From Rhodospirillales bacterium (GTDB lineage: Bacteria; Pseudomonadota; Alphaproteobacteria; Kiloniellales; JACOMY01): a stretch of DNA of 64,000 nucleotides. Positions 1 to 64,000 of the stretch are shown piece by piece. The position numbers and the translations under genes were made by a program. The DNA is taken from contig OY770023.1 of the NCBI GenBank assembly GCA_963669335.1, positions 3,298,873-3,362,872 of the forward strand, written 5' to 3'. The notes beneath the pieces are model-generated. The model saw nothing but the letters and a program-made list of their open reading frames with translations, did not search any database and was not told the origin of the DNA. Numbering within the stretch: position 1 is the stretch's first letter; every line of letters begins with the position of its first letter.

Positions 1-261
1 ATCCGTCGCGCCTTCCTGATCGGCGAGGCCCAAGACGAGATCGCCCGCTTTCTGGCTGGCAAGGTCTGTGCCGACTGCTGCGGCGAGCTCAGAACGGCGG
101 TCCGCAGCGCTGCCAAGGTCGCCCGCAAAGAGGCCCTACCGGGTGCAGTGGTCTTGCTGTCGCCGGCCTGTGCCTCGTTCGACCAGTTCCCGGATTTCGA
201 AGCCCGCGGCGAAGCCTTTCGCGCGGCGGTCAGCGCACTTGCAGAGGAGGAAGCGGCATGA
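1..261 (+). CDS. murD: UDP-N-acetylmuramoylalanine--D-glutamate ligase MurD, C-terminal fragment (5' end outside window)
   Basis: Frame 1 is open from the window edge. It translates to [22 protein letters not shown]...[28 protein letters not shown], a MurD-type C-terminus. TGA at 259-261 overlaps the ftsW ATG (ATGA). Position is immediately upstream of ftsW-murG. Confidence 0.85.
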
Positions 262-1385
262 GTCTGGCCCGCAGCGACCAGAGCTTGCTTGCCCGCTGGT
301 GGTGGACCGTCGACCGTTGGCAGCTAACCGCCATCGTCGTCCTCATGGGCTTTGGCCTGATCTTGATGCTAGCCGCCTCGCCTTCAGCCGCCGGGCGCAT
401 CGGCATCGACGATCCCTTCCTCTTGGCGCGTCGTCAGCTCATGTATGTCCCGTTGGCGGCGATCATCATCATGGCCGTCTCGCTGTCGACGCCGCGTCTG
501 GTCCGTCGCATCGCCGCCCTGGGGCTCTTTGCCTCGCTGCTGCTGGTCCTGGCGACCCTGGGTATGGGCACTGAGATCAAGGGCGCCAGCCGTTGGCTGC
601 AGCTCCCCGGCTTTTCCCTGCAGCCGTCTGAGTTTGCCAAGCCCTGCTTCGCAGTGATCGCGGCCTGGCTGCTGGCGAGCTGGCGCACCTCTGTCGGCTT
701 CCCGGCCGCCTTGATCGCCGTCGCCCTTTGGGGGGTGGTGGTCGGCCTCTTGCTGATGCAGCCCGACGTGGGGCAAGCGCTGCTGGTAACCGGCATCTTC
801 GGTGTCCAGTTCTTCCTGGCCGGCCTGCCGATGATCCTGGTCGGCGCCGCCCTGATGGCCGGCGTCTGCTTCCTGGTCGCCACCTACTTCCTCTTCCCGC
901 ATGTGACCGAGCGTATCGACGGCTTCCTCGGCAATGAGGGCGGCAGCGATCGCTATCAGATCGACCGCTCGCTGGAAGCCTTCAAGAACGGCGGTCTCTG
1001 GGGCCGTGGGCCGGGCGAGGGTCAGGTCAAGGACAAGCTGCCGGACGTGCACTCCGACTTCATCCTGGCGGTGGCCGGTGAAGAGTTCGGGCTCATCGTC
1101 TGCCTGGCGCTGGTCGCCCTCTTCGCCTTCGTGGTGCTGCGCGGTCTGACCAAGGCCATGGCCGATCAGAGCCTCTACGTGATGCTGGCCGCCGCCGGTT
1201 TGGTGACCCAGGTCGGCCTGCAGTCCTTGATCAACATGGCCTCCTCGCTCAGCCTCATTCCGACCAAGGGCATGACTCTGCCCTTCATCAGCTACGGTGG
1301 TTCCAGTTATCTGGCCCTGGCCTTGGCCATGGGCATGCTGCTGGCACTCACGCGGCGCCGCCCCTCCTCGGAGCTGCCGCAATGA
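258..1385 (+). CDS. ftsW: Cell division / peptidoglycan polymerase FtsW (SEDS family)
   Basis: 375-aa polytopic membrane ORF with SEDS motifs ([34 protein letters not shown]). Sits in dcw context between murD and murG. Confidence 0.93.
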
Positions 1386-2491
1386 CCGCGCCTATGATCG
1401 CAGTCGCAGGTGGAGGCTCCGGCGGCCACATCTTCCCCGCCCAAGCCCTGGCGCAAGTGCTTTTGGCGCGCGGCTGCAGGGTCATGATGATGACCGATCG
1501 CCGAGGCCAGGGCTTCCCCGCCCTGCCGGAGGTAGAGGTGGTGCGCCTATCCGGCAGCGCCGTGCTCGGTCGCTCTCCCTTGCAGAAGCTCTCCGCCCTT
1601 CTGGGTCTGCTGCGCGGTACCTGGCAGGCTCGCGGTCCGCTGAAGCGTCACAAGGTTCGTGCCGTCGTAGGCTTTGGCGGCTTCGCCTCGGTCCCACCTG
1701 GCATGGCCGCGCGCAGCTTGGGACTGCCCTTGATCCTGCACGAGCAGAACGCCGTCCTAGGGCGCGCCAATCGCCTTTTGGCAAGCCGCGCGACAGCACT
1801 GGCCACAGCCTTTCCACAGATGCGCGGCCTATCGCAAAGCGACCGGGGTAAGGTCGTCCGCGTCGGCAATCCGGTGCGCCCGGCAATCGCTGCACTGAGG
1901 CAAGAGCGCTATCCGGCCTTGGATGCAGAGGGCCGCATTTCACTCTTGGTTACCGGCGGCTCGCAAGGGGCCAAGGCTTTCGACAGCCTGGTCCCGGCCG
2001 CCATCTCACTCCTGCCGGAAGCCCTGCGCCGCCGGCTGGACCTGGTTCAGCAGGTGCGTGGCGCCGATCGGGACGTCTTGGCTGCGCGATATGAAGATCT
2101 GGGGGTTTCCGCCTCCTTGGCCCCCTTCTTCGAAGATCTGCCGCGCCATCTTGGTGCTGCGCACCTGCTGATCGGTCGTTCCGGCGCCTCCACCGTCTTC
2201 GAATGCGCCATGGCCGGACGACCCGGTGTCTTGATCCCCTATCCCTACGCCACCGACGATCACCAGCAGGCCAATGCCGCGGCCTTTGCCGCGGCCGGCG
2301 GCGGCTGGGTTCTACCGGAAGCCGGCGCCGATGCAGAGGTCCTGTCTCAGGAACTGCAGCGCCTCTTCCAGTCCCCTGCGCTCCTGCAGTCGGCGGCCGA
2401 AAAGGCGCGTGCCTTTGCCATGCCCGACGCCGCCGAGCAGCTGGCCGATCTCACCCTAAAGACCGCCGGTCTAGCGGAGGCCCAGTCATGA
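1382..2491 (+). CDS. murG: Lipid II synthase MurG (UDP-GlcNAc transferase)
   Basis: 369-aa ORF starting [16 protein letters not shown], with C-terminal TGGSQGA and ...DDHQQANA motifs typical of MurG. Start overlaps the ftsW stop. Confidence 0.93.
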
Positions 2492-3924
2492 GAGCGCTCC
2501 CCCTCGACCTCGGCATCATCCACTTCGTCGGCATCGGCGGCATCGGCATGAGCGGCATCGCCGAGGTGCTGCACAACTTGGGTTACAAGGTCCAAGGCTC
2601 TGACATTGCCGACAGTGCCAACGTCAAGCGCCTGCGTGCGCTGGGCATCCCGATCGCTATCGGTCATCGTCCCGAGAACCTGGGCGAGTCCGAGATCGCC
2701 GTCATCTCCTCTGCCGTGAAGCCGGGTAATCCCGAACTGGAAGAGGCGCGTGCGCGCTTCCTGCCGGTCGTGCGCCGTGCCGAGATGCTGGCCGAGCTGA
2801 TGCGCCTAAAGTGGTCGATCGCCATCGGCGGGACGCACGGCAAGACCACCACGACCTCCATGGTCGGGACCCTGATGGAGACCGCCAACCTCGATCCCAC
2901 GGTGATCAACGGCGGCATCATCAATGCCTACGGCACCAACACGCGTCTGGGCTCCGGCGAGTGGATGGTGGTCGAGGCCGATGAGAGCGACGGCACCTTC
3001 GTCAAGCTGCCGGCGATCATCTCTGTCGTCACCAACATGGATCCCGAGCATCTGGACTTCTACGGCACGGCCGAGGCCATGCAGGAGGCCTATAAGACCT
3101 ACGTCCAGAACATCCCCTTCTATGGCTTTGCCGTGCTCTGCATCGACCACCCTGTCGTGCAGAGCCTGATCGGCCAGATCGAAGACCGCCGCATGGTGAC
3201 CTACGGCCTCTCGGCCGCCGCCGAAGTGCAGGGCATCGAGCTGGAGAGCCTGCCCAACGGCTGGCGCTTCTCGGTCGCCATTCGCCCGCGCCACGGCGAC
3301 GAGGTCACGATCTGGCGCGACATGGTGCTGCCGATGCTGGGCCAGCACAATGTGCAGAACGCCCTCTCGGTCATCGCCATAGCGCACGAACTGGGTCTGG
3401 GTGAAGAGGTCGCGCGCGAGAGCCTGAAGCGCTTTCAGGGCGTCAAGCGACGCTTTACCCGCACCGGCAGTGTCGCCGGCGTCACCGTCATCGACGACTA
3501 TGGCCATCACCCGGTCGAGATTGCAGCGGTGCTCTCTGCCGCGCGCCAGCATATGATGGGCCAGGAGAACCACGGGCGCGTGATCGCGGTCATGCAGCCG
3601 CATCGCTACAGCCGCCTGGCGCAGCTCTTCGAAGACTTCTGCTCCTGCTTCAACGAGGCCGACCGGGTCCTGATTGCCGACGTCTATGCCGCCGGTGAGG
3701 CCCCGATCGAAGGCTGTGACGCCGAGGCCCTGGTCGCGGGCCTGCGCAGCCACGGTCACCCGGCGGCAGATCACCTGCCCGACCCGGAGCTGCTGGCCGC
3801 CGTCATTCACTATGTGGCGAAGCCGGGCGACTTGGTGGTCTGCCTGGGTGCCGGATCGATCACGCATTGGGCCAATGCGCTGCCGCAGCAGCTGGCCGAG
3901 CTCTATGGCGAGGCGGCGACCTGA
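2488..3924 (+). CDS. murC: UDP-N-acetylmuramate--L-alanine ligase MurC
   Basis: The track ORF 2203-3924 carries an Arg-rich spurious N-extension. The internal ATG at 2488 ([28 protein letters not shown]) gives a canonical MurC N-terminus and an ATGA overlap with the murG stop. GTHGKTTT P-loop present. Confidence 0.92.
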
Positions 3925-4841
3925 TGGCGGCCTTGATCGACAGCCTGCCGCCGGTGCGCGGCCGCCTCTCGGCTGGATCCTCGCTCTCGCGGGTGACCTG
4001 GTTCCAGGTGGGCGGCCCGGCCGAGGTGCTGTTCCGCCCGGCCGACCAAGAGGACCTGCTTGCCTTCCTGGCTGCCGTACCGGCCGAGGTCCCGGTCACC
4101 GTCATCGGCGTCGGCTCCAACCTTCTGGTTCGCGACGGTGGCGTCCCCGGTGTGGTCCTGCGCCTGATCCGCGGCTTTGCCGACGTCGAGGTTGAGGGCA
4201 CGACGGTCATCACCGGTGCCGGTGCGCTCGACGTCAATGTCGCCAAGGCTGCAGCCGCTGCCAGCCTCACCGGCCTTGAGTTCCTGGTCGGCGTGCCCGG
4301 CACCATCGGCGGTGCGGTGCGCATGAATGCCGGCGCTTACGGGCGCGAGACCAAGGACGTCCTGATCTGGGCCGAGGCGACAGATCGCCAGGGCAATCTG
4401 CATCGGCTGAGCAACAGCGAGCTCGACTTCGCCTATCGGCGCAGCGGCTTACCCACAGACTGGATCGTGCTGCGTGCCGCCCTGGCGGCAGAGCCCGGCG
4501 AGCCACGCGCGATCGCGCAGCGCATGGGCGAGATCCAGGGACAACGCAGCGAGAGCCAACCAATCCGTTCTCGCACCGGCGGCTCCACCTTCAAGAACCC
4601 GGAGGGTCACAAGGCTTGGCAGCTGATTGATCAGGCTGGCTGCCGTGGCCTGGTCCACGGTGGCGCCCAGGTCTCCGAGAAGCACTGCAACTTCTTGATC
4701 AACCTGGGTGAGGCAAGTGCGGAAGATCTGGAAGAGTTGGGCGAGGAAGTTCGCACAAGGGTCAGGGCCAAAAGCGGTATCTCCTTGGAGTGGGAGATCA
4801 AGCGCATTGGTGATCCGGCCTCGCGCGGCGGTGCGGCATGA
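3924..4841 (+). CDS. murB: UDP-N-acetylenolpyruvoylglucosamine reductase MurB
   Basis: Start chosen at ATG 3924 ([15 protein letters not shown]), overlapping the murC TGA by 1 nt. FAD-binding MurB motifs present ([33 protein letters not shown]). Confidence 0.9.
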
Positions 4842-5764
4842 GCGTCATGCCCCTCGATATACTCCTCTTGAAGGGCGGTCCTTCGGCCGAGCGAGAGGTC
4901 TCTCTGGTCTCCGGCGCGGCCTGTGCGCAGGCCTTGCGCAGTCTCGGCCATCGGGTGCAGGAGTTCGATCTCACCCGCGATCTCGGCGCGCTGGGCCAAG
5001 CCCTGACGCCCAAGCCCGATGTCGTCTTCAACGCGCTCCACGGACGCTACGGCGAGGACGGCTGTGTCCAGGGCATCCTGGAGCTCTTGGAGGTGCAGTA
5101 CACCCACTCGCGGCATCTGGCATCCGCCATCGCCATGGACAAGCCGCTGTCGAAGACCCTGCTGACCGCGGCCGGTATTCTCATGCCCGAGGGGCGGGTC
5201 GTCACCCTGGAGGATTTCCGCGACGGCGATCCCATGCCGCGGCCCTATGTGGTGAAGCCGATCGACGAGGGCTCCAGCGTTGGCGTCAGCATAATCCGCG
5301 AAGGCGAGAACCGCGCGCCCACCACCGCCGAGACCTGGCGCTATGGCGAAGAAGCCCTGCTGGAACGCTATATCGAAGGGCGGGAGCTGACCGTCGCCGT
5401 CTTGGGCGATCGGGCGCTGACGGTCACTGAGCTCAAACCCAAGGTCGGCTTCTACGACTACGAAGCCAAGTACACCGAAGGAAAGACCGAGCATCTGGTG
5501 CCGGCCGACATTCACCCGGATGTCTTTCATCTGGCGCTGGAGACCGCCCGCAAGGCGCACCGCTGCCTGGGCTGTCAGGGCGTCAGCCGCGCTGACTTTC
5601 GCTACGACGACAGCAAGGGCGAGCCGGGCGCGCTCTACCTGCTGGAGATCAACACGCAACCCGGAATGACCCCGCTATCTTTGGTGCCGGAGCAAGCTCG
5701 CCATCTGGGGATGAGCTTTCAGGCCCTCTGCCAGTGGATGGTTGAGGAGGCTCTCTCGCGATGA
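4838..5764 (+). CDS. ddl: D-alanine--D-alanine ligase
   Basis: 308-aa ATP-grasp ORF ([47 protein letters not shown]). ATGA overlap with the murB stop. Confidence 0.92.
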
Positions 5765-6708
5765 CGAAGAAGACCACAAGCAGCGCGAAGAAGCCGACCA
5801 AGCCCAGGAAGACGACAACCCGCAAGCCGGCTACCACACGCAAGACAACGCGGTCGAGCAAGTCGACACGAAGCAAGCGGAAGAGCGCGCAGCCACGCCG
5901 GCCCAACGGTGCGTTGCGCCGTCTGCTGCGCCGCCTGCCCTGGCGCAGGCTCTCTGTCGTGGGGCTGGTCATGGCCATCCTTGGTGGCGGGCATTGGCTC
6001 TGGACCAGCGGACATGTCGAGAGTGCGGCCAACTCGGTGGTGGATGAGATCTACGCCGCCACCGCCGATGCCGGCTTCGAGGTCACCAGCATTCAGCTTG
6101 TCGGTCGTACTGAGACCGAAGAGGAAGAGATCCTGCGCGCGCTGGAGACAGAGCGCGGTGCCGCCATCCTGCGCTTTGATCCCGACGAAGCCCGCGCAAG
6201 GGTCGAGGCTCTGCCTTGGGTCGAGACGGCGACGATTGAGCGTCGCCTGCCGAACCGCATCTTGATCCGGGTCACGGAAAAGCGCCCGGCTGCGCTCTGG
6301 CAGTCGGGCGGCGAATGGGCGGTGATCGATTCCGACGGCACGGTGATTGAGGGGGCCGCACCCGGCGCCTTTCGCGAGCTGCCGAAACTGGTCGGCGAAG
6401 GCGCACAACGCCACGCGGCCGAGATCTTGAAGTTAACCGAGACGCAGCCAGACTTGGCCAAACAAGTCTATGCCGCGATTCGGGTTGGGGACAGAAGATG
6501 GAATCTTCGCCTTCATTCAGGAATCGATGTGCGATTGCCTGAAAATGACATGATTTCTGCATGGGAACGCTTGGCACGGCTCGAATCAGTAGCTGATCTT
6601 CTATCTCGGGACGTCACGGTGATCGACCTTAGACGCGATGATCGACTCCTGCTGCGCCTCGCCCCGGATGCGGAAATCAAGCAACCGGAAGAAGGGCAGG
6701 AAACCTAG
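5761..6708 (+). CDS. ftsQ: Cell division protein FtsQ with long basic N-terminal tail
   Basis: 315-aa ORF with a single TM segment (LSVVGLVMAILGGG) followed by POTRA/FtsQ-type domain sequence (V.GRTETEEEEILRAL, LPWVETATIERRLPNRILIRVTEKRP). Lies between ddl and ftsA. Confidence 0.88.
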   Translation: MTKKTTSSAKKPTKPRKTTTRKPATTRKTTRSSKSTRSKRKSAQPRRPNGALRRLLRRLPWRRLSVVGLVMAILGGGHWLWTSGHVESAANSVVDEIYAATADAGFEVTSIQLVGRTETEEEEILRALETERGAAILRFDPDEARARVEALPWVETATIERRLPNRILIRVTEKRPAALWQSGGEWAVIDSDGTVIEGAAPGAFRELPKLVGEGAQRHAAEILKLTETQPDLAKQVYAAIRVGDRRWNLRLHSGIDVRLPENDMISAWERLARLESVADLLSRDVTVIDLRRDDRLLLRLAPDAEIKQPEEGQET

Positions 6709-6710
6709 TC

Positions 6711-7985
6711 GTGGTGGAAGGGATGAAAAGAGCTCGCGGTCGAGCAAGAAGTGGACTGGTGGCAGCCCTGGATGTGGGCTCCACCAAGACCTGCTGCTTT
6801 CTGGCGGAGGTCGGCGAGGATGCACGCCCGCGTGTCATCGGCATCGGCCAACAGGCAAGCCGCGGTCTAAGGCACGGCACGGTCGTCGACATGGACGCGA
6901 CCACGCAAGCGATTGGCAAGGCTGTGCATTCAGCCGAGCAGATGGCCGGGCAGCAGATCGACGAGGTCTTCGTCAACATCTCAGGCGGCAATCCGGCCTC
7001 GCGCACACTTGGCCTGGATGTCTCGATCAGCGGCCAGGCAGTCACGCAAGGCGAACTGGACCGCGCCATCGACGAGTGCCACGCTCGCGATGCCGATGAG
7101 GTCGGCGAGAACGATCGGCAATTGATCCATTCGATCCCCGTCGGCTATGCCATCGACGGCAGCCGCGGCATCCGCGATCCGCGCGGCATGTTTGGACAGC
7201 GCCTGCGCGTCGAGCTGCACAGCGTCTCCGCCGCCGCCAGCGCGTTACAGAACCTGACAACCTGCATCGAGCGTGCCCATCTCTCAGTCGCCGGCATGGT
7301 GATCAGCCCCTATGCCTCGGGCTTGGCGGCCCTGGTCGAAGATGAGATGGAGCTGGGCGTCACCGTCATCGACCTGGGCGGCGGCACCACCTCTCTTGCC
7401 GTCTTCTTCGAAGGCAACATCGTCTATTCCGACGTCCTGCCGATCGGCGGCGATCACGTGACCAACGACATCGCCCGCGGCCTCTCCACCCCGCGCGTTC
7501 ATGCCGAGCGTCTGAAGACCCTCTACGGTCACGCCATGGCGACCCAAGCCGACGAGCTGGAAATGGTCGACGTGCCCCAGGTCGGCGAAGAAGAGAATGG
7601 TGGCCAACAGCAGGTCGCACGCTCGGTCCTGGTCAACATCATCCAGCCGCGCCTGGAGGAGACCCTAGAGCTGGTGCGCAACCGCCTTGATGCATCGGGC
7701 GTCGGCAAGCTGGCCGGGCGCCGCGTGGTGCTGACAGGCGGCGCTGCTCAGCTGCCGGGCTTGGGCGAGCTGGCCGCCCTGGTCTTGGACAAGCGCGTGC
7801 GCATCGGTCGTCCGATCCGTGCTCGCGGTCTGGCCGAAGCCACCGCCGGCCCCTGTTATGCCACCTGCGCCGGGCTCTTGACCTACGCCCTGGCAGCAGA
7901 TCTCAGCCAACAGCGAGGCGGCCGCGAAGATCGCGGCGACGGCCTCTTCGGCCGTCTCGGCCATTGGATCAAGGAGCACTTCTAA
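6711..7985 (+). CDS. ftsA: Cell division protein FtsA
   Basis: Actin-like ATPase motifs ([36 protein letters not shown]). GTG at 6711 or ATG at 6723 are both possible starts. Confidence 0.9.
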
Positions 7986-8113
7986 GCCATGCGGCCGACC
8001 GTGCTTTTGAACGGCCTCCCCGACCGTATCGGGGTCACGTCGTCCAGGCCCCTCCCCCCGGGGGTCACGGACATTTCCCAGAACGGGCGCCCTCGAGCCC
8101 CAGTGGAGGAGAG

Positions 8114-9982
8114 ATGACCTTGAACCTGACCGTACCTCTCGACGAGGACCACTTGAAGCCCAGGATCACCGTCATCGGCGTCGGCGGCGCCGGCGGCAAT
8201 GCGGTGAACAACATGATCGCCAGCAACCTCAGCGGCGTCGAGTTCCTGGTCTGCAACACCGATGCACAAGCATTGACCCAGTCCGGCTGCTCCAACCGGC
8301 TGCAGCTGGGCCGCAACCTGACTCGCGGCCTGGGCGCCGGCGCACGCCCCGACATCGGACGTGCCGCTGCCGAAGAGGCGCTGGACGAGATCATGGGCTC
8401 GCTCGACGGCTGCAACATGGTCTTCATCACCGCCGGCATGGGCGGCGGCACCGGCACCGGTGCAGCCCCAGTGATCGCGCGAGCCGCGCGTGAGCAGGGC
8501 ATCCTGACCGTCGGCGTGGTGACCAAGCCCTTCCACTTCGAGGGCGTGCACCGCATGCGCCTCGCGGAATCGGGCATGCAAGAGCTGACCCAGACGGTCG
8601 ACACCCTGATCATCATCCCGAACCAGAACCTCTTCCGCATCGCCAACGAGAAGACGACCTTCGCGGACGCCTTCAAGATGGCCGATGACGTGCTGGAGGC
8701 CGGTGTTCGCGGCGTGACCGATCTGATGGTGCTGCCGGGTCTGATCAATCTGGACTTCAACGATATCCGCACGGTCATGACCGAGATGGGCAAGGCCATG
8801 ATGGGGACCGGCGAGGCCGACGGCGAAGGCCGCGCGACCGAGGCGGCGGAGGCAGCAATTGCCAACCCGCTGTTGGACGATGTCTCCATGCGCGGTGCCC
8901 GCGGGGTTCTGATCAACATCACCGGCGGTCCGGACCTCACCCTCTTTGAGGTCGACGAAGCCGCCAACAAGATCCGCGAGCAGGTCGATCCCGAAGCCAA
9001 CATCATCTTCGGCTCCACCTTTGACGAAAAGCTGGAAGGCAAGATGCGGGTCTCCATCGTGGCCACCGGCATCGATGCCGAGATAGAGCGCGACGGCCGG
9101 ACCGGCCCCTCGCTCAGCCTGATCTCCAATCCTTCGCCGCAGAGCGTCCCGACCCCGGCCAGCCCGGTCGCCGCCTCGCCGATGAGCAGCCCCGTTGCCG
9201 GCACCATGCCGCGCGTGGCCGCCCGTCCGCTTGGTCAGCCGGCCCCCTCGGCCCAGGCCGGTTCGCCCAGCATGTCGGCTCAGCCGCGCATGCCGGCCCC
9301 GATGCCGACGCATTCGGTCGGTTCCGCTGCCCTGGCACAGCGCATGGAGCCGGAAGAGGAGCTTGCAGAGCTCGTCGAGCCGCTGCCGGAGGACTATGAG
9401 GAGGAGACCCTCCTGGAGGAGGACGCAGCCTTTGAAGCTGAGGGCGCGGACTCCAGTCAGGCGGTCGAAGCCGAGCGCTTCATGGCTGAGATCGAATCCC
9501 GTCAGGAAGGCTTCATCGCTCCGGAGCCGTTGGTTGCCGATCAGCCGGTCGATATGCCGACCCGCAGCCGGCCCGAGCCGCTGTTGGAGACGCGTCGCGA
9601 CGCCGGATCTGCAGCTGCTCGTTCGGAGAGCCCGGCACAGCCTGAACAGCGCCGCTCCGGCGGTCTGATCGCCCGCATGACCGGTCTGTTCCATTCGAGC
9701 AACAGTCAGGCCGAATCGGCCCCGGCCGAGTCGCAGCAGACCCGCGCGCAAGAGGCTCCCTCCATGCCGCGTCAAGCTGCGCCTGCAGCCTCTCGGCAGC
9801 AGGCTCCGGCCCGGCGCACGCCCCAGCATGCAGAGGCCCCACGTGCCGAAGCCCAGCGGCCGCGCCCGCCGGCGGCACCACAGCAGCCGCGGCTAAACCT
9901 TGAGGAGGGGCGTCAGGAGCCCCGCATGTCTGACGACCAAATGCTTGATATTCCTGCATTCTTGCGTCGTCAGTCCAACTAG
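8114..9982 (+). CDS. ftsZ: Cell division GTPase FtsZ with very long C-terminal linker
   Basis: ATG at 8114 is preceded by GGAGGAGAG. N-terminus reads [34 protein letters not shown] and the tubulin signature [10 protein letters not shown] is present. The protein ends with the conserved C-terminal peptide DIPAFLRRQ. The upstream part of track ORF 7964-9982 is a spurious extension. Confidence 0.95.
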
Positions 9983-10043
9983 CGAGGCTACGTTCCGGGG
10001 GGATCTGTCCCTTCGCTAGGACTGAAAACCGAGGGCAAGGATC

Positions 10044-10085
10044 GGGCCGTCCCCGCAGCTAAGCGGGGGCGGCCTTGCCTTTTCT
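10044..10085 (+). terminator. Putative rho-independent terminator downstream of ftsZ
   Basis: GGGCCGTCCCCGC / GCGGGGGCGGCC stem (one G-U pair), loop AGCTAA, followed by TTGCCTTTTCT. Confidence 0.6.
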
Positions 10086-10349
10086 GGATCCGGCGCCCTG
10101 TCCAGCCAGGGCCCGCCAGCGAAACGCTTACCCAACGTAACATGCTGTAACAAAGAGTGATTGGCGGCTCGCCACGCTCTTTCTTAGTTTGATCGAAGGG
10201 TTCGGGGGATGAGGTATCAGCCTCGAAGGAGAAAGCAGGATCACCAAAGATCCACAGGCGCAAGGTTCCGCGGAAGCGTGGAGAGACAAGAGCGCCACAG
10301 GCTCCAGAAGAGGCAGATGAGGTATATGAGACGGAAGGCTTGGTCTGTC

Positions 10350-11288
10350 ATGAACAAGATGTCCCCTCTGCGTGAAGCACCGCAGGTCACAGTCGCCAAA
10401 CGCGTCGGCATGAGCGGCGTTGGCTTGCATAGCGGCCTGCCGGTCACGGTGACGCTTTGCCCGGCGCCGGTTGATCACGGTCTGGTTTTCCTACGCAAGG
10501 ATCTCGGGCGTCGTCTCCCGGTCGGGTGGAAGCATGCGGTCGAAAGCCCGCTCTGCACCACCCTGGTGGACCCGACGGGCGAAAAGATCGGCACTATCGA
10601 ACATCTGATTTCAGCCCTCTCGGCGCTCGGCGTGGACAACGTCCTGATCGAGCTGGATGGGCCTGAAGTTCCGGCACTAGACGGCTCTGCCGACCGTTTT
10701 GTCGCGCTCATCGATCAGGCCGGCCTGCGCCGGCAAGGCGCGCCGAAGCGTGCCATCGAGATCCTGGAGCGGGTCGAGGTGGGCGAGCCCGATCGCTCGG
10801 CCGCCTTGGAGCCGGCAGGACGTTTCGAGATGGCCTTCGACATAGACTTCCCCGATCCGGCGATCGGGCGTCAGGTCTGGAAGAGCGCCATCACCGAGCG
10901 GCTCTATCGCGAAGAGATCGCACGAGCCCGCACCTTCGGTCTGCTGGCCGAGGTCGAGGCCATGCGCAAGATGGGCCTGGGTTTGGGTGGCTCGCTGGAG
11001 AACGCCGTGGTGGTGGACTCCGGCAAGGTGCTGAACCCCGATGGTCTGCGCTATGCCGATGAGTTCGTGCGCCACAAGGTTCTGGACGCGATTGGCGATC
11101 TGGCGCTTGCCGGCGCCCCGATCGTCGGGCGCTTTGTCGGGCACAAGGCTGGCCACGCGCTGACCTTCCGCCTGGTGAAGACCCTGATGGAGACGCCGAA
11201 AGCCTGGCGCTGGGTCAGCTTGGAAGACAGCAGCGTCGGCGGTGCCTCCCCTCTGGTCAGCGTCCGCGCAGCAGCACAGCGCGTCTAA
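10350..11288 (+). CDS. lpxC: UDP-3-O-acyl-GlcNAc deacetylase LpxC
   Basis: Motifs GVGLHSGLPVTVTL, IGTIEHLISALSALGVDN and PALDGSA, with a C-terminal HKAGHAL zinc-site region. Start set at ATG 10350 because the track ORF start at 10209 adds a non-homologous basic extension. Confidence 0.9.
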   Translation: MNKMSPLREAPQVTVAKRVGMSGVGLHSGLPVTVTLCPAPVDHGLVFLRKDLGRRLPVGWKHAVESPLCTTLVDPTGEKIGTIEHLISALSALGVDNVLIELDGPEVPALDGSADRFVALIDQAGLRRQGAPKRAIEILERVEVGEPDRSAALEPAGRFEMAFDIDFPDPAIGRQVWKSAITERLYREEIARARTFGLLAEVEAMRKMGLGLGGSLENAVVVDSGKVLNPDGLRYADEFVRHKVLDAIGDLALAGAPIVGRFVGHKAGHALTFRLVKTLMETPKAWRWVSLEDSSVGGASPLVSVRAAAQRV

Positions 11289-11312
11289 CGAAGTACTAGG
11301 AACGGGCAACAG

Positions 11313-11349
11313 AGGGGCGCTTCCTCAAAGGGGAGCGCCCCTTTCCTTG
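11313..11349. terminator. Putative bidirectional terminator between convergent lpxC and the MFS gene
   Basis: GGGGCGCT (11314-11321) pairs with AGCGCCCC (11334-11341), followed by TTTCCTTG. An outer pair, GAACGGGC (11300-11307) and GCCCGTTC (11357-11364), can extend the structure. Confidence 0.55.
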
Positions 11350-11380
11350 TCGTTAGCCCGTTCTGAATGACATCTCGCCC

Positions 11381-12601
11381 CTAAGCAGTCTCCACTGCCG
11401 GTCCACGCAGTGGCTTGTCGGCAATGGGGAAATGCACCACGGCAGCCAGCAGTCCCAGCGCGATAGAGATGTACCAGACCATGTCATAGGACTGGTTCAA
11501 GTCGTAGCTGACGCCGCCCAGCCAGGCACCGAAGAAGGCACCGATCTGGTGGCTGAACATGACGATGGCGGCCAGGGTCGCCATGTAGCGGGTGCCGAAA
11601 ATCTGCGCCACCAATCCCGTGGTCAAGGGAACGGTCGAGAGCCATAGCAACCCGAAGGTCGCCGAGAAGAGCCAGACCGCCCACTCGGTCTTGGGGCCCA
11701 GAAGGAAGGCGGCAATGACGATGGCGCGCAGGAGATAGATGACCGAGAGCAGGTACTTGCGTGGAAAACGCCCGCCCAGCCACCCGGCACCGATACCGCC
11801 TATGATGTTGAAGAAGCCAATAACGCCGAGGGCTGCAGCACCCACGCCAGCCCCCAAGTTACAGGCGACGATGTAATCCTTCAGATGCGTGCCGATGAAG
11901 GCAACGTGAAAGCCGCAGACGAAGAAACCGAGGTTCAAGAGGCAATAGCCATTGTGCCTGCCTGCTTCTGCGAGCGCAGCGCTCAGGCTCTGCGAAGAGA
12001 GGCTGACGCTCCCGGCGCCACTGCCGCGAAACACAAAGGCCAACGGTATCATCAAGAAAGCGAGGACAGAGAGAGCCCAAAGGGCGTCAACCCACGAGAA
12101 GTAATCGATCATGGCCTGACTGCCGGGCAGCAGCAGAAACATGCCTGCCGACCCTCCGGCCGACGCTAAACCCAGCCACAGCGCCTGCTTCTCAATTGGG
12201 GCGGCTTTCGCGACCGCTGCCAAGATCAATGGAAAGCCAGATGCAGCAACACCCAACCCCACCAAAACACCACCGCCCAGATGCAAGGTAGTAAGCGAAT
12301 CGCCGGCAGCCATGATCACCATGCCCAGGCCGTAGCAAAGCCCGCCGAAAGCAATCACTCTGGCCGTCCCATAGCGATCCGCTGCGATCCCAAAGAGCGG
12401 TGCCATGGCGCCCCAGATGATGTTCTGGGCTGCCACCATCAGCGAAAAGTCGCCACGACCGATGCCCATGTCGTCGCTGATCGGCGAGACAAAAAGGCCG
12501 AAGGTCTGGCGCACCCCCATGGAGATGCCCAACAGCAAGCCCGCCGCCACCAACAGCAACAGCCCGCGTTCCCAACCACTGATCGCCTTAGAGTCCTGCA
12601 T
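11381..12601 (-). CDS. MFS transporter (oxalate/formate-antiporter-like family)
   Basis: About 12 predicted hydrophobic segments throughout with an MFS-type loop pattern. ATG 12601 or GTG 12640 are possible starts. Confidence 0.75.
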   Translation of the reverse strand: MQDSKAISGWERGLLLLVAAGLLLGISMGVRQTFGLFVSPISDDMGIGRGDFSLMVAAQNIIWGAMAPLFGIAADRYGTARVIAFGGLCYGLGMVIMAAGDSLTTLHLGGGVLVGLGVAASGFPLILAAVAKAAPIEKQALWLGLASAGGSAGMFLLLPGSQAMIDYFSWVDALWALSVLAFLMIPLAFVFRGSGAGSVSLSSQSLSAALAEAGRHNGYCLLNLGFFVCGFHVAFIGTHLKDYIVACNLGAGVGAAALGVIGFFNIIGGIGAGWLGGRFPRKYLLSVIYLLRAIVIAAFLLGPKTEWAVWLFSATFGLLWLSTVPLTTGLVAQIFGTRYMATLAAIVMFSHQIGAFFGAWLGGVSYDLNQSYDMVWYISIALGLLAAVVHFPIADKPLRGPAVETA

Positions 12602-12713
12602 CCGGCGCCATCTCGTGTCTGTTCTGACCGAGCCTAACACGCCGGCGGCAAACGACTACGGTCCCCGCAAGCAAGGGAGCCTTGCCCAGGTCCGCCTGAT
12701 CGCTGATGTGAAG

Positions 12714-13259
12714 CTAGATTGGATCGCCCAATTGTTTCTCAATGAAACGCAGGTTGCGCTGCGCGCCGGGCATTTGCGGGTGGATTGCCAAGGCAGCGGC
12801 GAAGGCCGCCTCTGCCTCTTCCAAACGCCCCATGGCCATGTAGCAGAGGCCTCGGCCCGAGAGGGCGCCGAAGTGGCGCGGCTCCAATTCCAAGACCTTC
12901 TCAATGTCAGCCAAAGAGTCCTCAAAGCGGTTCTGCATGTAGAGGATGGTGGCACGCCTGTTCCAGCCCTCTGAATAGTCCGGCACCATGGCAACGACCT
13001 TGTCGACCTCTTCTAAGGCCGACTCCATCAGTCCTTCACCCATCGATAGGGCGGCGATGCGCATTCTCAGCTCGACGTCATCGTTCTCATGCTCAAGCCA
13101 GACCGCCCAGATCAACTGCTCGACCTGCCAGGCTGCGGTATGGCTCTGCGCTTCAGCCAAGGCGCCAAAGAGCTGTCCCAAACGTGGGTCGTCCTGATCG
13201 GCATAGAGCGGCTCCCGCACTATGACCAGCAAGGCAAGGGCCATGAGAAGTCTCTTCAT
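12714..13259 (-). CDS. Secreted tetratricopeptide-repeat (TPR) protein
   Basis: N-terminal signal-like MKRLLMALALLVIV. Repeated TPR-like A..Y...G....A...F..AL motifs (e.g. ATILYMQNRFEDSLADIEKVLELEP, GLCYMAMGRLEEAEAAFAAALAIHP). Confidence 0.7.
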   Translation of the reverse strand: MKRLLMALALLVIVREPLYADQDDPRLGQLFGALAEAQSHTAAWQVEQLIWAVWLEHENDDVELRMRIAALSMGEGLMESALEEVDKVVAMVPDYSEGWNRRATILYMQNRFEDSLADIEKVLELEPRHFGALSGRGLCYMAMGRLEEAEAAFAAALAIHPQMPGAQRNLRFIEKQLGDPI

Positions 13260-13337
13260 GACGACAGATGATAGGGCAGAGGTCTTGGAAAAGCAGCCTT
13301 CGAGCCGATCACGTTTGATAAAGCGTGCGCTGTGGCC

Positions 13338-13670
13338 TCAGCTCAGATCTTCCCAGCATGTGAAGACGGCATTGCGCAGAACCTTGATGATCGCCCGGTG
13401 GTGCAGCGTTTCGCTCAGGTCGGCGGTCTCGATAAAGGCATAGGCCTGATCGAGCTTGCTACGGTCAGCAAAGGACATGATGACGTAGTAGCGCTGCCCC
13501 CAATCGCCGTCGGTATCCATCGGCGTATCCGCATGCCGTTGCCCCACCGGCCCGGTTCCCAGAATCAGGCCACGGGCCCGCATCTCCTCGGCAAAGGCTT
13601 TGTAGTCCTTCGTGAAGCGCTCGATCTCAGCACCCTCTGTCAGATCAAAGCGGCTCAGCATATGGATCAT
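13338..13670 (-). CDS. Small conserved hypothetical protein (110 aa), last gene of the TetR-exporter operon
   Basis: ORF with balanced, non-shadow-like composition. Its ATG overlaps the LysE-family stop (ATGA). No recognisable catalytic motif. Confidence 0.55.
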   Translation of the reverse strand: MIHMLSRFDLTEGAEIERFTKDYKAFAEEMRARGLILGTGPVGQRHADTPMDTDGDWGQRYYVIMSFADRSKLDQAYAFIETADLSETLHHRAIIKVLRNAVFTCWEDLS

Positions 13671-14311
13671 CGGCCGGGGACCCAGTCTTTCGCTTCCTGC
13701 GCCACGAGACGCAGCCCCAAACCGCCCAGGAGCAGGCCACAGCCCCGGTCAATCCAAGGCTTGGCCCGGCGATAGCCCGCTGCCGCTCCGCCGAAGGACA
13801 GCAGAAGCGCGACACCGCCATACCAGAGGAAGGCAATGCTACCGACCATCAGAACGATGATCCCGGCCAGCAGCACTGAGGGATCGGCTGGCATAGCGGC
13901 AGCGAAGATCCCGGCGAAGAAGAGCATGGCCTTGGCATTTCCCAGGTTGATCAGCACGCCGGAGCGAAAGGCGCCTTTCAGCCCGGCACGCGAGGACTGG
14001 GCCTGATAAGAGAGTGGCGCGCGCGCTCCGCGCCAAAGCGAGATGCCGAGCCACAGCAGATAGGCGCCACCGGCCAACTTGATCGTCATGAAGAGCCAGG
14101 GAGCAGCGGTGAAGAGGGCGACAATCCCGCCGACCGCCGCCAAGGCCCAGATCATATTCACCAGCGCGATACCGCCGACCAGGGCAAGTGCTTCCTGTCG
14201 AGGTCGCGTGACCGCCCGATGCGCCGTCGCGACGAAGTTTGGGCCTGGCAGGATCACGCCAGACAGGTACAAGGCGGCAATGGTTAAGATCTCTGATAGA
14301 CCTTCCTGCAA
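13667..14311 (-). CDS. LysE/RhtB-family amino-acid (or small metabolite) exporter
   Basis: The C-terminal 214 codons of track ORF 13667-15262 are LysE-like (YLSGVILPGPNF..., LGNAKAMLFFAGIF). Start is proposed at TTG 14311, preceded by GGAGGGAGAGGG. The upstream 300+ codons of the track ORF are a shadow over the EamA gene. Confidence 0.75.
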   Translation of the reverse strand: MQEGLSEILTIAALYLSGVILPGPNFVATAHRAVTRPRQEALALVGGIALVNMIWALAAVGGIVALFTAAPWLFMTIKLAGGAYLLWLGISLWRGARAPLSYQAQSSRAGLKGAFRSGVLINLGNAKAMLFFAGIFAAAMPADPSVLLAGIIVLMVGSIAFLWYGGVALLLSFGGAAAGYRRAKPWIDRGCGLLLGGLGLRLVAQEAKDWVPGR

Positions 14312-15186
14312 GATCCCTCTCCCTCCGGTCCTCTGCGGTCTCTTGCCAAGACGACGGCCGCAAAACAGAACAGCAGTCCGATCAGCGCCGATGCCCCGAC
14401 GGCTTGGCCGAACAAGGCCCAAGCCCAGAGCATGGTCACCGGCGGTGTCAGGTAAATCAAGCTGCTGACCCGGGTAGCCGAACTGCGCCGTAAGCAAAGC
14501 CAGTAGAAGCCATAGCCGCCGAGGGTGGAGAAGATGACAAACCATGCGACGGCCCAGAGAAACCCTGTATCTCCCAGGTCGACAGGCGCGCTGTCGAGAG
14601 CCGCAATCGGCAGCAACAGTAGCGCCGTGGTGACACTCTGCAATCCCAGAGCCGGCAACAGCGGAGTAGGCATCGGACGCGCCTTGGCGATCAAAGTGCC
14701 GATGACGAGCGACAGGGTGGAGGTCAATGACAGCAGGTAGGCAAGCAGGGGCGCAGGTCCGACCTCTCCGCCGATCGCGATCGCGATCCCGATCAGGCCG
14801 ACGCCGATCCCGATCCACTGCCGCCCGGTCACCCGATCCCCCAAGACCGGACCAGCCAGGGCAGCGGTCATCAAGGGTTGAGAAGCAGCGATCAGCGCCG
14901 CGGTCCCGGCCGGCACACCAAGATCGATGGCAGCGACACCGAGCGCCAAGAAGCCGAACATGGCCAAGGCGCCTACAAGAGCCTGATGGCCGAGTTCTGA
15001 CAGAGTCAGGCGTCTGACGTAGGCAAGCACAAAGGGCAGCAGCAAGAGGCTGACCACCAGGAATCGCCACAGCAGGACCTGTATGAAAGAGCTGGTGTCG
15101 GCCGCCAAGCGCGCGCCGATATAGCCACTGCTCCAGGCCAGAACCAGAGCGGCCTCCAGAGCCAGTAGCGGCAACCAGCGAGTCAT
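14284..15186 (-). CDS. DMT superfamily (EamA-like) transporter
   Basis: 300-aa ORF with about 10 TM segments and a duplicated EamA-type architecture. Start overlaps the tetR stop by 4 nt. Confidence 0.8.
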   Translation of the reverse strand: MTRWLPLLALEAALVLAWSSGYIGARLAADTSSFIQVLLWRFLVVSLLLLPFVLAYVRRLTLSELGHQALVGALAMFGFLALGVAAIDLGVPAGTAALIAASQPLMTAALAGPVLGDRVTGRQWIGIGVGLIGIAIAIGGEVGPAPLLAYLLSLTSTLSLVIGTLIAKARPMPTPLLPALGLQSVTTALLLLPIAALDSAPVDLGDTGFLWAVAWFVIFSTLGGYGFYWLCLRRSSATRVSSLIYLTPPVTMLWAWALFGQAVGASALIGLLFCFAAVVLARDRRGPEGEGSCRKVYQRS

Positions 15187-15755
15187 CGTGAGGAGGCTGC
15201 ATTGGCTGCAAGCAGCACGGTCGCGGCCTCCTTGCCGGCGGCGACGGCCGCCCGATCACCAAGCGTGAAGGCAGCCGCTACCGCGCCTTCGAGCAGAAGG
15301 AAGATGGTCGGTGCCAGACGAGCAGCATCGCTGTCAGCCCATCCACTTAGGCGAAGCCGCTCCTCGACCAGGGCCAACATACGCCGCTTGTGCGCCAAAG
15401 CTGTCTCGCGGATCGGGCTCGAATCGACAAAGTCGGAGGCTGCACGCAGGAAGAAGCAGCCATTGCCGCCCTCCTCCTCGGCCCAAGTTAGAAGCCGATC
15501 AAAGAGCGACAGAATTGCATTGTCCTGCCCTTCGCCACCTCCCTCCTCTGCCAAGCTGGCGAGATAGGCCGCTTCGCGTTGCAAGAGAGCGGTCACGATG
15601 ACCTTTTCTTTGCTGGGGAAGTGTTTGTAGAGCGTACCGAGCGCAACCTCGGCCTCAGCCACCACGCGATCGATGCCCACCGACGCAAAGCCCTCACGGT
15701 AAAAGAGCCGCTCGGCGGCCGCGGCTATGTCTCTTCGCTTCTTGCTCATGGGCAT
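15183..15755 (-). CDS. TetR/AcrR-family transcriptional regulator
   Basis: N-terminal HTH signature (RRDIAAAAERLFYREGFASVGIDRVVAEAEVALGTLYKHFPSKEKV). Confidence 0.9.
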   Translation of the reverse strand: MPMSKKRRDIAAAAERLFYREGFASVGIDRVVAEAEVALGTLYKHFPSKEKVIVTALLQREAAYLASLAEEGGGEGQDNAILSLFDRLLTWAEEEGGNGCFFLRAASDFVDSSPIRETALAHKRRMLALVEERLRLSGWADSDAARLAPTIFLLLEGAVAAAFTLGDRAAVAAGKEAATVLLAANAASSR

Positions 15756-15756
15756 G

Positions 15757-15778
15757 AAATAGAACGATCGTTCTATTT
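15757..15778. promoter_or_regulatory. Perfect 22-bp palindrome, candidate TetR operator overlapping the tetR promoter
   Basis: AAATAGAACGA|TCGTTCTATTT lies 1 nt from the tetR start codon. On the minus strand the context reads CTTGAC-N17-TTCTAT-TTC-ATG, a -35/-10-like pair with no room for a Shine-Dalgarno sequence. Confidence 0.65.
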
Positions 15779-15857
15779 TGAGTCAAGCCTTAACGAACCA
15801 GAAAGACCAGACTCTCAGTCTGAGAGCGTTAAACCCTGATCTGGGAGGATATCTCGA

Positions 15858-16847
15858 TCAAGCAGCGGCCGCCGGATCAGGTCCTTCGCGGACACCGGCA
15901 AAGCCCTGACGGAAGAGTTCCGATCCCGAGTCCGGATCGCGCATGCCTTCGCTGACGATCCGCCGCCAGGCGCGCGCGCCAGGCAAACCATTCATCAGAC
16001 CTAAGGTGTGGCGCGCCAGATCCTTGAACTTGCTGCCGTCCGCCTTGAAGCGATCAGCCAGCTCGACCAGTCCCTGGACGACCTCTGCGCGGGACTGCAG
16101 GGGATCTGCGTCCCCGAAGAAGCGGCTATCGACCTCGGCCAGTAGGAAGGGGTTCTGATAGGCCGCCCGTCCAAGCATCACACCGTCCGCCCAAGAAAGC
16201 GCCGCCTCTGCCTGCTCCAGCGATGTGATCCCACCATTCAGGTGGATGGAGAGGTCTGGGCGCTCGTACTTCAAGCGCTCAACCACCTCATAGCGCAGTG
16301 GCGGGATCTCACGGTTTTCCTTCGGGGAGAGCCCCTGCAGCCAGGCCTTCCTGGCATGCACATAGAAGGTGCGGACACTGCCCTGGCTGACGCAGTCCAC
16401 AAAGGCCAAGAGATCGGCATAGTCCTCCTGATCGTCGATGCCGATCCGGCACTTGACGCTGACTGGGAGGCCGCTCACGCGGGCCATGGCCTCGACGCAG
16501 TCCCGCACCAACGTCGGCTCCGCCATCAGGCAAGCGCCAAAACGTCCCTTCTGCACGCGATCGCTGGGGCAGCCGCAGTTCAGATTGAGCGCGCGATAAC
16601 CGAAGTCAGCGGCGATCTTTGCCGCCTCACCCAACTCTTTGGGATCGCTGCCGCCAAGCTGAAGCACCAGCGGCTCTTCAGACGGGTCAAACCGCAGAAG
16701 CCGCGCGCGATCGCCGAAGACCACCGCGCCAGAGGTCACCATCTCGGTAAAGAGCAGGGCTCGGCGCGTCATCAGTCGATGAAAAGCCCGACAGTAGCGG
16801 TCGGTCCAATCCATCATAGGTGCGCAACTTATCCGTATGTTCTGCAT
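15858..16847 (-). CDS. dusA: tRNA-dihydrouridine(20/20a) synthase DusA
   Basis: MMDWTDRYCRAFHRLMTRRALLFTEMVT..., LNLNCGCPSDRVQKGRFGACLM and HARKAWLQGLSPKENREIPPL are characteristic DusA motifs. Confidence 0.92.
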   Translation of the reverse strand: MQNIRISCAPMMDWTDRYCRAFHRLMTRRALLFTEMVTSGAVVFGDRARLLRFDPSEEPLVLQLGGSDPKELGEAAKIAADFGYRALNLNCGCPSDRVQKGRFGACLMAEPTLVRDCVEAMARVSGLPVSVKCRIGIDDQEDYADLLAFVDCVSQGSVRTFYVHARKAWLQGLSPKENREIPPLRYEVVERLKYERPDLSIHLNGGITSLEQAEAALSWADGVMLGRAAYQNPFLLAEVDSRFFGDADPLQSRAEVVQGLVELADRFKADGSKFKDLARHTLGLMNGLPGARAWRRIVSEGMRDPDSGSELFRQGFAGVREGPDPAAAA

Positions 16848-17037
16848 AATTCTCCGATGTCTTTCAACACCTTAAGCCCCACCATCCTAAGTTAACCTGT
16901 CTCGCTTGGCCTGTTCAAGTTGGCAACTCGAACTGAGGAGCAAGTCGAAGCAGCCACTCATGCCAAATGCGGCCATTGCCCGCTCAGAGCCCCGATTCTC
17001 TGCTGCTGAACTCCGAACGAACCGAGGCAAGCCGCAC

Positions 17038-18000
17038 TCAAGCCGACACTGGCTGTCGAGCATTTACCAGCGTTTTCGCAATTTCACGCAGGTGCTTGTG
17101 TCCCGTTCCACAGCAACCACCAAAGATATCCATATGCGGGTACCGCTCGGAAAGGTCCCGCAGTCGTGAGGCGAGTTCGACCGGATCGCCCTCCTCAATA
17201 TGCCCCAGCTCGCAAAGGGCAAGCTTTTCCATCTTCGACGCATTTGGGCGCACCCCGCGCAGCCGCTTGATCCAATCTCGGTTCTCTAGGGCCGGCTCAT
17301 ATTCAAGCGGGTGCGAGCAATTGATCATGTACAACTCCGGGGCGGCTTCACCGGCCTGAGCGTCGATTTCGACAATCGCTTCCGCCAGAGTTGGGCCTGA
17401 TTTCAATCTGCCCGACCTGTCGAGCGTCAAAGACACGAAGAGAGGCACTCCGGTTTGATTGGCCGCACGTAAGGCGCCGACAGATTCAGCGACGTTGTTG
17501 AAAGTGAGCGCGCATGCGAAGTCAACATCTGCCCGTTTCAAGGTCTCAAGTTGGACGGCATGATAGTCCTCGGCGCTCTCGGCTGTGATCTCCTGGTTCA
17601 GGCTATAGGCATCCCCTCGGGGTCCAAGAATACCTCCGATCAAGAGTCGTGGAATCTGCTCCTCATACCCTTTCGCAATGTCGCGGAGCAACTCGATTGA
17701 TGCAATGTTCGCATCAGCCAGGCCAGAGGGCGAATAGCCCAATTTGCTGCCCCAGTCCGGGCTGGCTCGATAGTCGAGCCCCGTTAACAAGAATGACAGG
17801 CCAAATTCTGCTGCCACATCAAGTTGTTGAGAATACTCATCGCGCAGCGCAGAAAGGGCCAGCGGGCTCTCCAGCAACGGCAGCATAGAGAATTCCGGCA
17901 GCTCAAACCCGTGGCGATACATGATCTCGGTTTCAGAGCCACCTTCGGTCAGAAACATCTCGCCAGAGCCCATCGGCGGTAGAGAGGAGGGAACCGGCAT
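17038..18000 (-). CDS. Homocysteine S-methyltransferase-family protein (BHMT/MmuM-like)
   Basis: Family hallmarks: TEGGSETE near the N-terminus, INCSHP, and C-terminal GGCCGTGHKHLREIA (zinc-binding Cys cluster). ATG 18000 lies 1 nt after the upstream gene's stop (TGAcATG). Confidence 0.8.
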   Translation of the reverse strand: MPVPSSLPPMGSGEMFLTEGGSETEIMYRHGFELPEFSMLPLLESPLALSALRDEYSQQLDVAAEFGLSFLLTGLDYRASPDWGSKLGYSPSGLADANIASIELLRDIAKGYEEQIPRLLIGGILGPRGDAYSLNQEITAESAEDYHAVQLETLKRADVDFACALTFNNVAESVGALRAANQTGVPLFVSLTLDRSGRLKSGPTLAEAIVEIDAQAGEAAPELYMINCSHPLEYEPALENRDWIKRLRGVRPNASKMEKLALCELGHIEEGDPVELASRLRDLSERYPHMDIFGGCCGTGHKHLREIAKTLVNARQPVSA

Positions 18001-18001
18001 G

Positions 18002-19396
18002 TCAAACCTCCGGCTTGATGTTCTGGTTAAAACGAAAGCGGTTGTCGGGGTCATACATCGTCTTGATCTCGACCAGCCGCTGATAGTTCGCGCCGAAAGA
18101 CGTGCGTGTCAGCGCGTCCCCGTCTTCCCCGTGACCCGGAAAGTTCAGATAGGCGCGACCATGATGCCCGAAAGGTGCAGCACGTTCCCAAGATTCGCGT
18201 GACCAGGCAATGTTTCGGGCATCCTCCGCCTGTTCCGTCCAGACCCCATCCAGCGAATACATCCAGCCCATCGTTCGGTCGCCGAAGGCCGTAGCCTCCG
18301 CAGGGACACTCGTCGTTGCGCCACCAAAGTTCCAAAGCGAGGAGATCGAACTGTCCGAGGGCGCCGCCAAGGCGTTGCGCATGGCCAGATCAATCATCTC
18401 ATCAGAGAGATCGGTAAGATACCGCGCCTTCCAGTAGCAGCGGAAGTCCCCCGCAGGCATCAAAGTATCAAAGAGCTGCTGTACCTCGCAGTAGCTCATA
18501 CGGCCGGAGAAATCGACGACCATGCCCCCCAATTCACGCAGAGGCTGCAACAGGGCCTCGCCTTCGGATGCATCGCCATTATAGACGCAGGCTAGGGTAT
18601 AGACGCGCTTGCCCCACATCTCTTCGGGGAAATCCTCGCCTCCCGCAGTCGAGAACTCGCAGAGTGATCCGACAAGTTCGCCATGTTTCTTCATCATCTC
18701 ACGCCACGCACAGATGGGTGCGGGCCCGTCTTCAACGGCATAGATCGGCGCCACGAACATGACCTCCGGACCCATGGGGTGGAGAGCAAACTCGAAGCGT
18801 GTGACAACACCAAAATTGCCGCCGCCGCCCTTTAGCGCCCACAAGAGGTCAGCGTGTTCATCGTCGCTGGCCCGAAGGAGGTGCCCATCAGCCGTCACCA
18901 CCTCTGCGGCGATCAGATTGTCGATGGATAGCCCGTGCTTCGCGCGCAGCCATCCGATCCCACCGGAGAGCGTCAGCCCGGCCACGCCGGTGTCGGAAAT
19001 GAGCCCGCCGGGTGTCGCCAAGCCGTGCGCCTGGCTGGCGGCATCGACATCGCGCCACAATGCGCCGCCCTCGACCGACGCTATGCGTCGCTCTGGGTCA
19101 ATGGTCACCGCGCGCATGTCGCTGAGATCAATCATTAGGCCATCGTCACAGACGGCGTGGCCCGCCACGTTGTGTCCACCGCCCCGGATTGAGATTGGCA
19201 GATCATGCACGCGAGCATGATTGACAGCGGCAATCACATCCTGGCTGTTCCGGCAACGAACAATGATGGCAGGACGCCGGTCTATCATGGCATTCCAGAC
19301 CGCGCGGGCCGCGTCGTACCCATCGGTGCCGGGCAACATTAGGTCACCTGCAATCTTCTGCATGCTTGTCGCGCTGTTCATTTCCAGTTCTTCCAT
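18002..19396 (-). CDS. FAD-linked oxidase with C-terminal BBE (berberine-bridge-enzyme-like) domain
   Basis: FAD_binding_4-type N-domain (IVRCRNSQDVIAAVNHARVHDLPISIRGGGHNVAGHAV) and BBE-type C-terminus (NYQRLVEIKTMYDPDNRFRFNQNI). ATG 19396 is preceded by AAGAGGAG. Confidence 0.8.
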   Translation of the reverse strand: MEELEMNSATSMQKIAGDLMLPGTDGYDAARAVWNAMIDRRPAIIVRCRNSQDVIAAVNHARVHDLPISIRGGGHNVAGHAVCDDGLMIDLSDMRAVTIDPERRIASVEGGALWRDVDAASQAHGLATPGGLISDTGVAGLTLSGGIGWLRAKHGLSIDNLIAAEVVTADGHLLRASDDEHADLLWALKGGGGNFGVVTRFEFALHPMGPEVMFVAPIYAVEDGPAPICAWREMMKKHGELVGSLCEFSTAGGEDFPEEMWGKRVYTLACVYNGDASEGEALLQPLRELGGMVVDFSGRMSYCEVQQLFDTLMPAGDFRCYWKARYLTDLSDEMIDLAMRNALAAPSDSSISSLWNFGGATTSVPAEATAFGDRTMGWMYSLDGVWTEQAEDARNIAWSRESWERAAPFGHHGRAYLNFPGHGEDGDALTRTSFGANYQRLVEIKTMYDPDNRFRFNQNIKPEV

Positions 19397-19523
19397 GTTT
19401 CCGCTCCTCTTGGCTGCTTTCCCAAGATAAGACGCTGCATCCCGCGGGCTCAGTGGCAATTTGGTCAGGAAGGTGGCATAGTGGACAGGAAAGTACGGCA
19501 AATCTGCCAAAACCGTACCGATT

Positions 19524-20567
19524 ATGACAGGAAGACCGATGTTGTCTCCAAGTAAACCAACCATTGTCCTCCTTGCTGCGTCGGAGACATCTGCGTCCGT
19601 TCTCTATGGACTTTACGATGTTCTTCTTTCCGCCGGGGCCGTTTACCCCGACATGGTCACCGGCGCGCCGGGGGAGGAACTGCTCGATGTCAAGATCGTG
19701 TCGGCAGACGGCAAAGCCTTTCACTGTATCGGCAACATTCCCGTTGAACCCCATGCAGCGATTGGCGATCTGAGCCCGCCTGATGCGGTCGTCATCTGTG
19801 ATATGTACACCTCGATCTATGATGTGCCTAAAGGGCGCTACCCGCGCGAGGTCGCATGGCTCAAGGAGATGTACGCTGCGGGTTCGCTGCTGTCCTCCGT
19901 TTGTTCCGGCTCTTTGTTGCTTGCGGAGTCAGGGCTATTGAATGGACATGAAGCCACGGCGCACTGGGCCTACCGCGACATGTTTCAGCGGCATTTCCCC
20001 AAGATCACCTTTCGAAACGAATCTGTCCTGTGTCTTGCCGCCGAAACTGAGAGAATCGTGACCGCAGGGGGTGTCAGCGCATGGCACGATTTGACCGTTT
20101 ATCTGATCGCGCGTTTTTGTGGATACAAAACCGCAATCGAGACCGCAAAGGTCTTTCTGATTAGCGGCCACTCTGAAGGGCAGTCACCCTATTCAGTGAT
20201 GACCCGACCGATGGAATCCAACGACGGTCCGATATCGGAGTGCCAGCTCTGGATTGCAGACAATTATGCGACAAGCAATCCGGTAGAGAAAATGGTGCAA
20301 CGGTCGGGGCTGAATTCCCGCACCTTCTCGCGACGCTTCCGCGCCGCCACCGGTTTCACGCCAATCGACTATGTGCTGGCGCTGCGGATCGAAGAGGCCA
20401 AGCAGATGCTGGAGACGGATCAACACTCCGGTGACGATGTCGGGTCTGCTGTCGGCTATGAAGATCCCGCGTCCTTCCGGCGTGTGTTCAAGCGCGGTAC
20501 CGGGATGTCCCCTGCTGCGTACCGTAAGAAGTTTCAGCGCATTTCACAGATTGCTAGCGTCAAGTGA
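19524..20567 (+). CDS. GlxA-family (DJ-1/PfpI domain + AraC HTH) transcriptional regulator, GbdR/CdhR-like architecture
   Basis: N-terminal GATase1-like domain (VCSGSLLLAESGLLNGHEATAHW) plus C-terminal AraC-type HTH (RTFSRRFRAATGFTPIDYVLALRIEEAKQML). Divergent from the oxidase/methyltransferase pair. Confidence 0.85.
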   Translation: MTGRPMLSPSKPTIVLLAASETSASVLYGLYDVLLSAGAVYPDMVTGAPGEELLDVKIVSADGKAFHCIGNIPVEPHAAIGDLSPPDAVVICDMYTSIYDVPKGRYPREVAWLKEMYAAGSLLSSVCSGSLLLAESGLLNGHEATAHWAYRDMFQRHFPKITFRNESVLCLAAETERIVTAGGVSAWHDLTVYLIARFCGYKTAIETAKVFLISGHSEGQSPYSVMTRPMESNDGPISECQLWIADNYATSNPVEKMVQRSGLNSRTFSRRFRAATGFTPIDYVLALRIEEAKQMLETDQHSGDDVGSAVGYEDPASFRRVFKRGTGMSPAAYRKKFQRISQIASVK

Positions 20568-20579
20568 CAGGTTGCAGGC

Positions 20580-21491
20580 ATGAAACGAGCGAACATTCAG
20601 TCCTTCCTTGCTGTGGCGCGCCTCAGAAGCTTTCGCAAATCCACTGAGTTCCTCAACACGACACAGTCCAACGTGTCAGCCCGGATTGCAGCACTGGAGC
20701 GCGATCTCGACACGCAGCTCTTCCACCGCAAGGGCGGCGCCGTGCAGCTGACCGCGGCCGGGCGTGCGCTCATTCCTTATGCAGAGGCCGTGATTCAGAG
20801 CATGGAGGCCCTGGAGACCGCGGCCGGCACGCCGCGCCTCGAGGCCGGAACCCTGCGCCTGGCGCTGTCAGAGACCCTGGTCGTCGTGCTGCTGCCGCAG
20901 TTCATGCGCGCCTTCAGCCAGCGGTTCCCCAACGCCAACATCGAGATCACGGTGGACAGCACGACCAACCAACGCCTGCAGTTGCTGGACCGTGCAGTCG
21001 ACATCGCCTTCCTGATGGGACCGGTCTCTGAGTACGAGGTGTCCAATCTACCGCTGATAAAGCTGCCGCTTACCTGGGCCGCGCATCCCGAACATCCAGT
21101 GGCCCAGCACCAGCGCATTGCGACCGCAGATTTGGGCCGCTATCCAATCATGAGTTACGCCAAGAACTCCCGTCCCTATACGGAGCTTCGAAGCGCTCTT
21201 GTTTCAGCCGGCATAGAGAGACCCAGGCTCTTTGCCTCCAACGTGCTGAGCGCCAACTTGGCGATGACTCTCGGACGCATGGGGATAGCCACCCTGCCGG
21301 AGGTCTTCGTCCGGCCCCATGTCTCTGCCGGCAAGCTGAAGGTCCTGGACTGCGACATTGCTCTCTCCGCCCTGGAGTTCACGGCCTCCTACCTGACCGA
21401 CGGCAGCCCCGGCCTGGCCGAAGAGGCCGCCAAGATTGCCCGCGCCATCGCGCTCGGCATCGACAGCGGCGAATTCGAGATCGAACTCTGA
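20580..21491 (+). CDS. LysR-family transcriptional regulator
   Basis: N-terminal LysR HTH (IQSFLAVARLRSFRKSTEFLNTTQSNVSARIAALERDL) plus a substrate-binding domain. Confidence 0.88.
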   Translation: MKRANIQSFLAVARLRSFRKSTEFLNTTQSNVSARIAALERDLDTQLFHRKGGAVQLTAAGRALIPYAEAVIQSMEALETAAGTPRLEAGTLRLALSETLVVVLLPQFMRAFSQRFPNANIEITVDSTTNQRLQLLDRAVDIAFLMGPVSEYEVSNLPLIKLPLTWAAHPEHPVAQHQRIATADLGRYPIMSYAKNSRPYTELRSALVSAGIERPRLFASNVLSANLAMTLGRMGIATLPEVFVRPHVSAGKLKVLDCDIALSALEFTASYLTDGSPGLAEEAAKIARAIALGIDSGEFEIEL

Positions 21492-21587
21492 TCGAATTTT
21501 GCGATCAAAAGAGACCAAATCATTGAGTTGGACCTGATCGGCGCGGAATGGAAACTTGCGGGCCATTCAACAACTCGGAGGTCTGAA

Positions 21588-22628
21588 ATGCGAGTCATCA
21601 CCGCCACCGCCGTCGCGGCCGCGCTCTCTACCAGTGCCGCGTTCGCCGAAGAGATCCCAGAGACGAAGCTGAACGTCGTCGGCAGCTGGGGCATGGTGTC
21701 GATGTACACCGACTTCACCAAACCCTTCTTCACCGAACAGCTTCCGGCCGCCAGCGGCGGCAAGGTCACGGCCGAGATCAAGCCCTTCAACGAGCTAGGC
21801 CTGAACGGGTCAGAGATCGTGCGCCTTGTCGAGCAGGGCACCCTGCAGTTCGCCTCGACGCCGATGGGCTACATGATCGGCGACAATGCGATGAACGGCG
21901 GCAACGACCTGCCGGGCCTCGCACCGGACATCGACACGGCGCGCGCCATTTCGGATGCCTGGAAACCCGTCATCGCAGACTTCTACGAAGATGCCTATGG
22001 CGTGAAGGTACTGGGTGTCTGGCCCTATTCGGCGCAGGTGGTCTACTGCAATGCAGAGATGAGCGGGCTGAAAGACCTGGAGGGCAAGAAGGTACGCGCA
22101 TCGGGTGCCGCGATTGGCGACTTCGTCTCGGCCTTGGGCGGCACACCCGTCTCGATGAGCTTCGGCGAGGTGGTCCAGGGCCTGCAGAAAGGCGTGATCG
22201 ACTGCGCGATCACCGGCTCTATGTCGGGCTTCAATGCCAAGTGGCACGAGGTCTCAACCCATATCTACGAACTTCCCATTGCCTGGTCGCCGGTCGTGCA
22301 CATGGTCGGGCTGGAGACCTGGAACGAGCTTGATGAGGGCGTCCGCGCACTCCTGACCGCAGAGATCGCCAAGCTGGAAGACGCCATCTGGAGCGGCGCC
22401 GGCGCCGAGACGGCAGAGGGATTTGCCTGCAACACCGGTGGGGCTGCCTGCACCCGTGAGGCGCCAGGGTCCATGACCCTGGTCCCGGTCTCCGAAGCAG
22501 ATATCGCGCTGCGCGACCAGGTTCTGCGCGACGCCGTGCTCTCCAACTGGGCCGAGGCCTGTGGCCCGGACTGCGTCGCCAAGTGGAATGAGACAGTCGG
22601 CAAGGTCACCAACGTCTCAATCGACTAG
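21588..22628 (+). CDS. TRAP transporter substrate-binding protein (DctP family)
   Basis: ATG 21588 follows GGAGG. Signal peptide MRVITATAVAAALSTSAAFA. Followed directly by DctQ- and DctM-type genes. Confidence 0.8.
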   Translation: MRVITATAVAAALSTSAAFAEEIPETKLNVVGSWGMVSMYTDFTKPFFTEQLPAASGGKVTAEIKPFNELGLNGSEIVRLVEQGTLQFASTPMGYMIGDNAMNGGNDLPGLAPDIDTARAISDAWKPVIADFYEDAYGVKVLGVWPYSAQVVYCNAEMSGLKDLEGKKVRASGAAIGDFVSALGGTPVSMSFGEVVQGLQKGVIDCAITGSMSGFNAKWHEVSTHIYELPIAWSPVVHMVGLETWNELDEGVRALLTAEIAKLEDAIWSGAGAETAEGFACNTGGAACTREAPGSMTLVPVSEADIALRDQVLRDAVLSNWAEACGPDCVAKWNETVGKVTNVSID

Positions 22629-22686
22629 CCTTTTCCTCAGTGCTGCGCTCCCAGTTGGGGGCGCAGCGTTCTGACCCAGAAGAGCC

Positions 22687-23256
22687 ATGCATCACCTGGC
22701 CGCGCGATTATCGACCCTGCTTGCTCGCATTGCCGGCTTTGCCGTGCTCGGTTCTGCCTTGATGATCACGGCAGAGGTGATCGCCCGCAAAGTTTTCAGC
22801 ATCTCGATCGTGGGTGCAGATGAGATCTCGGGCTATGTTCTGGCTATCACGGTCACCTGGGGCGCTTCGCTAGCGCTGATCCGGCGCGCGCATGTGCGGA
22901 TCGACGTGGTGCAGGCGCGTCTGCCGCGCAGCATTAAGGCGGTGCTCGACCTGCTCGCCCTGCTCTCGCTCCTGGCCGTGACCCTGCTCTTTGCCTGGTT
23001 CTCCACCAGGTTGCTAAGCACCAGCATTCGAACCGGCGCTGTCTCCAACACGCAGATGGAGGTTCCCATGTGGATCCCGCAGTCGCTCTGGGTGGCTGGC
23101 TTCTGGATCCTGGCGGCTGTCATTCTGGTGGTCATGGCCTCCGCACTGCGGGCGCTCTTCCGGCGCGACTTTGCGACGGCCCATCGCATCGCCGGTGTTA
23201 GGGGGTCGAAGGAAGAGGCGAATGAAGAGCTGGCTGAAGCCGGATCGCGGCGCTGA
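22687..23256 (+). CDS. TRAP transporter small permease (DctQ family)
   Basis: 189-aa, 4-TM protein located between DctP-type and DctM-type genes. Confidence 0.8.
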   Translation: MHHLAARLSTLLARIAGFAVLGSALMITAEVIARKVFSISIVGADEISGYVLAITVTWGASLALIRRAHVRIDVVQARLPRSIKAVLDLLALLSLLAVTLLFAWFSTRLLSTSIRTGAVSNTQMEVPMWIPQSLWVAGFWILAAVILVVMASALRALFRRDFATAHRIAGVRGSKEEANEELAEAGSRR

Positions 23257-23259
23257 ACC

Positions 23260-24546
23260 ATGCTGCTGAGCGCCCTCCTCCTTCTCCTCCTGCTAATCGC
23301 ACTCAGCCTGCCGATCGCTGCGGCCCTGGGGGTCTTAGGCGTCATCCTGGACCGCGCCTATGGCTTCTTGCCGCTCTATCAAGCAGCGGGCGAGGTCGCC
23401 TGGACCAACTCCTCCGGCTTCCTCTTGATGGCGATCCCGCTCTTCGTGCTGCTGGGCGAAATCATGCTGCGCTCGGGCATTGCGGACGCCATGTACGACG
23501 CCCTGGCCAAGTGGCTGGGTTGGCTTCCGGGCGGCGTGATGCACGCCAACATCGGCGCCTGCGCTCTCTTTGCCGCCACTTCAGGATCCTCGGTTGCCAC
23601 GGCTGCCACCATCGGGACCGTCGCGTTACCGCAGATCGCGCGCCACGGCTACGGACCGCGCCTCTTTCTGGGCACCTTGGCGGCGGGAGGCACTCTGGGC
23701 ATTCTGATCCCACCCTCGGTCAACATGATCATCTATGGGATCTTGACGAATTCATCGGTGCCGCAGCTCTATCTGGCTGGGATCATCCCGGGCCTCATCA
23801 TGGCCGGGCTCTTCATGGCTGCAATCGTCGCAATCGCCATTCTTCGGCCCGAGGTCGCGGGCAAGCGTATCCGCTACTCCTGGTCAGAGCGGATCGCCGG
23901 CACCTTGGGCGTGGTCCCGCCGATCCTGATCTTCGTGCTGGTGATCGGCTCGATCTATGGCGGGATCGCAACCCCGACCGAGGCTGCTGCCTTAGGCGTC
24001 GTGGGCGCCATGGCTATTGCCGCCAGTCGCGGACGACTGACCTGGCGCATGCTGACCGAAGCCGTCGAGGGCACAGTGGTCACGACCTCGATGATCATGC
24101 TGATCATCATCGCGGCCTACTTCCTGAACATGATCCTGGCCGGCATCGGTCTCACCACCAAGTTGAACGAGTTCGTAACCGCCCTTGGCCTCTCGCCCCT
24201 GGAGATGCTCTTGGCGGTCGTGATCTTCTACATCGTCCTCGGCTGTTTCATGGAAACCCTGTCGATGATGATTACGACGATCCCGATCATCGCACCGCTC
24301 ATGTTCTCTCTCGGCTTCGATCCGATCTGGTACGGCGTGCTGATGATGATCTTGATCGAGACAGCATTGATCACGCCACCGATCGGGCTCAATCTCTATG
24401 TGGTGCAAGGGGTTCGCGGATCTGGGCCGATGCAGGACGTGATGGTGGGCGCGCTGCCCTTCGTGGCGGCGATGGCGGTGATGATTGCCCTGCTCGCGAT
24501 CGTTCCAGAGCTCGCGACCCGGTTGCCCGAGACTGTGATCGACTGA
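23260..24546 (+). CDS. TRAP transporter large permease (DctM family)
   Basis: 428-aa polytopic protein with DctM-type motifs (AATSGSSVATAATIG, PPSVNMIIYG). Confidence 0.88.
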   Translation: MLLSALLLLLLLIALSLPIAAALGVLGVILDRAYGFLPLYQAAGEVAWTNSSGFLLMAIPLFVLLGEIMLRSGIADAMYDALAKWLGWLPGGVMHANIGACALFAATSGSSVATAATIGTVALPQIARHGYGPRLFLGTLAAGGTLGILIPPSVNMIIYGILTNSSVPQLYLAGIIPGLIMAGLFMAAIVAIAILRPEVAGKRIRYSWSERIAGTLGVVPPILIFVLVIGSIYGGIATPTEAAALGVVGAMAIAASRGRLTWRMLTEAVEGTVVTTSMIMLIIIAAYFLNMILAGIGLTTKLNEFVTALGLSPLEMLLAVVIFYIVLGCFMETLSMMITTIPIIAPLMFSLGFDPIWYGVLMMILIETALITPPIGLNLYVVQGVRGSGPMQDVMVGALPFVAAMAVMIALLAIVPELATRLPETVID

Positions 24547-24559
24547 TGTGGGAGAAGAC

Positions 24560-25435
24560 ATGCAGAAAGTTGCCTTGATCGGCCTGGGTGTGATGGGCCG
24601 CCCTATGGCTCAGAACCTGATCGCCAAAGGATATGACCTTCGGGCGATGGATATCAGTGCAGAGGCAAGGGCCGCGATACCCGGCGCTGAGGCCCCCACC
24701 GCAGACGCGATGAAGGGGGTCGAGGCCATCATCACCATGCTGCCCGAGGGCCGCCACGTCGAGACAGCCTATGACGAGGCGATCCTGCCCGGCGCCGAGG
24801 CGAAAACCCTGCTCATCGACTGCTCTACGATCGATGTCGCGACGACGAAAGCCCTCTCGCAGAAAGCGGCTGACCGCGGGCTCGACATGCTGGACGCACC
24901 GGTCTCCGGCGGTCCCGAGGCGGCCGGAAAAGGTGCGCTCTCTTTCATGGTTGGCGGCAGTGCCGAGGGGTTTGCGCGCGCAACCCCCCTGCTTTCCGAC
25001 ATGGGTGCCAAGCGCAGCCACTTCGGGCCGTCGGGCAGCGGTCAAGCCGCCAAGGCCTGTCACAACATGATCTGCGGAATAACCGCGATGGCGGTGGTCG
25101 AGGGCTTCGCGCTGGCCGGCAGCCTGGGCCTGGACCTCAAGCAGTTCTATGAGCTTTGCTCCGGTGCCGCGGCGCAAAGCTGGACCCTGGAGAACCGCTG
25201 TCCAATTCCTGGCGTGGCACCCAATATCCCTGCCTCCAACGGCTACGCCCCTGGCTTTGCAGCGGCACTGATGGCGAAGGATCTACGTCTTGCCCAGGCC
25301 GCTGCCGACGCCAGCGGCCAGTCCACACCCTTCGGCGCCGAGGCGGCCAAGCGCTTTACTGCCTTCGCCGAGGCTGGCGGAGGCCAACTCGACTTCTCGG
25401 CCATCTACACCGAGCTGCAAGGCACGACGCCCTAA
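24560..25435 (+). CDS. NAD(P)-dependent beta-hydroxyacid dehydrogenase (3-hydroxyisobutyrate dehydrogenase family)
   Basis: MQKVALIGLGVMGRPMAQNL Rossmann start, DAPVSGG, and a catalytic-Lys region GSGQAAKACHNM. Confidence 0.82.
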   Translation: MQKVALIGLGVMGRPMAQNLIAKGYDLRAMDISAEARAAIPGAEAPTADAMKGVEAIITMLPEGRHVETAYDEAILPGAEAKTLLIDCSTIDVATTKALSQKAADRGLDMLDAPVSGGPEAAGKGALSFMVGGSAEGFARATPLLSDMGAKRSHFGPSGSGQAAKACHNMICGITAMAVVEGFALAGSLGLDLKQFYELCSGAAAQSWTLENRCPIPGVAPNIPASNGYAPGFAAALMAKDLRLAQAAADASGQSTPFGAEAAKRFTAFAEAGGGQLDFSAIYTELQGTTP

Positions 25436-25513
25436 AGCCCCACCTTCATCCCCGGCCTCACGGTGAGACAGAGCCCTCGGCGCCATGCTATGCCAGGCAC
25501 CGGAGGCTAGACG

Positions 25514-26116
25514 ATGACACCCAAGATCGATCTCTGGTTCAGCTGCGGCAGCACCTATACCTATCTGACGATGATGCGCCTCGATGCAGTCGAGGCCGCA
25601 GAGGGCGTTCACTTCAATCTGCGTCCCTTCCAGCTGCGCGTCCTCTTCAAAGAGATGGGGCGGGCACCCTTTCTGCAGGAACCGCAGAAGTCGGCATACA
25701 TGTGGCGTGACATCGAACGCCGCGCTGCGGCGCAGGGTCTTTCTCCAACCCTGCCGGCCCCCTATCCGGCGCCGGAAGTCGCGCTGGCCAACGAGGTGGC
25801 CTATCTGGGCCTCCGGCAAGGTTGGGGACGACCCTATCTGCAAGCCTCCTACCGCACATGGTTCGAGCAGGGGGCCATGCCGGGTGAGCCCGAGAACCTC
25901 GGACCCAGCCTGGCTGCAGTGGGCCAGGATGAAGCCACCGTCCTCGCGGAACTAGCCAAGGGCGAGATCAGCAACGCGATGGAGCGGGACATTGACGAGG
26001 CGCGCGATCTCGGCCTCTTCGGCTCGCCCTTCTCTGTCGTCGGACGGGAGCTCTTCTGGGGGGACGATCGCCTGGAAGAGGCTGCGCGCTGGGCCCACGC
26101 CAAATCCCCTCGGTGA
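25514..26116 (+). CDS. 2-hydroxychromene-2-carboxylate isomerase / DsbA-like thioredoxin-fold protein
   Basis: 200-aa ORF. N-terminal IDLWFSCGSTYTYL has a Ser-type active-site position instead of CxxC. C-terminal FGSPFSVVGRELFWGDDRLEEA is typical of the HCCA-isomerase family. Confidence 0.7.
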   Translation: MTPKIDLWFSCGSTYTYLTMMRLDAVEAAEGVHFNLRPFQLRVLFKEMGRAPFLQEPQKSAYMWRDIERRAAAQGLSPTLPAPYPAPEVALANEVAYLGLRQGWGRPYLQASYRTWFEQGAMPGEPENLGPSLAAVGQDEATVLAELAKGEISNAMERDIDEARDLGLFGSPFSVVGRELFWGDDRLEEAARWAHAKSPR

Positions 26117-26134
26117 CATCGGACCAAGCCTGGC

Positions 26135-27010
26135 TTATGCGGCCTTCTCACCCTCCTCTCGCGCGAGGTTCATGAAGGCGCGTATCAGCTTGCCGTTGCG
26201 TCGTTCCCGCAGGCAGACCAGAGCTTCCTGCATGGTGATCTCGGCATCGAGAATGGGAATGCGCAGCAGACGGGTATCGTGACCGAACTCAGCCTCGGAG
26301 ACGATACCGATGCCCGCCCCAGAGGCCACAATCTCCCGTACCGCCTCTCGGCCTTCAGCCTCGATCGCGGGCCTGATCTTGACCCCCTGCTCGGCCGCCG
26401 CGGCCTCAAAGATCCGCCGCGTCTTTGAGCCCTCCTCGCGCATCACCAGCGGATGCTCCGAGAGGGACTTCAAGGTCAAAGAGCCTCTCTTGCCCAGCGG
26501 ATAGTCCAAGGCGGCAAAGGCAATGATCGGTGCAGTGCTCAGCTGCAAGATCTCAATATCTTTACGGGTCGGCAGCTCTCCCAACACCCCGATGTCTGCC
26601 TCATAGGCGGCAAGCATCTCCAGCACCTCGCTGGTGTTCCGTGTGTGCAGAGATACGGTCACTCGCGGATGGCTCTTGCGGAAGCTGCCCAAGAGGTGCA
26701 GCAGATGGTGCGGCGCATCGGCGACGATACGCAACCTGCCCGCACTCAAGGTTTGTGTCTGCTGCAGCAACTCCAGCGCTTGCTGCTCATTTTCGAAGAG
26801 GCGCCGGGTCACCTCCAACAGGCGCTTGCCGGGCTCGGTCAAGGTGATCTGCTTCTTCGCCCGATTGAAGAGGAGGATGTCATAGGCCTCCTCCAGAAAG
26901 CGGACCTGGTCGGAAATTGCAGGCTGGCTCAGGTTCAAGGCTTTGGCGGCTTTGGAGAAGCCGCCATGGATCGCAACGTGATGAAAGGCTCTCAGTTGGA
27001 CGTATCGCAT
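26135..27010 (-). CDS. LysR-family transcriptional regulator (co-directional with and downstream of phnWAY)
   Basis: MRYVQLRAFHHVAIHGGFSKAAKALNLSQPAISDQVRFLEEAY is a LysR HTH. The start lies 16 nt after the phnY stop. Confidence 0.88.
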   Translation of the reverse strand: MRYVQLRAFHHVAIHGGFSKAAKALNLSQPAISDQVRFLEEAYDILLFNRAKKQITLTEPGKRLLEVTRRLFENEQQALELLQQTQTLSAGRLRIVADAPHHLLHLLGSFRKSHPRVTVSLHTRNTSEVLEMLAAYEADIGVLGELPTRKDIEILQLSTAPIIAFAALDYPLGKRGSLTLKSLSEHPLVMREEGSKTRRIFEAAAAEQGVKIRPAIEAEGREAVREIVASGAGIGIVSEAEFGHDTRLLRIPILDAEITMQEALVCLRERRNGKLIRAFMNLAREEGEKAA

Positions 27011-27026
27011 GAACCTGAATGCCGGC

Positions 27027-28484
27027 CTAGGCCGGCCAGGGCAGGGAGTAGGTCTTGACGTTGGTGAAGAACTTCATGGCCTCCAAGACCCCCTCCTTGA
27101 CGCCGTTTCCGGAATCCTTGATGCCGCCGAAGGGTGACATCTCGATGCGATAGCCCGGCTGCTCCCAAATGTTGACCGTGCCGACGTCGAGCCCGTCGAT
27201 GAAACGGGTGATGCGCGGCAGAGAATTGGTGCAGACGCCGGCCGAGAGACCGAAGGGCGTAGAGTTCGACACTGCCATCAGTTCTTCGTCGTCGTTCGAG
27301 ACGCGCACAATCGGGACGAGCGGGCCAAAGGTCTCTTCGAAGACCAGCTCACTGTCGTGCGGCACGTGATCGACCACGATCGGCGGCAGCAAGGCACCCT
27401 GGCGGCCGGGGTGATAGAGGATCTCTGCTCCGCGGCTCTCGGCATCGTGGACCCGGCGCTCAAAGGTGGCTGCTGCCTCCTCGTGGATCACACAGCCCAA
27501 CTGCGTCTCGGGGTCCTGCGGGTCGCCAAAGCGAATGCGCTTAGCCCGCTCCAGGATCTTCGGCACGATCTTGTCGGCCACGTCGTGCTGAACCAGGATG
27601 CGCTTGATCGCCGTGCAGCGTTGCCCCGAGTTACCGGTAGCACCGGCAATGGCAATGTCGGCGGCCTTCTCCAGATCGGCGTCGCTCAGATCGTTCAAGA
27701 TGATCAGCGGGTCGTTGCCGCCCAGTTCCAGGGCACAACGCTTGTAGCCTGCCGTCTCGGCGATCATCTTGCCGACCGGAACGCCGCCGGTGAAGGTGAT
27801 GATGTCGATCTTGTCGTTGACGATCATCTCTGGGCCGATCTCTGCTGGCATGCCGGTCACCACCTGGAACATCTCAGGCGGCAGGCCGGCATCATAGAGG
27901 ATGTCGGCCAGTGCAATGGCGGTCAGCGGCGTCAGCTCCGTCGGCTTGCAGACCATGGTGTTGTTGGTCGCAATCGAGGGCGCGATCTTGTGCGCCACCA
28001 TGTTGAGCGGATGGTTAAAGGGCGTGATCGCCGAGATGGCCTGCACCGGCTCCCGCTTCGTATAGATCTTGCGCGCCTTGCCGTTGGGGGTCAGGTCGCA
28101 AGAGAAGATCTGGCCGTCGTCCAGGAGCGCCAGTTGGCCCGCGAAGGTGAAGACGTCGAAGGAGCGGCTGGTCTCGTAGAGCGCATGCTGCCAGCAGATC
28201 CCCAGCTCGAACATGATAATGCGGGCGATCTCTTCCCGACGTTCGGCGATGAGCTGGGCCGTCTTCAAGAGGATGCGGGAGCGGTCATGCCGGGTCAGCT
28301 TGGGCTTGTAGGCAGCGGCGATCTCAAAGGCCATGGCCGCCTGCTCGGCCGTTCCGGCCGGCACCGTGCCGATCACCTCATTGGTATAGGGATAGCGAAC
28401 CTCGACGACATCCTTGGTCGAAACCTTTCGACCGCCGATCCGCATGCTCTCTTGATAGAGCGGTTTCTCCATAGTCTGCAGCAT
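27027..28484 (-). CDS. phnY: Phosphonoacetaldehyde dehydrogenase (aldehyde dehydrogenase superfamily)
   Basis: ALDH motifs ELGGNDP and GNSGQRCTA (catalytic Cys). Located directly downstream of phnW and phnA, as in the phnWAY pathway. Confidence 0.8.
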
Positions 28485-28493
28485 TGTCCTGTC

Positions 28494-29738
28494 CTACTGA
28501 GCGGCCGCCACGGAGGCGTAGAAGAAGGCATCGAAGTTGCGCAGCGTCGGTGCGCTCTCCACCCCGTCGATGCGGCGATTGACGATGAAGGGCACCTCTT
28601 GCTCGCTGATACCGCCATGCGAGCGCAAGGGCTCTTTCAGCGCAGCCAGATCGTGACGATCAGCAGAGGTGCCAATGGTCATGCCGGCGGAGGAGATGAT
28701 CACCAGATCGCCGATGCGATCCTCCGGCAGACCAAAGCGCGCACAAGCCTCTTGGCGCCCCAGAACCAGGTCGATGCCATCGATCGCCTGCAAGTCTGCG
28801 ATCAGCTTGGCTTCGTCTGCCCCGTCCGGAAGATAGGCCGTGGCGAAGGAACCCAAGGCGCCGTGATGCACGACATAGGGGTCGGTGATCGGCAGAATGA
28901 CACGCGCAGCAGCCTTGCCCAGCCAGCGGTCGAAATAGTCCTGCACATAGACCACGGCCGGCGAGCCGTCGGCATGATGTTTCGCCTTGATGCCATGATC
29001 GGCGGTGATGACGATGGCAGCACCCGCCGCATCCAGCTCTCCCAGATAGCGGTCGAACATGGCGTAGAAGGCATCGGCCTCCGGATCGCCGGGCTTGAAC
29101 TTGTGCTGAATGTAGTCGGTCGTCGTCAGATACATGAGGTCCGGCTGGAATTCCCGCAGCAGCTTGACACCGGCCGCAAAGACGAACTCGGAAAGCGCGG
29201 CCGAGTAGACGTTGGGGACCTCCCGCCCCAACCACTCGGAGGCCTTGTCGATGCCGTGCTCCGCCAGGGTCGTGGTGTCCGAGCGCTCTGAGGAGAAACA
29301 GATGGCGCGACCTTCGTCATAGCGTAGCCCATGCCCCAACAGGCGGCGCAGCTTGTCCTTGGCGGTGACAATGGCGATCCGCATACCGATGTCATAGAAG
29401 CTCTTGAAGATGGTCGGCGCGCGCAGGAAGCGCGGATCGTTCATCATCACCTCTTCGCCGGTCTTTGGGTCATAGAGGTAGTTGCCGCAGATACCGTGCA
29501 CGGACGGCAGCCGCCCCGTCGCGATCGACATGTTGTTGGGGTTGGTAAAGCTGGGGATGACACAGTGTGCAATCCTTGCCGTCCCGGTCTCGTTGATCCG
29601 CTTCAAGGTCGGCATCAGGCCCTTGGCGATGGCGACATCCAGATACTCCGGCTCGCAGCCATCCAGACAGATTGCAATCGCCGGAACCTTGGGCCTTTCG
29701 TAGCTGCGTTCATTGACGACGATGGGGTTTGCGGACAT
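28494..29738 (-). CDS. phnA: Phosphonoacetate hydrolase (alkaline-phosphatase superfamily)
   Basis: N-terminal region (VNERSYERPKVPAIAICLDGCEPEYL...VIPSFTNPNNMSIATGRLPSVHGICGNYLYD) matches the phosphonoacetate hydrolase family signature as I recall it. Confidence 0.85.
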   Translation of the reverse strand: MSANPIVVNERSYERPKVPAIAICLDGCEPEYLDVAIAKGLMPTLKRINETGTARIAHCVIPSFTNPNNMSIATGRLPSVHGICGNYLYDPKTGEEVMMNDPRFLRAPTIFKSFYDIGMRIAIVTAKDKLRRLLGHGLRYDEGRAICFSSERSDTTTLAEHGIDKASEWLGREVPNVYSAALSEFVFAAGVKLLREFQPDLMYLTTTDYIQHKFKPGDPEADAFYAMFDRYLGELDAAGAAIVITADHGIKAKHHADGSPAVVYVQDYFDRWLGKAAARVILPITDPYVVHHGALGSFATAYLPDGADEAKLIADLQAIDGIDLVLGRQEACARFGLPEDRIGDLVIISSAGMTIGTSADRHDLAALKEPLRSHGGISEQEVPFIVNRRIDGVESAPTLRNFDAFFYASVAAAQ

Positions 29739-29782
29739 GGGGTGAGGTCTCCGGTAAATCCTGATCTGGGTGACAAGCTGCT

Positions 29783-30991
29783 TCAGGCAGCGAGTTTGGA
29801 ACGTTCCGCCAGTGCCGCGGCCGGTGGGGCGGCATCGGCAACGCCGAGCTCTTGGAGTGACTGATGGGCGGCCTCGACGACAGCCCGCATGACCTGCTCA
29901 TCCAGTTGGCCGATACAGCCGACACGGAAGCTGTCGACCACGGTCAACTTACCTGGATAGATGATGAAGCCCTTGGCCTTCATCAACGCGTAGAACTGGG
30001 CAAAGTCGAAGCGCGGGTCGTCCGGCGTGAAAAAGGTAACGATGATGGGCGAGAGCCAGCGATCCTGCAGCAGGGTCTCGAAGCCCAAGCCGCGCATTCC
30101 GGCAACCAAGACATCCCGGTTGCGCTGATAGCGCGCCAATCGAGCCTCCACCCCACCCTCCTGCTCATGGGCGTCGAGCGCCTCCATGAAGGCGGCAATG
30201 ACATGGGTCGGCGGCGTGAAGCGCCACTGGCCGGTCTTGTTCATATGCGCCCACTGCGCATGGACATCGAGGCTGAGAGAGTGGCTGTTTCCGCTGGCGG
30301 CCGCCAGAACCGCCTTGCTGGCCAAGACGAAGCCGAAGCCTGGCACGCCCTCAATGCACTTGTTGGCCGAGGAGACCAAAGCCTCGAAGCGAAGCCGCTT
30401 GAGATCGAGCGGCAGGGCGCCGAAGGCACTCATGGAATCGATCAGCAGTCGCCGGCCACTGGCGGCAACGGCGTCGGAGATCTCCTCCAGGGGATTGAGG
30501 ATGCCGGAACTGGTTTCGCAGTGCACCACGATCACATGCGAGATCGCGGGGTCGGCCTCAATCGCAGCCGTCACCTCCTCGGCGCGCGGCGGCAGGTAAT
30601 CCCCCTTATCGATCACGACATGCCTGCGCTCCAGGTACTCCAGGGTCTCGACAATGCGCTTCCCGTAGGCGCCGTTCACCAGCACCAGCGTCTTGGCGGT
30701 CGGCGGCAAGAGAGAGCCCAGCATGGCTTCAACCAGGAAGGTGCCGCTTCCCTGGATCGGCACGCAGTCGAAGTGCCCCGCATCATCGCCGATCATTGCC
30801 ACCAGGCGGCGGCGCATATCGGCGGTGAGCGCCCGAAAGTCGCCGTCCCAAGAGCCCCAGTCGCGCAACATGGCTTGCTTGACCTGCAGCGCCGTGGTCA
30901 GCGGACCGGGCGTCAGAAGATAGGGTTCGCCACCGGCCGGCGCTGCAATCCCGCCGCCGCTGGTGCCGTCCAGATTTGAGATGTTGCTCAT
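29783..30991 (-). CDS. phnW: 2-aminoethylphosphonate--pyruvate transaminase
   Basis: [34 protein letters not shown] and the PLP-Lys region [12 protein letters not shown] 30991 is preceded by GGTGGGAAGG. The track start at 31018 is a TTG. Confidence 0.88.
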
Positions 30992-31070
30992 GCCTTCCCA
31001 CCGCTGTTCTGCCAGCAAGGTCAGACAGGAAAGTAGGATCGCCGATGCATAATGTAAAATCTATTGTTCT

Positions 31071-31103
31071 GATCCACCTATCGGATGAACTTATAGATGG
31101 ATC
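31071..31103. promoter_or_regulatory. 33-bp dyad containing a T-N11-A core, candidate LysR-type binding site upstream of phnW
   Basis: GATCCACCTAT-N11-ATAGATGGATC has 11-nt arms with 10/11 complementary. It sits in a locally AT-rich spacer 80 nt upstream of the phnW ATG. Confidence 0.55.
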
Positions 31104-31138
31104 GGACACGGAAGAAGAGGATCCTGGCGCTGACGTCG

Positions 31139-33448
31139 TCAGGCCTTCCGCAGGATCTTCGGCGGCTCGAAGGCCGTCACCGGCGGCGGGCTCTCCGCTT
31201 TCTCGACCTCGACCAAGCAGGTGTGCGCGGTGGGCCCCTGCGCCAGGCGCGACGTGCCCTTATCACGGGTCAGCATATTGGGATTGCCGTGCTTACAGGC
31301 CGAGGGGGCGCCCGGCGTCTCAGGGTCGAACCAAGAGCCGGTGCTGAGGCGGATGACATTGCGGCGGACGCCGTCACTGATCGTCAGGGCTGCATAGCAG
31401 AGGCCGCGATCGTTGAAGACCCGAACGATATCGCCTTCCTCCAGCCCGCGCGCCGCTGCATCCTCAGGGTGCATGACAAGGGGTTCCCGTCCCTTGATCT
31501 TGCCGGCGCGGCTAACGGCGCCATGGTCGAGCTGCGAATGCAGCTTGTTCTTCGGCTGATTGGAAATCATGTGCAGGGGATAGCGGTCGGCGTTGCCCAA
31601 CCACTCATAAGGCTCCATCCAGGCCGGATGGCCCGGGCAGTCATCATAGCCGAAGCCGGCAATGGTCTCGGAATAGATCTCGATCTTGCCACTCGGCGTG
31701 CGCAGGGCATTGGTGTCCGGGTCCGCGCGGAAGTCACGAAAGAGCACCTGCGGGTCCTTAGGCGGCGGCACCTCGAACCAACGCCGCTGACGCAAATCTT
31801 CGAGCGCCGGGATCTCGATCGCCACTTCAGCCGAGGCCTGCTGCGTGCGTTCATAGAGATGGCGGATCCAGTCCTGGGTCGTCCGCCCTTCGGTAAAGGC
31901 CTCCTCCACGCCCATGTGGTGGGCAATACCGGTCAGGATCTCATAGTCATCCCGCACCCCTGCCTGAGGGGTTGCCGCCTGCTCCATATAGACCATGAAG
32001 CCATCGCGCGGCGTCAGGGCAATGTCTTCGCGCTCCAGATGCGTGGTGCAGGGCAGCACGATGTCGGCATGCTTGGCCAGCGCGTTCCAGCTCCACTCAT
32101 GCACGATCACCGTTTCCGGTCGCTTCCAGGCCTCGATCAGCTGGTTGAGGTCCTGGTGATGATGGAAGGGGTTGCCCCCCGCCCAATAGACCAGTCGGAT
32201 TTCGGGATAGTGATAGTGGCCGCCGTTGAACTCAAAGGGCGCACCGGGGTTCAGCAGCATGTCGGCGATGCGGGCGACGGGGATAAAATCCTTTACCGGG
32301 TTCCGCCCTTGCGGCAGAGCAGCACCCGGGATCACGGTGAACTCGTTGCCGGCGGAGTTAACGGCGCTGAAGCCGATGCCGAAGCCGCCGCCCGGCAGAC
32401 CGATCTGCCCGAGCATGGCGGCTAGGGTGAAGCCGGCCCAGAGCGCCTGCTCACCATGGTCCTGGCGGGTCAGGGACCAGCTAAACGAGACGATACTGCG
32501 GCTGCCGGCCATACGACGAGCCAGCTGACGCAACACCTCCGCGTCGAGCGACGAGCGCTCGGCAGCCCACTCAACCGTCTTGGGCTGTCCATCGCTCTCA
32601 CCCATCACATAGGCCCGAAAGCGCTCGAACCCGACGGTATAGCGGGCGAGAAAGGCCTCATCGTGCAGCCCTTCGACCAGCAAGGTGTGGCAGAGGCCCA
32701 GAATGATGGCGACATCGCTGCCCGGTCGGGCCGCCAGCCACTCGGCCTTGGCCTCGGCCATGACGTCGTCGCGGATGGGTGAGATGTTGACGAAGGAGAT
32801 GCCCGCTGCCGTCGCTTCTTGCATGGCTTGGCGCTGCCGGTGGCGACCACAGCCGCCCTGCGAAATCTGACCGTTTTTCAGGGGAACGCCGCCAAAGGCC
32901 ACGAAGAGCTCGGTGTTAGCGACAACCGAGCGCCAGCTTGTTCCCGGATAGATGAACTCGCGCACACCTCCCAAGATGTGCGGCATCATGACTTCGGCCG
33001 CCGCAAAGGAATAGGTGTCGCGCGAACGCACATAGCCGCCGATGCAGTTCAAGAAGCGATGAATCTGGCTCGGCGCATGGTGAAAGCGCCCGGCACTCGC
33101 CCAGCCGTAAGAGCCGGCGAAGATCGCCTCGTTGCCGTGGTCATGGCGGACACGGTTCAGTTCCTGACCAACAAGGCGCTCAGCCTCCTCCCAGGTGACC
33201 TGGACGAAGGCTTCGGCCCCGCGCCCGCGACGAGAGCCCGGACCACGCTCCAACCAACCTTGTCGGACCATCGGCGCCGTCACCCTGGTCGGCCCCTCCA
33301 GCACATCCAGAATGCCGGGCCCGATCGGCGAGGGATCAGGGTCGATCTCAAAGGGGTGCATGGCGACAACGCGATCGCCCTGTCGTTCCACGCGGTAGGT
33401 GCCCCAGTGGGTGCTGGTCAGCGGCAAGTCGCCCAGGTCCGTCATCAT
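31139..33448 (-). CDS. Cytoplasmic molybdopterin S-/N-oxide reductase, BisC-like (paralog A)
   Basis: DMSO-reductase-family sequence throughout. The N-terminus TSTHWGTYRV aligns with the BisC-type AAHWGP start, with no Tat signal and no N-terminal Cys cluster. Start chosen at ATG 33448 after GAGGAG. Confidence 0.8.
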   Translation of the reverse strand: MMTDLGDLPLTSTHWGTYRVERQGDRVVAMHPFEIDPDPSPIGPGILDVLEGPTRVTAPMVRQGWLERGPGSRRGRGAEAFVQVTWEEAERLVGQELNRVRHDHGNEAIFAGSYGWASAGRFHHAPSQIHRFLNCIGGYVRSRDTYSFAAAEVMMPHILGGVREFIYPGTSWRSVVANTELFVAFGGVPLKNGQISQGGCGRHRQRQAMQEATAAGISFVNISPIRDDVMAEAKAEWLAARPGSDVAIILGLCHTLLVEGLHDEAFLARYTVGFERFRAYVMGESDGQPKTVEWAAERSSLDAEVLRQLARRMAGSRSIVSFSWSLTRQDHGEQALWAGFTLAAMLGQIGLPGGGFGIGFSAVNSAGNEFTVIPGAALPQGRNPVKDFIPVARIADMLLNPGAPFEFNGGHYHYPEIRLVYWAGGNPFHHHQDLNQLIEAWKRPETVIVHEWSWNALAKHADIVLPCTTHLEREDIALTPRDGFMVYMEQAATPQAGVRDDYEILTGIAHHMGVEEAFTEGRTTQDWIRHLYERTQQASAEVAIEIPALEDLRQRRWFEVPPPKDPQVLFRDFRADPDTNALRTPSGKIEIYSETIAGFGYDDCPGHPAWMEPYEWLGNADRYPLHMISNQPKNKLHSQLDHGAVSRAGKIKGREPLVMHPEDAAARGLEEGDIVRVFNDRGLCYAALTISDGVRRNVIRLSTGSWFDPETPGAPSACKHGNPNMLTRDKGTSRLAQGPTAHTCLVEVEKAESPPPVTAFEPPKILRKA

Positions 33449-33590
33449 TTTCTCCTCGATCAAGAGCATTTGCTACGCCGGGCCCGCTTCACACAAGCCG
33501 CTCCGTCCCTGCCGAAGGGATTTTTTCCGGCCGGTCCAAGATCCACTTGACACATCGTCACATCTTAGCGTATGCCATTTATTGGCACAC

Positions 33591-33609
33591 TTGTGCTGAT
33601 ATATGGAAC
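33591..33609 (+). promoter_or_regulatory. Copy iii of the conserved TTGTGCTGATATA element, upstream of aapJ
   Basis: TTGTGCTGATATATGGAAC is identical at 18/19 nt with the minus-strand reading of 40139-40157. It ends 21 nt before the aapJ ATG. Confidence 0.55.
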
Positions 33610-33630
33610 AACACGTCTGGGAGAAACACA

Positions 33631-34671
33631 ATGCTCAAGTGGTCCATCATGGCCCCTGCAGCCCTGGCCGCAGCCTGTTTTACCCTCGCCCCGCTGACCG
33701 CATCGGCGGCAAGCCCCACGGTCGAAGCCATCCAAGAACGTGGCACCCTGCTGTGCAGCGGCCACAACGGCAGCTATTTCGGCTTCGTCGAAGTGAACGA
33801 CAAGAACGAGTGGAAGGGCCTCGACATCGATCTCTGTCGTGCGCTCACCACCGCCATCCTGGGCGATCCCACGAAGGCCCAGATCATCCCGCTCAGCTGG
33901 GCACAGCGCTTCCCGGCCCTGCAGTCGGGTGACGTCGATGTCATCATCAAGGCCACCGGCTGGACCATGGGCCGCGACACCGAGCTGGGGCTGCAGTTCA
34001 GCCTGCCCTACTTCTTCGGCGGCACCCAGTTGATGGCGCACGGCGACCTCGGCGTGACCGAGGCCAAAGATCTGGAAGGCGGCACCATCTGCGTCGAAGC
34101 CGGCACCACGATCGAGCGTATCGTCGCCGACTATCTGAAGACCCTGGGTGTCGAGCACACCATGGTCTCCTACGAGAAGGCAGCCGAGCTGCGTTCGGCC
34201 TATCTGGCCAATCGCTGTGATGCCTTCGCCGGCTGGGGCCCCAATCTCGCCGTGCTGCGCGCCACCGAGATCGATAACCCTGATGCCCACATCATCCTCT
34301 CCGACCAGCTGTCCAGCGAGCCGATCGCCGCTGCCATGCGCCAGGGCGATGAGGACTTCGTGGACGTGATCAACTGGATGCTGGCAGCCCTGCTGCTGGC
34401 CGAAGAGCATGGCGTGACCCAGGCCAATGTCGAGGAGATGGCTGCCAATCCGACGAACCCGACGGTTGGCCGTCTGCTGGGTGCCACCCCCGGTATCGGC
34501 GAGCGTCTTGGACTGCGCGATACCTGGGCTCGCGAGATGATCGGTGCGGTCGGCAACTTCGCCGAAATCTATGATCGCAACCTTGGCAAAGACTCTCCCT
34601 ACAAGCTCGACAGGGGCATGAACAACCTGTGGAGCCATGGCGGCGTCCTCTACGCCCCCATCCTTGACTGA
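33631..34671 (+). CDS. aapJ: General L-amino-acid ABC transporter substrate-binding protein (AapJ/BztA family)
   Basis: ATG 33631 and signal peptide MLKWSIMAPAALAAACFTLAPLTASA. Family blocks: FGFVEVNDKNEWKGLDIDLCRAL...ILGDPTK, GTICVEAGTTIE, EPIAAAMRQGDEDF, HGVTQANVEEM. Confidence 0.85.
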   Translation: MLKWSIMAPAALAAACFTLAPLTASAASPTVEAIQERGTLLCSGHNGSYFGFVEVNDKNEWKGLDIDLCRALTTAILGDPTKAQIIPLSWAQRFPALQSGDVDVIIKATGWTMGRDTELGLQFSLPYFFGGTQLMAHGDLGVTEAKDLEGGTICVEAGTTIERIVADYLKTLGVEHTMVSYEKAAELRSAYLANRCDAFAGWGPNLAVLRATEIDNPDAHIILSDQLSSEPIAAAMRQGDEDFVDVINWMLAALLLAEEHGVTQANVEEMAANPTNPTVGRLLGATPGIGERLGLRDTWAREMIGAVGNFAEIYDRNLGKDSPYKLDRGMNNLWSHGGVLYAPILD

Positions 34672-34741
34672 TCGCCCAACCGAGCCAGGCCGCAAAATGC
34701 GGCCTGGCTTTTATCAATAACAAACGACCAGGGAGGTAGCG

Positions 34742-35881
34742 ATGAGCGCGCCAAGCGGCGTTCTGTCAAAAAAGAATAAGGAATATGTGATCCAAGCGGT
34801 CCTGATGACCGTTACGATCCTGATTATCTGGGTGGCAATTTCAAGCGCGCGCACGAACCTCGATGCTCTCGGCATCTCGAGCGGCTTTGGCTTCCTGGAT
34901 CGCGGGACCGGCTGGTCCTATTCCTTCTCGCTGATCGAGCGGTCGATCGACGATACCTATCGCCGGACGCTCTTCATCGGCTTCACGAACACACTCTTTC
35001 TGGGGCTCTTCTCGATCGTCTTGGCCACGCTCCTGGGTTTCCTGATCGGGACCATGAGAGACGCCAAGAACATTGCAACCAAGAGCGCGGCCACGACCTT
35101 CGTCCAGATCTTCCGGAACATCCCGCTGATCCTGCAGCTGGTCTTCTGGTATGCGATGCTGATCCATATGCCGGGTCCCAGACAGTCTTTCGACTTCTTC
35201 AGTCTGGCCTTCCTCTCGAACCGCGGTGCGGTCATTCCCGCGCTCAACATCTCGGCCGGAGTGGTTATCGGCATCATCGCGATCTCTGCCGTCTTCGGCT
35301 TCATCCTGCACTACCTCTGGAAGGCCAAGGTCTCGAAGAAAGTGCTGGTCTGGCTGGTCGGCACCGTCATCGTGACCGTCTTCTTGACCTTCGTCTTCTC
35401 GCCCAAGGGCGAGGCCATGATCTCCGTGCCGGAGCTGAAGGGGCTGCGCTTCGTCGGCGGACTCAATATCTCCGTCGAACTCGTCGCCATGGTCATCGGC
35501 ATCGTGCTCTATGGGGCTGCCTACATCGCCGAGGTCGTGCGTGGAGGCCTGCAGGAAGTGCCGAAGGGCCTCGTTGAGGCCGGGCAGGCTTTGGGGTTGA
35601 ACTCCAGCGCCATCTGGTTCCGCATCAAGATGCCGATGGCGCTGCGCACGATCATTCCGCCGCTGGGCAATCAGTGGATCTTCCTGATGAAGGCCACGAC
35701 CATCGGTGTCGCGATCGGCTTCAGCGATCTCTTCATGATCGTCTCGACCTCTATCACCCAGTCGGGCCAGACCTTGGAGCTGATCGGCATCCTCATGGCG
35801 GCCTTCCTTCTGGTCAACTTCGGGATTGCACAGTTCGTCAACCTGTTGAACGCCCGCATGCAGCTGAAGGGACACAGTTAA
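34742..35881 (+). CDS. aapQ: Amino-acid ABC transporter permease (AapQ/BztB family)
   Basis: 379-aa polytopic protein with the EAA-type loop (AYIAEVVRGGLQEVPKGLVEAGQALGL). Confidence 0.85.
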   Translation: MSAPSGVLSKKNKEYVIQAVLMTVTILIIWVAISSARTNLDALGISSGFGFLDRGTGWSYSFSLIERSIDDTYRRTLFIGFTNTLFLGLFSIVLATLLGFLIGTMRDAKNIATKSAATTFVQIFRNIPLILQLVFWYAMLIHMPGPRQSFDFFSLAFLSNRGAVIPALNISAGVVIGIIAISAVFGFILHYLWKAKVSKKVLVWLVGTVIVTVFLTFVFSPKGEAMISVPELKGLRFVGGLNISVELVAMVIGIVLYGAAYIAEVVRGGLQEVPKGLVEAGQALGLNSSAIWFRIKMPMALRTIIPPLGNQWIFLMKATTIGVAIGFSDLFMIVSTSITQSGQTLELIGILMAAFLLVNFGIAQFVNLLNARMQLKGHS

Positions 35882-35882
35882 G

Positions 35883-36965
35883 ATGACCAGTGTTGCAACC
35901 AACGCTCCTTCGCGCCTTGACCAGGCCCTGCGCTATCTGAAAAAGCGGGCCTTCGGATCGCCAAAAGACGGAGTCATTTCGGTCCTCTTCTTCGGACTTC
36001 TGGCCTACTGCATCTATGTAGCGCTGGATTGGGCCATCTTCTCGGCGGTCTGGTCGGCGGACAACGTAGCGGCCTGTGAAACGGCCAAGGGGGCCTGCTG
36101 GTCGGTCGTCGATGCGCGCCATCGGCTGATTCTCTTCGGCCTCTACCCCTATGACCTGCATTGGCGCTCGACGCTCGCCTGCATCTCGATCGTGGCTACG
36201 GTGATCCTCTCCTGCATCCCCTTCTTCTGGTCGGTCAAACGCCTGGTTAGCCTCTGGGTCGTGGGTTTCGCCGTCTACTACCTGTTGATGGAGGGTAGCC
36301 TGATCGGCCTGCAGCAGGTCACGACCGACCAGTGGGGTGGCTTGGCCCTCACCCTCTTCCTCTTCTCCTCGGTCGTGCTGGTCGGCATGCCGATGGGGCT
36401 GGGCCTCGCCTTGGCCCGCCGCTCCAAGTTGCCGGTGCTGCGTTACGGTGCGACGATCCTGATCGACTTCATCCGTTCGCTGCCGCTGCTGACGACGCTC
36501 TTCACGGCGGCTGTGGTGGTGCCGATCCTGCTGCCGGACTGGCTGCAGGGGGATAAGATCTGGCGCGTCATCATCGCCTTCGGTCTCTTCTTCGGCTGCT
36601 ATCAGGCAGAGATCTTCCGCGGCGGCTTCCAAGCCATCCACAAGGGGCAGTTCGAGGCCGGCAAAGCCTTGGGTCTCGGTTACTGGCAGATCCTTGGCAC
36701 CATCATCCTGCCGCAGGTCTTCCGCCATGCGCTGCCTGGCACCATCAACATGGTGGTTGTGACCTTCAAGGAGACGGCCATCGTCATCATCATCGGCTTC
36801 TTCGATGTCTTGGCCTCAGCCAATGCCGCCTTCGGCACAGGTGAATGGGCGCCCTACTTCCTGGAAGTCTATGCCTTCGTCGGCCTGATCTACTGGCTAT
36901 TTATCTTCTCCCTGGGCCAGTACGGCGAATACCTCAAGAGCCGCATGGCAGTGGCCAAGCACTGA
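35883..36965 (+). CDS. aapM: Amino-acid ABC transporter permease (AapM/BztC family)
   Basis: 360-aa polytopic protein with EAA loop (CYQAEIFRGGFQAIHKGQFEAGKALGL). Starts 1 nt after the aapQ stop. Confidence 0.85.
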   Translation: MTSVATNAPSRLDQALRYLKKRAFGSPKDGVISVLFFGLLAYCIYVALDWAIFSAVWSADNVAACETAKGACWSVVDARHRLILFGLYPYDLHWRSTLACISIVATVILSCIPFFWSVKRLVSLWVVGFAVYYLLMEGSLIGLQQVTTDQWGGLALTLFLFSSVVLVGMPMGLGLALARRSKLPVLRYGATILIDFIRSLPLLTTLFTAAVVVPILLPDWLQGDKIWRVIIAFGLFFGCYQAEIFRGGFQAIHKGQFEAGKALGLGYWQILGTIILPQVFRHALPGTINMVVVTFKETAIVIIIGFFDVLASANAAFGTGEWAPYFLEVYAFVGLIYWLFIFSLGQYGEYLKSRMAVAKH

Positions 36966-36995
36966 CCGAAATATCGCCTCTTGAGCGACGAAGAG

Positions 36996-37036
36996 AGAAG
37001 CCCGCAGAGATCCATCTCTGCGGGCTTCTTCTTTAC
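36996..37036 (+). terminator. Strong rho-independent terminator after aapM
   Basis: AGAAGCCCGCAGAGAT and ATCTCTGCGGGCTTCT are perfectly complementary 16-nt arms (apical bases form the loop), followed by TCTTCTTT. Confidence 0.8.
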
Positions 37037-37225
37037 TGACTGGCACACTCTAGCTGGGGTAGAGGTGGGATAGTGAAGCGGGCGAGCGGTGAACACCCGA
37101 ACCCGTCCTTTTGTTGAGATGCGTCCCGGCGTCCTTTCTCATCAAACCAAGACATGGCTCTGACAACAGACTTATTGTCGTTCTCCGGCTTGACCAGAGT
37201 GCCATTAACCACTTGATGTGCATGC

Positions 37226-37256
37226 AGAAAAATGCCCTCCGATTAAGTCGGAGGGC
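37226..37256 (-). terminator. Rho-independent terminator after the metC-VOC-PDO operon
   Basis: The minus strand reads GCCCTCCGA-CTTAA-TCGGAGGGC followed by ATTTTTCTG, 63 nt downstream of the PDO-like stop. Confidence 0.8.
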
Positions 37257-37318
37257 GACAGCCAACTGTACTCAGATGCGGGAATGACCGGAGGCCGCTA
37301 TCTGCGGCGAAAGCCGCC

Positions 37319-38203
37319 CTAAATCTGGTTGATCGGTACCTTGAGGGCCGGGGTCCCCTCTTCGTCTCTTGGCATCTCGCCGGCGCGCAGATTGACCTGG
37401 ATCGAGGGGATCAGAAGTGCCGGTACGGCAAGCTGCGCATCGCGGGCTTCACGCATGGCGACAAACTGATCGCGGCTGCGGCCGCCACCGACGTGGATGT
37501 TGTTCTGCCGCTCGTCGCCGACCGTGGTCTCCCACGCGATCTCGCGGCCGTTGGGACCATAGTCGTGGCACATGAAGAGCCGGAGCTCGTCCGGCAGGCT
37601 CAAGATGCGCATGATGGAGTCATAGAGAATTCCGGCATCGCCGCCGGGAAAGTCGGCCCGCGCCGAGCCGCCGTCGGGCATGAAGAGCGTATCGCCGACA
37701 AAGCCGGCATCACCCATGATGTGAACCATGCAGGCTGGCGTGTGCCCCGGCGTGTGCAGGGCTACGCACTCCATCCCACCGACCTTGTAGCGATCGCCAT
37801 CCTTGAAGAGGCGATCGAACTGAGAGCCGTCACGCTGGAACTCTGTGCCCTCGTTGAAGATCTTGCCGAAGACCTCCTGCACCTCGCAGATCCCTTCGCC
37901 GATGCCGATGGATCCCCCCAGCTTCTCTTGAATGTAGGGCGCTGCCGAGAGGTGATCGGCGTGGGCGTGGGTCTCGATGATCCACTCCAAGTTCAGGCCC
38001 TGCAGGTCGATGTAGGCGATGATGCGATCGGCGCTCTCGAAAGAGATACGGCCGGCGGCGTAGTTGAGATCCAGGACCGAATCGATCACGGCGCAGGCCT
38101 TGCTGTTCGGGTCTTTGACCACGTAGCTGATGGTGTTGGTGCGCTTATCGAAGAAGGCGACCACCTCTGGCTTGACCGACAGGTCCACTGAGATCTCGTT
38201 CAT
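37319..38203 (-). CDS. MBL-fold hydrolase, type II persulfide dioxygenase-like
   Basis: THAHADHLSAAPYIQEKLGG, ALHTPGHTPACM, VGDTLFMPDGGSARADFPGG, LFMCHDY, FVAMREARD. The length (294 aa) and motif order match bacterial type II PDOs as I recall them. Confidence 0.7.
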   Translation of the reverse strand: MNEISVDLSVKPEVVAFFDKRTNTISYVVKDPNSKACAVIDSVLDLNYAAGRISFESADRIIAYIDLQGLNLEWIIETHAHADHLSAAPYIQEKLGGSIGIGEGICEVQEVFGKIFNEGTEFQRDGSQFDRLFKDGDRYKVGGMECVALHTPGHTPACMVHIMGDAGFVGDTLFMPDGGSARADFPGGDAGILYDSIMRILSLPDELRLFMCHDYGPNGREIAWETTVGDERQNNIHVGGGRSRDQFVAMREARDAQLAVPALLIPSIQVNLRAGEMPRDEEGTPALKVPINQI

Positions 38204-38242
38204 GCAACGTCTCCGCTATCTGCTTTCTGTAAATCTAGGTCC

Positions 38243-38875
38243 TCAGTCCAGTACGACCAAGCCATTGGGTGTGCGAAGCGAGAAGGAGAGGCTCCGCGGT
38301 CCCGGTCGTACCTCCGCCAAGTGATCGATGCCGAGTTGTTCCAGAACCCCGCTCAAGGTGGCCGGATCGGGATGGGTCAGGATGATCTGCTCCAACGCCA
38401 GACCCAGATCCTGCATGCCCTGGCTCGGGTGCGGCCCCGGCGACCATTCAATGAAGGCAGGGATCAAGCCACCTTCCGGCAAAGAGCCGTCCTTCGGCAC
38501 GGTCAGGCGCCAAGACCGTTCACCGCGGCTCAGATGCAAGACCTCTCCAAGGTCCAGTGGGCTCTTGGCAACGACGGCATCCAGATCATCGGTCGCCACG
38601 ACCCAGCAGAGGGCGCGGGGACGCTCGGCAATCCGCGACTTCGTTTCCGGATCATCCAGTGTGAACCAACGGGTTCGGCTGGGTGCCGGAGCGTCTGGAT
38701 CCAATGAGATGACCTCAAAAAAGCGCTCTTGGCCGGCCTGCACCACGCGGTTGTGCGTGCTCATCTGGTCGTGCTTGCCGCCCAGGGGTACCGTGATGCC
38801 CAGCGCATGCTCCATGGCGAGCCGTCCCTGTTCCAGGTCAGCAGCACCAACAGTAAAATGATCGATCTTGTTCAC
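38243..38875 (-). CDS. VOC-superfamily (glyoxalase-like domain) protein
   Basis: 210-aa ORF (GTG start) with IDHFTVGAADLEQG...GGKH... at the N-terminus, typical of glyoxalase-like domain proteins. Lies between metC and the PDO-like gene. Confidence 0.6.
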   Translation of the reverse strand: MNKIDHFTVGAADLEQGRLAMEHALGITVPLGGKHDQMSTHNRVVQAGQERFFEVISLDPDAPAPSRTRWFTLDDPETKSRIAERPRALCWVVATDDLDAVVAKSPLDLGEVLHLSRGERSWRLTVPKDGSLPEGGLIPAFIEWSPGPHPSQGMQDLGLALEQIILTHPDPATLSGVLEQLGIDHLAEVRPGPRSLSFSLRTPNGLVVLD

Positions 38876-38894
38876 CGTCTTGTGGATCCCTCAG

Positions 38895-40067
38895 TCAGTC
38901 GAGAAGCGGCAGTGCCTGTGTGAGATCTCCGATCAGGGTCTCGAGGCTTTCGTTGCCGATGGAAAAGCGCACCACCTGTCCGGGCTCGTCCCAGCCCGCG
39001 GCCGAGCGATGCGGCTTGACCGGCAGCACCAGGCTCTCGAAGCCGCCCCAGCTGGCGCCGATCCCGAAATAGGAAAGCGCATCGACGAAGGCCCGCACCT
39101 GGTCATCCGAGCAGGGCTTGAAAATGACGCTGAAGAGGCCGGCTGCACCTGAGAAATCACGTTTCCAGAATTCATGGCCCGGGCAGTCCGGAAAGGCCGG
39201 GTGCAGCAATTTCAGAACCTGCGGCTGCTGCTTCAGCCACTTAGCCACAGCCATCGCGGCGGCCTCGGCATGCTTCAATCGTATCTCGAGCGTCCTGAGG
39301 CCCCGCAGCGATAGAAAGACATCCAGGGATCCCGGCCGCTCGCCGAAGGTGAGGACGGATTTGCGCATCTCTGCATGAGTGGCCTCGTTGCAGACGATAA
39401 GCCCCAGCATGGAATCGGAGTGGCCGCTCAGGTACTTGGAGCCGGAGTGAACCACGACATCGACGCCCAAAGAGAGCGGCTGGCAGAAAAGCGGCGTGGC
39501 CCAGGTACCATCCAGGATCGAGATCGCGCCGTGGGCCCGCGCCACATCGGCAATCGCGGGAATGTCTGGCACCTCGAAGGTGCCGGATCCAGGCGCCTCA
39601 TACATCACGGCGGCAGTGTTGGGGCGCATCAGCTTGGCGATCTCAGCCCCGATCATCGGGTCGAAGTACTCCACCTCGATCCCGAAGCGCGGCAGCATAC
39701 GGTCGCAGAAGCCCCGGGTGTTGCCATAAACGTGATCGGCGACCAACAGATGGTCGCCGGCCTTAGCGGCGCCCATCAGAGCCATACTAACCGCCATGAC
39801 CCCCGATGAGAGCGCGATGGCACCCGCTGCACCCTCTAGCGCAGCAAAGCTCTCCTCCAGCGCAATACTGCCCTGCGTGCCATAACGTCCGTAATAGAGA
39901 GTGCCCGGCTCGTAGCGGGCATCGCGAGCTGCCTCGAAGGCGCCCAGACTCTCGAAAAGCATGGTAGAACCCTGGTCAATCGGCAGATTCACCAGGCGTC
40001 CGTCCTGCGCCGGCCCGCGACCGAGGTGGGCCAAACGGTCGGCAAAGGAAGAGGCTCTCTTCGTCAT
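38895..40067 (-). CDS. metC: Cystathionine beta-lyase / PLP-dependent Cys-Met-metabolism C-S lyase
   Basis: PLP-Lys motif HSGSKYLSGHSD and family blocks (YGRYGTQGSIALEESFAALEG, GGFESLV). ATG 40067 is preceded by AAAGAGGAAC. The upstream 19 codons of the track ORF are dropped. Confidence 0.8.
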   Translation of the reverse strand: MTKRASSFADRLAHLGRGPAQDGRLVNLPIDQGSTMLFESLGAFEAARDARYEPGTLYYGRYGTQGSIALEESFAALEGAAGAIALSSGVMAVSMALMGAAKAGDHLLVADHVYGNTRGFCDRMLPRFGIEVEYFDPMIGAEIAKLMRPNTAAVMYEAPGSGTFEVPDIPAIADVARAHGAISILDGTWATPLFCQPLSLGVDVVVHSGSKYLSGHSDSMLGLIVCNEATHAEMRKSVLTFGERPGSLDVFLSLRGLRTLEIRLKHAEAAAMAVAKWLKQQPQVLKLLHPAFPDCPGHEFWKRDFSGAAGLFSVIFKPCSDDQVRAFVDALSYFGIGASWGGFESLVLPVKPHRSAAGWDEPGQVVRFSIGNESLETLIGDLTQALPLLD

Positions 40068-40115
40068 CACATGTTCCTCTTTGGGAGCATCGCAGGTGAT
40101 GACATCGGAGACCGA

Positions 40116-40157
40116 GTGTGTCAATATACAAACCAGACGTTCTATATATCAGCACAA
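40116..40157 (-). promoter_or_regulatory. Copy ii of the conserved 42-bp imperfect inverted-repeat element (metC / bisC-like divergent promoter region)
   Basis: The minus strand reads TTGTGCTGATATATAGAACGTCTGGTTTGTATATTGACACAC. This is identical at 31/42 positions with 43862-43903, and the outer blocks are identical. Confidence 0.6.
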
Positions 40158-40169
40158 CAGAAAGCCTGC

Positions 40170-42491
40170 ATGCCAAGTTCTCCGCCACAAGGCCGACGCC
40201 TGACGGCGTCCCACTGGGGCCCAGGTCTGGTGACCGTCTCAGAGGGTCGATTGGTCTCCGTCGATCCGCATCCTGATGATCCGGATCCCTCGCGTATCAA
40301 CGAGAATATCGCGCCCAGCCTCTACGGCTCGGCCAGGGTTATGCGCCCTGCGGTGCGGGAGAGCTATCTGAAGCATGGCCCCCTCGCCCGCCAGGGAGAG
40401 CGCGGCCGCGAAGGCTTCATCGAGGTGAGCTGGGATCGCGCTTTGGATCTAGTCCAGGCCGAGCTTGAGCGCGTTCACCGCGAGCATGGCAACGAGGCCA
40501 TCTTCGGCGGATCCTATGGCTGGTCCAGCGCCGGGCGCCTGCACCATGCGCAGAGCCAGCTGAAGCGCTTCCTCAATGCCGCCGGCGGCTTCGTACGCTC
40601 GGAGGGGAACTACAGCTACAATGCCGCCCTGGTGTTGATGCCGCACATCGTCAAGAACTTCCGAGACCATGTGAAGGAGACCACACGGCTTACCACCGTC
40701 GCCCAAGAGGGCGAGCTTATGGTCATGTTCGGCGGCATTCCGCTGCGCAATGCCCAAGTGACGGACGGCGGCGTCGGCCGGCACCAGGTCAAGGGCGATC
40801 TCATCGCCTGTGCCGAGGCCGGCGTGCGTTTCGTGAACCTGAGCCCGCTGCGTGGCGACGCCGACCAAAAACTGAAAGCCGAGTGGCTGCCGCCGCGTCC
40901 GGGCAGCGACACCGCCGTCATGATGGGCCTGGCCCATACCCTCTTGAGCGAGGGGCTGCACGATCAGGCCTTCCTCGACCGCTACACCGTCGGCTTCGAC
41001 AGGGTTGCGGCCTACCTCCTGGGCAAGACGGACGGCGAAGCCAAGACGGTCGAGTGGGCCGGACGCCTCTCCGGGCTCGACCCCGAGCAGCTGCGCCGGC
41101 TCGCTCGTGAGATGGCGGCCAAGCGCACGATGATCTGCACCGCATTCGGCCTGCAGCGTGCGGACTTCGGCGAACAGGTGCTCTGGATGACCGTCACCCT
41201 AGCGGCCATGCTGGGTCAGATCGGCCTGCCGGGTGGCGGCTACACTATCGGCTATGGCGGCAACGCGGTCATCGGCTCAGCCGACCGGCCGCGACGCTGG
41301 GCGAACTTTTCGCAGGGGCGCAATCCGCTCGATCGTTTCATCCCCGTCGCCATGTCGGCGGAGATGTTGCTGAACCCGGGCGGACACTACGATTACAATG
41401 GTCAGTCCCTCACCTTCCCTGACATCCGGCTGGTCTGGTGGGCCGGCGGCAATCCCTTCCATCATCACCAGGATCTGAACCGTCTGCGCCAGGCCTTTCA
41501 GAAGCCGGAAACCATCATCGTCAACGAAATCAACTGGACGGCAACCGCGCGCCACGCCGACATCGTGCTACCGGTGGCCGCCCCGCAGGAACGAGACGAC
41601 TTCGGCGGCGGCAAGCAGGACTGCTCACTGGTGCCCATGCCCAAGGTGGCGGAACCCGCCGGCGAGGCGCGTTGCGAATTCGATATTTATCAAGAGCTGG
41701 AAGCTCGGATGGACCTGGGCACTGCCTTCAGCGGCGGCCGCACCAAAGAGCAGTGGCTGGAGGCATTGTGGCAGCAGATGCAGGAGGGCTTGGCCGACCT
41801 CGGCCAAGGGCTGCCCGCGCTTCAGGAGTTTCTCGCCGGCGACATGATCCACTTCGAGGATCCCACACCCGACGCGGTCTTCCTTTCCGACTTTCGTGCC
41901 GATCCAGAGACCCACCGGCTGCCGACCCCCAGCGGCAAACTGGAACTGGCCTCGGACGCCATCGCGGGCTTCGGCTATCTAGACTGCCCGGGCCAGGCGA
42001 CCTGGATACCACCGCGCGACTGGGTCGACGGCAGAGCCGAACACTTTCCGCTTCATCTCTTGACCGGGCAGCCGGCAACACGGCTGCACAGTCAATATGA
42101 CAACGGCCCCTTTAGCCTCAGCCGCAAGATCAAGGGCCGAGAGCCGATAATCATCAACAAGGATGATGCAGCAGAACGAGAGATCCAGGACGGCGATGTC
42201 GTCGAGATCTTCAACGATCGCGGCCGTTGCCTGGCCGGTGCCGTGGTGAGCGAGGGCATCCGTAAAGGCGTGCTCTTCCTTTGGACCGGCGCCTGGTATG
42301 ATCCCGACTTCGAAGCTCCCGATCACCGCGATCGGCACGGCAACCCCAATGTGCTGACCCATGACCTGCGCACCTCGCGTTTGGCACAGGGGCCGGCAGC
42401 GCAATCCTCTTACGTCGACATCCGCCCCTTCCGGGAGAAGCTTCCCGAGGTGCGCGCATTCGAAAGCCCCATCAAGGGGCGAGAAAGATGA
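40170..42491 (+). CDS. Cytoplasmic molybdopterin S-/N-oxide reductase, BisC-like (paralog B)
   Basis: Colinear similarity to paralog A (e.g. HGNEAIFGGSYGWSSAGRLHHAQSQLKRFLN vs HGNEAIFAGSYGWASAGRFHHAPSQIHRFLN). Start at ATG 40170 (MPSSPPQGRRLTASHWGPGL). No signal-peptide hydrophobic core. Confidence 0.8.
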   Translation: MPSSPPQGRRLTASHWGPGLVTVSEGRLVSVDPHPDDPDPSRINENIAPSLYGSARVMRPAVRESYLKHGPLARQGERGREGFIEVSWDRALDLVQAELERVHREHGNEAIFGGSYGWSSAGRLHHAQSQLKRFLNAAGGFVRSEGNYSYNAALVLMPHIVKNFRDHVKETTRLTTVAQEGELMVMFGGIPLRNAQVTDGGVGRHQVKGDLIACAEAGVRFVNLSPLRGDADQKLKAEWLPPRPGSDTAVMMGLAHTLLSEGLHDQAFLDRYTVGFDRVAAYLLGKTDGEAKTVEWAGRLSGLDPEQLRRLAREMAAKRTMICTAFGLQRADFGEQVLWMTVTLAAMLGQIGLPGGGYTIGYGGNAVIGSADRPRRWANFSQGRNPLDRFIPVAMSAEMLLNPGGHYDYNGQSLTFPDIRLVWWAGGNPFHHHQDLNRLRQAFQKPETIIVNEINWTATARHADIVLPVAAPQERDDFGGGKQDCSLVPMPKVAEPAGEARCEFDIYQELEARMDLGTAFSGGRTKEQWLEALWQQMQEGLADLGQGLPALQEFLAGDMIHFEDPTPDAVFLSDFRADPETHRLPTPSGKLELASDAIAGFGYLDCPGQATWIPPRDWVDGRAEHFPLHLLTGQPATRLHSQYDNGPFSLSRKIKGREPIIINKDDAAEREIQDGDVVEIFNDRGRCLAGAVVSEGIRKGVLFLWTGAWYDPDFEAPDHRDRHGNPNVLTHDLRTSRLAQGPAAQSSYVDIRPFREKLPEVRAFESPIKGRER

Positions 42492-42561
42492 GCGGTCATT
42501 GCCGGTTTGCCCGGCATTTGTTAGGACCGCCCGAACGAACAGGGCTGACGGACCAAGTGTT

Positions 42562-43347
42562 TTGAATGTAAGCAACAAGAATCTTCGGGCAGAACGACCC
42601 GCAAGAATTGACTCGACCTTGGCGAAAGGTCTTCAGGTCTTAGAGGCCTTGGCCAGATCGAAGGACGGCAAGGGCGTGACTGAACTTGCCAGAGAGTTGG
42701 AGCTGACGAAGTCCAACACCTTCCGTCTGCTGCAGTCTCTGACGGCATTGGGCTATGCGCGCTCTTTGGAGTCGAAGCTCTATGCGCCGACCATGAAGAT
42801 CTGGCAGGTCGGCCTGGCAGTGATCGACAACCTGGATCTGCCGGAGATCGCGGGCCCGCACCTCAGAAAGCTGTCGCAGGAAACGAGCGAGGCCATCTAC
42901 CTCGCGATCCGCGACGGCCTTTCGGTGGTCTACATCGACCGCATCGAGAGCACGCAGCCGATCCGATCCTGGAACCCCATCGGCGGCAGTGCCCCCTTGC
43001 ACTGCGTCGGTACCGGAAAAGCGCTGCTGGCGGCCGACTACGAGCGCCTGCGCAATCAGATCCAGGATCGCCTCATCAAGTTCACCGATCGCACGCTGAC
43101 CACGATCCAAGCCCTGGACGCGGACATGGCGGCAACGCGGGCACGCGGCTATGCCATCGACACAGGCGAGTATCGCGAGAGGATTTTCAGCTTCGGCGCC
43201 GTGGTCAGCCTGCCCAACGGCGAGCCGATTGCCGCCGTCGGCGTCTCCGTGCCTGATGTCAATCTGATTGATGACCGGCAAGAGCAGATCTGCCGGCAGC
43301 TCATGGTGGCTGCTGCCGGCGTCACCGAAGCACTAAAGGACCGCTAG
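42562..43347 (+). CDS. IclR-family transcriptional regulator
   Basis: HTH region LAKGLQVLEALARSKDGKGVTELARELELTKSNTFRLLQSLTALGYA plus an IclR effector domain (HCVGTGKALLA). There is no in-frame ATG near the domain start. TTG 42562 is proposed, so the start is uncertain. Confidence 0.75.
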   Translation: MNVSNKNLRAERPARIDSTLAKGLQVLEALARSKDGKGVTELARELELTKSNTFRLLQSLTALGYARSLESKLYAPTMKIWQVGLAVIDNLDLPEIAGPHLRKLSQETSEAIYLAIRDGLSVVYIDRIESTQPIRSWNPIGGSAPLHCVGTGKALLAADYERLRNQIQDRLIKFTDRTLTTIQALDADMAATRARGYAIDTGEYRERIFSFGAVVSLPNGEPIAAVGVSVPDVNLIDDRQEQICRQLMVAAAGVTEALKDR

Positions 43348-43444
43348 CACGAGTGTGCGGTGAGTGAGGCTCACCGCCTCGCACCGCGCCGGTGCCGCCG
43401 AGCAACGTCGGTCACTGTCAATGACCGCCGGCACCAATCCGTCC

Positions 43445-43849
43445 TTACTTCTTCTTCTCTTCGGGGAACTCGACCGGCCCGCCGGCCTTTGCCCAGGAGG
43501 AGAATCCCTCTCTTAGGTGCGCGGCCTCAAAGCCCATGTCTTGAAGCGTGGCCACGGTCAATGCCGAACGCCAGCCCGATGCGCAGTGAAAGATGAAGCG
43601 CTTGTCCTGGGCGAAAATGTCCTTGAAGTAAGGGCTCTTCGGGTCCACCCAGAACTCGGCCATGCCGCGCGGGCAGTGAAAGCTGCCGGGAATGAATCCA
43701 AGCTTCTGGCGCTCGCGCACATCGCGTATGTCGACAACCACGACCGAGGGGTCCTTCGCCAGCTCCATCAGATCGGCGGTCTCCACCTCTTCAATGCGCG
43801 CGCGCGCATTGGCCACCATCTCCGCGACAGAGGTCTTCAACTCCTGCAT
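43445..43849 (-). CDS. Single-domain rhodanese (sulfurtransferase)
   Basis: Active-site loop HCASGWRS. ATG 43849 is preceded by AAAGGAG. The upstream 18 codons of the track ORF are dropped. Confidence 0.8.
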   Translation of the reverse strand: MQELKTSVAEMVANARARIEEVETADLMELAKDPSVVVVDIRDVRERQKLGFIPGSFHCPRGMAEFWVDPKSPYFKDIFAQDKRFIFHCASGWRSALTVATLQDMGFEAAHLREGFSSWAKAGGPVEFPEEKKK

Positions 43850-43861
43850 CCCATTGCTCCT

Positions 43862-43903
43862 TTGTGCTGATATACGGCACGTGCATTTCACATATTGACA
43901 CAA
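43862..43903 (+). promoter_or_regulatory. Copy i of the conserved 42-bp imperfect inverted-repeat element (rhodanese / FAD-oxidoreductase divergent promoter region)
   Basis: TTGTGCTGATATACGGCACGTGCATTTCACATATTGACACAA. The arms TTGTGCTGATAT and ATATTGACACAA are 9/12 reverse-complementary. Confidence 0.6.
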
Positions 43904-43965
43904 CCACCCTCGCAGGGCATCTTGGTCTTGTCAACGTAGTTTCCAGGAATTTGGCAAGGTCGGAA

Positions 43966-45249
43966 ATGGTCATGAGGGCTGAAGGCAGGGAGCAAATCTC
44001 GCTCTGGGATGGCAGTGCTGAGGAAGCGGATCTCGTATCCCCCTTTCAGTCAGACCTCTCAACCGACCTGGCGATCATCGGTGGCGGGTTCACCGGTCTC
44101 TCGACTGCTTTGCACGCCGCAGAGCGCGGCATCGCCTGCCACGTTTTGGAGGCACAGCATATTGGTTACGGTGGCTCGGGGCGCAATGTCGGTCTGGTGA
44201 ACGCGGGCCTCTGGCTGCCGCCGCAAGACGTGCGCGCCAAGCTGGGCGAAGAGCAAGGCGCGGCGTTGGTGCAGACCCTGGGCGATGCGCCCAGCTATGT
44301 CATGTCGCTGATCGAGCGCTATCAGATCCGCTGCGAAGCGACCCGCAGCGGCACCATTCACGCCGCCCATTCGCCTAAAGGCTTCCACGACCTGGAGCGG
44401 CGGACCGAGGAGTGGCACCGGCTGGGGGCTCCGGTCGATCTGCTGAGCAAGGAGCAAACCGCCGAGAAGATCGGGAGTCAGGCCTTCTACGGTGGTCTGC
44501 TTGATCATCGCGCCGGCACGATCAATCCGATGGGCTATGTCCGTGGCCTCGCCCGCGCTGCCCTGGCCGCCGGCGCCGAGATCTCGACTGGCGTCCGTGC
44601 AACTGGGCTGGAGCGAAAGGCCGGAAAGTGGCTGGTCAAGACCGACCGCGGGCTGGTGACAGCCAACTCGGTGGTCCTGGGCACCAATGCTTACTCTGAC
44701 GATCTCTGGCCCGGTTTGCGCAAGACCTTCACCACGATTCACTACTTCCAGCTTGCGACCAAGCCGATGGGCGACCGCGTGGCGCACATCCTGCATGAAG
44801 GCCAAGGCCTCTGGGATACCGGGCCCATTATGTTCTCGCTGCGTCGCGATGCTTTCGGCCGCTTGATCATCGGATCGATGGGCCGCGTGGTCGGCGACCT
44901 CAGTGGTCTTTCCAAGCGTTGGGCCACCAAGAACCTGGCCCGCCTCTTCCCCGAGCTGGGGCCGGTCGAGTTCGAGACGGCCTGGCATGGCCAAATCGCC
45001 ATGACCCCCGATCACCTGCCGCGCATCCATCGCCTGGCCGACGGCCTCTACACCCCCATTGGCTATAACGGTCGTGGCATCACGCCCGGGACCATCTTCG
45101 GCCGGGCCATGGCCGAGCTGCTTTCCGGCAAGAAGGAAGCGGAGCTGCCGCTGCCGATCACAGAGTTGAAGGAGGTAACCTCCGCCCCCTTCATGTCCCG
45201 CCTCTATCAGATGGCCTTCACGGCCAATCAGATCTGGAAAAGCCTCTAG
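43966..45249 (+). CDS. FAD-dependent oxidoreductase (DAO family; PuuB/OrdL-like)
   Basis: Dinucleotide fold DLAIIGGGFTGLSTALHAAERG, then GGSGRNVG. About 427 aa from ATG 43966 (ATG 43972 is an alternative). Confidence 0.78.
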   Translation: MVMRAEGREQISLWDGSAEEADLVSPFQSDLSTDLAIIGGGFTGLSTALHAAERGIACHVLEAQHIGYGGSGRNVGLVNAGLWLPPQDVRAKLGEEQGAALVQTLGDAPSYVMSLIERYQIRCEATRSGTIHAAHSPKGFHDLERRTEEWHRLGAPVDLLSKEQTAEKIGSQAFYGGLLDHRAGTINPMGYVRGLARAALAAGAEISTGVRATGLERKAGKWLVKTDRGLVTANSVVLGTNAYSDDLWPGLRKTFTTIHYFQLATKPMGDRVAHILHEGQGLWDTGPIMFSLRRDAFGRLIIGSMGRVVGDLSGLSKRWATKNLARLFPELGPVEFETAWHGQIAMTPDHLPRIHRLADGLYTPIGYNGRGITPGTIFGRAMAELLSGKKEAELPLPITELKEVTSAPFMSRLYQMAFTANQIWKSL

Positions 45250-45263
45250 AAGAAGGACCCCCA

Positions 45264-47351
45264 ATGACCGAGTCTCAAATCCGCGTTGGTGTCGATATCG
45301 GTGGTACCTTTACCGATGTCGCGCTTGAGCACGCAGGCGGCCTGGCCTCCTGCAAGGTGCTGACCGACTACGCGGAGCCCGAGCGCGCGATCGTCAAGGC
45401 GATCGCCCAAGCAAGCGAGCAGGCCGGCGTCTCGCTCTCCGATATCGCTCAGGTGATCCACGGCACGACTCTGGTCACCAATGCGCTGATCGAGCGGCGC
45501 GGTGCGAAGCTGGCCTTCATCACCACCGAGGGCTTCCGCGACGTCATCGAGATGCGAACCGAGAACCGCTTCGAGCAGTACGATCTGGACCTACAACTGC
45601 CCAAGCCTCTGGTGCCCCGCAAGGACCGCTTCACCCTGTCGGAGCGCATCTCGGCCGATGGCGAAGTCCTGCTGGCCCTGGACCAGGCCGAGGTCGAGGC
45701 TCTGGTGGAGCGTGTCGTCAACGCTGGCTATGAGGCAGTCGCGATTGGCTTCCTCCACGCCTATGCCAACCCGGCACATGAGTTCCAGGTCGAAGCCGCT
45801 CTGCGTGCCGCAGCACCCGATCTCTCGATCTCCGTCTCCTCGGTTATCTCGCCGCAGATGCGAGAATTCGCCCGCTTCAACACGGTAATCGCCAATGCCT
45901 ATGTGCAGCCGCAGGTCGCCAGCTACCTGAACCGCCTGGTCGCCCGCCTGAGCGACAGCGGCGTCTCAGCTCCGGTCTTCATGATGCACTCCGGCGGCGG
46001 GCTGATCTCCGTCGAGACCGCCAGCCGTGAGCCGGTGCGCCTGCTCGAGTCGGGTCCGGCCGGTGGTGCTATCTTCGCCGCCGACTTCGCCATGGCGCAC
46101 GGCCTGAACAAGGTGCTCTCCTTCGACATGGGCGGCACCACGGCCAAGATCTGCCTGATCGAAGAGGGTACGCCCAAGACCGCCAACACCTTCGAGGTCG
46201 CCCGCACCTACCGCTTCAAGAAGGGCTCGGGCATGCCGGTCTCCACACCGGTGGTGGAGATGGTCGAAATCGGCGCCGGCGGCGGCTCCATCGCGCATAT
46301 CGACTCCATGGAGCAGATCCGCGTCGGCCCGCAGAGTGCTGCTTCCGAGCCCGGCCCTGCCTGCTATCAGCGCGGCGGCGAAGAGCCGACGGTCACCGAC
46401 TCCAACCTGATGCTGGGACGCCTGGATCCGGACAACTTCGCCGGCGGCGCCATTCCGCTGTCACCCGATCTCGCCAGCCGGGCACTGGCCTCTCGCCTCT
46501 GCAACGGCACCGGACTGGACCCGCAGTCGGCCGCCTTCGGTGTGACCGAGATGGTCGATGAGAATATGGCCAACGCAGCGCGCGTGCACACGGTGGAGAA
46601 CGGCCGCGATATCGAGGCCTTCACCATGATCGCCTTCGGTGGCGGTGCGCCGCTGCACGCCTGTCGGCTCTGCGAGAAGCTGGGCATCGAGCGGGCCATC
46701 GTGCCGCCGGGCGCCGGCGTCGGCTCTGCCATCGGCTTCCTGAAGGCGCCCTTCAGCTACGAGGCGACCCGCGGTCTTTTCCAACGCCTCTCCGCCTTTG
46801 ATCCGGAGAAGGTCAACGAGGCCCTGGCGGCCCTGGAGGAAGAGGCGCGCAGCTTCGTGACCGCAGGCGCCGGCGAGGCCGAGACCACTGCCAAGCTGAC
46901 CATCTTCATGCGCTACGCCGGTCAGGGCTCTGAGATCCCGGTGGTCCTGCCCTATCGCCCTTTCACCAACGAGGACATCGCGATCCTCAAGGAGGCCTTC
47001 GAGGACTCCTATCGCACGCTCTTCGGCCGGGTGATCGAAGATCTTGCGATCGAGATCACCAACTGGTCGCTGGTCGTGGCCTCTGTCCTGCCGGATGTAC
47101 CCAAGGCCGGCCGCCACTTCGAGGGCTTGCCGCTGGAGACCAGCAAGATCCGTCGTTTCTTCGACGCCGCTCTGCGCGAGACGGTCGAGGCCGTCGAGGT
47201 CGAGCGCGAGGCGCTGGAGCCGGGTCTTGCCGTCGACGGCCCCGTCGTCATCGTCGAACGCAACACCTCCACCATCGTCACCTCGGCCTACACGGTCATC
47301 GGTCAGGGCGATGGTTCCCTCCTCCTCCAACGCAAGGGAGCCAGCCAATGA
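45264..47351 (+). CDS. Hydantoinase/oxoprolinase family protein, A (HyuA-type) subunit
   Basis: VGVDIGGTFTDV N-terminal ATPase motif, DMGGTTAKI, and 695 aa in length. Confidence 0.85.
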   Translation: MTESQIRVGVDIGGTFTDVALEHAGGLASCKVLTDYAEPERAIVKAIAQASEQAGVSLSDIAQVIHGTTLVTNALIERRGAKLAFITTEGFRDVIEMRTENRFEQYDLDLQLPKPLVPRKDRFTLSERISADGEVLLALDQAEVEALVERVVNAGYEAVAIGFLHAYANPAHEFQVEAALRAAAPDLSISVSSVISPQMREFARFNTVIANAYVQPQVASYLNRLVARLSDSGVSAPVFMMHSGGGLISVETASREPVRLLESGPAGGAIFAADFAMAHGLNKVLSFDMGGTTAKICLIEEGTPKTANTFEVARTYRFKKGSGMPVSTPVVEMVEIGAGGGSIAHIDSMEQIRVGPQSAASEPGPACYQRGGEEPTVTDSNLMLGRLDPDNFAGGAIPLSPDLASRALASRLCNGTGLDPQSAAFGVTEMVDENMANAARVHTVENGRDIEAFTMIAFGGGAPLHACRLCEKLGIERAIVPPGAGVGSAIGFLKAPFSYEATRGLFQRLSAFDPEKVNEALAALEEEARSFVTAGAGEAETTAKLTIFMRYAGQGSEIPVVLPYRPFTNEDIAILKEAFEDSYRTLFGRVIEDLAIEITNWSLVVASVLPDVPKAGRHFEGLPLETSKIRRFFDAALRETVEAVEVEREALEPGLAVDGPVVIVERNTSTIVTSAYTVIGQGDGSLLLQRKGASQ

Positions 47352-49012
47352 GCGACCGCAGCATCGACTACCAGATCATGTGGAACCGCTTGATCGCGGT
47401 GGTGGAAGAGCAGGCCATGACCCTGGTGCGCACGGCCTTCTCCACCTCCGTGCGCGAAGCGGGCGATCTCTCCGCCGGCCTCTTCGATCGGGGCGGCCGC
47501 ATGATGGCGCAGGCCGTCACCGGAACACCCGGCCACGTCAATGCCATGGCAGAGAGCGTCGGCCACTTCGTCGAGGCCATCGGCCAGGATCAGATCTTCG
47601 AGGGCGATGTCTTCCTGACCAACGATCCCTGGTTGGGGACGGGGCACCTGCACGACATCACCGTGGTCACCCCCAGCTTTCGCAATGGTCAGCACATCGG
47701 CTTTCTGGCCTGCACCGCGCATGTGGTGGATATCGGCGGCCGCGGCTTCGGCCCCGACGCCAACGAGGTCTATGAAGAAGGCCTGCTGATCCCGATCATG
47801 AAGTTCGCCGAGCGCGGCACGGTGGACCGGACCTTAATCCGCTTCCTGCGCGCCAACACGCGCGAGCCTGACCAGGTGGTCGGCGACATCTACTCTCTGG
47901 CCGCCTGCAACGAGATCGGCGATCGCCGCCTGCAGGACATGCTGGCAGAGTTTCAGATGGGCGATCTGGAGGGGCTCTCCGACTTCATCTACCAGACCAG
48001 CCGCCGTGCCACCTTGAAGGCCATCCAAGCCCTGCCGGACGGTGCCTTCGAGAACGACATGCGGGTCGACGGCTACGACACGCCGGTCGAGATGAAGGTA
48101 CGGCTCTCGATCAAGGGCGACGCTTTGCTGGCTGACTTTGCCGGGACCTCCGGGCCCAGCGCTTTCGGCGTCAACGTCCCGCTGGTCTACACTCGCGCCT
48201 ATGCTTGCTATGGCTTGAAGTGTGCCATCGCCCCGCAGGTGCCGAACAACACCGGCTCTCTCGAGCCCTTCGAGGTCACCGCACCCGACGGCTGCATCCT
48301 GGCGGCTCGCCGGCCGGCACCGGTCTCGGTGCGCCACGTGCTTGGTCATCTGGTGCCGGACGTGGTGCTGGGTGCGCTCCACAAATGTTTGCCGGACAAG
48401 GTGCCGGCAGAGGGCTCGTCAGCGCTTTGGAACATTCAGATCGGCGCGCGTCCCAAGGATCCCTCCTCCGGCCTGCCGAACCGCGAGATCTTGATGTTCA
48501 ACTCCGGCGGCACCGGTGCCAGGCCCAGCTCTGATGGGCTGAGCGCCACTGCCTTCCCCTCCGGCGTCTCCACCATGAGTGTGGAGGCCAGCGAGCATGT
48601 CGGTCCCATCGTGATCTGGCGCAAAGACCTGCGCGAAGGCTCTGGTGGCGCTGGTGCCCATCGTGGCGGGCTCGGCCAGACCATCGAGATCGAGCCACGC
48701 GCGGGCTATGAGCTCTTCTTCAACGCCATGTTCGACCGCATTGACAATCCGGCACGCGGCCGTGAGGGCGGGGGCCCGGGCGGTGCCGGCTCGGTCGCGC
48801 TGGCCGATGGCACGCGCCTCAAGGGCAAGGGCCGGCAAAAGGTTCCGGCCGGGTCGCGTCTGGTGTTGCAACTGCCCGGCGGTGGCGGCTATGGCGATCC
48901 CGGCCAGCGCCCCCGCGAGCAAGTGCGCGCCGATCTGGAAGCCGGCTACATCACCCAATCACAAGCCACGGGCGACTATGCCCTTGATCAAGAAAGTGGA
49001 GAGACCGAATGA
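47348..49012 (+). CDS. Hydantoinase B/oxoprolinase family protein (HyuB-type subunit)
   Basis: IMWNRLIAVVEEQAMTLVRTAFSTSVREAGDLSAGLFD is the typical HyuB start. ATGA overlap with hyuA. Confidence 0.85.
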   Translation: MSDRSIDYQIMWNRLIAVVEEQAMTLVRTAFSTSVREAGDLSAGLFDRGGRMMAQAVTGTPGHVNAMAESVGHFVEAIGQDQIFEGDVFLTNDPWLGTGHLHDITVVTPSFRNGQHIGFLACTAHVVDIGGRGFGPDANEVYEEGLLIPIMKFAERGTVDRTLIRFLRANTREPDQVVGDIYSLAACNEIGDRRLQDMLAEFQMGDLEGLSDFIYQTSRRATLKAIQALPDGAFENDMRVDGYDTPVEMKVRLSIKGDALLADFAGTSGPSAFGVNVPLVYTRAYACYGLKCAIAPQVPNNTGSLEPFEVTAPDGCILAARRPAPVSVRHVLGHLVPDVVLGALHKCLPDKVPAEGSSALWNIQIGARPKDPSSGLPNREILMFNSGGTGARPSSDGLSATAFPSGVSTMSVEASEHVGPIVIWRKDLREGSGGAGAHRGGLGQTIEIEPRAGYELFFNAMFDRIDNPARGREGGGPGGAGSVALADGTRLKGKGRQKVPAGSRLVLQLPGGGGYGDPGQRPREQVRADLEAGYITQSQATGDYALDQESGETE

Positions 49013-49761
49013 GCGATAAACCCATCGCGCTGGTAACCGGAGCCGCCCAGGGCATCGGTTACGCCTGCGCCGAGGCCTTGGCTGAGGACGGCGCGCGCGT
49101 GGTTCTGTCGGATATCAAAGAGGACGGCGTCACGGCCGCTGCCGCCAAGCTGGGTGGCGATGCCCTGCCGCATGTCTGCGACATGGGCGACGCGGACCAG
49201 GTGACGGCCATGTTCGACCGCATCGAGTCCGAGGTCGGCCCGGTCTCGATCCTGGTGAACAACGCCGGCATCGCGCTGCCCGGCGAGTTCCTGGAGACCC
49301 CGCTGGAGAACGTGCGCAAGGTGATCGACGTCAATCTGGTCGGTGTCTTCCTGGCCACACAGCGCTCCGCCAAGACCATGATCGCGCATGGCATCGAGGG
49401 GTCGATCATCAACATGTCCTCGATCAACGCCATCGTCTCGATCCCGCAGATCCCGACCTACTGCGCGACCAAGGGCGGGATCATGCAGCTGACCAAGGCA
49501 ACGGCCCTGGCGCTGGCTCCGCACAACATTCGGGTCAATGCCGTCGGCCCCGGCTCCGTCGATACGGAGATGATGGCTGGCGTCAACGCCAACCCGGAAG
49601 CGATGGCGCGCCTCATGTCGCGGACCCCGCTAAAGCGGGTGGGAACCCCGCGCGAGATCGGCGACGTGGTGGCCTTCCTGGCCAGCAAGAAGGCCAGCTA
49701 CATCACCGGCGAGACGATCTATGTCGACGGCGGCCGTCTCGGCATGAACTACACCTGTTAG
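49009..49761 (+). CDS. Short-chain dehydrogenase/reductase (SDR)
   Basis: TGAAQGIGYA cofactor motif, NNAG, and catalytic YCATK. ATGA overlap with hyuB. Confidence 0.88.
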   Translation: MSDKPIALVTGAAQGIGYACAEALAEDGARVVLSDIKEDGVTAAAAKLGGDALPHVCDMGDADQVTAMFDRIESEVGPVSILVNNAGIALPGEFLETPLENVRKVIDVNLVGVFLATQRSAKTMIAHGIEGSIINMSSINAIVSIPQIPTYCATKGGIMQLTKATALALAPHNIRVNAVGPGSVDTEMMAGVNANPEAMARLMSRTPLKRVGTPREIGDVVAFLASKKASYITGETIYVDGGRLGMNYTC

Positions 49762-49775
49762 GGAGCTCCGGAACC

Positions 49776-51686
49776 ATGTCGCGCTATCCAGAGACCTATG
49801 CCGCCTGGCGGAACGATCCCGAAGCCTTCTGGGGAGAGGCGGCCAAGGAGATCGACTGGTTCACGCCGGCCGAGCGGGTCTTCAACCCCGACGCCGGCGC
49901 CTATGGCCGCTGGTTCGACGGAGCGACCTGCAACACCTGTTGGAACTGCGTCGACCGCCATGTCGAGGCCGGCAACGGCTCACGCTCGGCCCTGCTCTAC
50001 GACAGCCCGGTCACCGGCATGCGGCGGACCTACAGCTTCAGTGACCTGCAGGCCGAGGTCGGAGCGCTGTCCGCCGTCATGCGGGCCCAGGGCGTCGGCA
50101 AGGGCGACCGCGTCATCATCTATATGCCGATGGTGCCGGAGGCGATCTTCGCGATGCTGGCAACGGCGCGCCTTGGCGCCATCCATTCCGTGGTCTTCGG
50201 CGGTTTTGCGGCGCGCGAACTGGCGACCCGGATCGACGACGCCAAGCCGAAGCTGATCATCTCGGCCTCATGCGGCATTGAGACCAAGCGCATCATCCCC
50301 TACAAGCCCTTGCTGGACGAGGCCATCGAGATCTCTGAGGCCAAGCCGGATCACTGCATCGTCCTGCAACGGCCCATGCACCCCTGCGACCTGATCGAGG
50401 GGCGTGATCTCGACTACGGCGAGGCCGTGGGTGCCGCTCGTGGCAAGGGCGAGACGACGGAGTGCGTGCCGGTCCTGGCAACAGACCCGCTCTATATCCT
50501 CTACACCTCCGGCACCACCGGACAGCCCAAGGGCGTGGTGCGCGACAACGGCGGCCACATGGTAGCGCTGAAGTGGACCATGGCCAATCACTATGGCCTA
50601 GAGCCGGGCGAGGTCTTCTGGGCTGCCTCCGACGTCGGCTGGGTCGTCGGTCACTCCTACATCTGCTATGGCCCGCTGCTGCATGGCTGCGGCACGGTGC
50701 TCTATGAGGGCAAGCCGGTCGGAACGCCCGATGCCGGTGCCTTCTGGCGGGTGATCGAAGAGAACGAGGTGGTCGCCCTCTTCACCGCGCCGACGGCCTT
50801 TCGGGCACTGAAGAAAGAGGACCCGCAGGGCGCGCTCATCAATCGCTATGACCTGCGCAAGTTTCGCACCCTTTTCCTCGCCGGCGAGCGCGCCGATCCC
50901 AACACCATTCAATGGGCTGAAGAGAAGCTGCAGCGCCCGGTGATCGACCACTGGTGGCAGACCGAAACCGGCTGGGCCATTGCCGGCAACCCAGTTGGCC
51001 TGGGCGCCATGCCGGTCAAATACGGCTCGCCCGGCGTGCCCATGCCCGGATACGATGTCTCCGTCCTGGATGATGAAGGCCATGCTGTCGCCGCCGGGAC
51101 CCTGGGCAACATCGTGATCAAGCTGCCGCTGCCGCCCTCAGGCTTCCCGACTCTCTGGCAGGCAGAGGCCCGCTTTCACTCCGCCTACATGGAGGAGTTT
51201 CCGGGCTACTACGCCACCTCCGACGCCGGGATCATCGACGAGGACGGCTACGTCTTCATCATGGCCCGCACCGACGACATCATCAATGTCGCCGGCCATC
51301 GCCTCTCGACCGGCGCCATGGAAGAGGTCATCGCCAGCCATCCCGACATTGCCGAATGCGCTGTCGTTGGCGTGGCCGACCAGATGAAGGGCCAGATGCC
51401 GCTTGGCCTCTTCGTCGTGAATGACGGGGCCGGCCGTGCCGCCAGTGACCTGGAGCGCGAGTTGGTCAAGTTGGTGCGCGAGAAGATCGGCCCCGTGGCC
51501 GCCTTCAAGACCGCAATCGAGGTCCCGCGCCTGCCCAAGACCCGCTCCGGCAAGGTGCTGCGCGGCACCATTCAAAAGATCGCCGATCAGGAGCCCTGGA
51601 AGATGCCCGCAGCGATCGACGATCCAGAGATCCTGACCGAGATCGAATCCGCTCTGTCGCAGCGCGGCTACGCCTCGGGCGCCTAG
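49776..51686 (+). CDS. prpE: Propionate--CoA ligase-like acyl-CoA synthetase
   Basis: 636 aa. N-terminal YAAWRNDPEAFWGEAAKEIDWF, the AMP-binding motif YTSGTTGQPKGV, and C-terminal PKTRSGKVLR. Length and N-terminus are PrpE/Acs-like. The actual substrate is not determinable. Confidence 0.7.
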   Translation: MSRYPETYAAWRNDPEAFWGEAAKEIDWFTPAERVFNPDAGAYGRWFDGATCNTCWNCVDRHVEAGNGSRSALLYDSPVTGMRRTYSFSDLQAEVGALSAVMRAQGVGKGDRVIIYMPMVPEAIFAMLATARLGAIHSVVFGGFAARELATRIDDAKPKLIISASCGIETKRIIPYKPLLDEAIEISEAKPDHCIVLQRPMHPCDLIEGRDLDYGEAVGAARGKGETTECVPVLATDPLYILYTSGTTGQPKGVVRDNGGHMVALKWTMANHYGLEPGEVFWAASDVGWVVGHSYICYGPLLHGCGTVLYEGKPVGTPDAGAFWRVIEENEVVALFTAPTAFRALKKEDPQGALINRYDLRKFRTLFLAGERADPNTIQWAEEKLQRPVIDHWWQTETGWAIAGNPVGLGAMPVKYGSPGVPMPGYDVSVLDDEGHAVAAGTLGNIVIKLPLPPSGFPTLWQAEARFHSAYMEEFPGYYATSDAGIIDEDGYVFIMARTDDIINVAGHRLSTGAMEEVIASHPDIAECAVVGVADQMKGQMPLGLFVVNDGAGRAASDLERELVKLVREKIGPVAAFKTAIEVPRLPKTRSGKVLRGTIQKIADQEPWKMPAAIDDPEILTEIESALSQRGYASGA

Positions 51687-51725
51687 AATCACAAAGAACA
51701 GAAATCAACACGGAGGGAGAAACCC

Positions 51726-52475
51726 ATGGCACAAGATGACACCCCTGCAGTCAAGATCACCAACCTGCACAAGTACTACGGTGCCTATCACGCCCTGAAG
51801 GACATTAACCTGACGGTCGCGAAGGGTGAGCGCATCGTGATCTGCGGGCCTTCGGGTTCCGGCAAGTCGACGATGATCCGCTGCATCAATCAGTTGGAGG
51901 AGCACCAGTCCGGCGAGATCGAGATTCAAGGCGACCCGATCCACGCCGATGCCTCCAACATCGAAGAGATGCGGCGCGAGGTCGGGATGGTGTTTCAGCA
52001 CTTCAACCTCTTCCCGCATATGACGATCCTGGAGAACTGCACCCTGGCACCCCGCCTGGTGCGCGGCACGCCGCAGGCTGAGGCCGATGCCGAGGCCATG
52101 CGCTTTCTGGAGAAGGTGCAGATCGCCAATCAGGCGGCCAAGTACCCGGGCCAGCTCTCCGGCGGACAGCAGCAGCGTGTGGCCATCGCCCGCGCGCTTT
52201 GCATGCGCCCCGACATCTTGCTGTTCGACGAGCCGACCTCGGCCCTCGATCCGGAGATGATCGGCGAGGTGCTGGATGTCATGGTGACCCTGGCGCAAGA
52301 AGGCATGACCATGCTCTGCGTCACCCACGAGATGGGCTTCGCCAGAAAGGTAGCCGACAGGGTCATCTTTATGGATGCGGGCGAAATCATCGAAGAGGGC
52401 GATCCCGAGAGCTTCTTCACCAACCCGAAGAGTGATCGGACCCGCACCTTCCTGGATCAAGTTCTAAGCCACTAG
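51726..52475 (+). CDS. aapP: Amino-acid ABC transporter ATP-binding protein (AapP/BztD family)
   Basis: Walker [10 protein letters not shown], signature LSGGQQQR, Walker [12 protein letters not shown]. Extended blocks ([56 protein letters not shown]) match polar-amino-acid/AapP ATPases. Confidence 0.85.
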
Positions 52476-52624
52476 AGCACTTCGGGTTCGCATAGTCTCA
52501 CCCGGAGCGCTCTAGCCTTCTGATTCATAAACAAATCGTCGTCGCAGATGATTCCATCTGCTCGGGATTTGTTCTAGCGCAAGGCAGATCATCGCTGCCT
52601 GCAACTGTCGTTCAGTCTGTTTCG

Positions 52625-52656
52625 CTTGGCTCCTTGACCCAGGTCAATGAGCCAAG
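52625..52656. promoter_or_regulatory. 32-bp imperfect palindrome upstream of the HlyD/RbbA operon
   Basis: CTTGGCTCCTTGACC-ca-GGTCAATGAGCCAAG has 14/15 complementary arms. It lies 78 nt upstream of the GTG start at 52734. Confidence 0.45.
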
Positions 52657-52733
52657 CTGCGTTTCACGCCAAGCTATTGCTCGCGAGAATGACTTGATAG
52701 GCCGGACCCGGTCCGCCCTTAAGGATTGGCAGC

Positions 52734-53756
52734 GTGAAACTCATCTCCTGGAAAACCGCGACCGTCGTCGGCGTGTCGGCGATCGGGCTTGCTCTGATTG
52801 TCTGGTCTCTTCAGGATTCTGATCCCCTGCCCGAGGGGATTGCGCGCGCCAATGGCCGGATCGAGGCGGAGCGCATTGATGTTGCGACCAAGCACCCCGG
52901 CCGCATTGCCGAGATCCTGACCGAGGAAGGCGCCTTCGTGTCGGAGGGCCAGGCCCTGGTGCTGATTGACGACGAAGAGGTCCAAGCCCAGCTGCGCGAA
53001 GCCAAAGCCGCCATAGAGGAGGCTCATCGCTATGAAGAGCATGCCACGGCAGTCCTGCAGCAGCGTGAGAGCGAACTGACCTTTGCCAAGCAGGAACTCC
53101 ACCGCTCTGAGACTCTCTTGCGGCGGAGTTTCGCCGCGCAAGAGGTGGTCGACCAGCGTCGCAGCCAGGTCTTGGCGGCAGAGGCCATGGTCATCGCCGC
53201 CAAAGCCGAGATTGCGCGCGCCCAGGCAGCAATAGACGGCGCCCTGGCACGACGAGACCGATTGGAATCAGTCCTGGAGGATCACGTCTTGGCCGCACCG
53301 CGAGACGGGCGTGTGCAGTACAGGCTGGCCAGCGAAGGCGAGGTCCTGGGTGGAGGCGGTCGCATCCTCACCCTGCTCGACCTGACCGATGTCTATATGA
53401 CGGTCTTCCTGCCGACCGCAGAGGCCGGGCGCCTCAGCATCGGCGATGAGGCGCGCATCGTCCTGGATGCGGCATCAGAGTACGTGATTCCGGCCCAGGT
53501 CAGCTTTGTCGCCGCTGAGGCGCAGTTCACACCGAAGTATGTCGAGACTGAAGACGAGCGGCAGAAGCTCATGTTCCGGGTCAAGGTAAAAATCGACCCC
53601 GATCTGCTCCGCCAATATCAGCGCGTGGTGAAGACCGGTCTTCCCGGCGTCGCCTATCTGCGAACCTCCAGCGATGCCCTCTGGCCTGCCGACTTGGCCC
53701 CCCACCTGCCCGCACCGCCCTCCAGCTCGGCCCTGAGTGCGCCTTCTGCAAGCTAA
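52734..53756 (+). CDS. HlyD-family membrane-fusion protein (YhiI-like)
   Basis: N-terminal membrane anchor, coiled-coil region, and the C-terminal block FTPKYVETEDERQKLMFRVKV typical of the family. Precedes an RbbA-type gene. Confidence 0.82.
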   Translation: MKLISWKTATVVGVSAIGLALIVWSLQDSDPLPEGIARANGRIEAERIDVATKHPGRIAEILTEEGAFVSEGQALVLIDDEEVQAQLREAKAAIEEAHRYEEHATAVLQQRESELTFAKQELHRSETLLRRSFAAQEVVDQRRSQVLAAEAMVIAAKAEIARAQAAIDGALARRDRLESVLEDHVLAAPRDGRVQYRLASEGEVLGGGGRILTLLDLTDVYMTVFLPTAEAGRLSIGDEARIVLDAASEYVIPAQVSFVAAEAQFTPKYVETEDERQKLMFRVKVKIDPDLLRQYQRVVKTGLPGVAYLRTSSDALWPADLAPHLPAPPSSSALSAPSAS

Positions 53757-53772
53757 CGCGAGCCACTGAGAG

Positions 53773-56502
53773 ATGTCTTTCGACGGTGCCAGTGTCGCCA
53801 GCTTGACGGAGGTCAGCCATCGCTACCGCGGCCGCCCTGCCCTCTTGGACGTCAGCTTGGAGGTCCCGGCCGGCTGCACGGTGGGTTTCATCGGCCCGGA
53901 TGGTGTCGGAAAATCCTCTCTTCTGGCCTTGATCGCAGGGGTCAAGCGCCGGCAGGAGGGCCGCATCTGGACCCTGGGTGGCGACATGAGCCGGGCGAAG
54001 CATCGCCGCAATGTCTTGGGACGCCTTGCCTACATGCCGCAGGGCTTGGGCCAGAGCCTCTATCCCAGTTTGAGCGTAAGAGAGAACGTCGATTTCTTCG
54101 GGCGGCTCTTTGGCCATGACGCTGCCGAGCGCCGCGAACGCATCGAGGCCCTGCTGCAGTCGACGGGCTTGACCGCCTTCGCGGAACGGCCGGCCGGCAA
54201 GCTCTCAGGCGGCATGAAGCAGAAGCTCTCGCTCTGCTGTGCCCTGATCCATGATCCGGACCTCCTCATTCTGGACGAGCCGACCACCGGTATCGACCCG
54301 CTGTCACGCCGCCAGTTCTGGGCTTTGATCGACGCAATCAAGGAAAGACGTCCCAGCATGAGCGTGCTGGCCGCGACCGCCGACATGGACGAGGCGGAGC
54401 GCTTTGACCACCTGGTCGCCCTCAACGCCGGGCGCGTTCTGGCTAGCGGTTCTGCACAAGACCTAAAGTCGAGCACCGGAACCCAAAGTCTGGAACAGGC
54501 TTTCCTGGCCCTCCTGCCCGAAGAAGAACGAAGCAGGCCCCAGGCATCTGAGCCCGCCTCGCTGCCTGAGACCGCCGGCACGCCTGCCATTGAGGCATTG
54601 GGTCTGACCAAGGTCTTCGGCGATTTTACGGCGGTCGATCAGGTCACCCTCTCCATCGCACGCGGGGAGATCTTCGGGTTCTTAGGCTCGAACGGCTGCG
54701 GCAAGACCACGACCATGAAGATGCTGACCGGCCTCTTGCCGCCCACAGCCGGCAGCGCGCGCCTCTTCGGTCACGAGGTCGATGCCCGCGATCTGGAGAC
54801 CAGACGTCGGGTCGGTTACATGAGCCAGTCCTTTTCTCTCTATGGCGAGCTCAGCGTCCGGCAGAACCTGAACCTGCATGCCAAGCTCTTTCAGATTCCG
54901 GCTGGAGAGGCGACGGTGCGGATTACAGAACTTCTGGATCGCTTCAAGCTTGAGTCGGTCGCAGACTTCTTGCCTAGTGCGCTGCCGCTCGGCGTGCGTC
55001 AGCGCCTGCAGCTGGCCGTGGCGGTGATCCACCGGCCCGAAATGCTGATCCTGGACGAACCCACCTCTGGCGTCGACCTGGTCGCGCGCGAAGAGTTCTG
55101 GGCGCTCCTGGTGGATCTCTCGCGCAACGACGGCGTCACCATCTTCATCTCGACCCACTTCCTGCAGGAGGCGGAGCGCTGCGACCGGGTCTCCTTCATG
55201 CATGCCGGCAAGCTGCTGGCGGTCGGCACCCCAGGCGATCTCAGGGCCGCGCAAGAGGCAGACACACTGGAAGAGGCTTTCATCGGCTACCTGGAAGCCC
55301 TGGAGCCTGACAACCGCACCGCTTCCAGGCCCTTCGTTGCCGACGCCGACCACAAAGCGGAGCCAAGGGCTCTTGCCTTCGACCCCAGCCGCTTTTGGGC
55401 CTTCGCTCGCCGTGAGAGCGTCGAGGTGATCCGAGACCCAATTCGCCTGGCCTTTGCACTGATCAATCCTATCATCCTGATGCTCGCCATGTGCTTTGGG
55501 ATCTCCTTCGACATCGAAGAGGTTCCCTTCGCCGCACTCGACCAAGACCAAACCAGAGAGAGCCGCGCGTTCCTGGAGTTTCTGGGCGGCTCCCGCTATC
55601 TCGCCGAACACCCCCCCTTCACATCGGAAGCCGAGTTGGACCGCCGGCTGGTGGAGGGCGACATCAAGGCCGCCCTCATCCTGCCGCCGGACTTCGGACG
55701 CGATCTGCTGGCGGGGCGACAGCCCGAGATCGCCGTCTGGCTGGAGGGCTCCGACACCTATCGGGCGGAAACGGCCAGAGGCTACCTGCAGGCCGTGCAG
55801 CAAGACTTTTTGGCAGCGCTTGCCGAAGACCGGAGGGTGGCACAGGCGCAAGCGCCACCGGCCGAGAGCGCGGTCCGTTTCCGCTACAACCAGACCTTCG
55901 CCAGCGTCAATGCCATCGCGCCTGGCGCCATCATGATGATGCTGATCATGACGCCGGCGATGCTGACGGCCCTGGGCGTGGTGCGCGAGAAGGAGCTAGG
56001 GTCGATCGCCAACTTCTATGCTGCCCCCGTCTCCAAGCTGGAGTTCCTGATCGGCAAGCAGGCCCCCTATATCGTCATCGCCTTTGTCAGCTTTCTGCTG
56101 CTCTTCGTGGTCATGCGCTTGGGTCTTGGCGTCGTCTCGGCCGGCAGCTTCCTCGCTCTCTCGCTTGGCGCACTCTGCTTTGTGATGGCGGCAACTGCCT
56201 TCGGCCTGGTCATGTCGACCCTGGTGCGTTCACAGATTGCGGCCATCTTCGGCACCGCCATCGTCACCATGACGCCGACAGTCAACTTCTCCGGCATGCT
56301 CTACCCGACCGCCAGCTTGGAGGGCGGCGCCCGCGTCATCTCCGCGGCCTTTCCTTCGACCTACTTTCAAAGCATCGCCTCGGGGGTGGTGAACAAAGGC
56401 TTGGACATGTCCCTGCTCTACCCGGATCATCTGATGCTCTTAGGCATGACCGCCGGGCTCTGGTTCTTGGCCGCCCTCTTGCTGCGCAAACAGGCTCCCT
56501 GA
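53773..56502 (+). CDS. rbbA: Fused double-ATPase + ABC-2 permease protein (RbbA/YhiH-like)
   Basis: 909 aa. Two Walker A sites (GPDGVGKSS, GSNGCGKTT), two signatures (LSGGMKQK, ALPLGVRQR), and a C-terminal ABC-2 membrane domain. This is the same architecture and gene order as E. coli yhiI-rbbA-yhhJ. Confidence 0.8.
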   Translation: MSFDGASVASLTEVSHRYRGRPALLDVSLEVPAGCTVGFIGPDGVGKSSLLALIAGVKRRQEGRIWTLGGDMSRAKHRRNVLGRLAYMPQGLGQSLYPSLSVRENVDFFGRLFGHDAAERRERIEALLQSTGLTAFAERPAGKLSGGMKQKLSLCCALIHDPDLLILDEPTTGIDPLSRRQFWALIDAIKERRPSMSVLAATADMDEAERFDHLVALNAGRVLASGSAQDLKSSTGTQSLEQAFLALLPEEERSRPQASEPASLPETAGTPAIEALGLTKVFGDFTAVDQVTLSIARGEIFGFLGSNGCGKTTTMKMLTGLLPPTAGSARLFGHEVDARDLETRRRVGYMSQSFSLYGELSVRQNLNLHAKLFQIPAGEATVRITELLDRFKLESVADFLPSALPLGVRQRLQLAVAVIHRPEMLILDEPTSGVDLVAREEFWALLVDLSRNDGVTIFISTHFLQEAERCDRVSFMHAGKLLAVGTPGDLRAAQEADTLEEAFIGYLEALEPDNRTASRPFVADADHKAEPRALAFDPSRFWAFARRESVEVIRDPIRLAFALINPIILMLAMCFGISFDIEEVPFAALDQDQTRESRAFLEFLGGSRYLAEHPPFTSEAELDRRLVEGDIKAALILPPDFGRDLLAGRQPEIAVWLEGSDTYRAETARGYLQAVQQDFLAALAEDRRVAQAQAPPAESAVRFRYNQTFASVNAIAPGAIMMMLIMTPAMLTALGVVREKELGSIANFYAAPVSKLEFLIGKQAPYIVIAFVSFLLLFVVMRLGLGVVSAGSFLALSLGALCFVMAATAFGLVMSTLVRSQIAAIFGTAIVTMTPTVNFSGMLYPTASLEGGARVISAAFPSTYFQSIASGVVNKGLDMSLLYPDHLMLLGMTAGLWFLAALLLRKQAP

Positions 56503-56503
56503 T

Positions 56504-57640
56504 ATGCCGAGGTCTTCATCAAAACTCGGCATCGTCCTGGCACTTAGCGTCAAGGAGCTGTGGAGCCTGCTGCGAGATCCGGTTCTGCTGCTCTTGATCC
56601 TCTACAGCTTCACCTTTGCCATCGTCTCGGTCGCCAATGGTGTGCAAAACACGGTGCGCAACGCCGCCATTGCCGTGGTCGATGAGGACGAGTCCCTGCT
56701 CTCAGCACGCCTCCAGAACGCGCTGCTGCCCCCCTATTTCCAGCCGGCCCAATCCATCGGTCTCGAGGAGATCGATCCCTTGATGGATCGCGGTCGCTTC
56801 ACCTTCGTGCTCGACATCCCACCGGACTTCCAAAGTGACGTGCTGGCTGGTCGACAACCAGCGATACAGCTAAACGTCGATGCAACCGCCATGTCGATGG
56901 CGGGTAACGGCGTGCGCTACATTGAGACCATTCTGGCCCAGGAGATATCCTCCTTCGTCGGTCGAGACGAGACCCGCAGCACGCCACCCTTCACCTTGGT
57001 GACCCGCGCACGCTTCAATCCAAATCTTGAATCCAAGTGGTTCATGGCGGTGATGCAGCTGATCCAGAACGTCACCACCATGGGCCTGATCCTGACCGGC
57101 GCGGCGGTCCTGCGCGAGCGCGAGCATGGGACCTTGGAGCACCTCTTGGTGATGCCGCTTAGAGCCAAGGAGATCATGCTCTCCAAGATCCTCGCCAATG
57201 GCGGCGTGATCGTCCTGACCGCAGTGGTGTCCTTGATTGCCGTGGTGGAGATCTGGATCGGGATTCCCATTCAAGGCTCCCCGGCCCTCTTTGCCTTGGG
57301 CGCGGCGGCCTACCTCTTCTCGGTCACGGCGCTGGGCATTCTTTTATCGACAGTCGCCCGATCAATGCAGCAGTTCGGCCTGATCTGCATTCCCGTCTTT
57401 GTGGTCATGAACATGCTCTCGGGCGGGGTGACACCTCTGGAATCGATGCCGACGGCGCTGCAGACCATCATGCAGATCTCGCCCTCCACGCATTACGTCA
57501 ACCTCTCCAAGGCGGTGCTCTTTCGCGGTGCCGATCTGGGCGTGATCTGGCCGGACTTGGCCAAGTCCCTCGCTCTCGGCCTCGTCTTCTTCGTCATCGG
57601 CCTGCTGCGCTTTCGGGCCTCAATCGCCGCGCAGAGGTAG
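56504..57640 (+). CDS. ABC-2 type transporter permease (YhhJ-like)
   Basis: 378-aa protein with an N-terminal TM, a large periplasmic loop, then five further TM segments. Starts 1 nt after the rbbA stop. Confidence 0.8.
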   Translation: MPRSSSKLGIVLALSVKELWSLLRDPVLLLLILYSFTFAIVSVANGVQNTVRNAAIAVVDEDESLLSARLQNALLPPYFQPAQSIGLEEIDPLMDRGRFTFVLDIPPDFQSDVLAGRQPAIQLNVDATAMSMAGNGVRYIETILAQEISSFVGRDETRSTPPFTLVTRARFNPNLESKWFMAVMQLIQNVTTMGLILTGAAVLREREHGTLEHLLVMPLRAKEIMLSKILANGGVIVLTAVVSLIAVVEIWIGIPIQGSPALFALGAAAYLFSVTALGILLSTVARSMQQFGLICIPVFVVMNMLSGGVTPLESMPTALQTIMQISPSTHYVNLSKAVLFRGADLGVIWPDLAKSLALGLVFFVIGLLRFRASIAAQR

Positions 57641-57706
57641 GCGCCTGCCCTTGCCATCCCCGCCGCGGCCTTCCAAGCTGTGTGCCGAGGACGGGATAGA
57701 GAGGCG

Positions 57707-58696
57707 ATGACGAAAGCACAGGTAATCCATGAACTGGGGCCACCCGACGCGATGCGCTGGGAGGACTGGCCCCTGCCCGATCCCGGCCCTGGTGAGGTAC
57801 AACTGCGGCACACGGCGGTTGGCGTCAACTTCGCCGATACCTACCACCGCGGCGGCATCTCCCATCCCTGGCCGGTTCCGCCCTGTCCTGTCGTGATCGG
57901 CTTCGAGGGCGTGGGCGTCGTCGAGGGACTGGGAGGTGGGGTGGCGGACTTCGCTGTCGGAGACCGGGTCGCCTATGGCATTCCACCACTCGGCAGCTAT
58001 GCAGAGAGGCGCAACTACCCCGTCGACAAGCTGTTGCACCTACCCGATGGCTTGGACGACAGACAGGTGGCGGCTCTCTTGATGAAGGGCATGACGGCGC
58101 ACTACCTGCTGCACCGCACCTACAAGGTCCAGCCGGGCGATACCATCCTGGTGCATGCCGCGGCTGGCGGTATGGGCCTAATCCTCTGCCAATGGGCAAA
58201 GGCCTTAGGAGCCACCGTTGTCGGGACCGTCAGCACAGAGGCCAAGGCCGAGGCTGCAGCCGCCGCCGGGTGCCACTATCCTGTGGTCCGCTCCAAAGAG
58301 GACTTCGTCACCAAGGTCCGAGAGGTCACCGACGGTGAGGGCGCGGCCGTCGTCTACGAGGCCATCGGCAAGGACACACTGCAGGACTCCCTGGACTGCC
58401 TGCGTCTCATGGGCGTCTGCGCCGCCTATGGTCATGTCTCCGGCCCGCCCGATCCGGTCGACATCATCCAGGACCTCGGCCGCCGCGGGTCCCTCTTCAT
58501 CACCCGCCCGGCAATCATGCACTACGTTGCCAAGCGTGCTGACCTGGAATGGACCGCGCGCGATCTCTTTAAGGCAATCGGCGACGGCATCCTGGATGCC
58601 AACGTAAACTACGAGTACCCCTTGAAAGATGCCGTCAAAGCACATCAGGCAATCGAAAGCGGAACGACCTTGGGTGCAACCGTCTTGATCCCCTAG
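57707..58696 (+). CDS. qor: NADPH:quinone oxidoreductase (zeta-crystallin/MDR family)
   Basis: GEVQLRHTAVGVNFADTYHRGG, ILVHAAAGGMGL. Start at ATG 57707 (MTKAQVIHELG). Confidence 0.8.
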   Translation: MTKAQVIHELGPPDAMRWEDWPLPDPGPGEVQLRHTAVGVNFADTYHRGGISHPWPVPPCPVVIGFEGVGVVEGLGGGVADFAVGDRVAYGIPPLGSYAERRNYPVDKLLHLPDGLDDRQVAALLMKGMTAHYLLHRTYKVQPGDTILVHAAAGGMGLILCQWAKALGATVVGTVSTEAKAEAAAAAGCHYPVVRSKEDFVTKVREVTDGEGAAVVYEAIGKDTLQDSLDCLRLMGVCAAYGHVSGPPDPVDIIQDLGRRGSLFITRPAIMHYVAKRADLEWTARDLFKAIGDGILDANVNYEYPLKDAVKAHQAIESGTTLGATVLIP

Positions 58697-58817
58697 TCAG
58701 CCGCCTTCAGCGAAGTTGGCTGAACGCACGCGCTTGCCCGCCAGGAGATTGTAAGCCTCTTTGTCTCACGCTATACTTGTCAGCCAAAATCGACCTAAGC
58801 GATTGGGGGGCAAGACC

Positions 58818-59744
58818 GTGAGCGGAACTCTGACGTCAGTTGAAGATCTCAACAAGGCGATCTCGCTCGCCTATGCCTCGGCGCTCGACACAGCGCGTTG
58901 GTTTGACTTCCTGGAACAGCTCTCGGCCATGTCCGGCGGCGTGAAGACCCATCTCGTCGGCTATGACTTCAGAGGCAACATCAACGTCGGCGCTGCCTAT
59001 GCGAATTACGATCCCGACTACATCCAGTCCTTCAAGGATTACTACTGCACAATCAACCCCTGGATAGCGCGTTACGAGAACACCAATGCCTTCTATCCAG
59101 CCTCGGCCGAGTCCTACTTGCCCAGAGAAAAACTTGAGCGGACAGAGTTCTACAATGATTGGGTCAGGCCGCAGGAGGACGCGGGCGCCGGCGGCGGAGC
59201 TCTGCTTTTCCGAGACGAGGGGCGGCTCTTTCTCCTGGGCGGACAGCTCCCCTTCAAGGATCAAGATGCCCTGCTCGGCAACTACCTCTCTCACCTGCAT
59301 CGGCTGGCGCCCCATGTGCGCAATGCGCTTGAGATCGCACGCTCGATACACATCGCCAAACTCGAAGCACTCCTGGCCGAACAAGCGATTGAGGCAGCAA
59401 CGACGGCTCTACTCTTGCTCAGCGCTTCGGGACGGGTCTTGGTCCCCAATCCTGCAGCCCGCGATCTCTTGAGCGACGGGCAAATTCTGCGTCAGGACCT
59501 TTCCGGCCGCTTTCACTTCACCGACCCTCAGGCGGATGCGGTCTTCAAGGCGATCTGGGATGAACATCGCAGCGGTGAGCGCTCTCTGCCGCCCGCCTTC
59601 GCTGTTCCCGGCGAAGATGGCAGGCCTCTCTATCAGTGCCGCGTTGCTGCTTTTCTGGACGACAGCCTGGCGTTCAATCCCCTCCCAGACGCCTGGGGGA
59701 CAGAAGAAGAGGCCCTCCTCCTCACCATGACCAAGGCAAATTAA
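58818..59744 (+). CDS. Hypothetical protein resembling the N-terminal sensor part of alphaproteobacterial LuxR/GerE-type regulators, with no HTH domain
   Basis: EDLNKAISLAYASALDTARWFDFLEQLSAMSGG resembles the conserved N-terminal opening of that regulator family as I recall it. The ORF stops before any GerE-type HTH. GTG 58818 (after GGGGGG) or TTG 58761 are possible starts. Confidence 0.45.
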   Translation: MSGTLTSVEDLNKAISLAYASALDTARWFDFLEQLSAMSGGVKTHLVGYDFRGNINVGAAYANYDPDYIQSFKDYYCTINPWIARYENTNAFYPASAESYLPREKLERTEFYNDWVRPQEDAGAGGGALLFRDEGRLFLLGGQLPFKDQDALLGNYLSHLHRLAPHVRNALEIARSIHIAKLEALLAEQAIEAATTALLLLSASGRVLVPNPAARDLLSDGQILRQDLSGRFHFTDPQADAVFKAIWDEHRSGERSLPPAFAVPGEDGRPLYQCRVAAFLDDSLAFNPLPDAWGTEEEALLLTMTKAN

Positions 59745-59872
59745 GTCTAGATTATTGATGAGTCCAGGTACGCCGGCGGACTACCAATAGACAGCGCTCG
59801 GCTGAGTTCATTGCGCCCCCGACCCTTTGCCCTATACTTCGGTTCATCGAAACCAAGGCCGAGGATCTATGG

Positions 59873-62416
59873 ATGGCAGTCATTTTCGGAACCGCCGGGG
59901 TGAACAACAGTCTCACCGGTACGAATGCAGTTGACACCATCTTTGGGCTCTCCGGCGGTGACACTCTCTACGGTCTGTCTGGCAACGACAGCCTCTATGG
60001 AGGTAGCGGGAACGACGAGCTGTACGGCCTGGCTGGCAGTGACAGCCTCTTCGGTGGCGATGGGAACGATCTATTCCTGGCCGGCGGCGAAGGCCATGAC
60101 CGCCTCTTCGGCGGCAGCGGCGGCGATAGCCTGCTCTTTGGAAACCTTGGGAACGACCGCGTCTTCGGCGGCGACAGCGGTGACGTGCTCCTCTTCGGTA
60201 GCAGCGGAAGCGACAGGCTCTATGGCGATGAGGGAGATGACTGGAGCCTGTCCGGAGGGAGTGGCGACGACAGCATTTCTGGAGGTACCGGCAGCGACAG
60301 AGGACTCTTTGGTGGTGCGGGCTTGGACACCATCTCCGGCGGCAGTGGCAATGATTCATTGATCGTTGGCGGCAGCGCAAACGATACGCTTGCCGGAAGC
60401 GATGGCGACGACGCCTCTATCTACGGTTGGCAGGGCAGAGACCGCATCTTTGGTGGCGGCGGCAGAGACCGAGCCCTGTTCGGAGGGTCAGGCGACGATG
60501 AGATTTACGCGCGCGCCGACGACGACAGCGATCTCTTCGGAGGCAGTGGAGACGACAAGCTCTACGGTGGCGATGGGAGGGACTCTTTCCTGGATGGCGC
60601 AGAAGGCGACGACAGTATCTTCGGCGGGTCTGGCACTGAATCCTACCTCTTTGGTGGAAATGGCGATGATGTGATCGCCGGTGACTCAGGCGATGATTTT
60701 GCCCCCCTGGGAGGGAACGGTGACGACACCCTTTTTGGTGGTTCCGGGAATGATCGAGGCTTCTATGGTGGAGATGGCAATGATGTGATTGCCGGCGCTT
60801 CGGGTAACGAAACCTACATCACAGGAGACAGCGGTGACGACCGCGTTTTCGGCGGTGCCGGGGATGATTCGTTTGTGCGTGGAGGCAGCGGAGATGACAG
60901 TCTCTTCGGCCGAGCAGGCGACGACCACCAGCTCTACGGCCGCGGGGAGAATGACTGGATCTACGGTGGAGATGACAACGACACCAGGTTGGGGGGCGAA
61001 TCCGGAGTGGACCGGATCTATGGCGGCAGCGGTGACGATAGGAGCCTCTTTGGCGGTGACGGAGGCGACACCATCTTCGGCGGCGCGGGCGAAGACTTTT
61101 TCCTTTACGGAGGAGACGGAAGCGACAGCATCTTCGGTGGAGACGGCTATGACTATCAAATCCGTGGAGGATCCGGGGCTGATCGACTCTGGGGTGGTAG
61201 CAGGACTGATGCTCTTTATGGAGATACAGGTAGCGATGAGTTGCGTGGTGACTCCGCCAATGATGCGCTCTACGGGGGTAGTGGCCAAGACAGTCTGGTC
61301 GGCGGCCACGGAAGGGACCGTCTGCGTGGCCAAAGTGGCAATGATCAGATGGTGGGTGGCAGCGGCAGCGATGACCTTTCCGGCGGAGACGGACGCGATC
61401 GCCTGAATGGCGGCTCGGGCGCAGATTTTGCATATGGAGGTGCCGGCAACGACACCTTCATCATCGACAGCTCAATGGATGAGATCTTCGATGTCAGTGG
61501 TAGCAACGTGTTGCGCTCCAATGCCCATGACTTTGCGCTGGGTACCTCGAGCGAGATCGTGGTGGAGCGGGTGATCGTCAACACCGCTGCTGGCGACGCC
61601 CGCGTGGTGGCCAACGCCAATGACGACATTCTGACCGGCAACAGCTTCGATAACTCTCTGCTAGGGCGCAGTGGTGAAGATCGCCTGAACGGCATCGGTG
61701 GCACCAACACCATGACGGGCGGCAGCGGCGACGATACCTTCGTGGTCACCACCTCAGCCGACGTGGTGCGTGATCTGGCGGGCCAAGGCGTCGATCTGGT
61801 GAGGGCGATCGTGGATTACACCCTGCCGACCGGCTCGGCCTCCGCCTATGTCGAGAACCTGCGCATACAGGCCAACACTGGTGACCTTGAGGCCGCCGGC
61901 AACGAGCTGGGCAACACCCTGGACGGCAACTCCGGTGCCAACCGCCTGCGCGGGCTCGCAGGCGACGACGAGTTGGTCGGAGGGAACGGCGACGATACTC
62001 TCTTCGGCGGCGGCGGTGCCGATCGCTTCGAGGGCGAGAGTGGGAACGACACCATGAGCGTGGGTCAGGGCGACGTCGCCATCGGCGGCTCGGGCATGGA
62101 TCAGTTCCGCTTTGGCGCTGCGCAGTTGGGCAGCAACGGCTCCGGCGGCCCGATTATTCGCGATTTCGACGGAGTCCTGGTGAACGGCGCCAACGGCGAA
62201 GACAAGCTGGTCTTCACCACGGGGCTGGAGGTCGGGACCTTCGCCTACATCGGCAGTGCCACCTTCTCCGGCAGCGGCAATTCAGAGGCGCGCTATGCCG
62301 GGACACGGCAGGTGCAGGTCGATCAGGATGGCGACGGCTCTGTCGATCAAGCCTTCCTGGTGGACCGCGTCACCAACGCCGGCCTGCTGACCGCGACCGA
62401 CTTCCTGTGGCTCTAG
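59873..62416 (+). CDS. Large RTX-type (hemolysin-type calcium-binding repeat) secreted protein
   Basis: 847 aa. More than 55 GGxGxD-type repeats run from residue 16 onward, and further canonical nonapeptide blocks occur near residues 590-620 and 680-735. Acidic, Cys-free, C-terminus ...LLTATDFLWL. GAGGA lies 7 nt before the ATG. Confidence 0.88.
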   Translation: MAVIFGTAGVNNSLTGTNAVDTIFGLSGGDTLYGLSGNDSLYGGSGNDELYGLAGSDSLFGGDGNDLFLAGGEGHDRLFGGSGGDSLLFGNLGNDRVFGGDSGDVLLFGSSGSDRLYGDEGDDWSLSGGSGDDSISGGTGSDRGLFGGAGLDTISGGSGNDSLIVGGSANDTLAGSDGDDASIYGWQGRDRIFGGGGRDRALFGGSGDDEIYARADDDSDLFGGSGDDKLYGGDGRDSFLDGAEGDDSIFGGSGTESYLFGGNGDDVIAGDSGDDFAPLGGNGDDTLFGGSGNDRGFYGGDGNDVIAGASGNETYITGDSGDDRVFGGAGDDSFVRGGSGDDSLFGRAGDDHQLYGRGENDWIYGGDDNDTRLGGESGVDRIYGGSGDDRSLFGGDGGDTIFGGAGEDFFLYGGDGSDSIFGGDGYDYQIRGGSGADRLWGGSRTDALYGDTGSDELRGDSANDALYGGSGQDSLVGGHGRDRLRGQSGNDQMVGGSGSDDLSGGDGRDRLNGGSGADFAYGGAGNDTFIIDSSMDEIFDVSGSNVLRSNAHDFALGTSSEIVVERVIVNTAAGDARVVANANDDILTGNSFDNSLLGRSGEDRLNGIGGTNTMTGGSGDDTFVVTTSADVVRDLAGQGVDLVRAIVDYTLPTGSASAYVENLRIQANTGDLEAAGNELGNTLDGNSGANRLRGLAGDDELVGGNGDDTLFGGGGADRFEGESGNDTMSVGQGDVAIGGSGMDQFRFGAAQLGSNGSGGPIIRDFDGVLVNGANGEDKLVFTTGLEVGTFAYIGSATFSGSGNSEARYAGTRQVQVDQDGDGSVDQAFLVDRVTNAGLLTATDFLWL
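60026..61165 (+). repeat. Twenty tandem 19-codon units (alternating 9- and 10-residue Gly/Asp repeats) inside the RTX gene
   Basis: Manual parsing gives GLAGSDSLF / GGDGNDLFLA / GGEGHDRLF / GGSGGDSLLF ... GGDGSDSIF / GGDGYDYQIR. The 9/10 alternation is strict over 40 consecutive repeats, flanked by runs of plain 9-mers. Confidence 0.8.
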
Positions 62417-62573
62417 CAGACGCACGAACTTGCCGCGCAGGTTCAGGGCGTTAAGCCAGCGGCATCGATAGCAAGAGTTCCTCTGTCAGGAAGCGTATTG
62501 TCACTCAACATCGCCAAAGCCCCTTTATTCATGCTATGGTAATGTCTATATGAATAGAATCAACCTATAGGGG

Positions 62574-63194
62574 ATGACAGGCATTATGTTGGCAACAGCC
62601 CGATCCTATGTGGCGCAGCATTGGCGTGGCGAGCTTAGCTTATTGCTCAGCTTCTGGCTGAACGGCGTGCTGCTCAACATCGCTCTCTATGCCGGCGCTG
62701 AGAAGGTCTGGGAGGCCCTTCTCCCCGACTTCGATCCCGCGCTGATCCTGGTAGCCTCTGTCAGCATGTGGGCGGTCTACGGTCTCGTTACTCTTTGGCA
62801 GGTCGTTGGCATTTGGCGCTCGGCGAACAGTCGCATTCGTGAGCTTGGTTCCTCTTCTTTGGCCGGGCTTGCGCAGGTCACCGCGGTGCTGGGCGTTCTG
62901 GCAGCCCTGGGGCAGTTCTCAATCGATGCTGCGCTGCGGAGTGTCGAAGCTTACCGAGCATTGACCATCGATGACACATTGTACCGATCAGCCCCCACAA
63001 CCTTTGAAAACCCAACAGGCCTTGCTCAGTCCGCTAACACCGGTATCTTTTCTATGCGCAGCGTGTCAGAAGGAGTTAACCACCGATCTAGTTCGCTCTT
63101 AGCAACGAACTTGGCTACAGTTCAGATGACGACGTTGTCACTTGTGTGCGAAACTCCGCTTAGCCGCTTGATGTTGTTCGTTCAGAGAGCATGA
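62574..63194 (+). CDS. Hypothetical membrane protein
   Basis: 206-aa ORF. The first approximately 125 aa contain three hydrophobic segments and a WRGELSLLLSFWLNG...GIWRSANS pattern. The C-terminal part is compositionally different and lower in GC. Confidence 0.5.
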   Translation: MTGIMLATARSYVAQHWRGELSLLLSFWLNGVLLNIALYAGAEKVWEALLPDFDPALILVASVSMWAVYGLVTLWQVVGIWRSANSRIRELGSSSLAGLAQVTAVLGVLAALGQFSIDAALRSVEAYRALTIDDTLYRSAPTTFENPTGLAQSANTGIFSMRSVSEGVNHRSSSLLATNLATVQMTTLSLVCETPLSRLMLFVQRA

Positions 63195-63272
63195 CGGTGT
63201 TCAAAGCCAGCCTAGCCCCTCGTGCGGGCAGACAACGGCCCGACGCTGGCGAAGTCGCCCATTCTCGGTGCT

Positions 63273-64000
63273 ATGTTACTGCGCTGGTTGCATTCCAACC
63301 AGGCTTTACGCGAATCGTTCGTCAGAGACTGGGTTTACTTGGGAAATCTCGGTTACGACGGGGTCAAATATAAAGGGAGCTGCGCATTGCGGCCGATTCT
63401 GAAGTTTAAACCTCCGGAGAATCGGAATTTCGGAGAGATGGCCCACATGTTGTTAGTCGAAGCATCGCGGGCGACTTTCATCCTTGCTCCGATCGTTATT
63501 TTAGTTTCGCTGATCTCTGGCTTTTTTGCACAAGATATCTTACGAAACCTATCGCTTGTAATCATTGTATTGATCGTCGGGTATGTCTCTTTTGTTATCA
63601 ATCATATATTGGCTTTTCACCGCCCGGCTACCGCAAAGTACTACCTTGAAGCCGTTCTGTCCGTCCGCACCAACTATAAGCCAGACGATGGAAAGAGCGA
63701 ATCAATCAACACGATGATCGGATTGTTTGCCACGTCCGGTTTAGTGTTCGCGACCACGGATTTTGTCCCGATGACTATTGTTTATGAGTACTTTAAATTC
63801 TCACTAGAAAACGGCGGAAGTATTTTTGACGGTGTGAAATACACACTCTCCGACAGAAGGATTCTAAAGAACATCGTCTCATTGATATTTTTGGCACTGG
63901 CGTTCAGATATCTAATTATATATTTCTTGGTGATCAGCAAACCACATCTTAGAGACGCAATAATAAAAAGAAACCTTGATAAAATGTACAGCCCACGAAG
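63273..64000 (+). CDS. Hypothetical membrane protein, 3' end outside window (not in the supplied ORF track)
   Basis: I translated the frame by hand. It is open from 63216 to the window end with no stop. In-frame ATGs lie at 63273 and 63438. Encodes hydrophobic stretches (FILAPIVILVSLISGFF, LSLVIIVLIVGYVSFVINHILAF, IVSLIFLALAFRYLIIYFLVI). Very AT-rich relative to the rest of the window. Confidence 0.5.
   Translation, partial: MLLRWLHSNQALRESFVRDWVYLGNLGYDGVKYKGSCALRPILKFKPPENRNFGEMAHMLLVEASRATFILAPIVILVSLISGFFAQDILRNLSLVIIVLIVGYVSFVINHILAFHRPATAKYYLEAVLSVRTNYKPDDGKSESINTMIGLFATSGLVFATTDFVPMTIVYEYFKFSLENGGSIFDGVKYTLSDRRILKNIVSLIFLALAFRYLIIYFLVISKPHLRDAIIKRNLDKMYSPR

Follow-up and report, generated by a model that had tools for sequence, protein, structure and literature searches.

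Among the described members of the IclR family, IclR (aceBAK) and AllR of Escherichia coli, and KdgR, are local repressors that bind promoter-overlapping sites and are released by a pathway metabolite, and activators such as PcaR, PcaU and PobR exist as well. The operator of TtgV from Pseudomonas putida is about 40 bp long. In a comparative reconstruction of 181 IclR-family orthologous groups, the published motifs are GKTYCRYW3-4RYGRAMC and, for a subgroup, GTTYCRYW3RYGRAAC, and tandem sites 18–22 nt apart (mainly 19–21) in 94 orthologous groups are read as tetramer binding (Suvorova and Gelfand, 2021; PMC8222616). According to the same study, site centres mostly lie 20–80 nt before start codons, most commonly at −22, and tetramer binding and a protein–DNA structure (PDB 2XRO) are cited for TtgV; a three-box site of PcaU is mentioned as well (PMC8222616).

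Here we analyse a 64-kb window (64,000 nt, the whole stretch of DNA under study) with a cluster of 15 genes for sulfur and amino-acid catabolism, common to many marine bacteria and so far uncharacterised. Three promoter regions in it carry a repeated block, which is a real and evolutionarily conserved, predicted 40-bp DNA-binding site. Judging from sequence comparison, we consider it likely that the three blocks are operators of the IclR repressor encoded in the cluster, serving five transcription units and vacated when a metabolite releases the protein.

Three two-unit elements in the window

An earlier note on this DNA had described three copies of the block. Their coordinates and sequences are confirmed on the window sequence, and the identities it gave, 31/42 between copies i and ii and 18/19 between copies iii and ii, were reproduced. 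Exact sites for TTGTGCTGATATA number three in the 64-kb window (33591, plus strand; 40145, minus strand; 43862, plus strand), no extra ones appear there when up to two mismatches are allowed, and the shuffled window holds 0.28 on average, with none of 100 shuffles reaching three copies. A position weight matrix (PWM) trained solely on loci of other species finds exactly six units in the window that reach 8 bits, and these score from 21.6 to 28.6 bits; units of at least 15 bits average 0.04 in 100 dinucleotide shuffles of the window. The six units make up three pairs, at 33571/33592, 40117/40138 and 43863/43884, so that each element is 40 bp long and holds two quasi-palindromic units of 19 bp each (consensus TGTGCYGATATAYRGAACA), with centres exactly 21 bp apart. 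The unit core is GTKYYR-ATATA-YRRAAC and the dyad axis is the central A. A CRP/FNR-type site, with the consensus TGTGA-N6-TCACA or TTGAT-N4-ATCAA, was tried and rejected on geometry, the outer triplets TGT and ACA being 13 nt apart about a dyad axis on the ATATA core.

All three predicted operators were delimited from the window sequence, the PWM and orthologues. O-aapJ (33571–33610) consists of unit 1 on the minus strand (33571–33589, 21.6 bits) and unit 2 on the plus strand (33592–33610, 28.6 bits), and the centre of its proximal unit lies 30 nt upstream of the aapJ ATG (33631). Its units are everted, with their TGTG ends facing each other, an arrangement opposite to that of the other two elements. 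This copy had been taken for a 19-nt piece with its remainder downstream of the 13-mer; it is actually a complete 40-bp two-unit element in which the 13-mer is preceded by the second unit. The occurrence of ACGTCTGG in both copies ii and iii is probably a coincidence, since its offsets differ and it is not conserved in orthologues. O-metC/bisB (40117–40156) has a plus-strand unit at 40117–40135 (23.5 bits, TGTGTCAATATA...) and a minus-strand unit at 40138–40156 (27.2 bits, TGTGCTGATATA...), with centres at −59 to the metC ATG (40067, minus strand) and −23 to the bisB ATG (40170). O-rhod/DAO (43863–43902) has a plus-strand unit at 43863–43881 (23.1 bits) and a minus-strand unit at 43884–43902 (24.1 bits), with centres at −23 to the rhodanese ATG (43849, minus strand) and −73 to the DAO ATG (43966).

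Cluster genes and conservation across species

The conserved cluster comprises aapJQM, metC-Glo3-(MBL) divergent from bisB-iclR, the rhodanese gene, and DAO-hyuAB-SDR-prpE-aapP. On the plus strand, aapJ-aapQ-aapM (33631–36965), members of the predicted regulon, encode an ABC transporter for polar amino acids, with its binding protein and both permeases. The minus-strand operon metC-Glo3-MBL (37319–40067), defined by domain and orthologue comparison, contains metC of the cystathionine beta-lyase family (38895–40067), a Glyoxalase_3/VOC protein (38243–38875) and an MBL-fold protein resembling persulfide dioxygenase (37319–38203). Gene bisB (40170–42491, plus strand) encodes a cytoplasmic BisC-family molybdopterin S/N-oxide reductase, and the predicted regulon also includes a single-domain rhodanese (43445–43849, minus strand). 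The plus-strand operon at 43966–52475 runs from DAO through hyuA/hyuB, SDR and a PrpE-like acyl-CoA synthetase to aapP, an ABC ATPase; the DAO-family oxidase resembles L-pipecolate oxidase, and hyuA/hyuB resemble caprolactamase/oxoprolinase. Going by this gene content, one may speculate that the pathway breaks down an imported sulfur-containing amino acid, perhaps an S-oxidised one.

Of 80 orthologous loci from other species (1.39 Mb in total), 78 have the two-unit element, which occurs in the promoter regions of the cluster (185 pairs). The 80 loci were retrieved through the IclR orthologue, so the co-occurrence of operator and IclR among them holds by construction; only the motif-anchored metagenome scan is unbiased in this respect. 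The 185 pairs are spaced at 21 bp, none of the other spacings out to 60 bp being represented by more than 5, and with three exceptions they lie in promoter regions adjoining cluster genes or the iclR orthologue. In the rhodanese/DAO region there are 55 pairs between rhodanese and DAO and 12 between iclR and DAO; in the bisB region, 42 lie between metC and bisB and 6 between Glo3 and bisB; about 40 loci have a counterpart of O-aapJ before aapJ. In the 1.39 Mb, 398 units score 15 bits or more, 353 of them in such pairs and the remainder mostly upstream of iclR. In orthologous intergenic regions of 39–70 species, conservation is limited to the 40-bp block and a single −10-like hexamer, a footprint that spans Rhodospirillales, Kiloniellales, roseobacters, Hoeflea and some Gammaproteobacteria. 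The arm TTGTGCTGATATA had been singled out as the best-conserved part, but across species the most conserved part is the other arm, ATATTGACAC, and no meaning is ascribed here to the way the conserved arm "points".

When metagenome contigs were scanned with the motif as anchor, 50 loci were obtained. In about 45 the match is accompanied by the genes of this cluster, so the element is not a dispersed repeat, and the IclR orthologue is found wherever the contig is long enough. Over genome loci and metagenome scan together, the element is essentially exclusive to this cluster. The proposal of a common cis-regulatory element uniting the operons gains support from its conservation, in dozens of species, at these three promoter regions. 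Its extension to every operon between 31 and 52.5 kb is not supported in the case of BisC-like paralog A (31139–33469), which adjoins aapJ in none of the 80 loci and whose start codon lies about 120 nt from the centre of O-aapJ; the predicted regulon comprises the five transcription units.

The candidate operator-binding protein is an IclR-family transcription factor (42562–43347, plus strand; Pfam HTH_IclR and IclR_C), the only transcription factor encoded in the cluster. All 80 loci have an orthologue, 55–86% identical, within this cluster, and its relatives in the PDB are 1mkm, 2ia2, 8eju and TtgV (2xrn/2xro). The 40-bp element is most likely bound by this adjacent IclR-type regulator, an assignment based on co-location and motif type. 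Many roseobacter and Hoeflea genomes have a single near-perfect unit, cGTTCTGaTATaCaGAACa, 25–55 nt upstream of iclR, which is a predicted autoregulatory site. In the window, a terminator-like hairpin (42500–42516) parts bisB from iclR and no unit was found directly upstream of iclR, so autoregulation in this genome is uncertain.

Predicted promoter overlap, proposed regulation and competing explanations

The inferred aapJQM promoter (33548–33576, plus strand) has a −35 box TTGACA at 33548–33553, a 17-nt spacer and a −10-like hexamer at 33571–33576 that forms the outer edge of operator unit 1; a TTGAC-N17-CATnCT block is conserved in 39 orthologous regions. O-aapJ would thereby cover about −12 to +28, that is, the −10 box and the first 28 or so transcribed bases. 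Conserved hexamers likewise outline divergent, overlapping promoters at 40096–40127, where P-metC (minus strand) would have its −35 TTGACA at 40124–40119 and its −10 CATCAC at 40101–40096, and P-bisB (plus strand) its −35 ATGACA at 40099–40104 and its −10 CAATAT at 40122–40127. The block ATATTGACAC-N13-TGTCATC is conserved with fixed spacing in 42 loci. At 43892–43923, on both strands, conserved hexamers mark putative promoters P-DAO (plus strand; −35 TTGACA 43895–43900, 17-nt spacer, −10 CATCTT 43918–43923) and P-rhod (minus strand; −10 CAATAT 43897–43892), and TTGACA-N17-(tg)CAAccT is conserved in 70 loci. The unit adjoining DAO or metC thus appears to hold TTGACA as the invariant −35 box of a promoter of the form TTGACA-N17-CAnnnT, and on the opposite strand the same unit would supply the CAATAT −10 box of the rhodanese or bisB promoter.

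With centres two helical turns (21 bp) apart, the two 19-bp dimer sites could accommodate a dimer of dimers on one DNA face. Bound as a tetramer, IclR would most likely repress aapJQM, metC-Glo3-MBL, bisB(-iclR), rhodanese and DAO-hyuAB-SDR-prpE-aapP, because the units overlap core promoter elements, and a small molecule derived from the pathway would then release it from the operators. The consensus TTGACA −35 box at three promoters, together with sites overlapping the core promoter, suggests a repressor. The same protein at the same sites might instead activate, or both repress and activate, when supplied with its effector, in the manner of PcaR, PcaU and PobR; we regard this as unlikely, though worth keeping in mind. 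The operator at P-DAO and P-metC spans roughly −67 to −28, a position also open to activators, with unit centres near −58 and −37 from the inferred start, and the −35 box on the rhodanese side is poor in the window. On the other hand, three promoters have a perfect, invariant TTGACA 17 nt from a conserved −10-like hexamer, a layout typical of activator-independent promoters and hence a point against activation, O-aapJ covers the −10 box and transcribed start region, and units lie 23 nt upstream of the rhodanese and bisB start codons.

The element might be bound by another transcription factor, such as a global regulator of sulfur or amino-acid metabolism whose gene lies elsewhere, leaving IclR with a different target. 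Five motif-anchored contigs (L092, L096, L126, L116, L122) do have an operator while the stretch retrieved contains no IclR gene, but we hold such a regulator to be quite improbable. The sites of a global regulator would spread over many loci, whereas this motif is confined to one cluster; the motif tracks iclR through rearranged gene orders, with operators directly upstream of iclR in the arrangements metC|iclR and aapJ|iclR and in loci L017 and L049, as well as the single pre-iclR units; its sequence and its tandem arrangement at 21 bp correspond to the IclR-family type; and the TGT-N13-ACA spacing is unlike the CRP/FNR pattern TGTGA-N6-TCACA. The suggestion that the adjacent IclR gene encodes the regulator, made in the earlier note, is thus favoured by cluster specificity, by this tracking and by motif type and spacing.

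It is very improbable that the conservation reflects strong promoter boxes of overlapping divergent promoters alone, with no dedicated regulator site. The most invariant part, TTGACA and CAATAT/ATATTG, does coincide with the predicted promoter hexamers; however, conservation extends over 40 bp with dyad-symmetric units at a strict 21-bp spacing, and the PWM is also fitted by units without TTGACA, namely the promoter-distal one, the two at aapJ and the single pre-iclR one. Still less credit is due to an RNA hairpin serving as leader, attenuator or small-RNA target, to which the imperfect inverted repeat, with 79.6% of cells pairable across 64 distinct sequences, might point. RNA-type covariation does not go beyond that of shuffles (184–229 of 500 attain the observed values, the score of 0.146 being attained by 184), no Rfam family matches at the elements at E up to 1, two of the three elements are flanked by divergent genes, the arms show a systematic difference (CTG versus TCA) without compensation, and the aapJ units are arranged the other way round. 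A dispersed REP- or MITE-like repeat that landed in three intergenic regions, the REP-like form of which the earlier note had named among its grounds for refutation, is scarcely conceivable: near-identical copies do occur three times inside 10 kb, but tests for such a repeat turned up no further copies in the 64-kb window (at a threshold of 8 bits per unit), the element occurs almost solely at syntenic cluster promoters in the 1.39 Mb from 80 genomes and the 50 metagenome loci, and its position is conserved across bacterial orders.

Comparison with described IclR-family systems

As an operator switch of a local IclR repressor, the system would be of an ordinary type; the regulon that the element defines has not been described previously. 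In the part of the supplements of PMC8222616 consulted, these site sequences and this gene set have no match. IclR, AllR and KdgR differ from the window protein in regulated pathways and box sequences, and the latter scores far below their NCBIfam equivalog cut-offs (IclR, 109.5 versus 380; AllR, 99 versus 406; KdgR, 127 versus 275). BhcR, likewise an alphaproteobacterial local regulator (of the beta-hydroxyaspartate cycle), is the best-scoring named NCBIfam model, but at 156 bits against a cut-off of 350 the window protein is not its orthologue, and the surrounding genes are unrelated to the bhc genes. TtgV is a detectable yet distant sequence relative (E = 6e-11) that controls an efflux pump from an operator of different sequence; it resembles the present system in that a tetramer of the IclR family occupies some 40 bp of operator over divergent promoters, the tetramer here being a prediction.

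There is a close correspondence with the IclR-family "group 1" operators. The PWM from 453 orthologous units reads GTKYYRATATAYRRAAC at positions 2–18 and agrees with the subgroup consensus at 14–15 of 17 positions; length and dyad axis are identical. Unlike that consensus, the left half-site here is usually GTGCY instead of GTTCC, the AT core is fixed as ATATA, and one of the units incorporates a TTGACA −35 box. The 21-bp spacing of the three window elements falls within 18–22 nt, the unit centres (−23 for rhodanese and bisB, −30 for aapJ, −59 for metC and −73 for DAO) lie in the range usual for the group, and an IclR gene with HTH_IclR and IclR_C domains adjoins the regulated genes. In sequence, in their 21-bp tandem and in lying about 23 nt ahead of start codons, the predicted units conform to the group 1 operator type, with which they have in common a palindromic 17-nt core, two sites about two helical turns apart, and a regulator adjoining its targets.

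The two-unit element and the genes around it

Three promoter regions of the window carry the 13-mer TTGTGCTGATATA, with exact matches at 33591 (+), 40145 (-) and 43862 (+). A search that allowed up to two mismatches added no site in the 64-kb window, and shuffled sequences gave a mean of 0.28 matches, three being reached in 0 of 100 shuffles. The three block positions reported in the earlier note were correct on re-reading, as were the identities of 31/42 positions between copy i (rhodanese/DAO region) and copy ii (metC/bisB region) and of 18/19 between copy iii (aapJ region) and copy ii. A position weight matrix (PWM), trained on other species only and then refined on the orthologous loci, describes a 19-bp quasi-palindromic unit with the consensus TGTGCYGATATAYRGAACA (21.5 bits in total), in which G2, T3, T9, A10, T11 and A17 are strongest and position 10 is the dyad axis. 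At a threshold of 8 bits the window has exactly six units (range 21.6–28.6 bits), which form the three pairs 33571/33592, 40117/40138 and 43863/43884; units of at least 15 bits occur on average 0.04 times in the dinucleotide-shuffled window. The first of these pairs shows that copy iii, previously taken for a short fragment, is a complete element at 33571–33610. Its units are everted, with their TGTG ends facing each other; those of the two divergent-region elements have their TGTG ends outward. The sequence ACGTCTGG, which had been pointed out as common to copies ii and iii, is not conserved in orthologues and was judged coincidental.

Pfam and NCBIfam confirmed the gene calls made earlier. 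The cluster comprises aapJQM (33631–36965, +), an MBL-fold protein similar to the dioxygenase part of Blh (37319–38203, -), a Glyoxalase_3/VOC protein (Glo3; 38243–38875, -), metC, a cystathionine beta-lyase family enzyme (38895–40067, -; TIGR01324, above cut-off), the BisC-family reductase bisB (40170–42491, +), the IclR-family regulator (42562–43347, +), a rhodanese (43445–43849, -) and the tightly packed six-protein operon DAO-hyuAB-SDR-prpE-aapP (43966–52475, +). The best NCBIfam models quoted for this operon all score below the equivalog cut-off: L-pipecolate oxidase for the DAO-family oxidase (467 bits vs 600), caprolactamase alpha for HyuA (448 vs 1000), and that for the PrpE-like CoA ligase (721 vs 955); HyuB, the SDR and the ABC ATPase are its further members. 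Five transcription units have their own or a shared operator, namely aapJQM, metC-Glo3-MBL, bisB with iclR downstream, rhodanese, and DAO-hyuAB-SDR-prpE-aapP, and the element would join about 15 genes into one regulon. Paralog A (31139–33469, -), a second BisC-family S/N-oxide reductase with 49% identity to bisB, had also been counted as a member, which found no support: 80 orthologous loci yielded no close homologue, beside aapJ or elsewhere, and the gene upstream of aapJ varies among them. It looks like a lineage-specific addition outside the core cluster, and its control by the aapJ operator is doubtful. As for base composition, G+C is 0.535 at 62001–64000 vs about 0.60–0.66 elsewhere in the window, and GC skew reaches +0.154 at 60–62 kb.

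Conservation of the element and the putative promoters it overlaps

An exact look-up of the IclR protein gave no identical record, and hundreds of close relatives (55–86% identity) were found. One genome per species was scanned with an alignment of these relatives as query; 209 loci were confirmed, of which the best 80 were taken with 10-kb flanks. Mapping of the window proteins on these 80 loci revealed the conserved order aapJQM - (MBL) - Glo3 - metC | bisB - iclR | rhodanese | DAO - hyuA - hyuB - SDR - prpE-like - aapP in Rhodospirillales, Kiloniellales, Hoeflea, many roseobacters (Ruegeria, Leisingera, Marinovum, Dinoroseobacter, Sulfitobacter, Roseovarius) and some Gammaproteobacteria (Psychromonas, Leucothrix, Granulosicoccaceae). 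In 25 loci (e.g., 18925–19295 of locus L032) a median of 369 nt separates the prpE-like gene from aapP, vs 40 nt in the window (51687–51725); no operator unit was found in this gap, which might contain a small gene or a signal of another kind.

The 13-mer, with up to two mismatches, was found again at syntenic positions in most loci, and the aligned intergenic regions show a footprint of 40 bp, beyond which conservation is limited to -10-like hexamers whose distance is fixed. Conserved sequences are TTGACA-N17-CAAccT upstream of DAO, TTGACA-N17-CATCnT, with TGT just ahead of the hexamer, upstream of metC, and TTGAC-N17-CATnCT upstream of aapJ. The invariant TTGACA of the divergent regions sits within the DAO- or metC-proximal unit, and the opposite strand of this DNA reads (A/T)TGACA- or TTGCA-N17-CAATAT, for bisB and rhodanese. 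This arrangement suggests that the divergent promoters overlap, each placing its -35 box on the -10 box of its partner. The putative -35 and -10 boxes lie at 43895–43900 and 43918–43923 for DAO, 40124–40119 and 40101–40096 for metC, 40099–40104 and 40122–40127 for bisB, and 33548–33553 and 33571–33576 for aapJ; for rhodanese the -35 box is poor in the window and the -10 box would be at 43897–43892. A scan for E. coli-type promoters gave 1 match vs 2.2 expected, a model that is uninformative for alphaproteobacterial promoters here.

A tetramer bound to the operator would, in the divergent regions, block one promoter at its -35 box and its partner at the -10 box and start region; at aapJ the blocked parts would be the -10 box and start region. 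An effector would then lift the repression. We favour such effector-relieved repression because the -35 boxes are of consensus type and overlap the operator, while a role of IclR as an activator or dual regulator at these operators is conceivable.

Specificity of the putative operator and competing readings

Pairs of units (each at least 9 bits) at a spacing of exactly 21 bp number 185 in the 80 loci, and every other spacing up to 60 bp accounts for at most 5. At least one pair is present in 78 of the 80 loci and three pairs in 40; the two pair-less loci nonetheless have strong units. The pairs lie at rhodanese|DAO (55), iclR|DAO (12), metC|bisB (42), Glo3|bisB (6) and upstream of aapJ (about 40), and the remainder immediately 5' of iclR in rearranged loci. 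At a threshold of 15 bits, 398 units occur in 1.39 Mb, 353 of them in 21-bp pairs, and most others stand singly before iclR. As an unbiased reciprocal test of the association with the cluster, metagenomes were scanned with a degenerate 38-nt pattern, which on the 80 loci matched 85 called pairs and nothing else. This yielded 50 loci, about 45 of which have cluster genes at the match, and cluster-type contigs encode an IclR orthologue wherever their length suffices; two of the loci (L081 and L101) appear to match by chance.

The inverted repeat might alternatively be read as an RNA hairpin. Among 64 distinct DAO-side elements, however, the observed covariation was reached in 184–229 of 500 column shuffles, the arms differ systematically (CTG vs TCA) without mutual compensation, and Rfam has no family at the elements, so that this reading was rejected. 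Rfam matches elsewhere in the window (snoZ206 and Xoo5) fall below gathering scores and were taken as spurious; the snoRNA Z206 match at 43312–43435 (-), spanning the 3' ends at which iclR and rhodanese converge (32.4 bits vs 50 for gathering, E = 0.023), is almost certainly so. A dispersed REP-like repeat, named in the earlier note as one finding that would count against a regulon, was rejected as well, since the pairs of the 80 loci and the 50 metagenome matches fall almost all at cluster promoters and the window has no extra units. A CRP/FNR-type site was rejected on geometry.

Variant loci retain the operator. A plasmid collection gave distant matches only, among them plasmid p449297 of Paracoccus seriniphilus DSM 14827 (NZ_CP067131.1, 272905–285492; locus L131), with the order tpa - VOC - metC | iclR | rhodanese | DAO-hyuAB-SDR-propionyl-CoA synthetase. 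This reduced cluster lacks bisB and aapJQM, has a hypotaurine-pyruvate aminotransferase gene (tpa) attached, and carries two-unit operators at the expected places (locus coordinates 14407–14446 and 15786–15825). On four metagenome contigs of likely soil or compost origin (L092, motif at 2034; L096, 3457; L129, 701; L126, 3681), the operator stands beside a different gene set: rhodanese (about 46% identical), a cysteine-dioxygenase (CDO)-type cupin, a family III CoA-transferase, an ornithine cyclodeaminase/mu-crystallin protein and a PEP-mutase/isocitrate-lyase-family protein. The stretches fetched contain no IclR gene; the set retains the sulfur and cyclic-imine theme.

Possible substrate and probable link to IclR

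At least 80 species-level genomes share the regulon (the best 80 of 209 regulator relatives), which also occurs on many marine metagenome contigs; in the papers available for searching, neither cluster nor motif turned up under the 13-mer, the gene combination or candidate pathway words. Its enzyme mix (S/N-oxide reductase, C-S lyase, cyclic-imino-acid-type oxidase, ATP-dependent lactamase, CoA ligase and sulfane-sulfur proteins) indicates a missing route in marine organosulfur/amino-acid turnover; we speculate that the enzymes catabolise an imported sulfur amino acid, perhaps S-oxidised and cyclic. An S-oxidised organosulfur substrate is suggested by the combination of BisC-type S-oxide reductase, C-S beta-lyase, pipecolate-oxidase-like flavoenzyme, caprolactamase-like ATP-dependent lactamase, PrpE-like CoA ligase, rhodanese and persulfide-dioxygenase-like protein; it could be a sulfoxide amino acid from algae, or a cysteine with an S-substituent that yields 3-mercaptopropionate. 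We tentatively propose that operator and IclR define a widespread, undescribed regulon for a catabolic pathway in marine Alphaproteobacteria and in some Gammaproteobacteria, whose likely substrate is an imported S-oxidised, possibly cyclic organosulfur amino acid and whose IclR would be the natural sensor of that metabolite. If so, a reporter on the 40-bp operator could reveal the inducer and the pathway. The value of the element is that it delimits this regulon, and a sharp operator with a dedicated regulator offers a direct handle on the inducer and thence the substrate; cultured strains with the cluster include Paracoccus seriniphilus DSM 14827, Leisingera aquimarina DSM 24565 and Marinovum algicola FF3.

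The earlier reading of a shared regulatory element of an IclR regulon is supported, as far as comparative sequence evidence goes, by conservation, specificity, tracking of iclR and family motif type. The sole transcription-factor gene of the cluster is iclR, and operators move with it through rearrangement (metC|iclR, aapJ|iclR, L017, L049). Many genomes of roseobacters and Hoeflea have one unit of almost perfect palindromy, cGTTCTGaTATaCaGAACa (19–25 bits), 25–55 nt before iclR, placed after the bisB stop codon and ahead of the iclR start at about 9945–9963 (locus coordinates) in L028, L032, L033, L035, L037, L040, L043, L045, L051, L061, L066, L072 and L075; it is probably an autoregulatory site, of which this is the usual signature. 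Such a unit is absent before iclR in the window (42492–42561) and its nearest relatives. There, a terminator-like hairpin, TGCCGGTTTGCCCGGCA followed by TTTGTTAGGAC (42500–42526), separates bisB from iclR, and hairpin and TTTG(T/A)TAGGAC tail are kept in the Rhodospirillales/Kiloniellales relatives L001, L002, L005 and L018, so that iclR may have its own promoter in the hairpin-bearing genomes.

The window IclR is a standard two-domain protein whose relatives of solved structure include TtgV, the latter as a tetramer bound to its operator. In a comparative study of the IclR family, group 1 motifs were described as GKTYCRYW3-4RYGRAMC, with a subgroup GTTYCRYW3RYGRAAC (PMC8222616); the covered portions of its supplements contain neither the element sequences nor the relevant COG numbers. 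The 17-nt core of the element agrees with the subgroup consensus at 14–15 of 17 positions, on an identical axis. Tandem family sites lie 18–22 nt apart, mainly 19–21, in 94 orthologous groups, a spacing taken to mean that a tetramer binds one face of the DNA (PMC8222616), and the spacing here is 21 bp. The commonest site centre in the family is at -22 from the start codon (PMC8222616), compared with -23 (rhodanese), -23 (bisB) and -30 (aapJ) for the present elements. The element, as a predicted site, is thus a new and well-defined member of the known IclR-family class of tandem operators, and its switch mechanism would be conventional for that family.

Follow-up and report, generated by a model that had tools for sequence, protein, structure and literature searches.

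Importer genes, intervening genes and the distant ATPase gene

The region at issue lies at 33.6–52.5 kb of the window, the 64-kb stretch of DNA that was analysed as a whole. Its first genes, the aapJ-, aapQ- and aapM-like genes of an ABC importer, span 33631–36965 as originally predicted, and a terminator closes the unit.

33631–34671, + strand: aapJ-like periplasmic family-3 amino-acid-binding protein (SBP_bac_3, PF00497; TIGR01096, E 3.6e-41)
34742–35881, + strand: aapQ-like permease (HEQRo_perm_3TM, TIGR01726, 48.0 bits, cut-off 42.2)
35883–36965, + strand: aapM-like permease (HEQRo_perm_3TM, TIGR01726, 52.1 bits, cut-off 42.2)
36996–37036, + strand: intrinsic terminator closing the aapJQM unit (perfect inverted repeat, folding)

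AapJ has the hydrophobic N-terminus of a family-3 binding protein with a signal peptide; its closest solved chain is 4z9n (E 1.7e-82), and it is 72–93% identical to the copies in relatives. AapQ and AapM are two long permeases (about 360–380 aa) with the HEQRo 3-TM domain, as in their family, while none of the importer proteins reaches the cut-off of a specific NCBIfam model. Domain profiles and folding confirmed that aapJQM is followed by a strong terminator instead of an ATPase gene. The 16-nt arms of the hairpin (36996–37029) are 100% complementary and precede UUCUUU, and the structure folds at −37.3 kcal/mol (z −5.6), which none of 200 shuffled sequences equalled. A simple terminator scan had missed it because the loop has only 2–4 nt, and folding confirmed the hairpin.

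The genes that follow, up to the ATPase gene and the hairpin behind it, are listed below.

37234–37256: terminator of the persulfide-dioxygenase-like gene (folding)
37319–38203, − strand: persulfide-dioxygenase-like metallo-beta-lactamase-fold protein, the dioxygenase part of Blh (NF040641, E 9.5e-109)
38243–38875, − strand: VOC/Glyoxalase_3 family protein, beside metC in relatives (PF13468, E 2.9e-36)
38895–40066, − strand: MetC-type cystathionine beta-lyase, a C–S lyase (TIGR01324, 415.8 bits, cut-off 365.9)
40170–42491, + strand: BisC/TorZ-family molybdopterin S/N-oxide reductase (TIGR00509, E 7.8e-263)
42562–43347, + strand: IclR-family regulator (IclR domains), candidate operator binder
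43445–43850, − strand: single-domain rhodanese (domain profiles)
43966–45249, + strand: FAD (DAO-family) oxidoreductase, FADox, closest to the L-pipecolate oxidase AmaA (NF050086, E 5.3e-140, below cut-off)
45264–49012, + strand: hyuA (45264–47351) and hyuB (47348–49012), ATP-dependent hydantoinase/oxoprolinase/caprolactamase-type enzyme
49009–49761, + strand: short-chain dehydrogenase/reductase, SDR (profile search)
49776–51686, + strand: PrpE/Acs-type short-chain acyl-CoA ligase (NF007815, E 8.9e-217, below cut-off)
51726–52475, + strand: polar-amino-acid-type ABC ATPase, proposed cognate subunit of AapJQM (profiles, structures, trees, co-occurrence)
52530–52573, + strand: hairpin 3' of the ATPase gene, possible operon end (z −3.6; not a canonical U-tract terminator)

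Open reading frame starts were corrected for bisC (40170), iclR (about 42562), the rhodanese gene (43850), FADox (43966) and metC (40066). The BisC/TorZ-family protein carries no Tat signal and is therefore probably cytoplasmic. For the FAD oxidase and the VOC protein, a structure search returned no close solved structure.

The ATPase matches the GlnQ, EhuA, TcyN and HisP models (E 1e-95 to 1e-82), and its closest solved chains are 4u00, ArtP and HisP. Walker A, the LSGGQ signature, Walker B and the H-loop are all present, including VTHEMGFA, as in ATPases of the GlnQ/HisP/ArtP kind; an exact-protein look-up of the sequence returned no record. The four transporter genes are not contiguous: 14,760 nt (about 14.8 kb) and the terminator separate aapM from the ATPase gene, which, as originally described, is the last gene after prpE in a catabolic operon. 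Intergenic distances along FADox–hyuA–hyuB–SDR–prpE–ATPase are 14, −4, −4, 14 and 39 nt, and the 39-nt spacer between the end of prpE (51686) and the ATPase start is unstructured (z +1.5) and holds a GGAGG ribosome-binding site. From this spacer, its ribosome-binding site and the conservation of the arrangement we infer that the ATPase gene is probably co-transcribed with FADox–hyuAB–SDR–prpE. By tblastn, the 64 kb contain no further AapQ/M-like permease or polar-amino-acid ATPase, and apart from this ATPase, nucleotide-binding domains occur only in RbbA.

Conservation of the gene set and a shared putative operator

The original prediction regarded the intervening 14.8 kb as unrelated operons, possibly inserted as a block. 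Comparison with relatives speaks against both views. An AapM-anchored search yielded 66 loci; in about 50, aapJQM is followed by the VOC, metC, bisC, iclR, rhodanese, FADox, hyuAB, SDR and prpE genes. The recurring set, comprising the persulfide dioxygenase, the VOC protein, the MetC-like lyase, the BisC-like S/N-oxide reductase, IclR, rhodanese, the pipecolate-oxidase-like FAD enzyme, HyuAB, SDR and the PrpE-like ligase, stands beside aapJQM in dozens of species of Rhodospirillales, Rhodobacterales and Hyphomicrobiales and in Marinomonas and Granulosicoccus. Individual loci may lack the persulfide dioxygenase gene, prpE, hyuAB or ridA, and some relatives have a family III CoA-transferase and an enoyl-CoA hydratase in place of the PrpE-like ligase. 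The set stays together despite rearrangement in distant taxa, including Marinomonas and the loci L066, L027 and L048. The layout is probably old and widespread in marine Alphaproteobacteria.

We further examined 80 species-level loci anchored on hyuB, counting ATPases at least 70% identical as close relatives. Such an ATPase is in view in 44 loci, after prpE in 37, after SDR in 4, after aapM in 2 and after the VOC gene in 1. A split layout shared by related genomes was named in the original prediction as an outcome that would refute it. Relatives do largely share it (prpE–ATPase in 37 of the 80 loci), but it is not uniform, since two species (L004/L230 and L233) have a contiguous aapJQM–ATPase inside the same cluster. 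Loci with only FADox–hyuAB–SDR (L260, L306 and L237) have heterogeneous neighbours and other transporters, and HyuB relatives on Rhizobium plasmids belong to a different cluster, with a Liv-type transporter, an aminotransferase and a TPP enzyme, which gave no functional lead.

The contiguous versions in L004/L230 and L233, together with the contiguity of canonical aap/bzt operons, are what a recent insertion of about 14.8 kb between aapM and aapP would predict. However, in both variants the VOC, metC, bisC, iclR, rhodanese, FADox, hyuAB and SDR genes lie directly beside the transporter genes, and the intervening genes as a set are found with aapJQM in dozens of species from several orders. Nor does the locus have the marks of a genomic island or recent insertion: tetranucleotide composition of the intervening DNA agrees with the rest of the window (r = 0.96, no compositional break), and searches around the 14.8 kb turned up neither a tRNA nor a mobile element nor direct repeats at its flanks. 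The supposedly inserted genes also share an operator with aapJ. We consider the insertion extremely improbable.

The operator is a 17-nt motif found in three promoter regions.

33593–33609, + strand: putative operator copy 1 (GTGCTGATATATGGAAC), 22 nt 5' of the aapJ start codon
40139–40155, − strand: putative operator copy 2, metC/bisC divergent promoter region (motif match)
43864–43880, + strand: putative operator copy 3, rhodanese/FAD-oxidase divergent promoter region (motif match)

The motif has exactly three matches in the 64 kb, one per promoter region, a number reached by none of 100 shuffles, and a roughly 19-bp imperfect palindrome (TGTGCTGATATAYRGAACA) is common to the three regions. 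In relatives the motif occurs 5' of aapJ in 45 loci and, with 70 locus hits, 5' of the FAD oxidase gene; of 147 matches in 2.7 Mb of their DNA, 144 lie beside cluster genes. This bears out the earlier suggestion that a shared promoter element fits co-regulation, and the common element makes co-regulation of the aapJQM, metC–bisC and rhodanese–FAD-oxidase units a well-founded reading of the sequences. Two hallmarks of an IclR-type regulon, a regulator gene inside the cluster and a common palindromic operator in the promoters, are present here. Most likely, the encoded IclR-family protein binds the putative operator, which would place all three promoter regions under its control. Like IclR-regulated clusters such as pca/pob and that of BhcR (beta-hydroxyaspartate cycle), this one has an IclR-family gene inside it and a palindromic putative operator in divergent promoter regions, but its enzymes differ; its IclR protein matches the BhcR model with E 1.8e-45, below the cut-off.

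The three operons might instead be mere neighbours with independent functions, their conserved order reflecting shared ancestry and not a pathway or regulon. Such a reading could draw on the occurrence of FADox–hyuAB–SDR alone with other transporters and on the variable content of the cluster. We nevertheless regard it as very unlikely: the set survives rearrangement in distant taxa, and across many genera one and the same operator is conserved at each of the three promoter regions.

Parts of a Marinovum-like cluster are represented among metatranscriptome contigs; one contig spans the prpE/ridA junction and others lie within the ATPase gene, while none covers the ridA–ATPase junction. They lend weak support to expression of the cluster. 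Sequencing runs in which the window occurs show DNA-like contigs only, and no reads came from one RNA run and one WGS run under the same species label.

Proposed assignment of the ATPase to the importer

AapJQMP of Rhizobium leguminosarum and BztABCD of Rhodobacter capsulatus are general/acidic amino-acid ABC importers (TC 3.A.1.3). The system described here has the same four-component architecture and protein families, and the prediction of an AapP-type ATPase held: among the matches listed, it shares 66–72% identity with the ATPases encoded in contiguous operons of the aapJQMP/bzt type, those of Rhodobacter capsulatus and a Rhizobium strain among them. AapJ and AapM are 50–55%, AapQ is 38–42% and the ATPase is 68–72% identical to their counterparts in the nearest contiguous operons. 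Also among the matches listed, every ATPase at least 73% identical lies within such a cluster, and at 72% identity or below a canonical permease precedes the gene in nearly every case. The canonical set consisted of generic AapP/BztD and PrpE relatives among the matches of genome scans seeded with the ATPase and PrpE; these matches gave no help with synteny.

Trees of the ATPase and AapM were built by neighbour-joining only. With 100% bootstrap, the prpE- or SDR-linked ATPases form a clade of their own, as do the AapM sequences of the cluster (100%). The cluster ATPases group with those of the nearest contiguous aapJQMP operons at 66%, and AapM shows the matching grouping at 100%; in both trees the cluster importer is sister to the contiguous group and not inside it. 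In addition, ten positions separate cluster-linked ATPases (after prpE, SDR or VOC genes) from canonical ones. ATPase and permeases probably descend together from an aapJQMP-type operon, and only the ATPase gene would have shifted position within the cluster, to a place after prpE, SDR or aapM or between the VOC and FAD oxidase genes. The contiguous-type ATPases of L004, L230 and L233 fall outside the main cluster clade, so that the history of the ATPase is not a single simple relocation.

The ATPase also co-occurs with the aap/sulfur genes. It is present in 39 of the 50 loci with aap/sulfur genes in view and in none of 11 loci that have FADox–hyuAB–SDR and a full upstream view without aap/sulfur genes (Fisher p = 1.7e-6). 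On a plasmid of Paracoccus seriniphilus, metC through prpE are present and aapJQM and the ATPase are both absent. The remaining 11 of the 50 aap/sulfur loci have no cluster-type ATPase in view within 10 kb; an ATPase encoded elsewhere evidently can suffice in some genomes.

One ATPase of the BgtA, MsiK or MsmX kind energises several importers encoded elsewhere. The ATPase at 51726–52475 might likewise be general, or serve another importer, with AapJQM energised by a canonical AapP encoded elsewhere. Sharing of this sort is documented in the transporter family: in Anabaena PCC 7120 the ATPase BgtA works for both N-II and Bgt, and system N-I has scattered nat genes (PMC4500139). The 11 loci with no ATPase gene in view and the identity to canonical AapP/BztD would also fit. 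The likeness to BgtA and N-I lies in a polar-amino-acid-family ATPase gene apart from the permease genes it serves; here, however, the ATPase is inside the same conserved cluster and probable regulon and appears dedicated, and nothing indicates several importers. Moreover, no other polar-amino-acid permease is present in the window, the ATPase tracks the presence of aapJQM and not of prpE or hyuAB, it belongs to a cluster-specific clade with signature residues, and the gene, when moved, remains in the cluster. We therefore judge a shared ATPase unlikely. Judged from the sequences, the protein is probably the nucleotide-binding subunit that belongs to the AapJQM-like importer. What sets this system apart from AapJQMP and BztABCD is that the ATPase gene ends a catabolic operon 14.8 kb away and that the importer proteins make up a separate subfamily associated with a cluster of sulfur-related catabolic genes.

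A probable regulon with a proposed role in organosulfur catabolism

Taken together, 33.6–52.5 kb likely constitutes one conserved cluster and probable regulon, with the cognate ATPase gene at the end of a co-regulated catabolic operon. Because that gene ends the other operon, a working transporter would need both operons on, and the common operator would provide for this. At the level of compound class, the probable function is uptake and degradation of an amino or imino acid that contains sulfur and may be S-oxidised. As proposed, an S-oxide would be reduced, a secondary amine oxidised, a lactam opened and a C–S bond cleaved; a short acid would be activated with CoA, and sulfane sulfur would be handled. 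Parts of this enzyme set resemble known pathways. As in AmaA/AmaB pipecolate catabolism there is an FAD oxidase, closest to AmaA but below the curated cut-off, and no AmaB homologue occurs in the cluster; of the ATP-dependent lactamases (N-methylhydantoinase, caprolactamase, 5-oxoprolinase), HyuA is closest among solved chains to N-methylhydantoinase 7hk5 and caprolactamase-type 6yra, and the curated cut-offs are not reached. The S-oxide reductase, C–S lyase, rhodanese and persulfide dioxygenase found here are absent from both kinds of pathway. In the literature searched (thiazane/chondrine, enzyme combinations, aapJ/Q/M/P) we found no description of the cluster or of a split aap system.

Chondrine is 1,4-thiazane-3-carboxylate S-oxide, and chondrine-type compounds are made by algae. 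A more specific idea, which we advance as quite unlikely, is that these genes specify a so far undescribed route for an organosulfur amino or imino acid of marine origin, for example an algal chondrine-type cyclic thia-imino acid S-oxide. AapJQM and the ATPase would import the compound, the cytoplasmic BisC-like enzyme would reduce the S-oxide, and the pipecolate-oxidase-like enzyme and SDR would convert the ring to a lactam, which HyuAB would open at the expense of ATP. The MetC-like lyase (with RidA in relatives) would then cut the C–S bond, the PrpE-like ligase would activate the thiol-acid, and rhodanese and the persulfide dioxygenase would dispose of the sulfur. If this were true, the gene order would work as an interlock: with the ATPase encoded last in the operon for breakdown, uptake would be powered only while the degrading enzymes are made.

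For annotation, aapJQM without an adjacent ATPase gene should not be labelled incomplete or interrupted; here, as in many other marine genomes, the proposed partner is encoded by the last gene of a co-regulated operon. The finding also delimits a widespread probable regulon of about 19 kb that unites an importer, an S-oxide reductase, a C–S lyase, a lactamase-type enzyme and sulfur-handling proteins. It is carried by Roseobacter-group bacteria, Rhodospirillales, Roseibium, Marinomonas and Granulosicoccus, and algae or invertebrates are the source of many named strains. This origin makes the cluster a concrete candidate for breaking down an organosulfur compound from a host or an alga, and since several cultured strains carry it, the proposal is directly testable.

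Importer genes and a distant ATPase gene

By tblastn, aapQ and aapM are the sole polar-amino-acid permease genes of the 64-kb window, and the gene at 51726-52475 is its sole polar-amino-acid-type ATPase gene.

Genes from aapJ to the ATPase gene, in window coordinates
33631-34671, aapJ, family-3 solute-binding protein (ORF list and family searches)
34742-35881, aapQ, polar-amino-acid permease (passes the HEQRo_perm_3TM cut-off)
35883-36965, aapM, polar-amino-acid permease (passes the same cut-off)
37319-38203, minus strand, persulfide-dioxygenase-like protein
38243-38875, minus strand, VOC/Glyoxalase_3 protein
38895-40066, minus strand, MetC-type C-S lyase
40170-42491, plus strand, BisC-type molybdopterin S/N-oxide reductase without Tat signal
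about 42562-43347, plus strand, IclR regulator
43445-43850, minus strand, rhodanese
43966-45249, plus strand, AmaA-like FAD oxidase (FADox)
45264-47351, plus strand, hyuA
47348-49012, plus strand, hyuB
49009-49761, plus strand, SDR
49776-51686, plus strand, PrpE-like ligase
51726-52475, polar-amino-acid-type ABC ATPase (GlnQ, EhuA, TcyN and HisP models, E 1e-95 to 1e-82)

No ATPase gene directly follows aapM in the ORF list and family searches; a terminator-like hairpin stands there instead, formed by a perfect 16-nt inverted repeat at 36996-37029 followed by UUCUUU (folding energy -37.3 kcal/mol, z -5.6). The next gene lies on the opposite strand and has its own terminator at 37234-37256. ORF list, family searches and folding thus bore out the original prediction of an aapJQM set lacking an adjacent ATPase gene and closed by a terminator. 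The predicted ATPase right after prpE was likewise confirmed by the family models and a 39-nt spacer, which is unstructured and bears a GGAGG site; the solved chains nearest to the ATPase are 4u00, ArtP and HisP. Along FADox, hyuA, hyuB, SDR, prpE and the ATPase gene, the gaps are 14, -4, -4, 14 and 39 nt.

The importer proteins fall into the polar amino acid ABC family, where they form a sister subfamily of AapJQMP. Unlike the window's importer genes, the characterised aap and bzt loci form a contiguous operon. The family has known cases of an ATPase that is shared or encoded separately, such as Anabaena BgtA and the scattered nat genes (PMC4500139).

Other transport and catabolic genes flank the region. 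Directly past the ATPase gene, 52734-57640 encodes an HlyD-type adaptor, a 909-aa RbbA-type double-ATPase/ABC-2 fusion that scores above its NCBIfam cut-off, and an ABC-2 permease; these make up an exporter-type system with no relation to the importer. Upstream, 20580-26116 holds a LysR gene, TRAP transporter genes (DctP, DctQ, DctM), a 3-hydroxyisobutyrate-dehydrogenase-like gene and a DSBA-like thioredoxin-fold gene. The adjoining 26135-31018 holds a LysR gene and then, on the minus strand, an aldehyde dehydrogenase gene, a phosphodiesterase gene of the alkaline-phosphatase superfamily and a class-V aminotransferase gene, resembling a phnW/phnA/phnY-type 2-aminoethylphosphonate degradation unit.

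Layout of the cluster in related genomes

The 14.8 kb between aapM and the ATPase gene had been described as unrelated operons, possibly an inserted block. An AapM-anchored search (one genome per species) found 66 loci, and about 50 of them carry the same neighbours after aapJQM, in Rhodospirillales, Kiloniellales, the Paracoccaceae/Roseobacter group, Hoeflea, Stappiaceae, Marinomonas and Granulosicoccus. The top match was a Rhodospirillales MAG with an AapM 89% identical; the nearest genome found, Rhodospirillales MAG OY770029.1, has proteins 75-93% identical. A recent insertion is very unlikely, since these genes accompany aapJQM in relatives, GC content and GC3 run smoothly across the region, the tetranucleotide profiles of 37.0-51.7 kb and of the remaining window correlate at r = 0.96, and no tRNA genes, and no direct repeats or mobile-element remnants at the borders, were found. 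The reading as unrelated operons or an insertion should therefore be dropped. At the far end of the window, composition shifts over 59000-64000: GC skew moves from about -0.07 to +0.15 near 59-60 kb, 60-64 kb is the segment whose tetranucleotides correlate least with the rest (r = 0.75), and GC drops to 0.535 over the final 2 kb.

The position of the ATPase gene was scored in a HyuB-anchored search of 80 loci, requiring a protein at least 70% identical to that of 51726-52475 and in view. It was found in 44: directly downstream of prpE in 37, after SDR in 4, after aapM in 2 (an order also seen in locus L004) and between the VOC and FAD oxidase genes in a single Marinomonas locus. Another related locus, L066, has the order SDR-ATPase-aapJQM. 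Given the 37 of 44 loci and the recurring gene set, the split is a common, conserved arrangement, and the ATPase gene shifts position yet remains within the cluster. In 27 of the 37 loci, prpE and the ATPase gene are separated by a small RidA-family ORF. This RidA/YjgF-family ORF (~120 aa; about 14276-14640 in locus L240, with 26 other Rhodobacterales/Hyphomicrobiales loci) is missing from the window and the nearest Rhodospirillales loci. Locus L006 carries tandem aapJQM sets (325-7056), 56-61% and 77-87% identical to the window's AapJ/AapM, with no ATPase gene after either.

A shared putative operator and transcription

The motif GTGCTGATATAYRGMAC has exactly three matches in 64 kb, against 0.33 expected by chance on average, and none of 100 shuffles attained three.

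Putative operator copies
33593-33609, copy 1, 22 nt before the aapJ start
40139-40155, copy 2, between metC and bisC
43864-43880, copy 3, between the rhodanese and FAD oxidase genes

Allowing up to 2 mismatches, 2.7 Mb of related loci gave 147 matches (overlapping loci count some sites twice). Of these, 144 adjoin cluster genes; 45 precede aapJ, 70 precede the FAD oxidase gene, and the others fall mostly in the metC/bisC region. The consensus is an imperfect palindrome, TGTGCTGATATAYRGAACA, for which the cluster-encoded IclR protein would be the obvious candidate binder. These matches support the earlier suggestion that a shared promoter element fits co-regulation. All three operator-bearing intergenic regions also contain a TTGACAC -35-like box (33544-33553; 40113-40122, minus strand; 43890-43899), followed in the aapJ region by TATGCC after 18 nt. 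Divergent from aapJ, and therefore sharing the intergenic region of copy 1, is a second BisC/TorA-family molybdopterin oxidoreductase gene (31139-33469, minus strand; 49% identical to the cluster bisC), which seems to be an additional, genome-specific paralogue because no orthologue was found among the related loci (best 52%).

The window sequence was present only in four runs (X1-X4) of one sample with a single organism label. That label also covers Hi-C runs and WGS runs of >100 Gb, so the bacterium behind the window probably lives in association with a eukaryotic host; an RNA run under the same label gave zero reads. On the Marinovum algicola locus, metatranscriptome contigs indicate transcription of several cluster genes; one spans the prpE/ridA junction and others lie inside the ATPase gene, with none across the ridA-ATPase junction. 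Judging from the unstructured 39-nt spacer, the GGAGG site and the conserved layout, prpE and the ATPase gene are probably co-transcribed.

A proposed ATPase-permease partnership and a possible pathway

ATPases at least 73% identical to that of 51726-52475 all lie within such clusters, and nearly all of those with 72% identity or less are encoded behind a canonical AapM/BztC-like permease gene. The ATPase gene was present in 39 of 50 assessable loci showing aap/sulfur genes versus 0 of 11 FADox-hyuAB-SDR loci without them, viewed over the full 10 kb upstream (Fisher p = 1.7e-6). Since no ATPase was within view in the other 11 of the 50, trans-encoded ATPases may suffice in some genomes. A Paracoccus seriniphilus plasmid carries VOC, metC, iclR, rhodanese, FADox, hyuAB, SDR and prpE with neither aapJQM nor the ATPase gene; thus the ATPase tracks the permeases, not prpE. 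This transporter-less variant (L307, plasmid p449297, 6132-20335) also lacks bisC, and downstream of metC/VOC it has genes for a hypotaurine/taurine-pyruvate aminotransferase (tpa) and an aldehyde dehydrogenase, a possible hint at substrate chemistry.

In bootstrapped neighbour-joining trees, the prpE- or SDR-linked ATPases of Alphaproteobacteria (41 sequences) formed one clade (100%), and a wider group, uniting the cluster ATPases with their counterparts from the closest contiguous aapJQMP operons (group C: Shinella, Rhizobium sp. BK602, Roseovarius), had 66% support. Cluster AapM formed a clade (100%) sister to group C AapM (100%), so ATPase and permease histories agree. Cluster-linked ATPases, whose genes follow prpE, SDR or the VOC gene, differ from canonical ones at ten distinguishing positions, among them 111 (W to L) and 56 (R to Q). 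ATPases of the contiguous loci L004, L230 and L233 fall outside the main clade with intermediate signature residues; their layout could be ancestral or a replacement.

The enzyme set suggests that the cluster serves to break down an imported amino or imino acid that contains sulfur and may be S-oxidised. The set consists of a predicted cytoplasmic S-oxide reductase, an AmaA-like secondary-amine oxidase, an SDR, ATP-dependent lactamase-type HyuAB, a C-S beta-lyase, RidA (in relatives), a short-chain acyl-CoA ligase, a rhodanese and a persulfide dioxygenase; any stepwise scheme for it is speculation from family-level homology. In some relatives the ligase gives way to a family III CoA-transferase plus an enoyl-CoA hydratase, which points to CoA activation of a short acid as a step that the pathway requires. 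The prpE-less loci carry these two genes together with one for a ~190-207-aa unknown protein, in the aapM-VOC gap in L007, L008 and L009 and after SDR in L258; L008 has an SDR besides this set. FADox-hyuAB-SDR with rhodanese and IclR was also found alone, with other transporters, and may be a separable module. No published description of the cluster was found in the literature searched. Two elements are new: the ATPase gene recurs as the last gene of an apparently co-regulated catabolic operon, and the probable regulon is itself uncharacterised.
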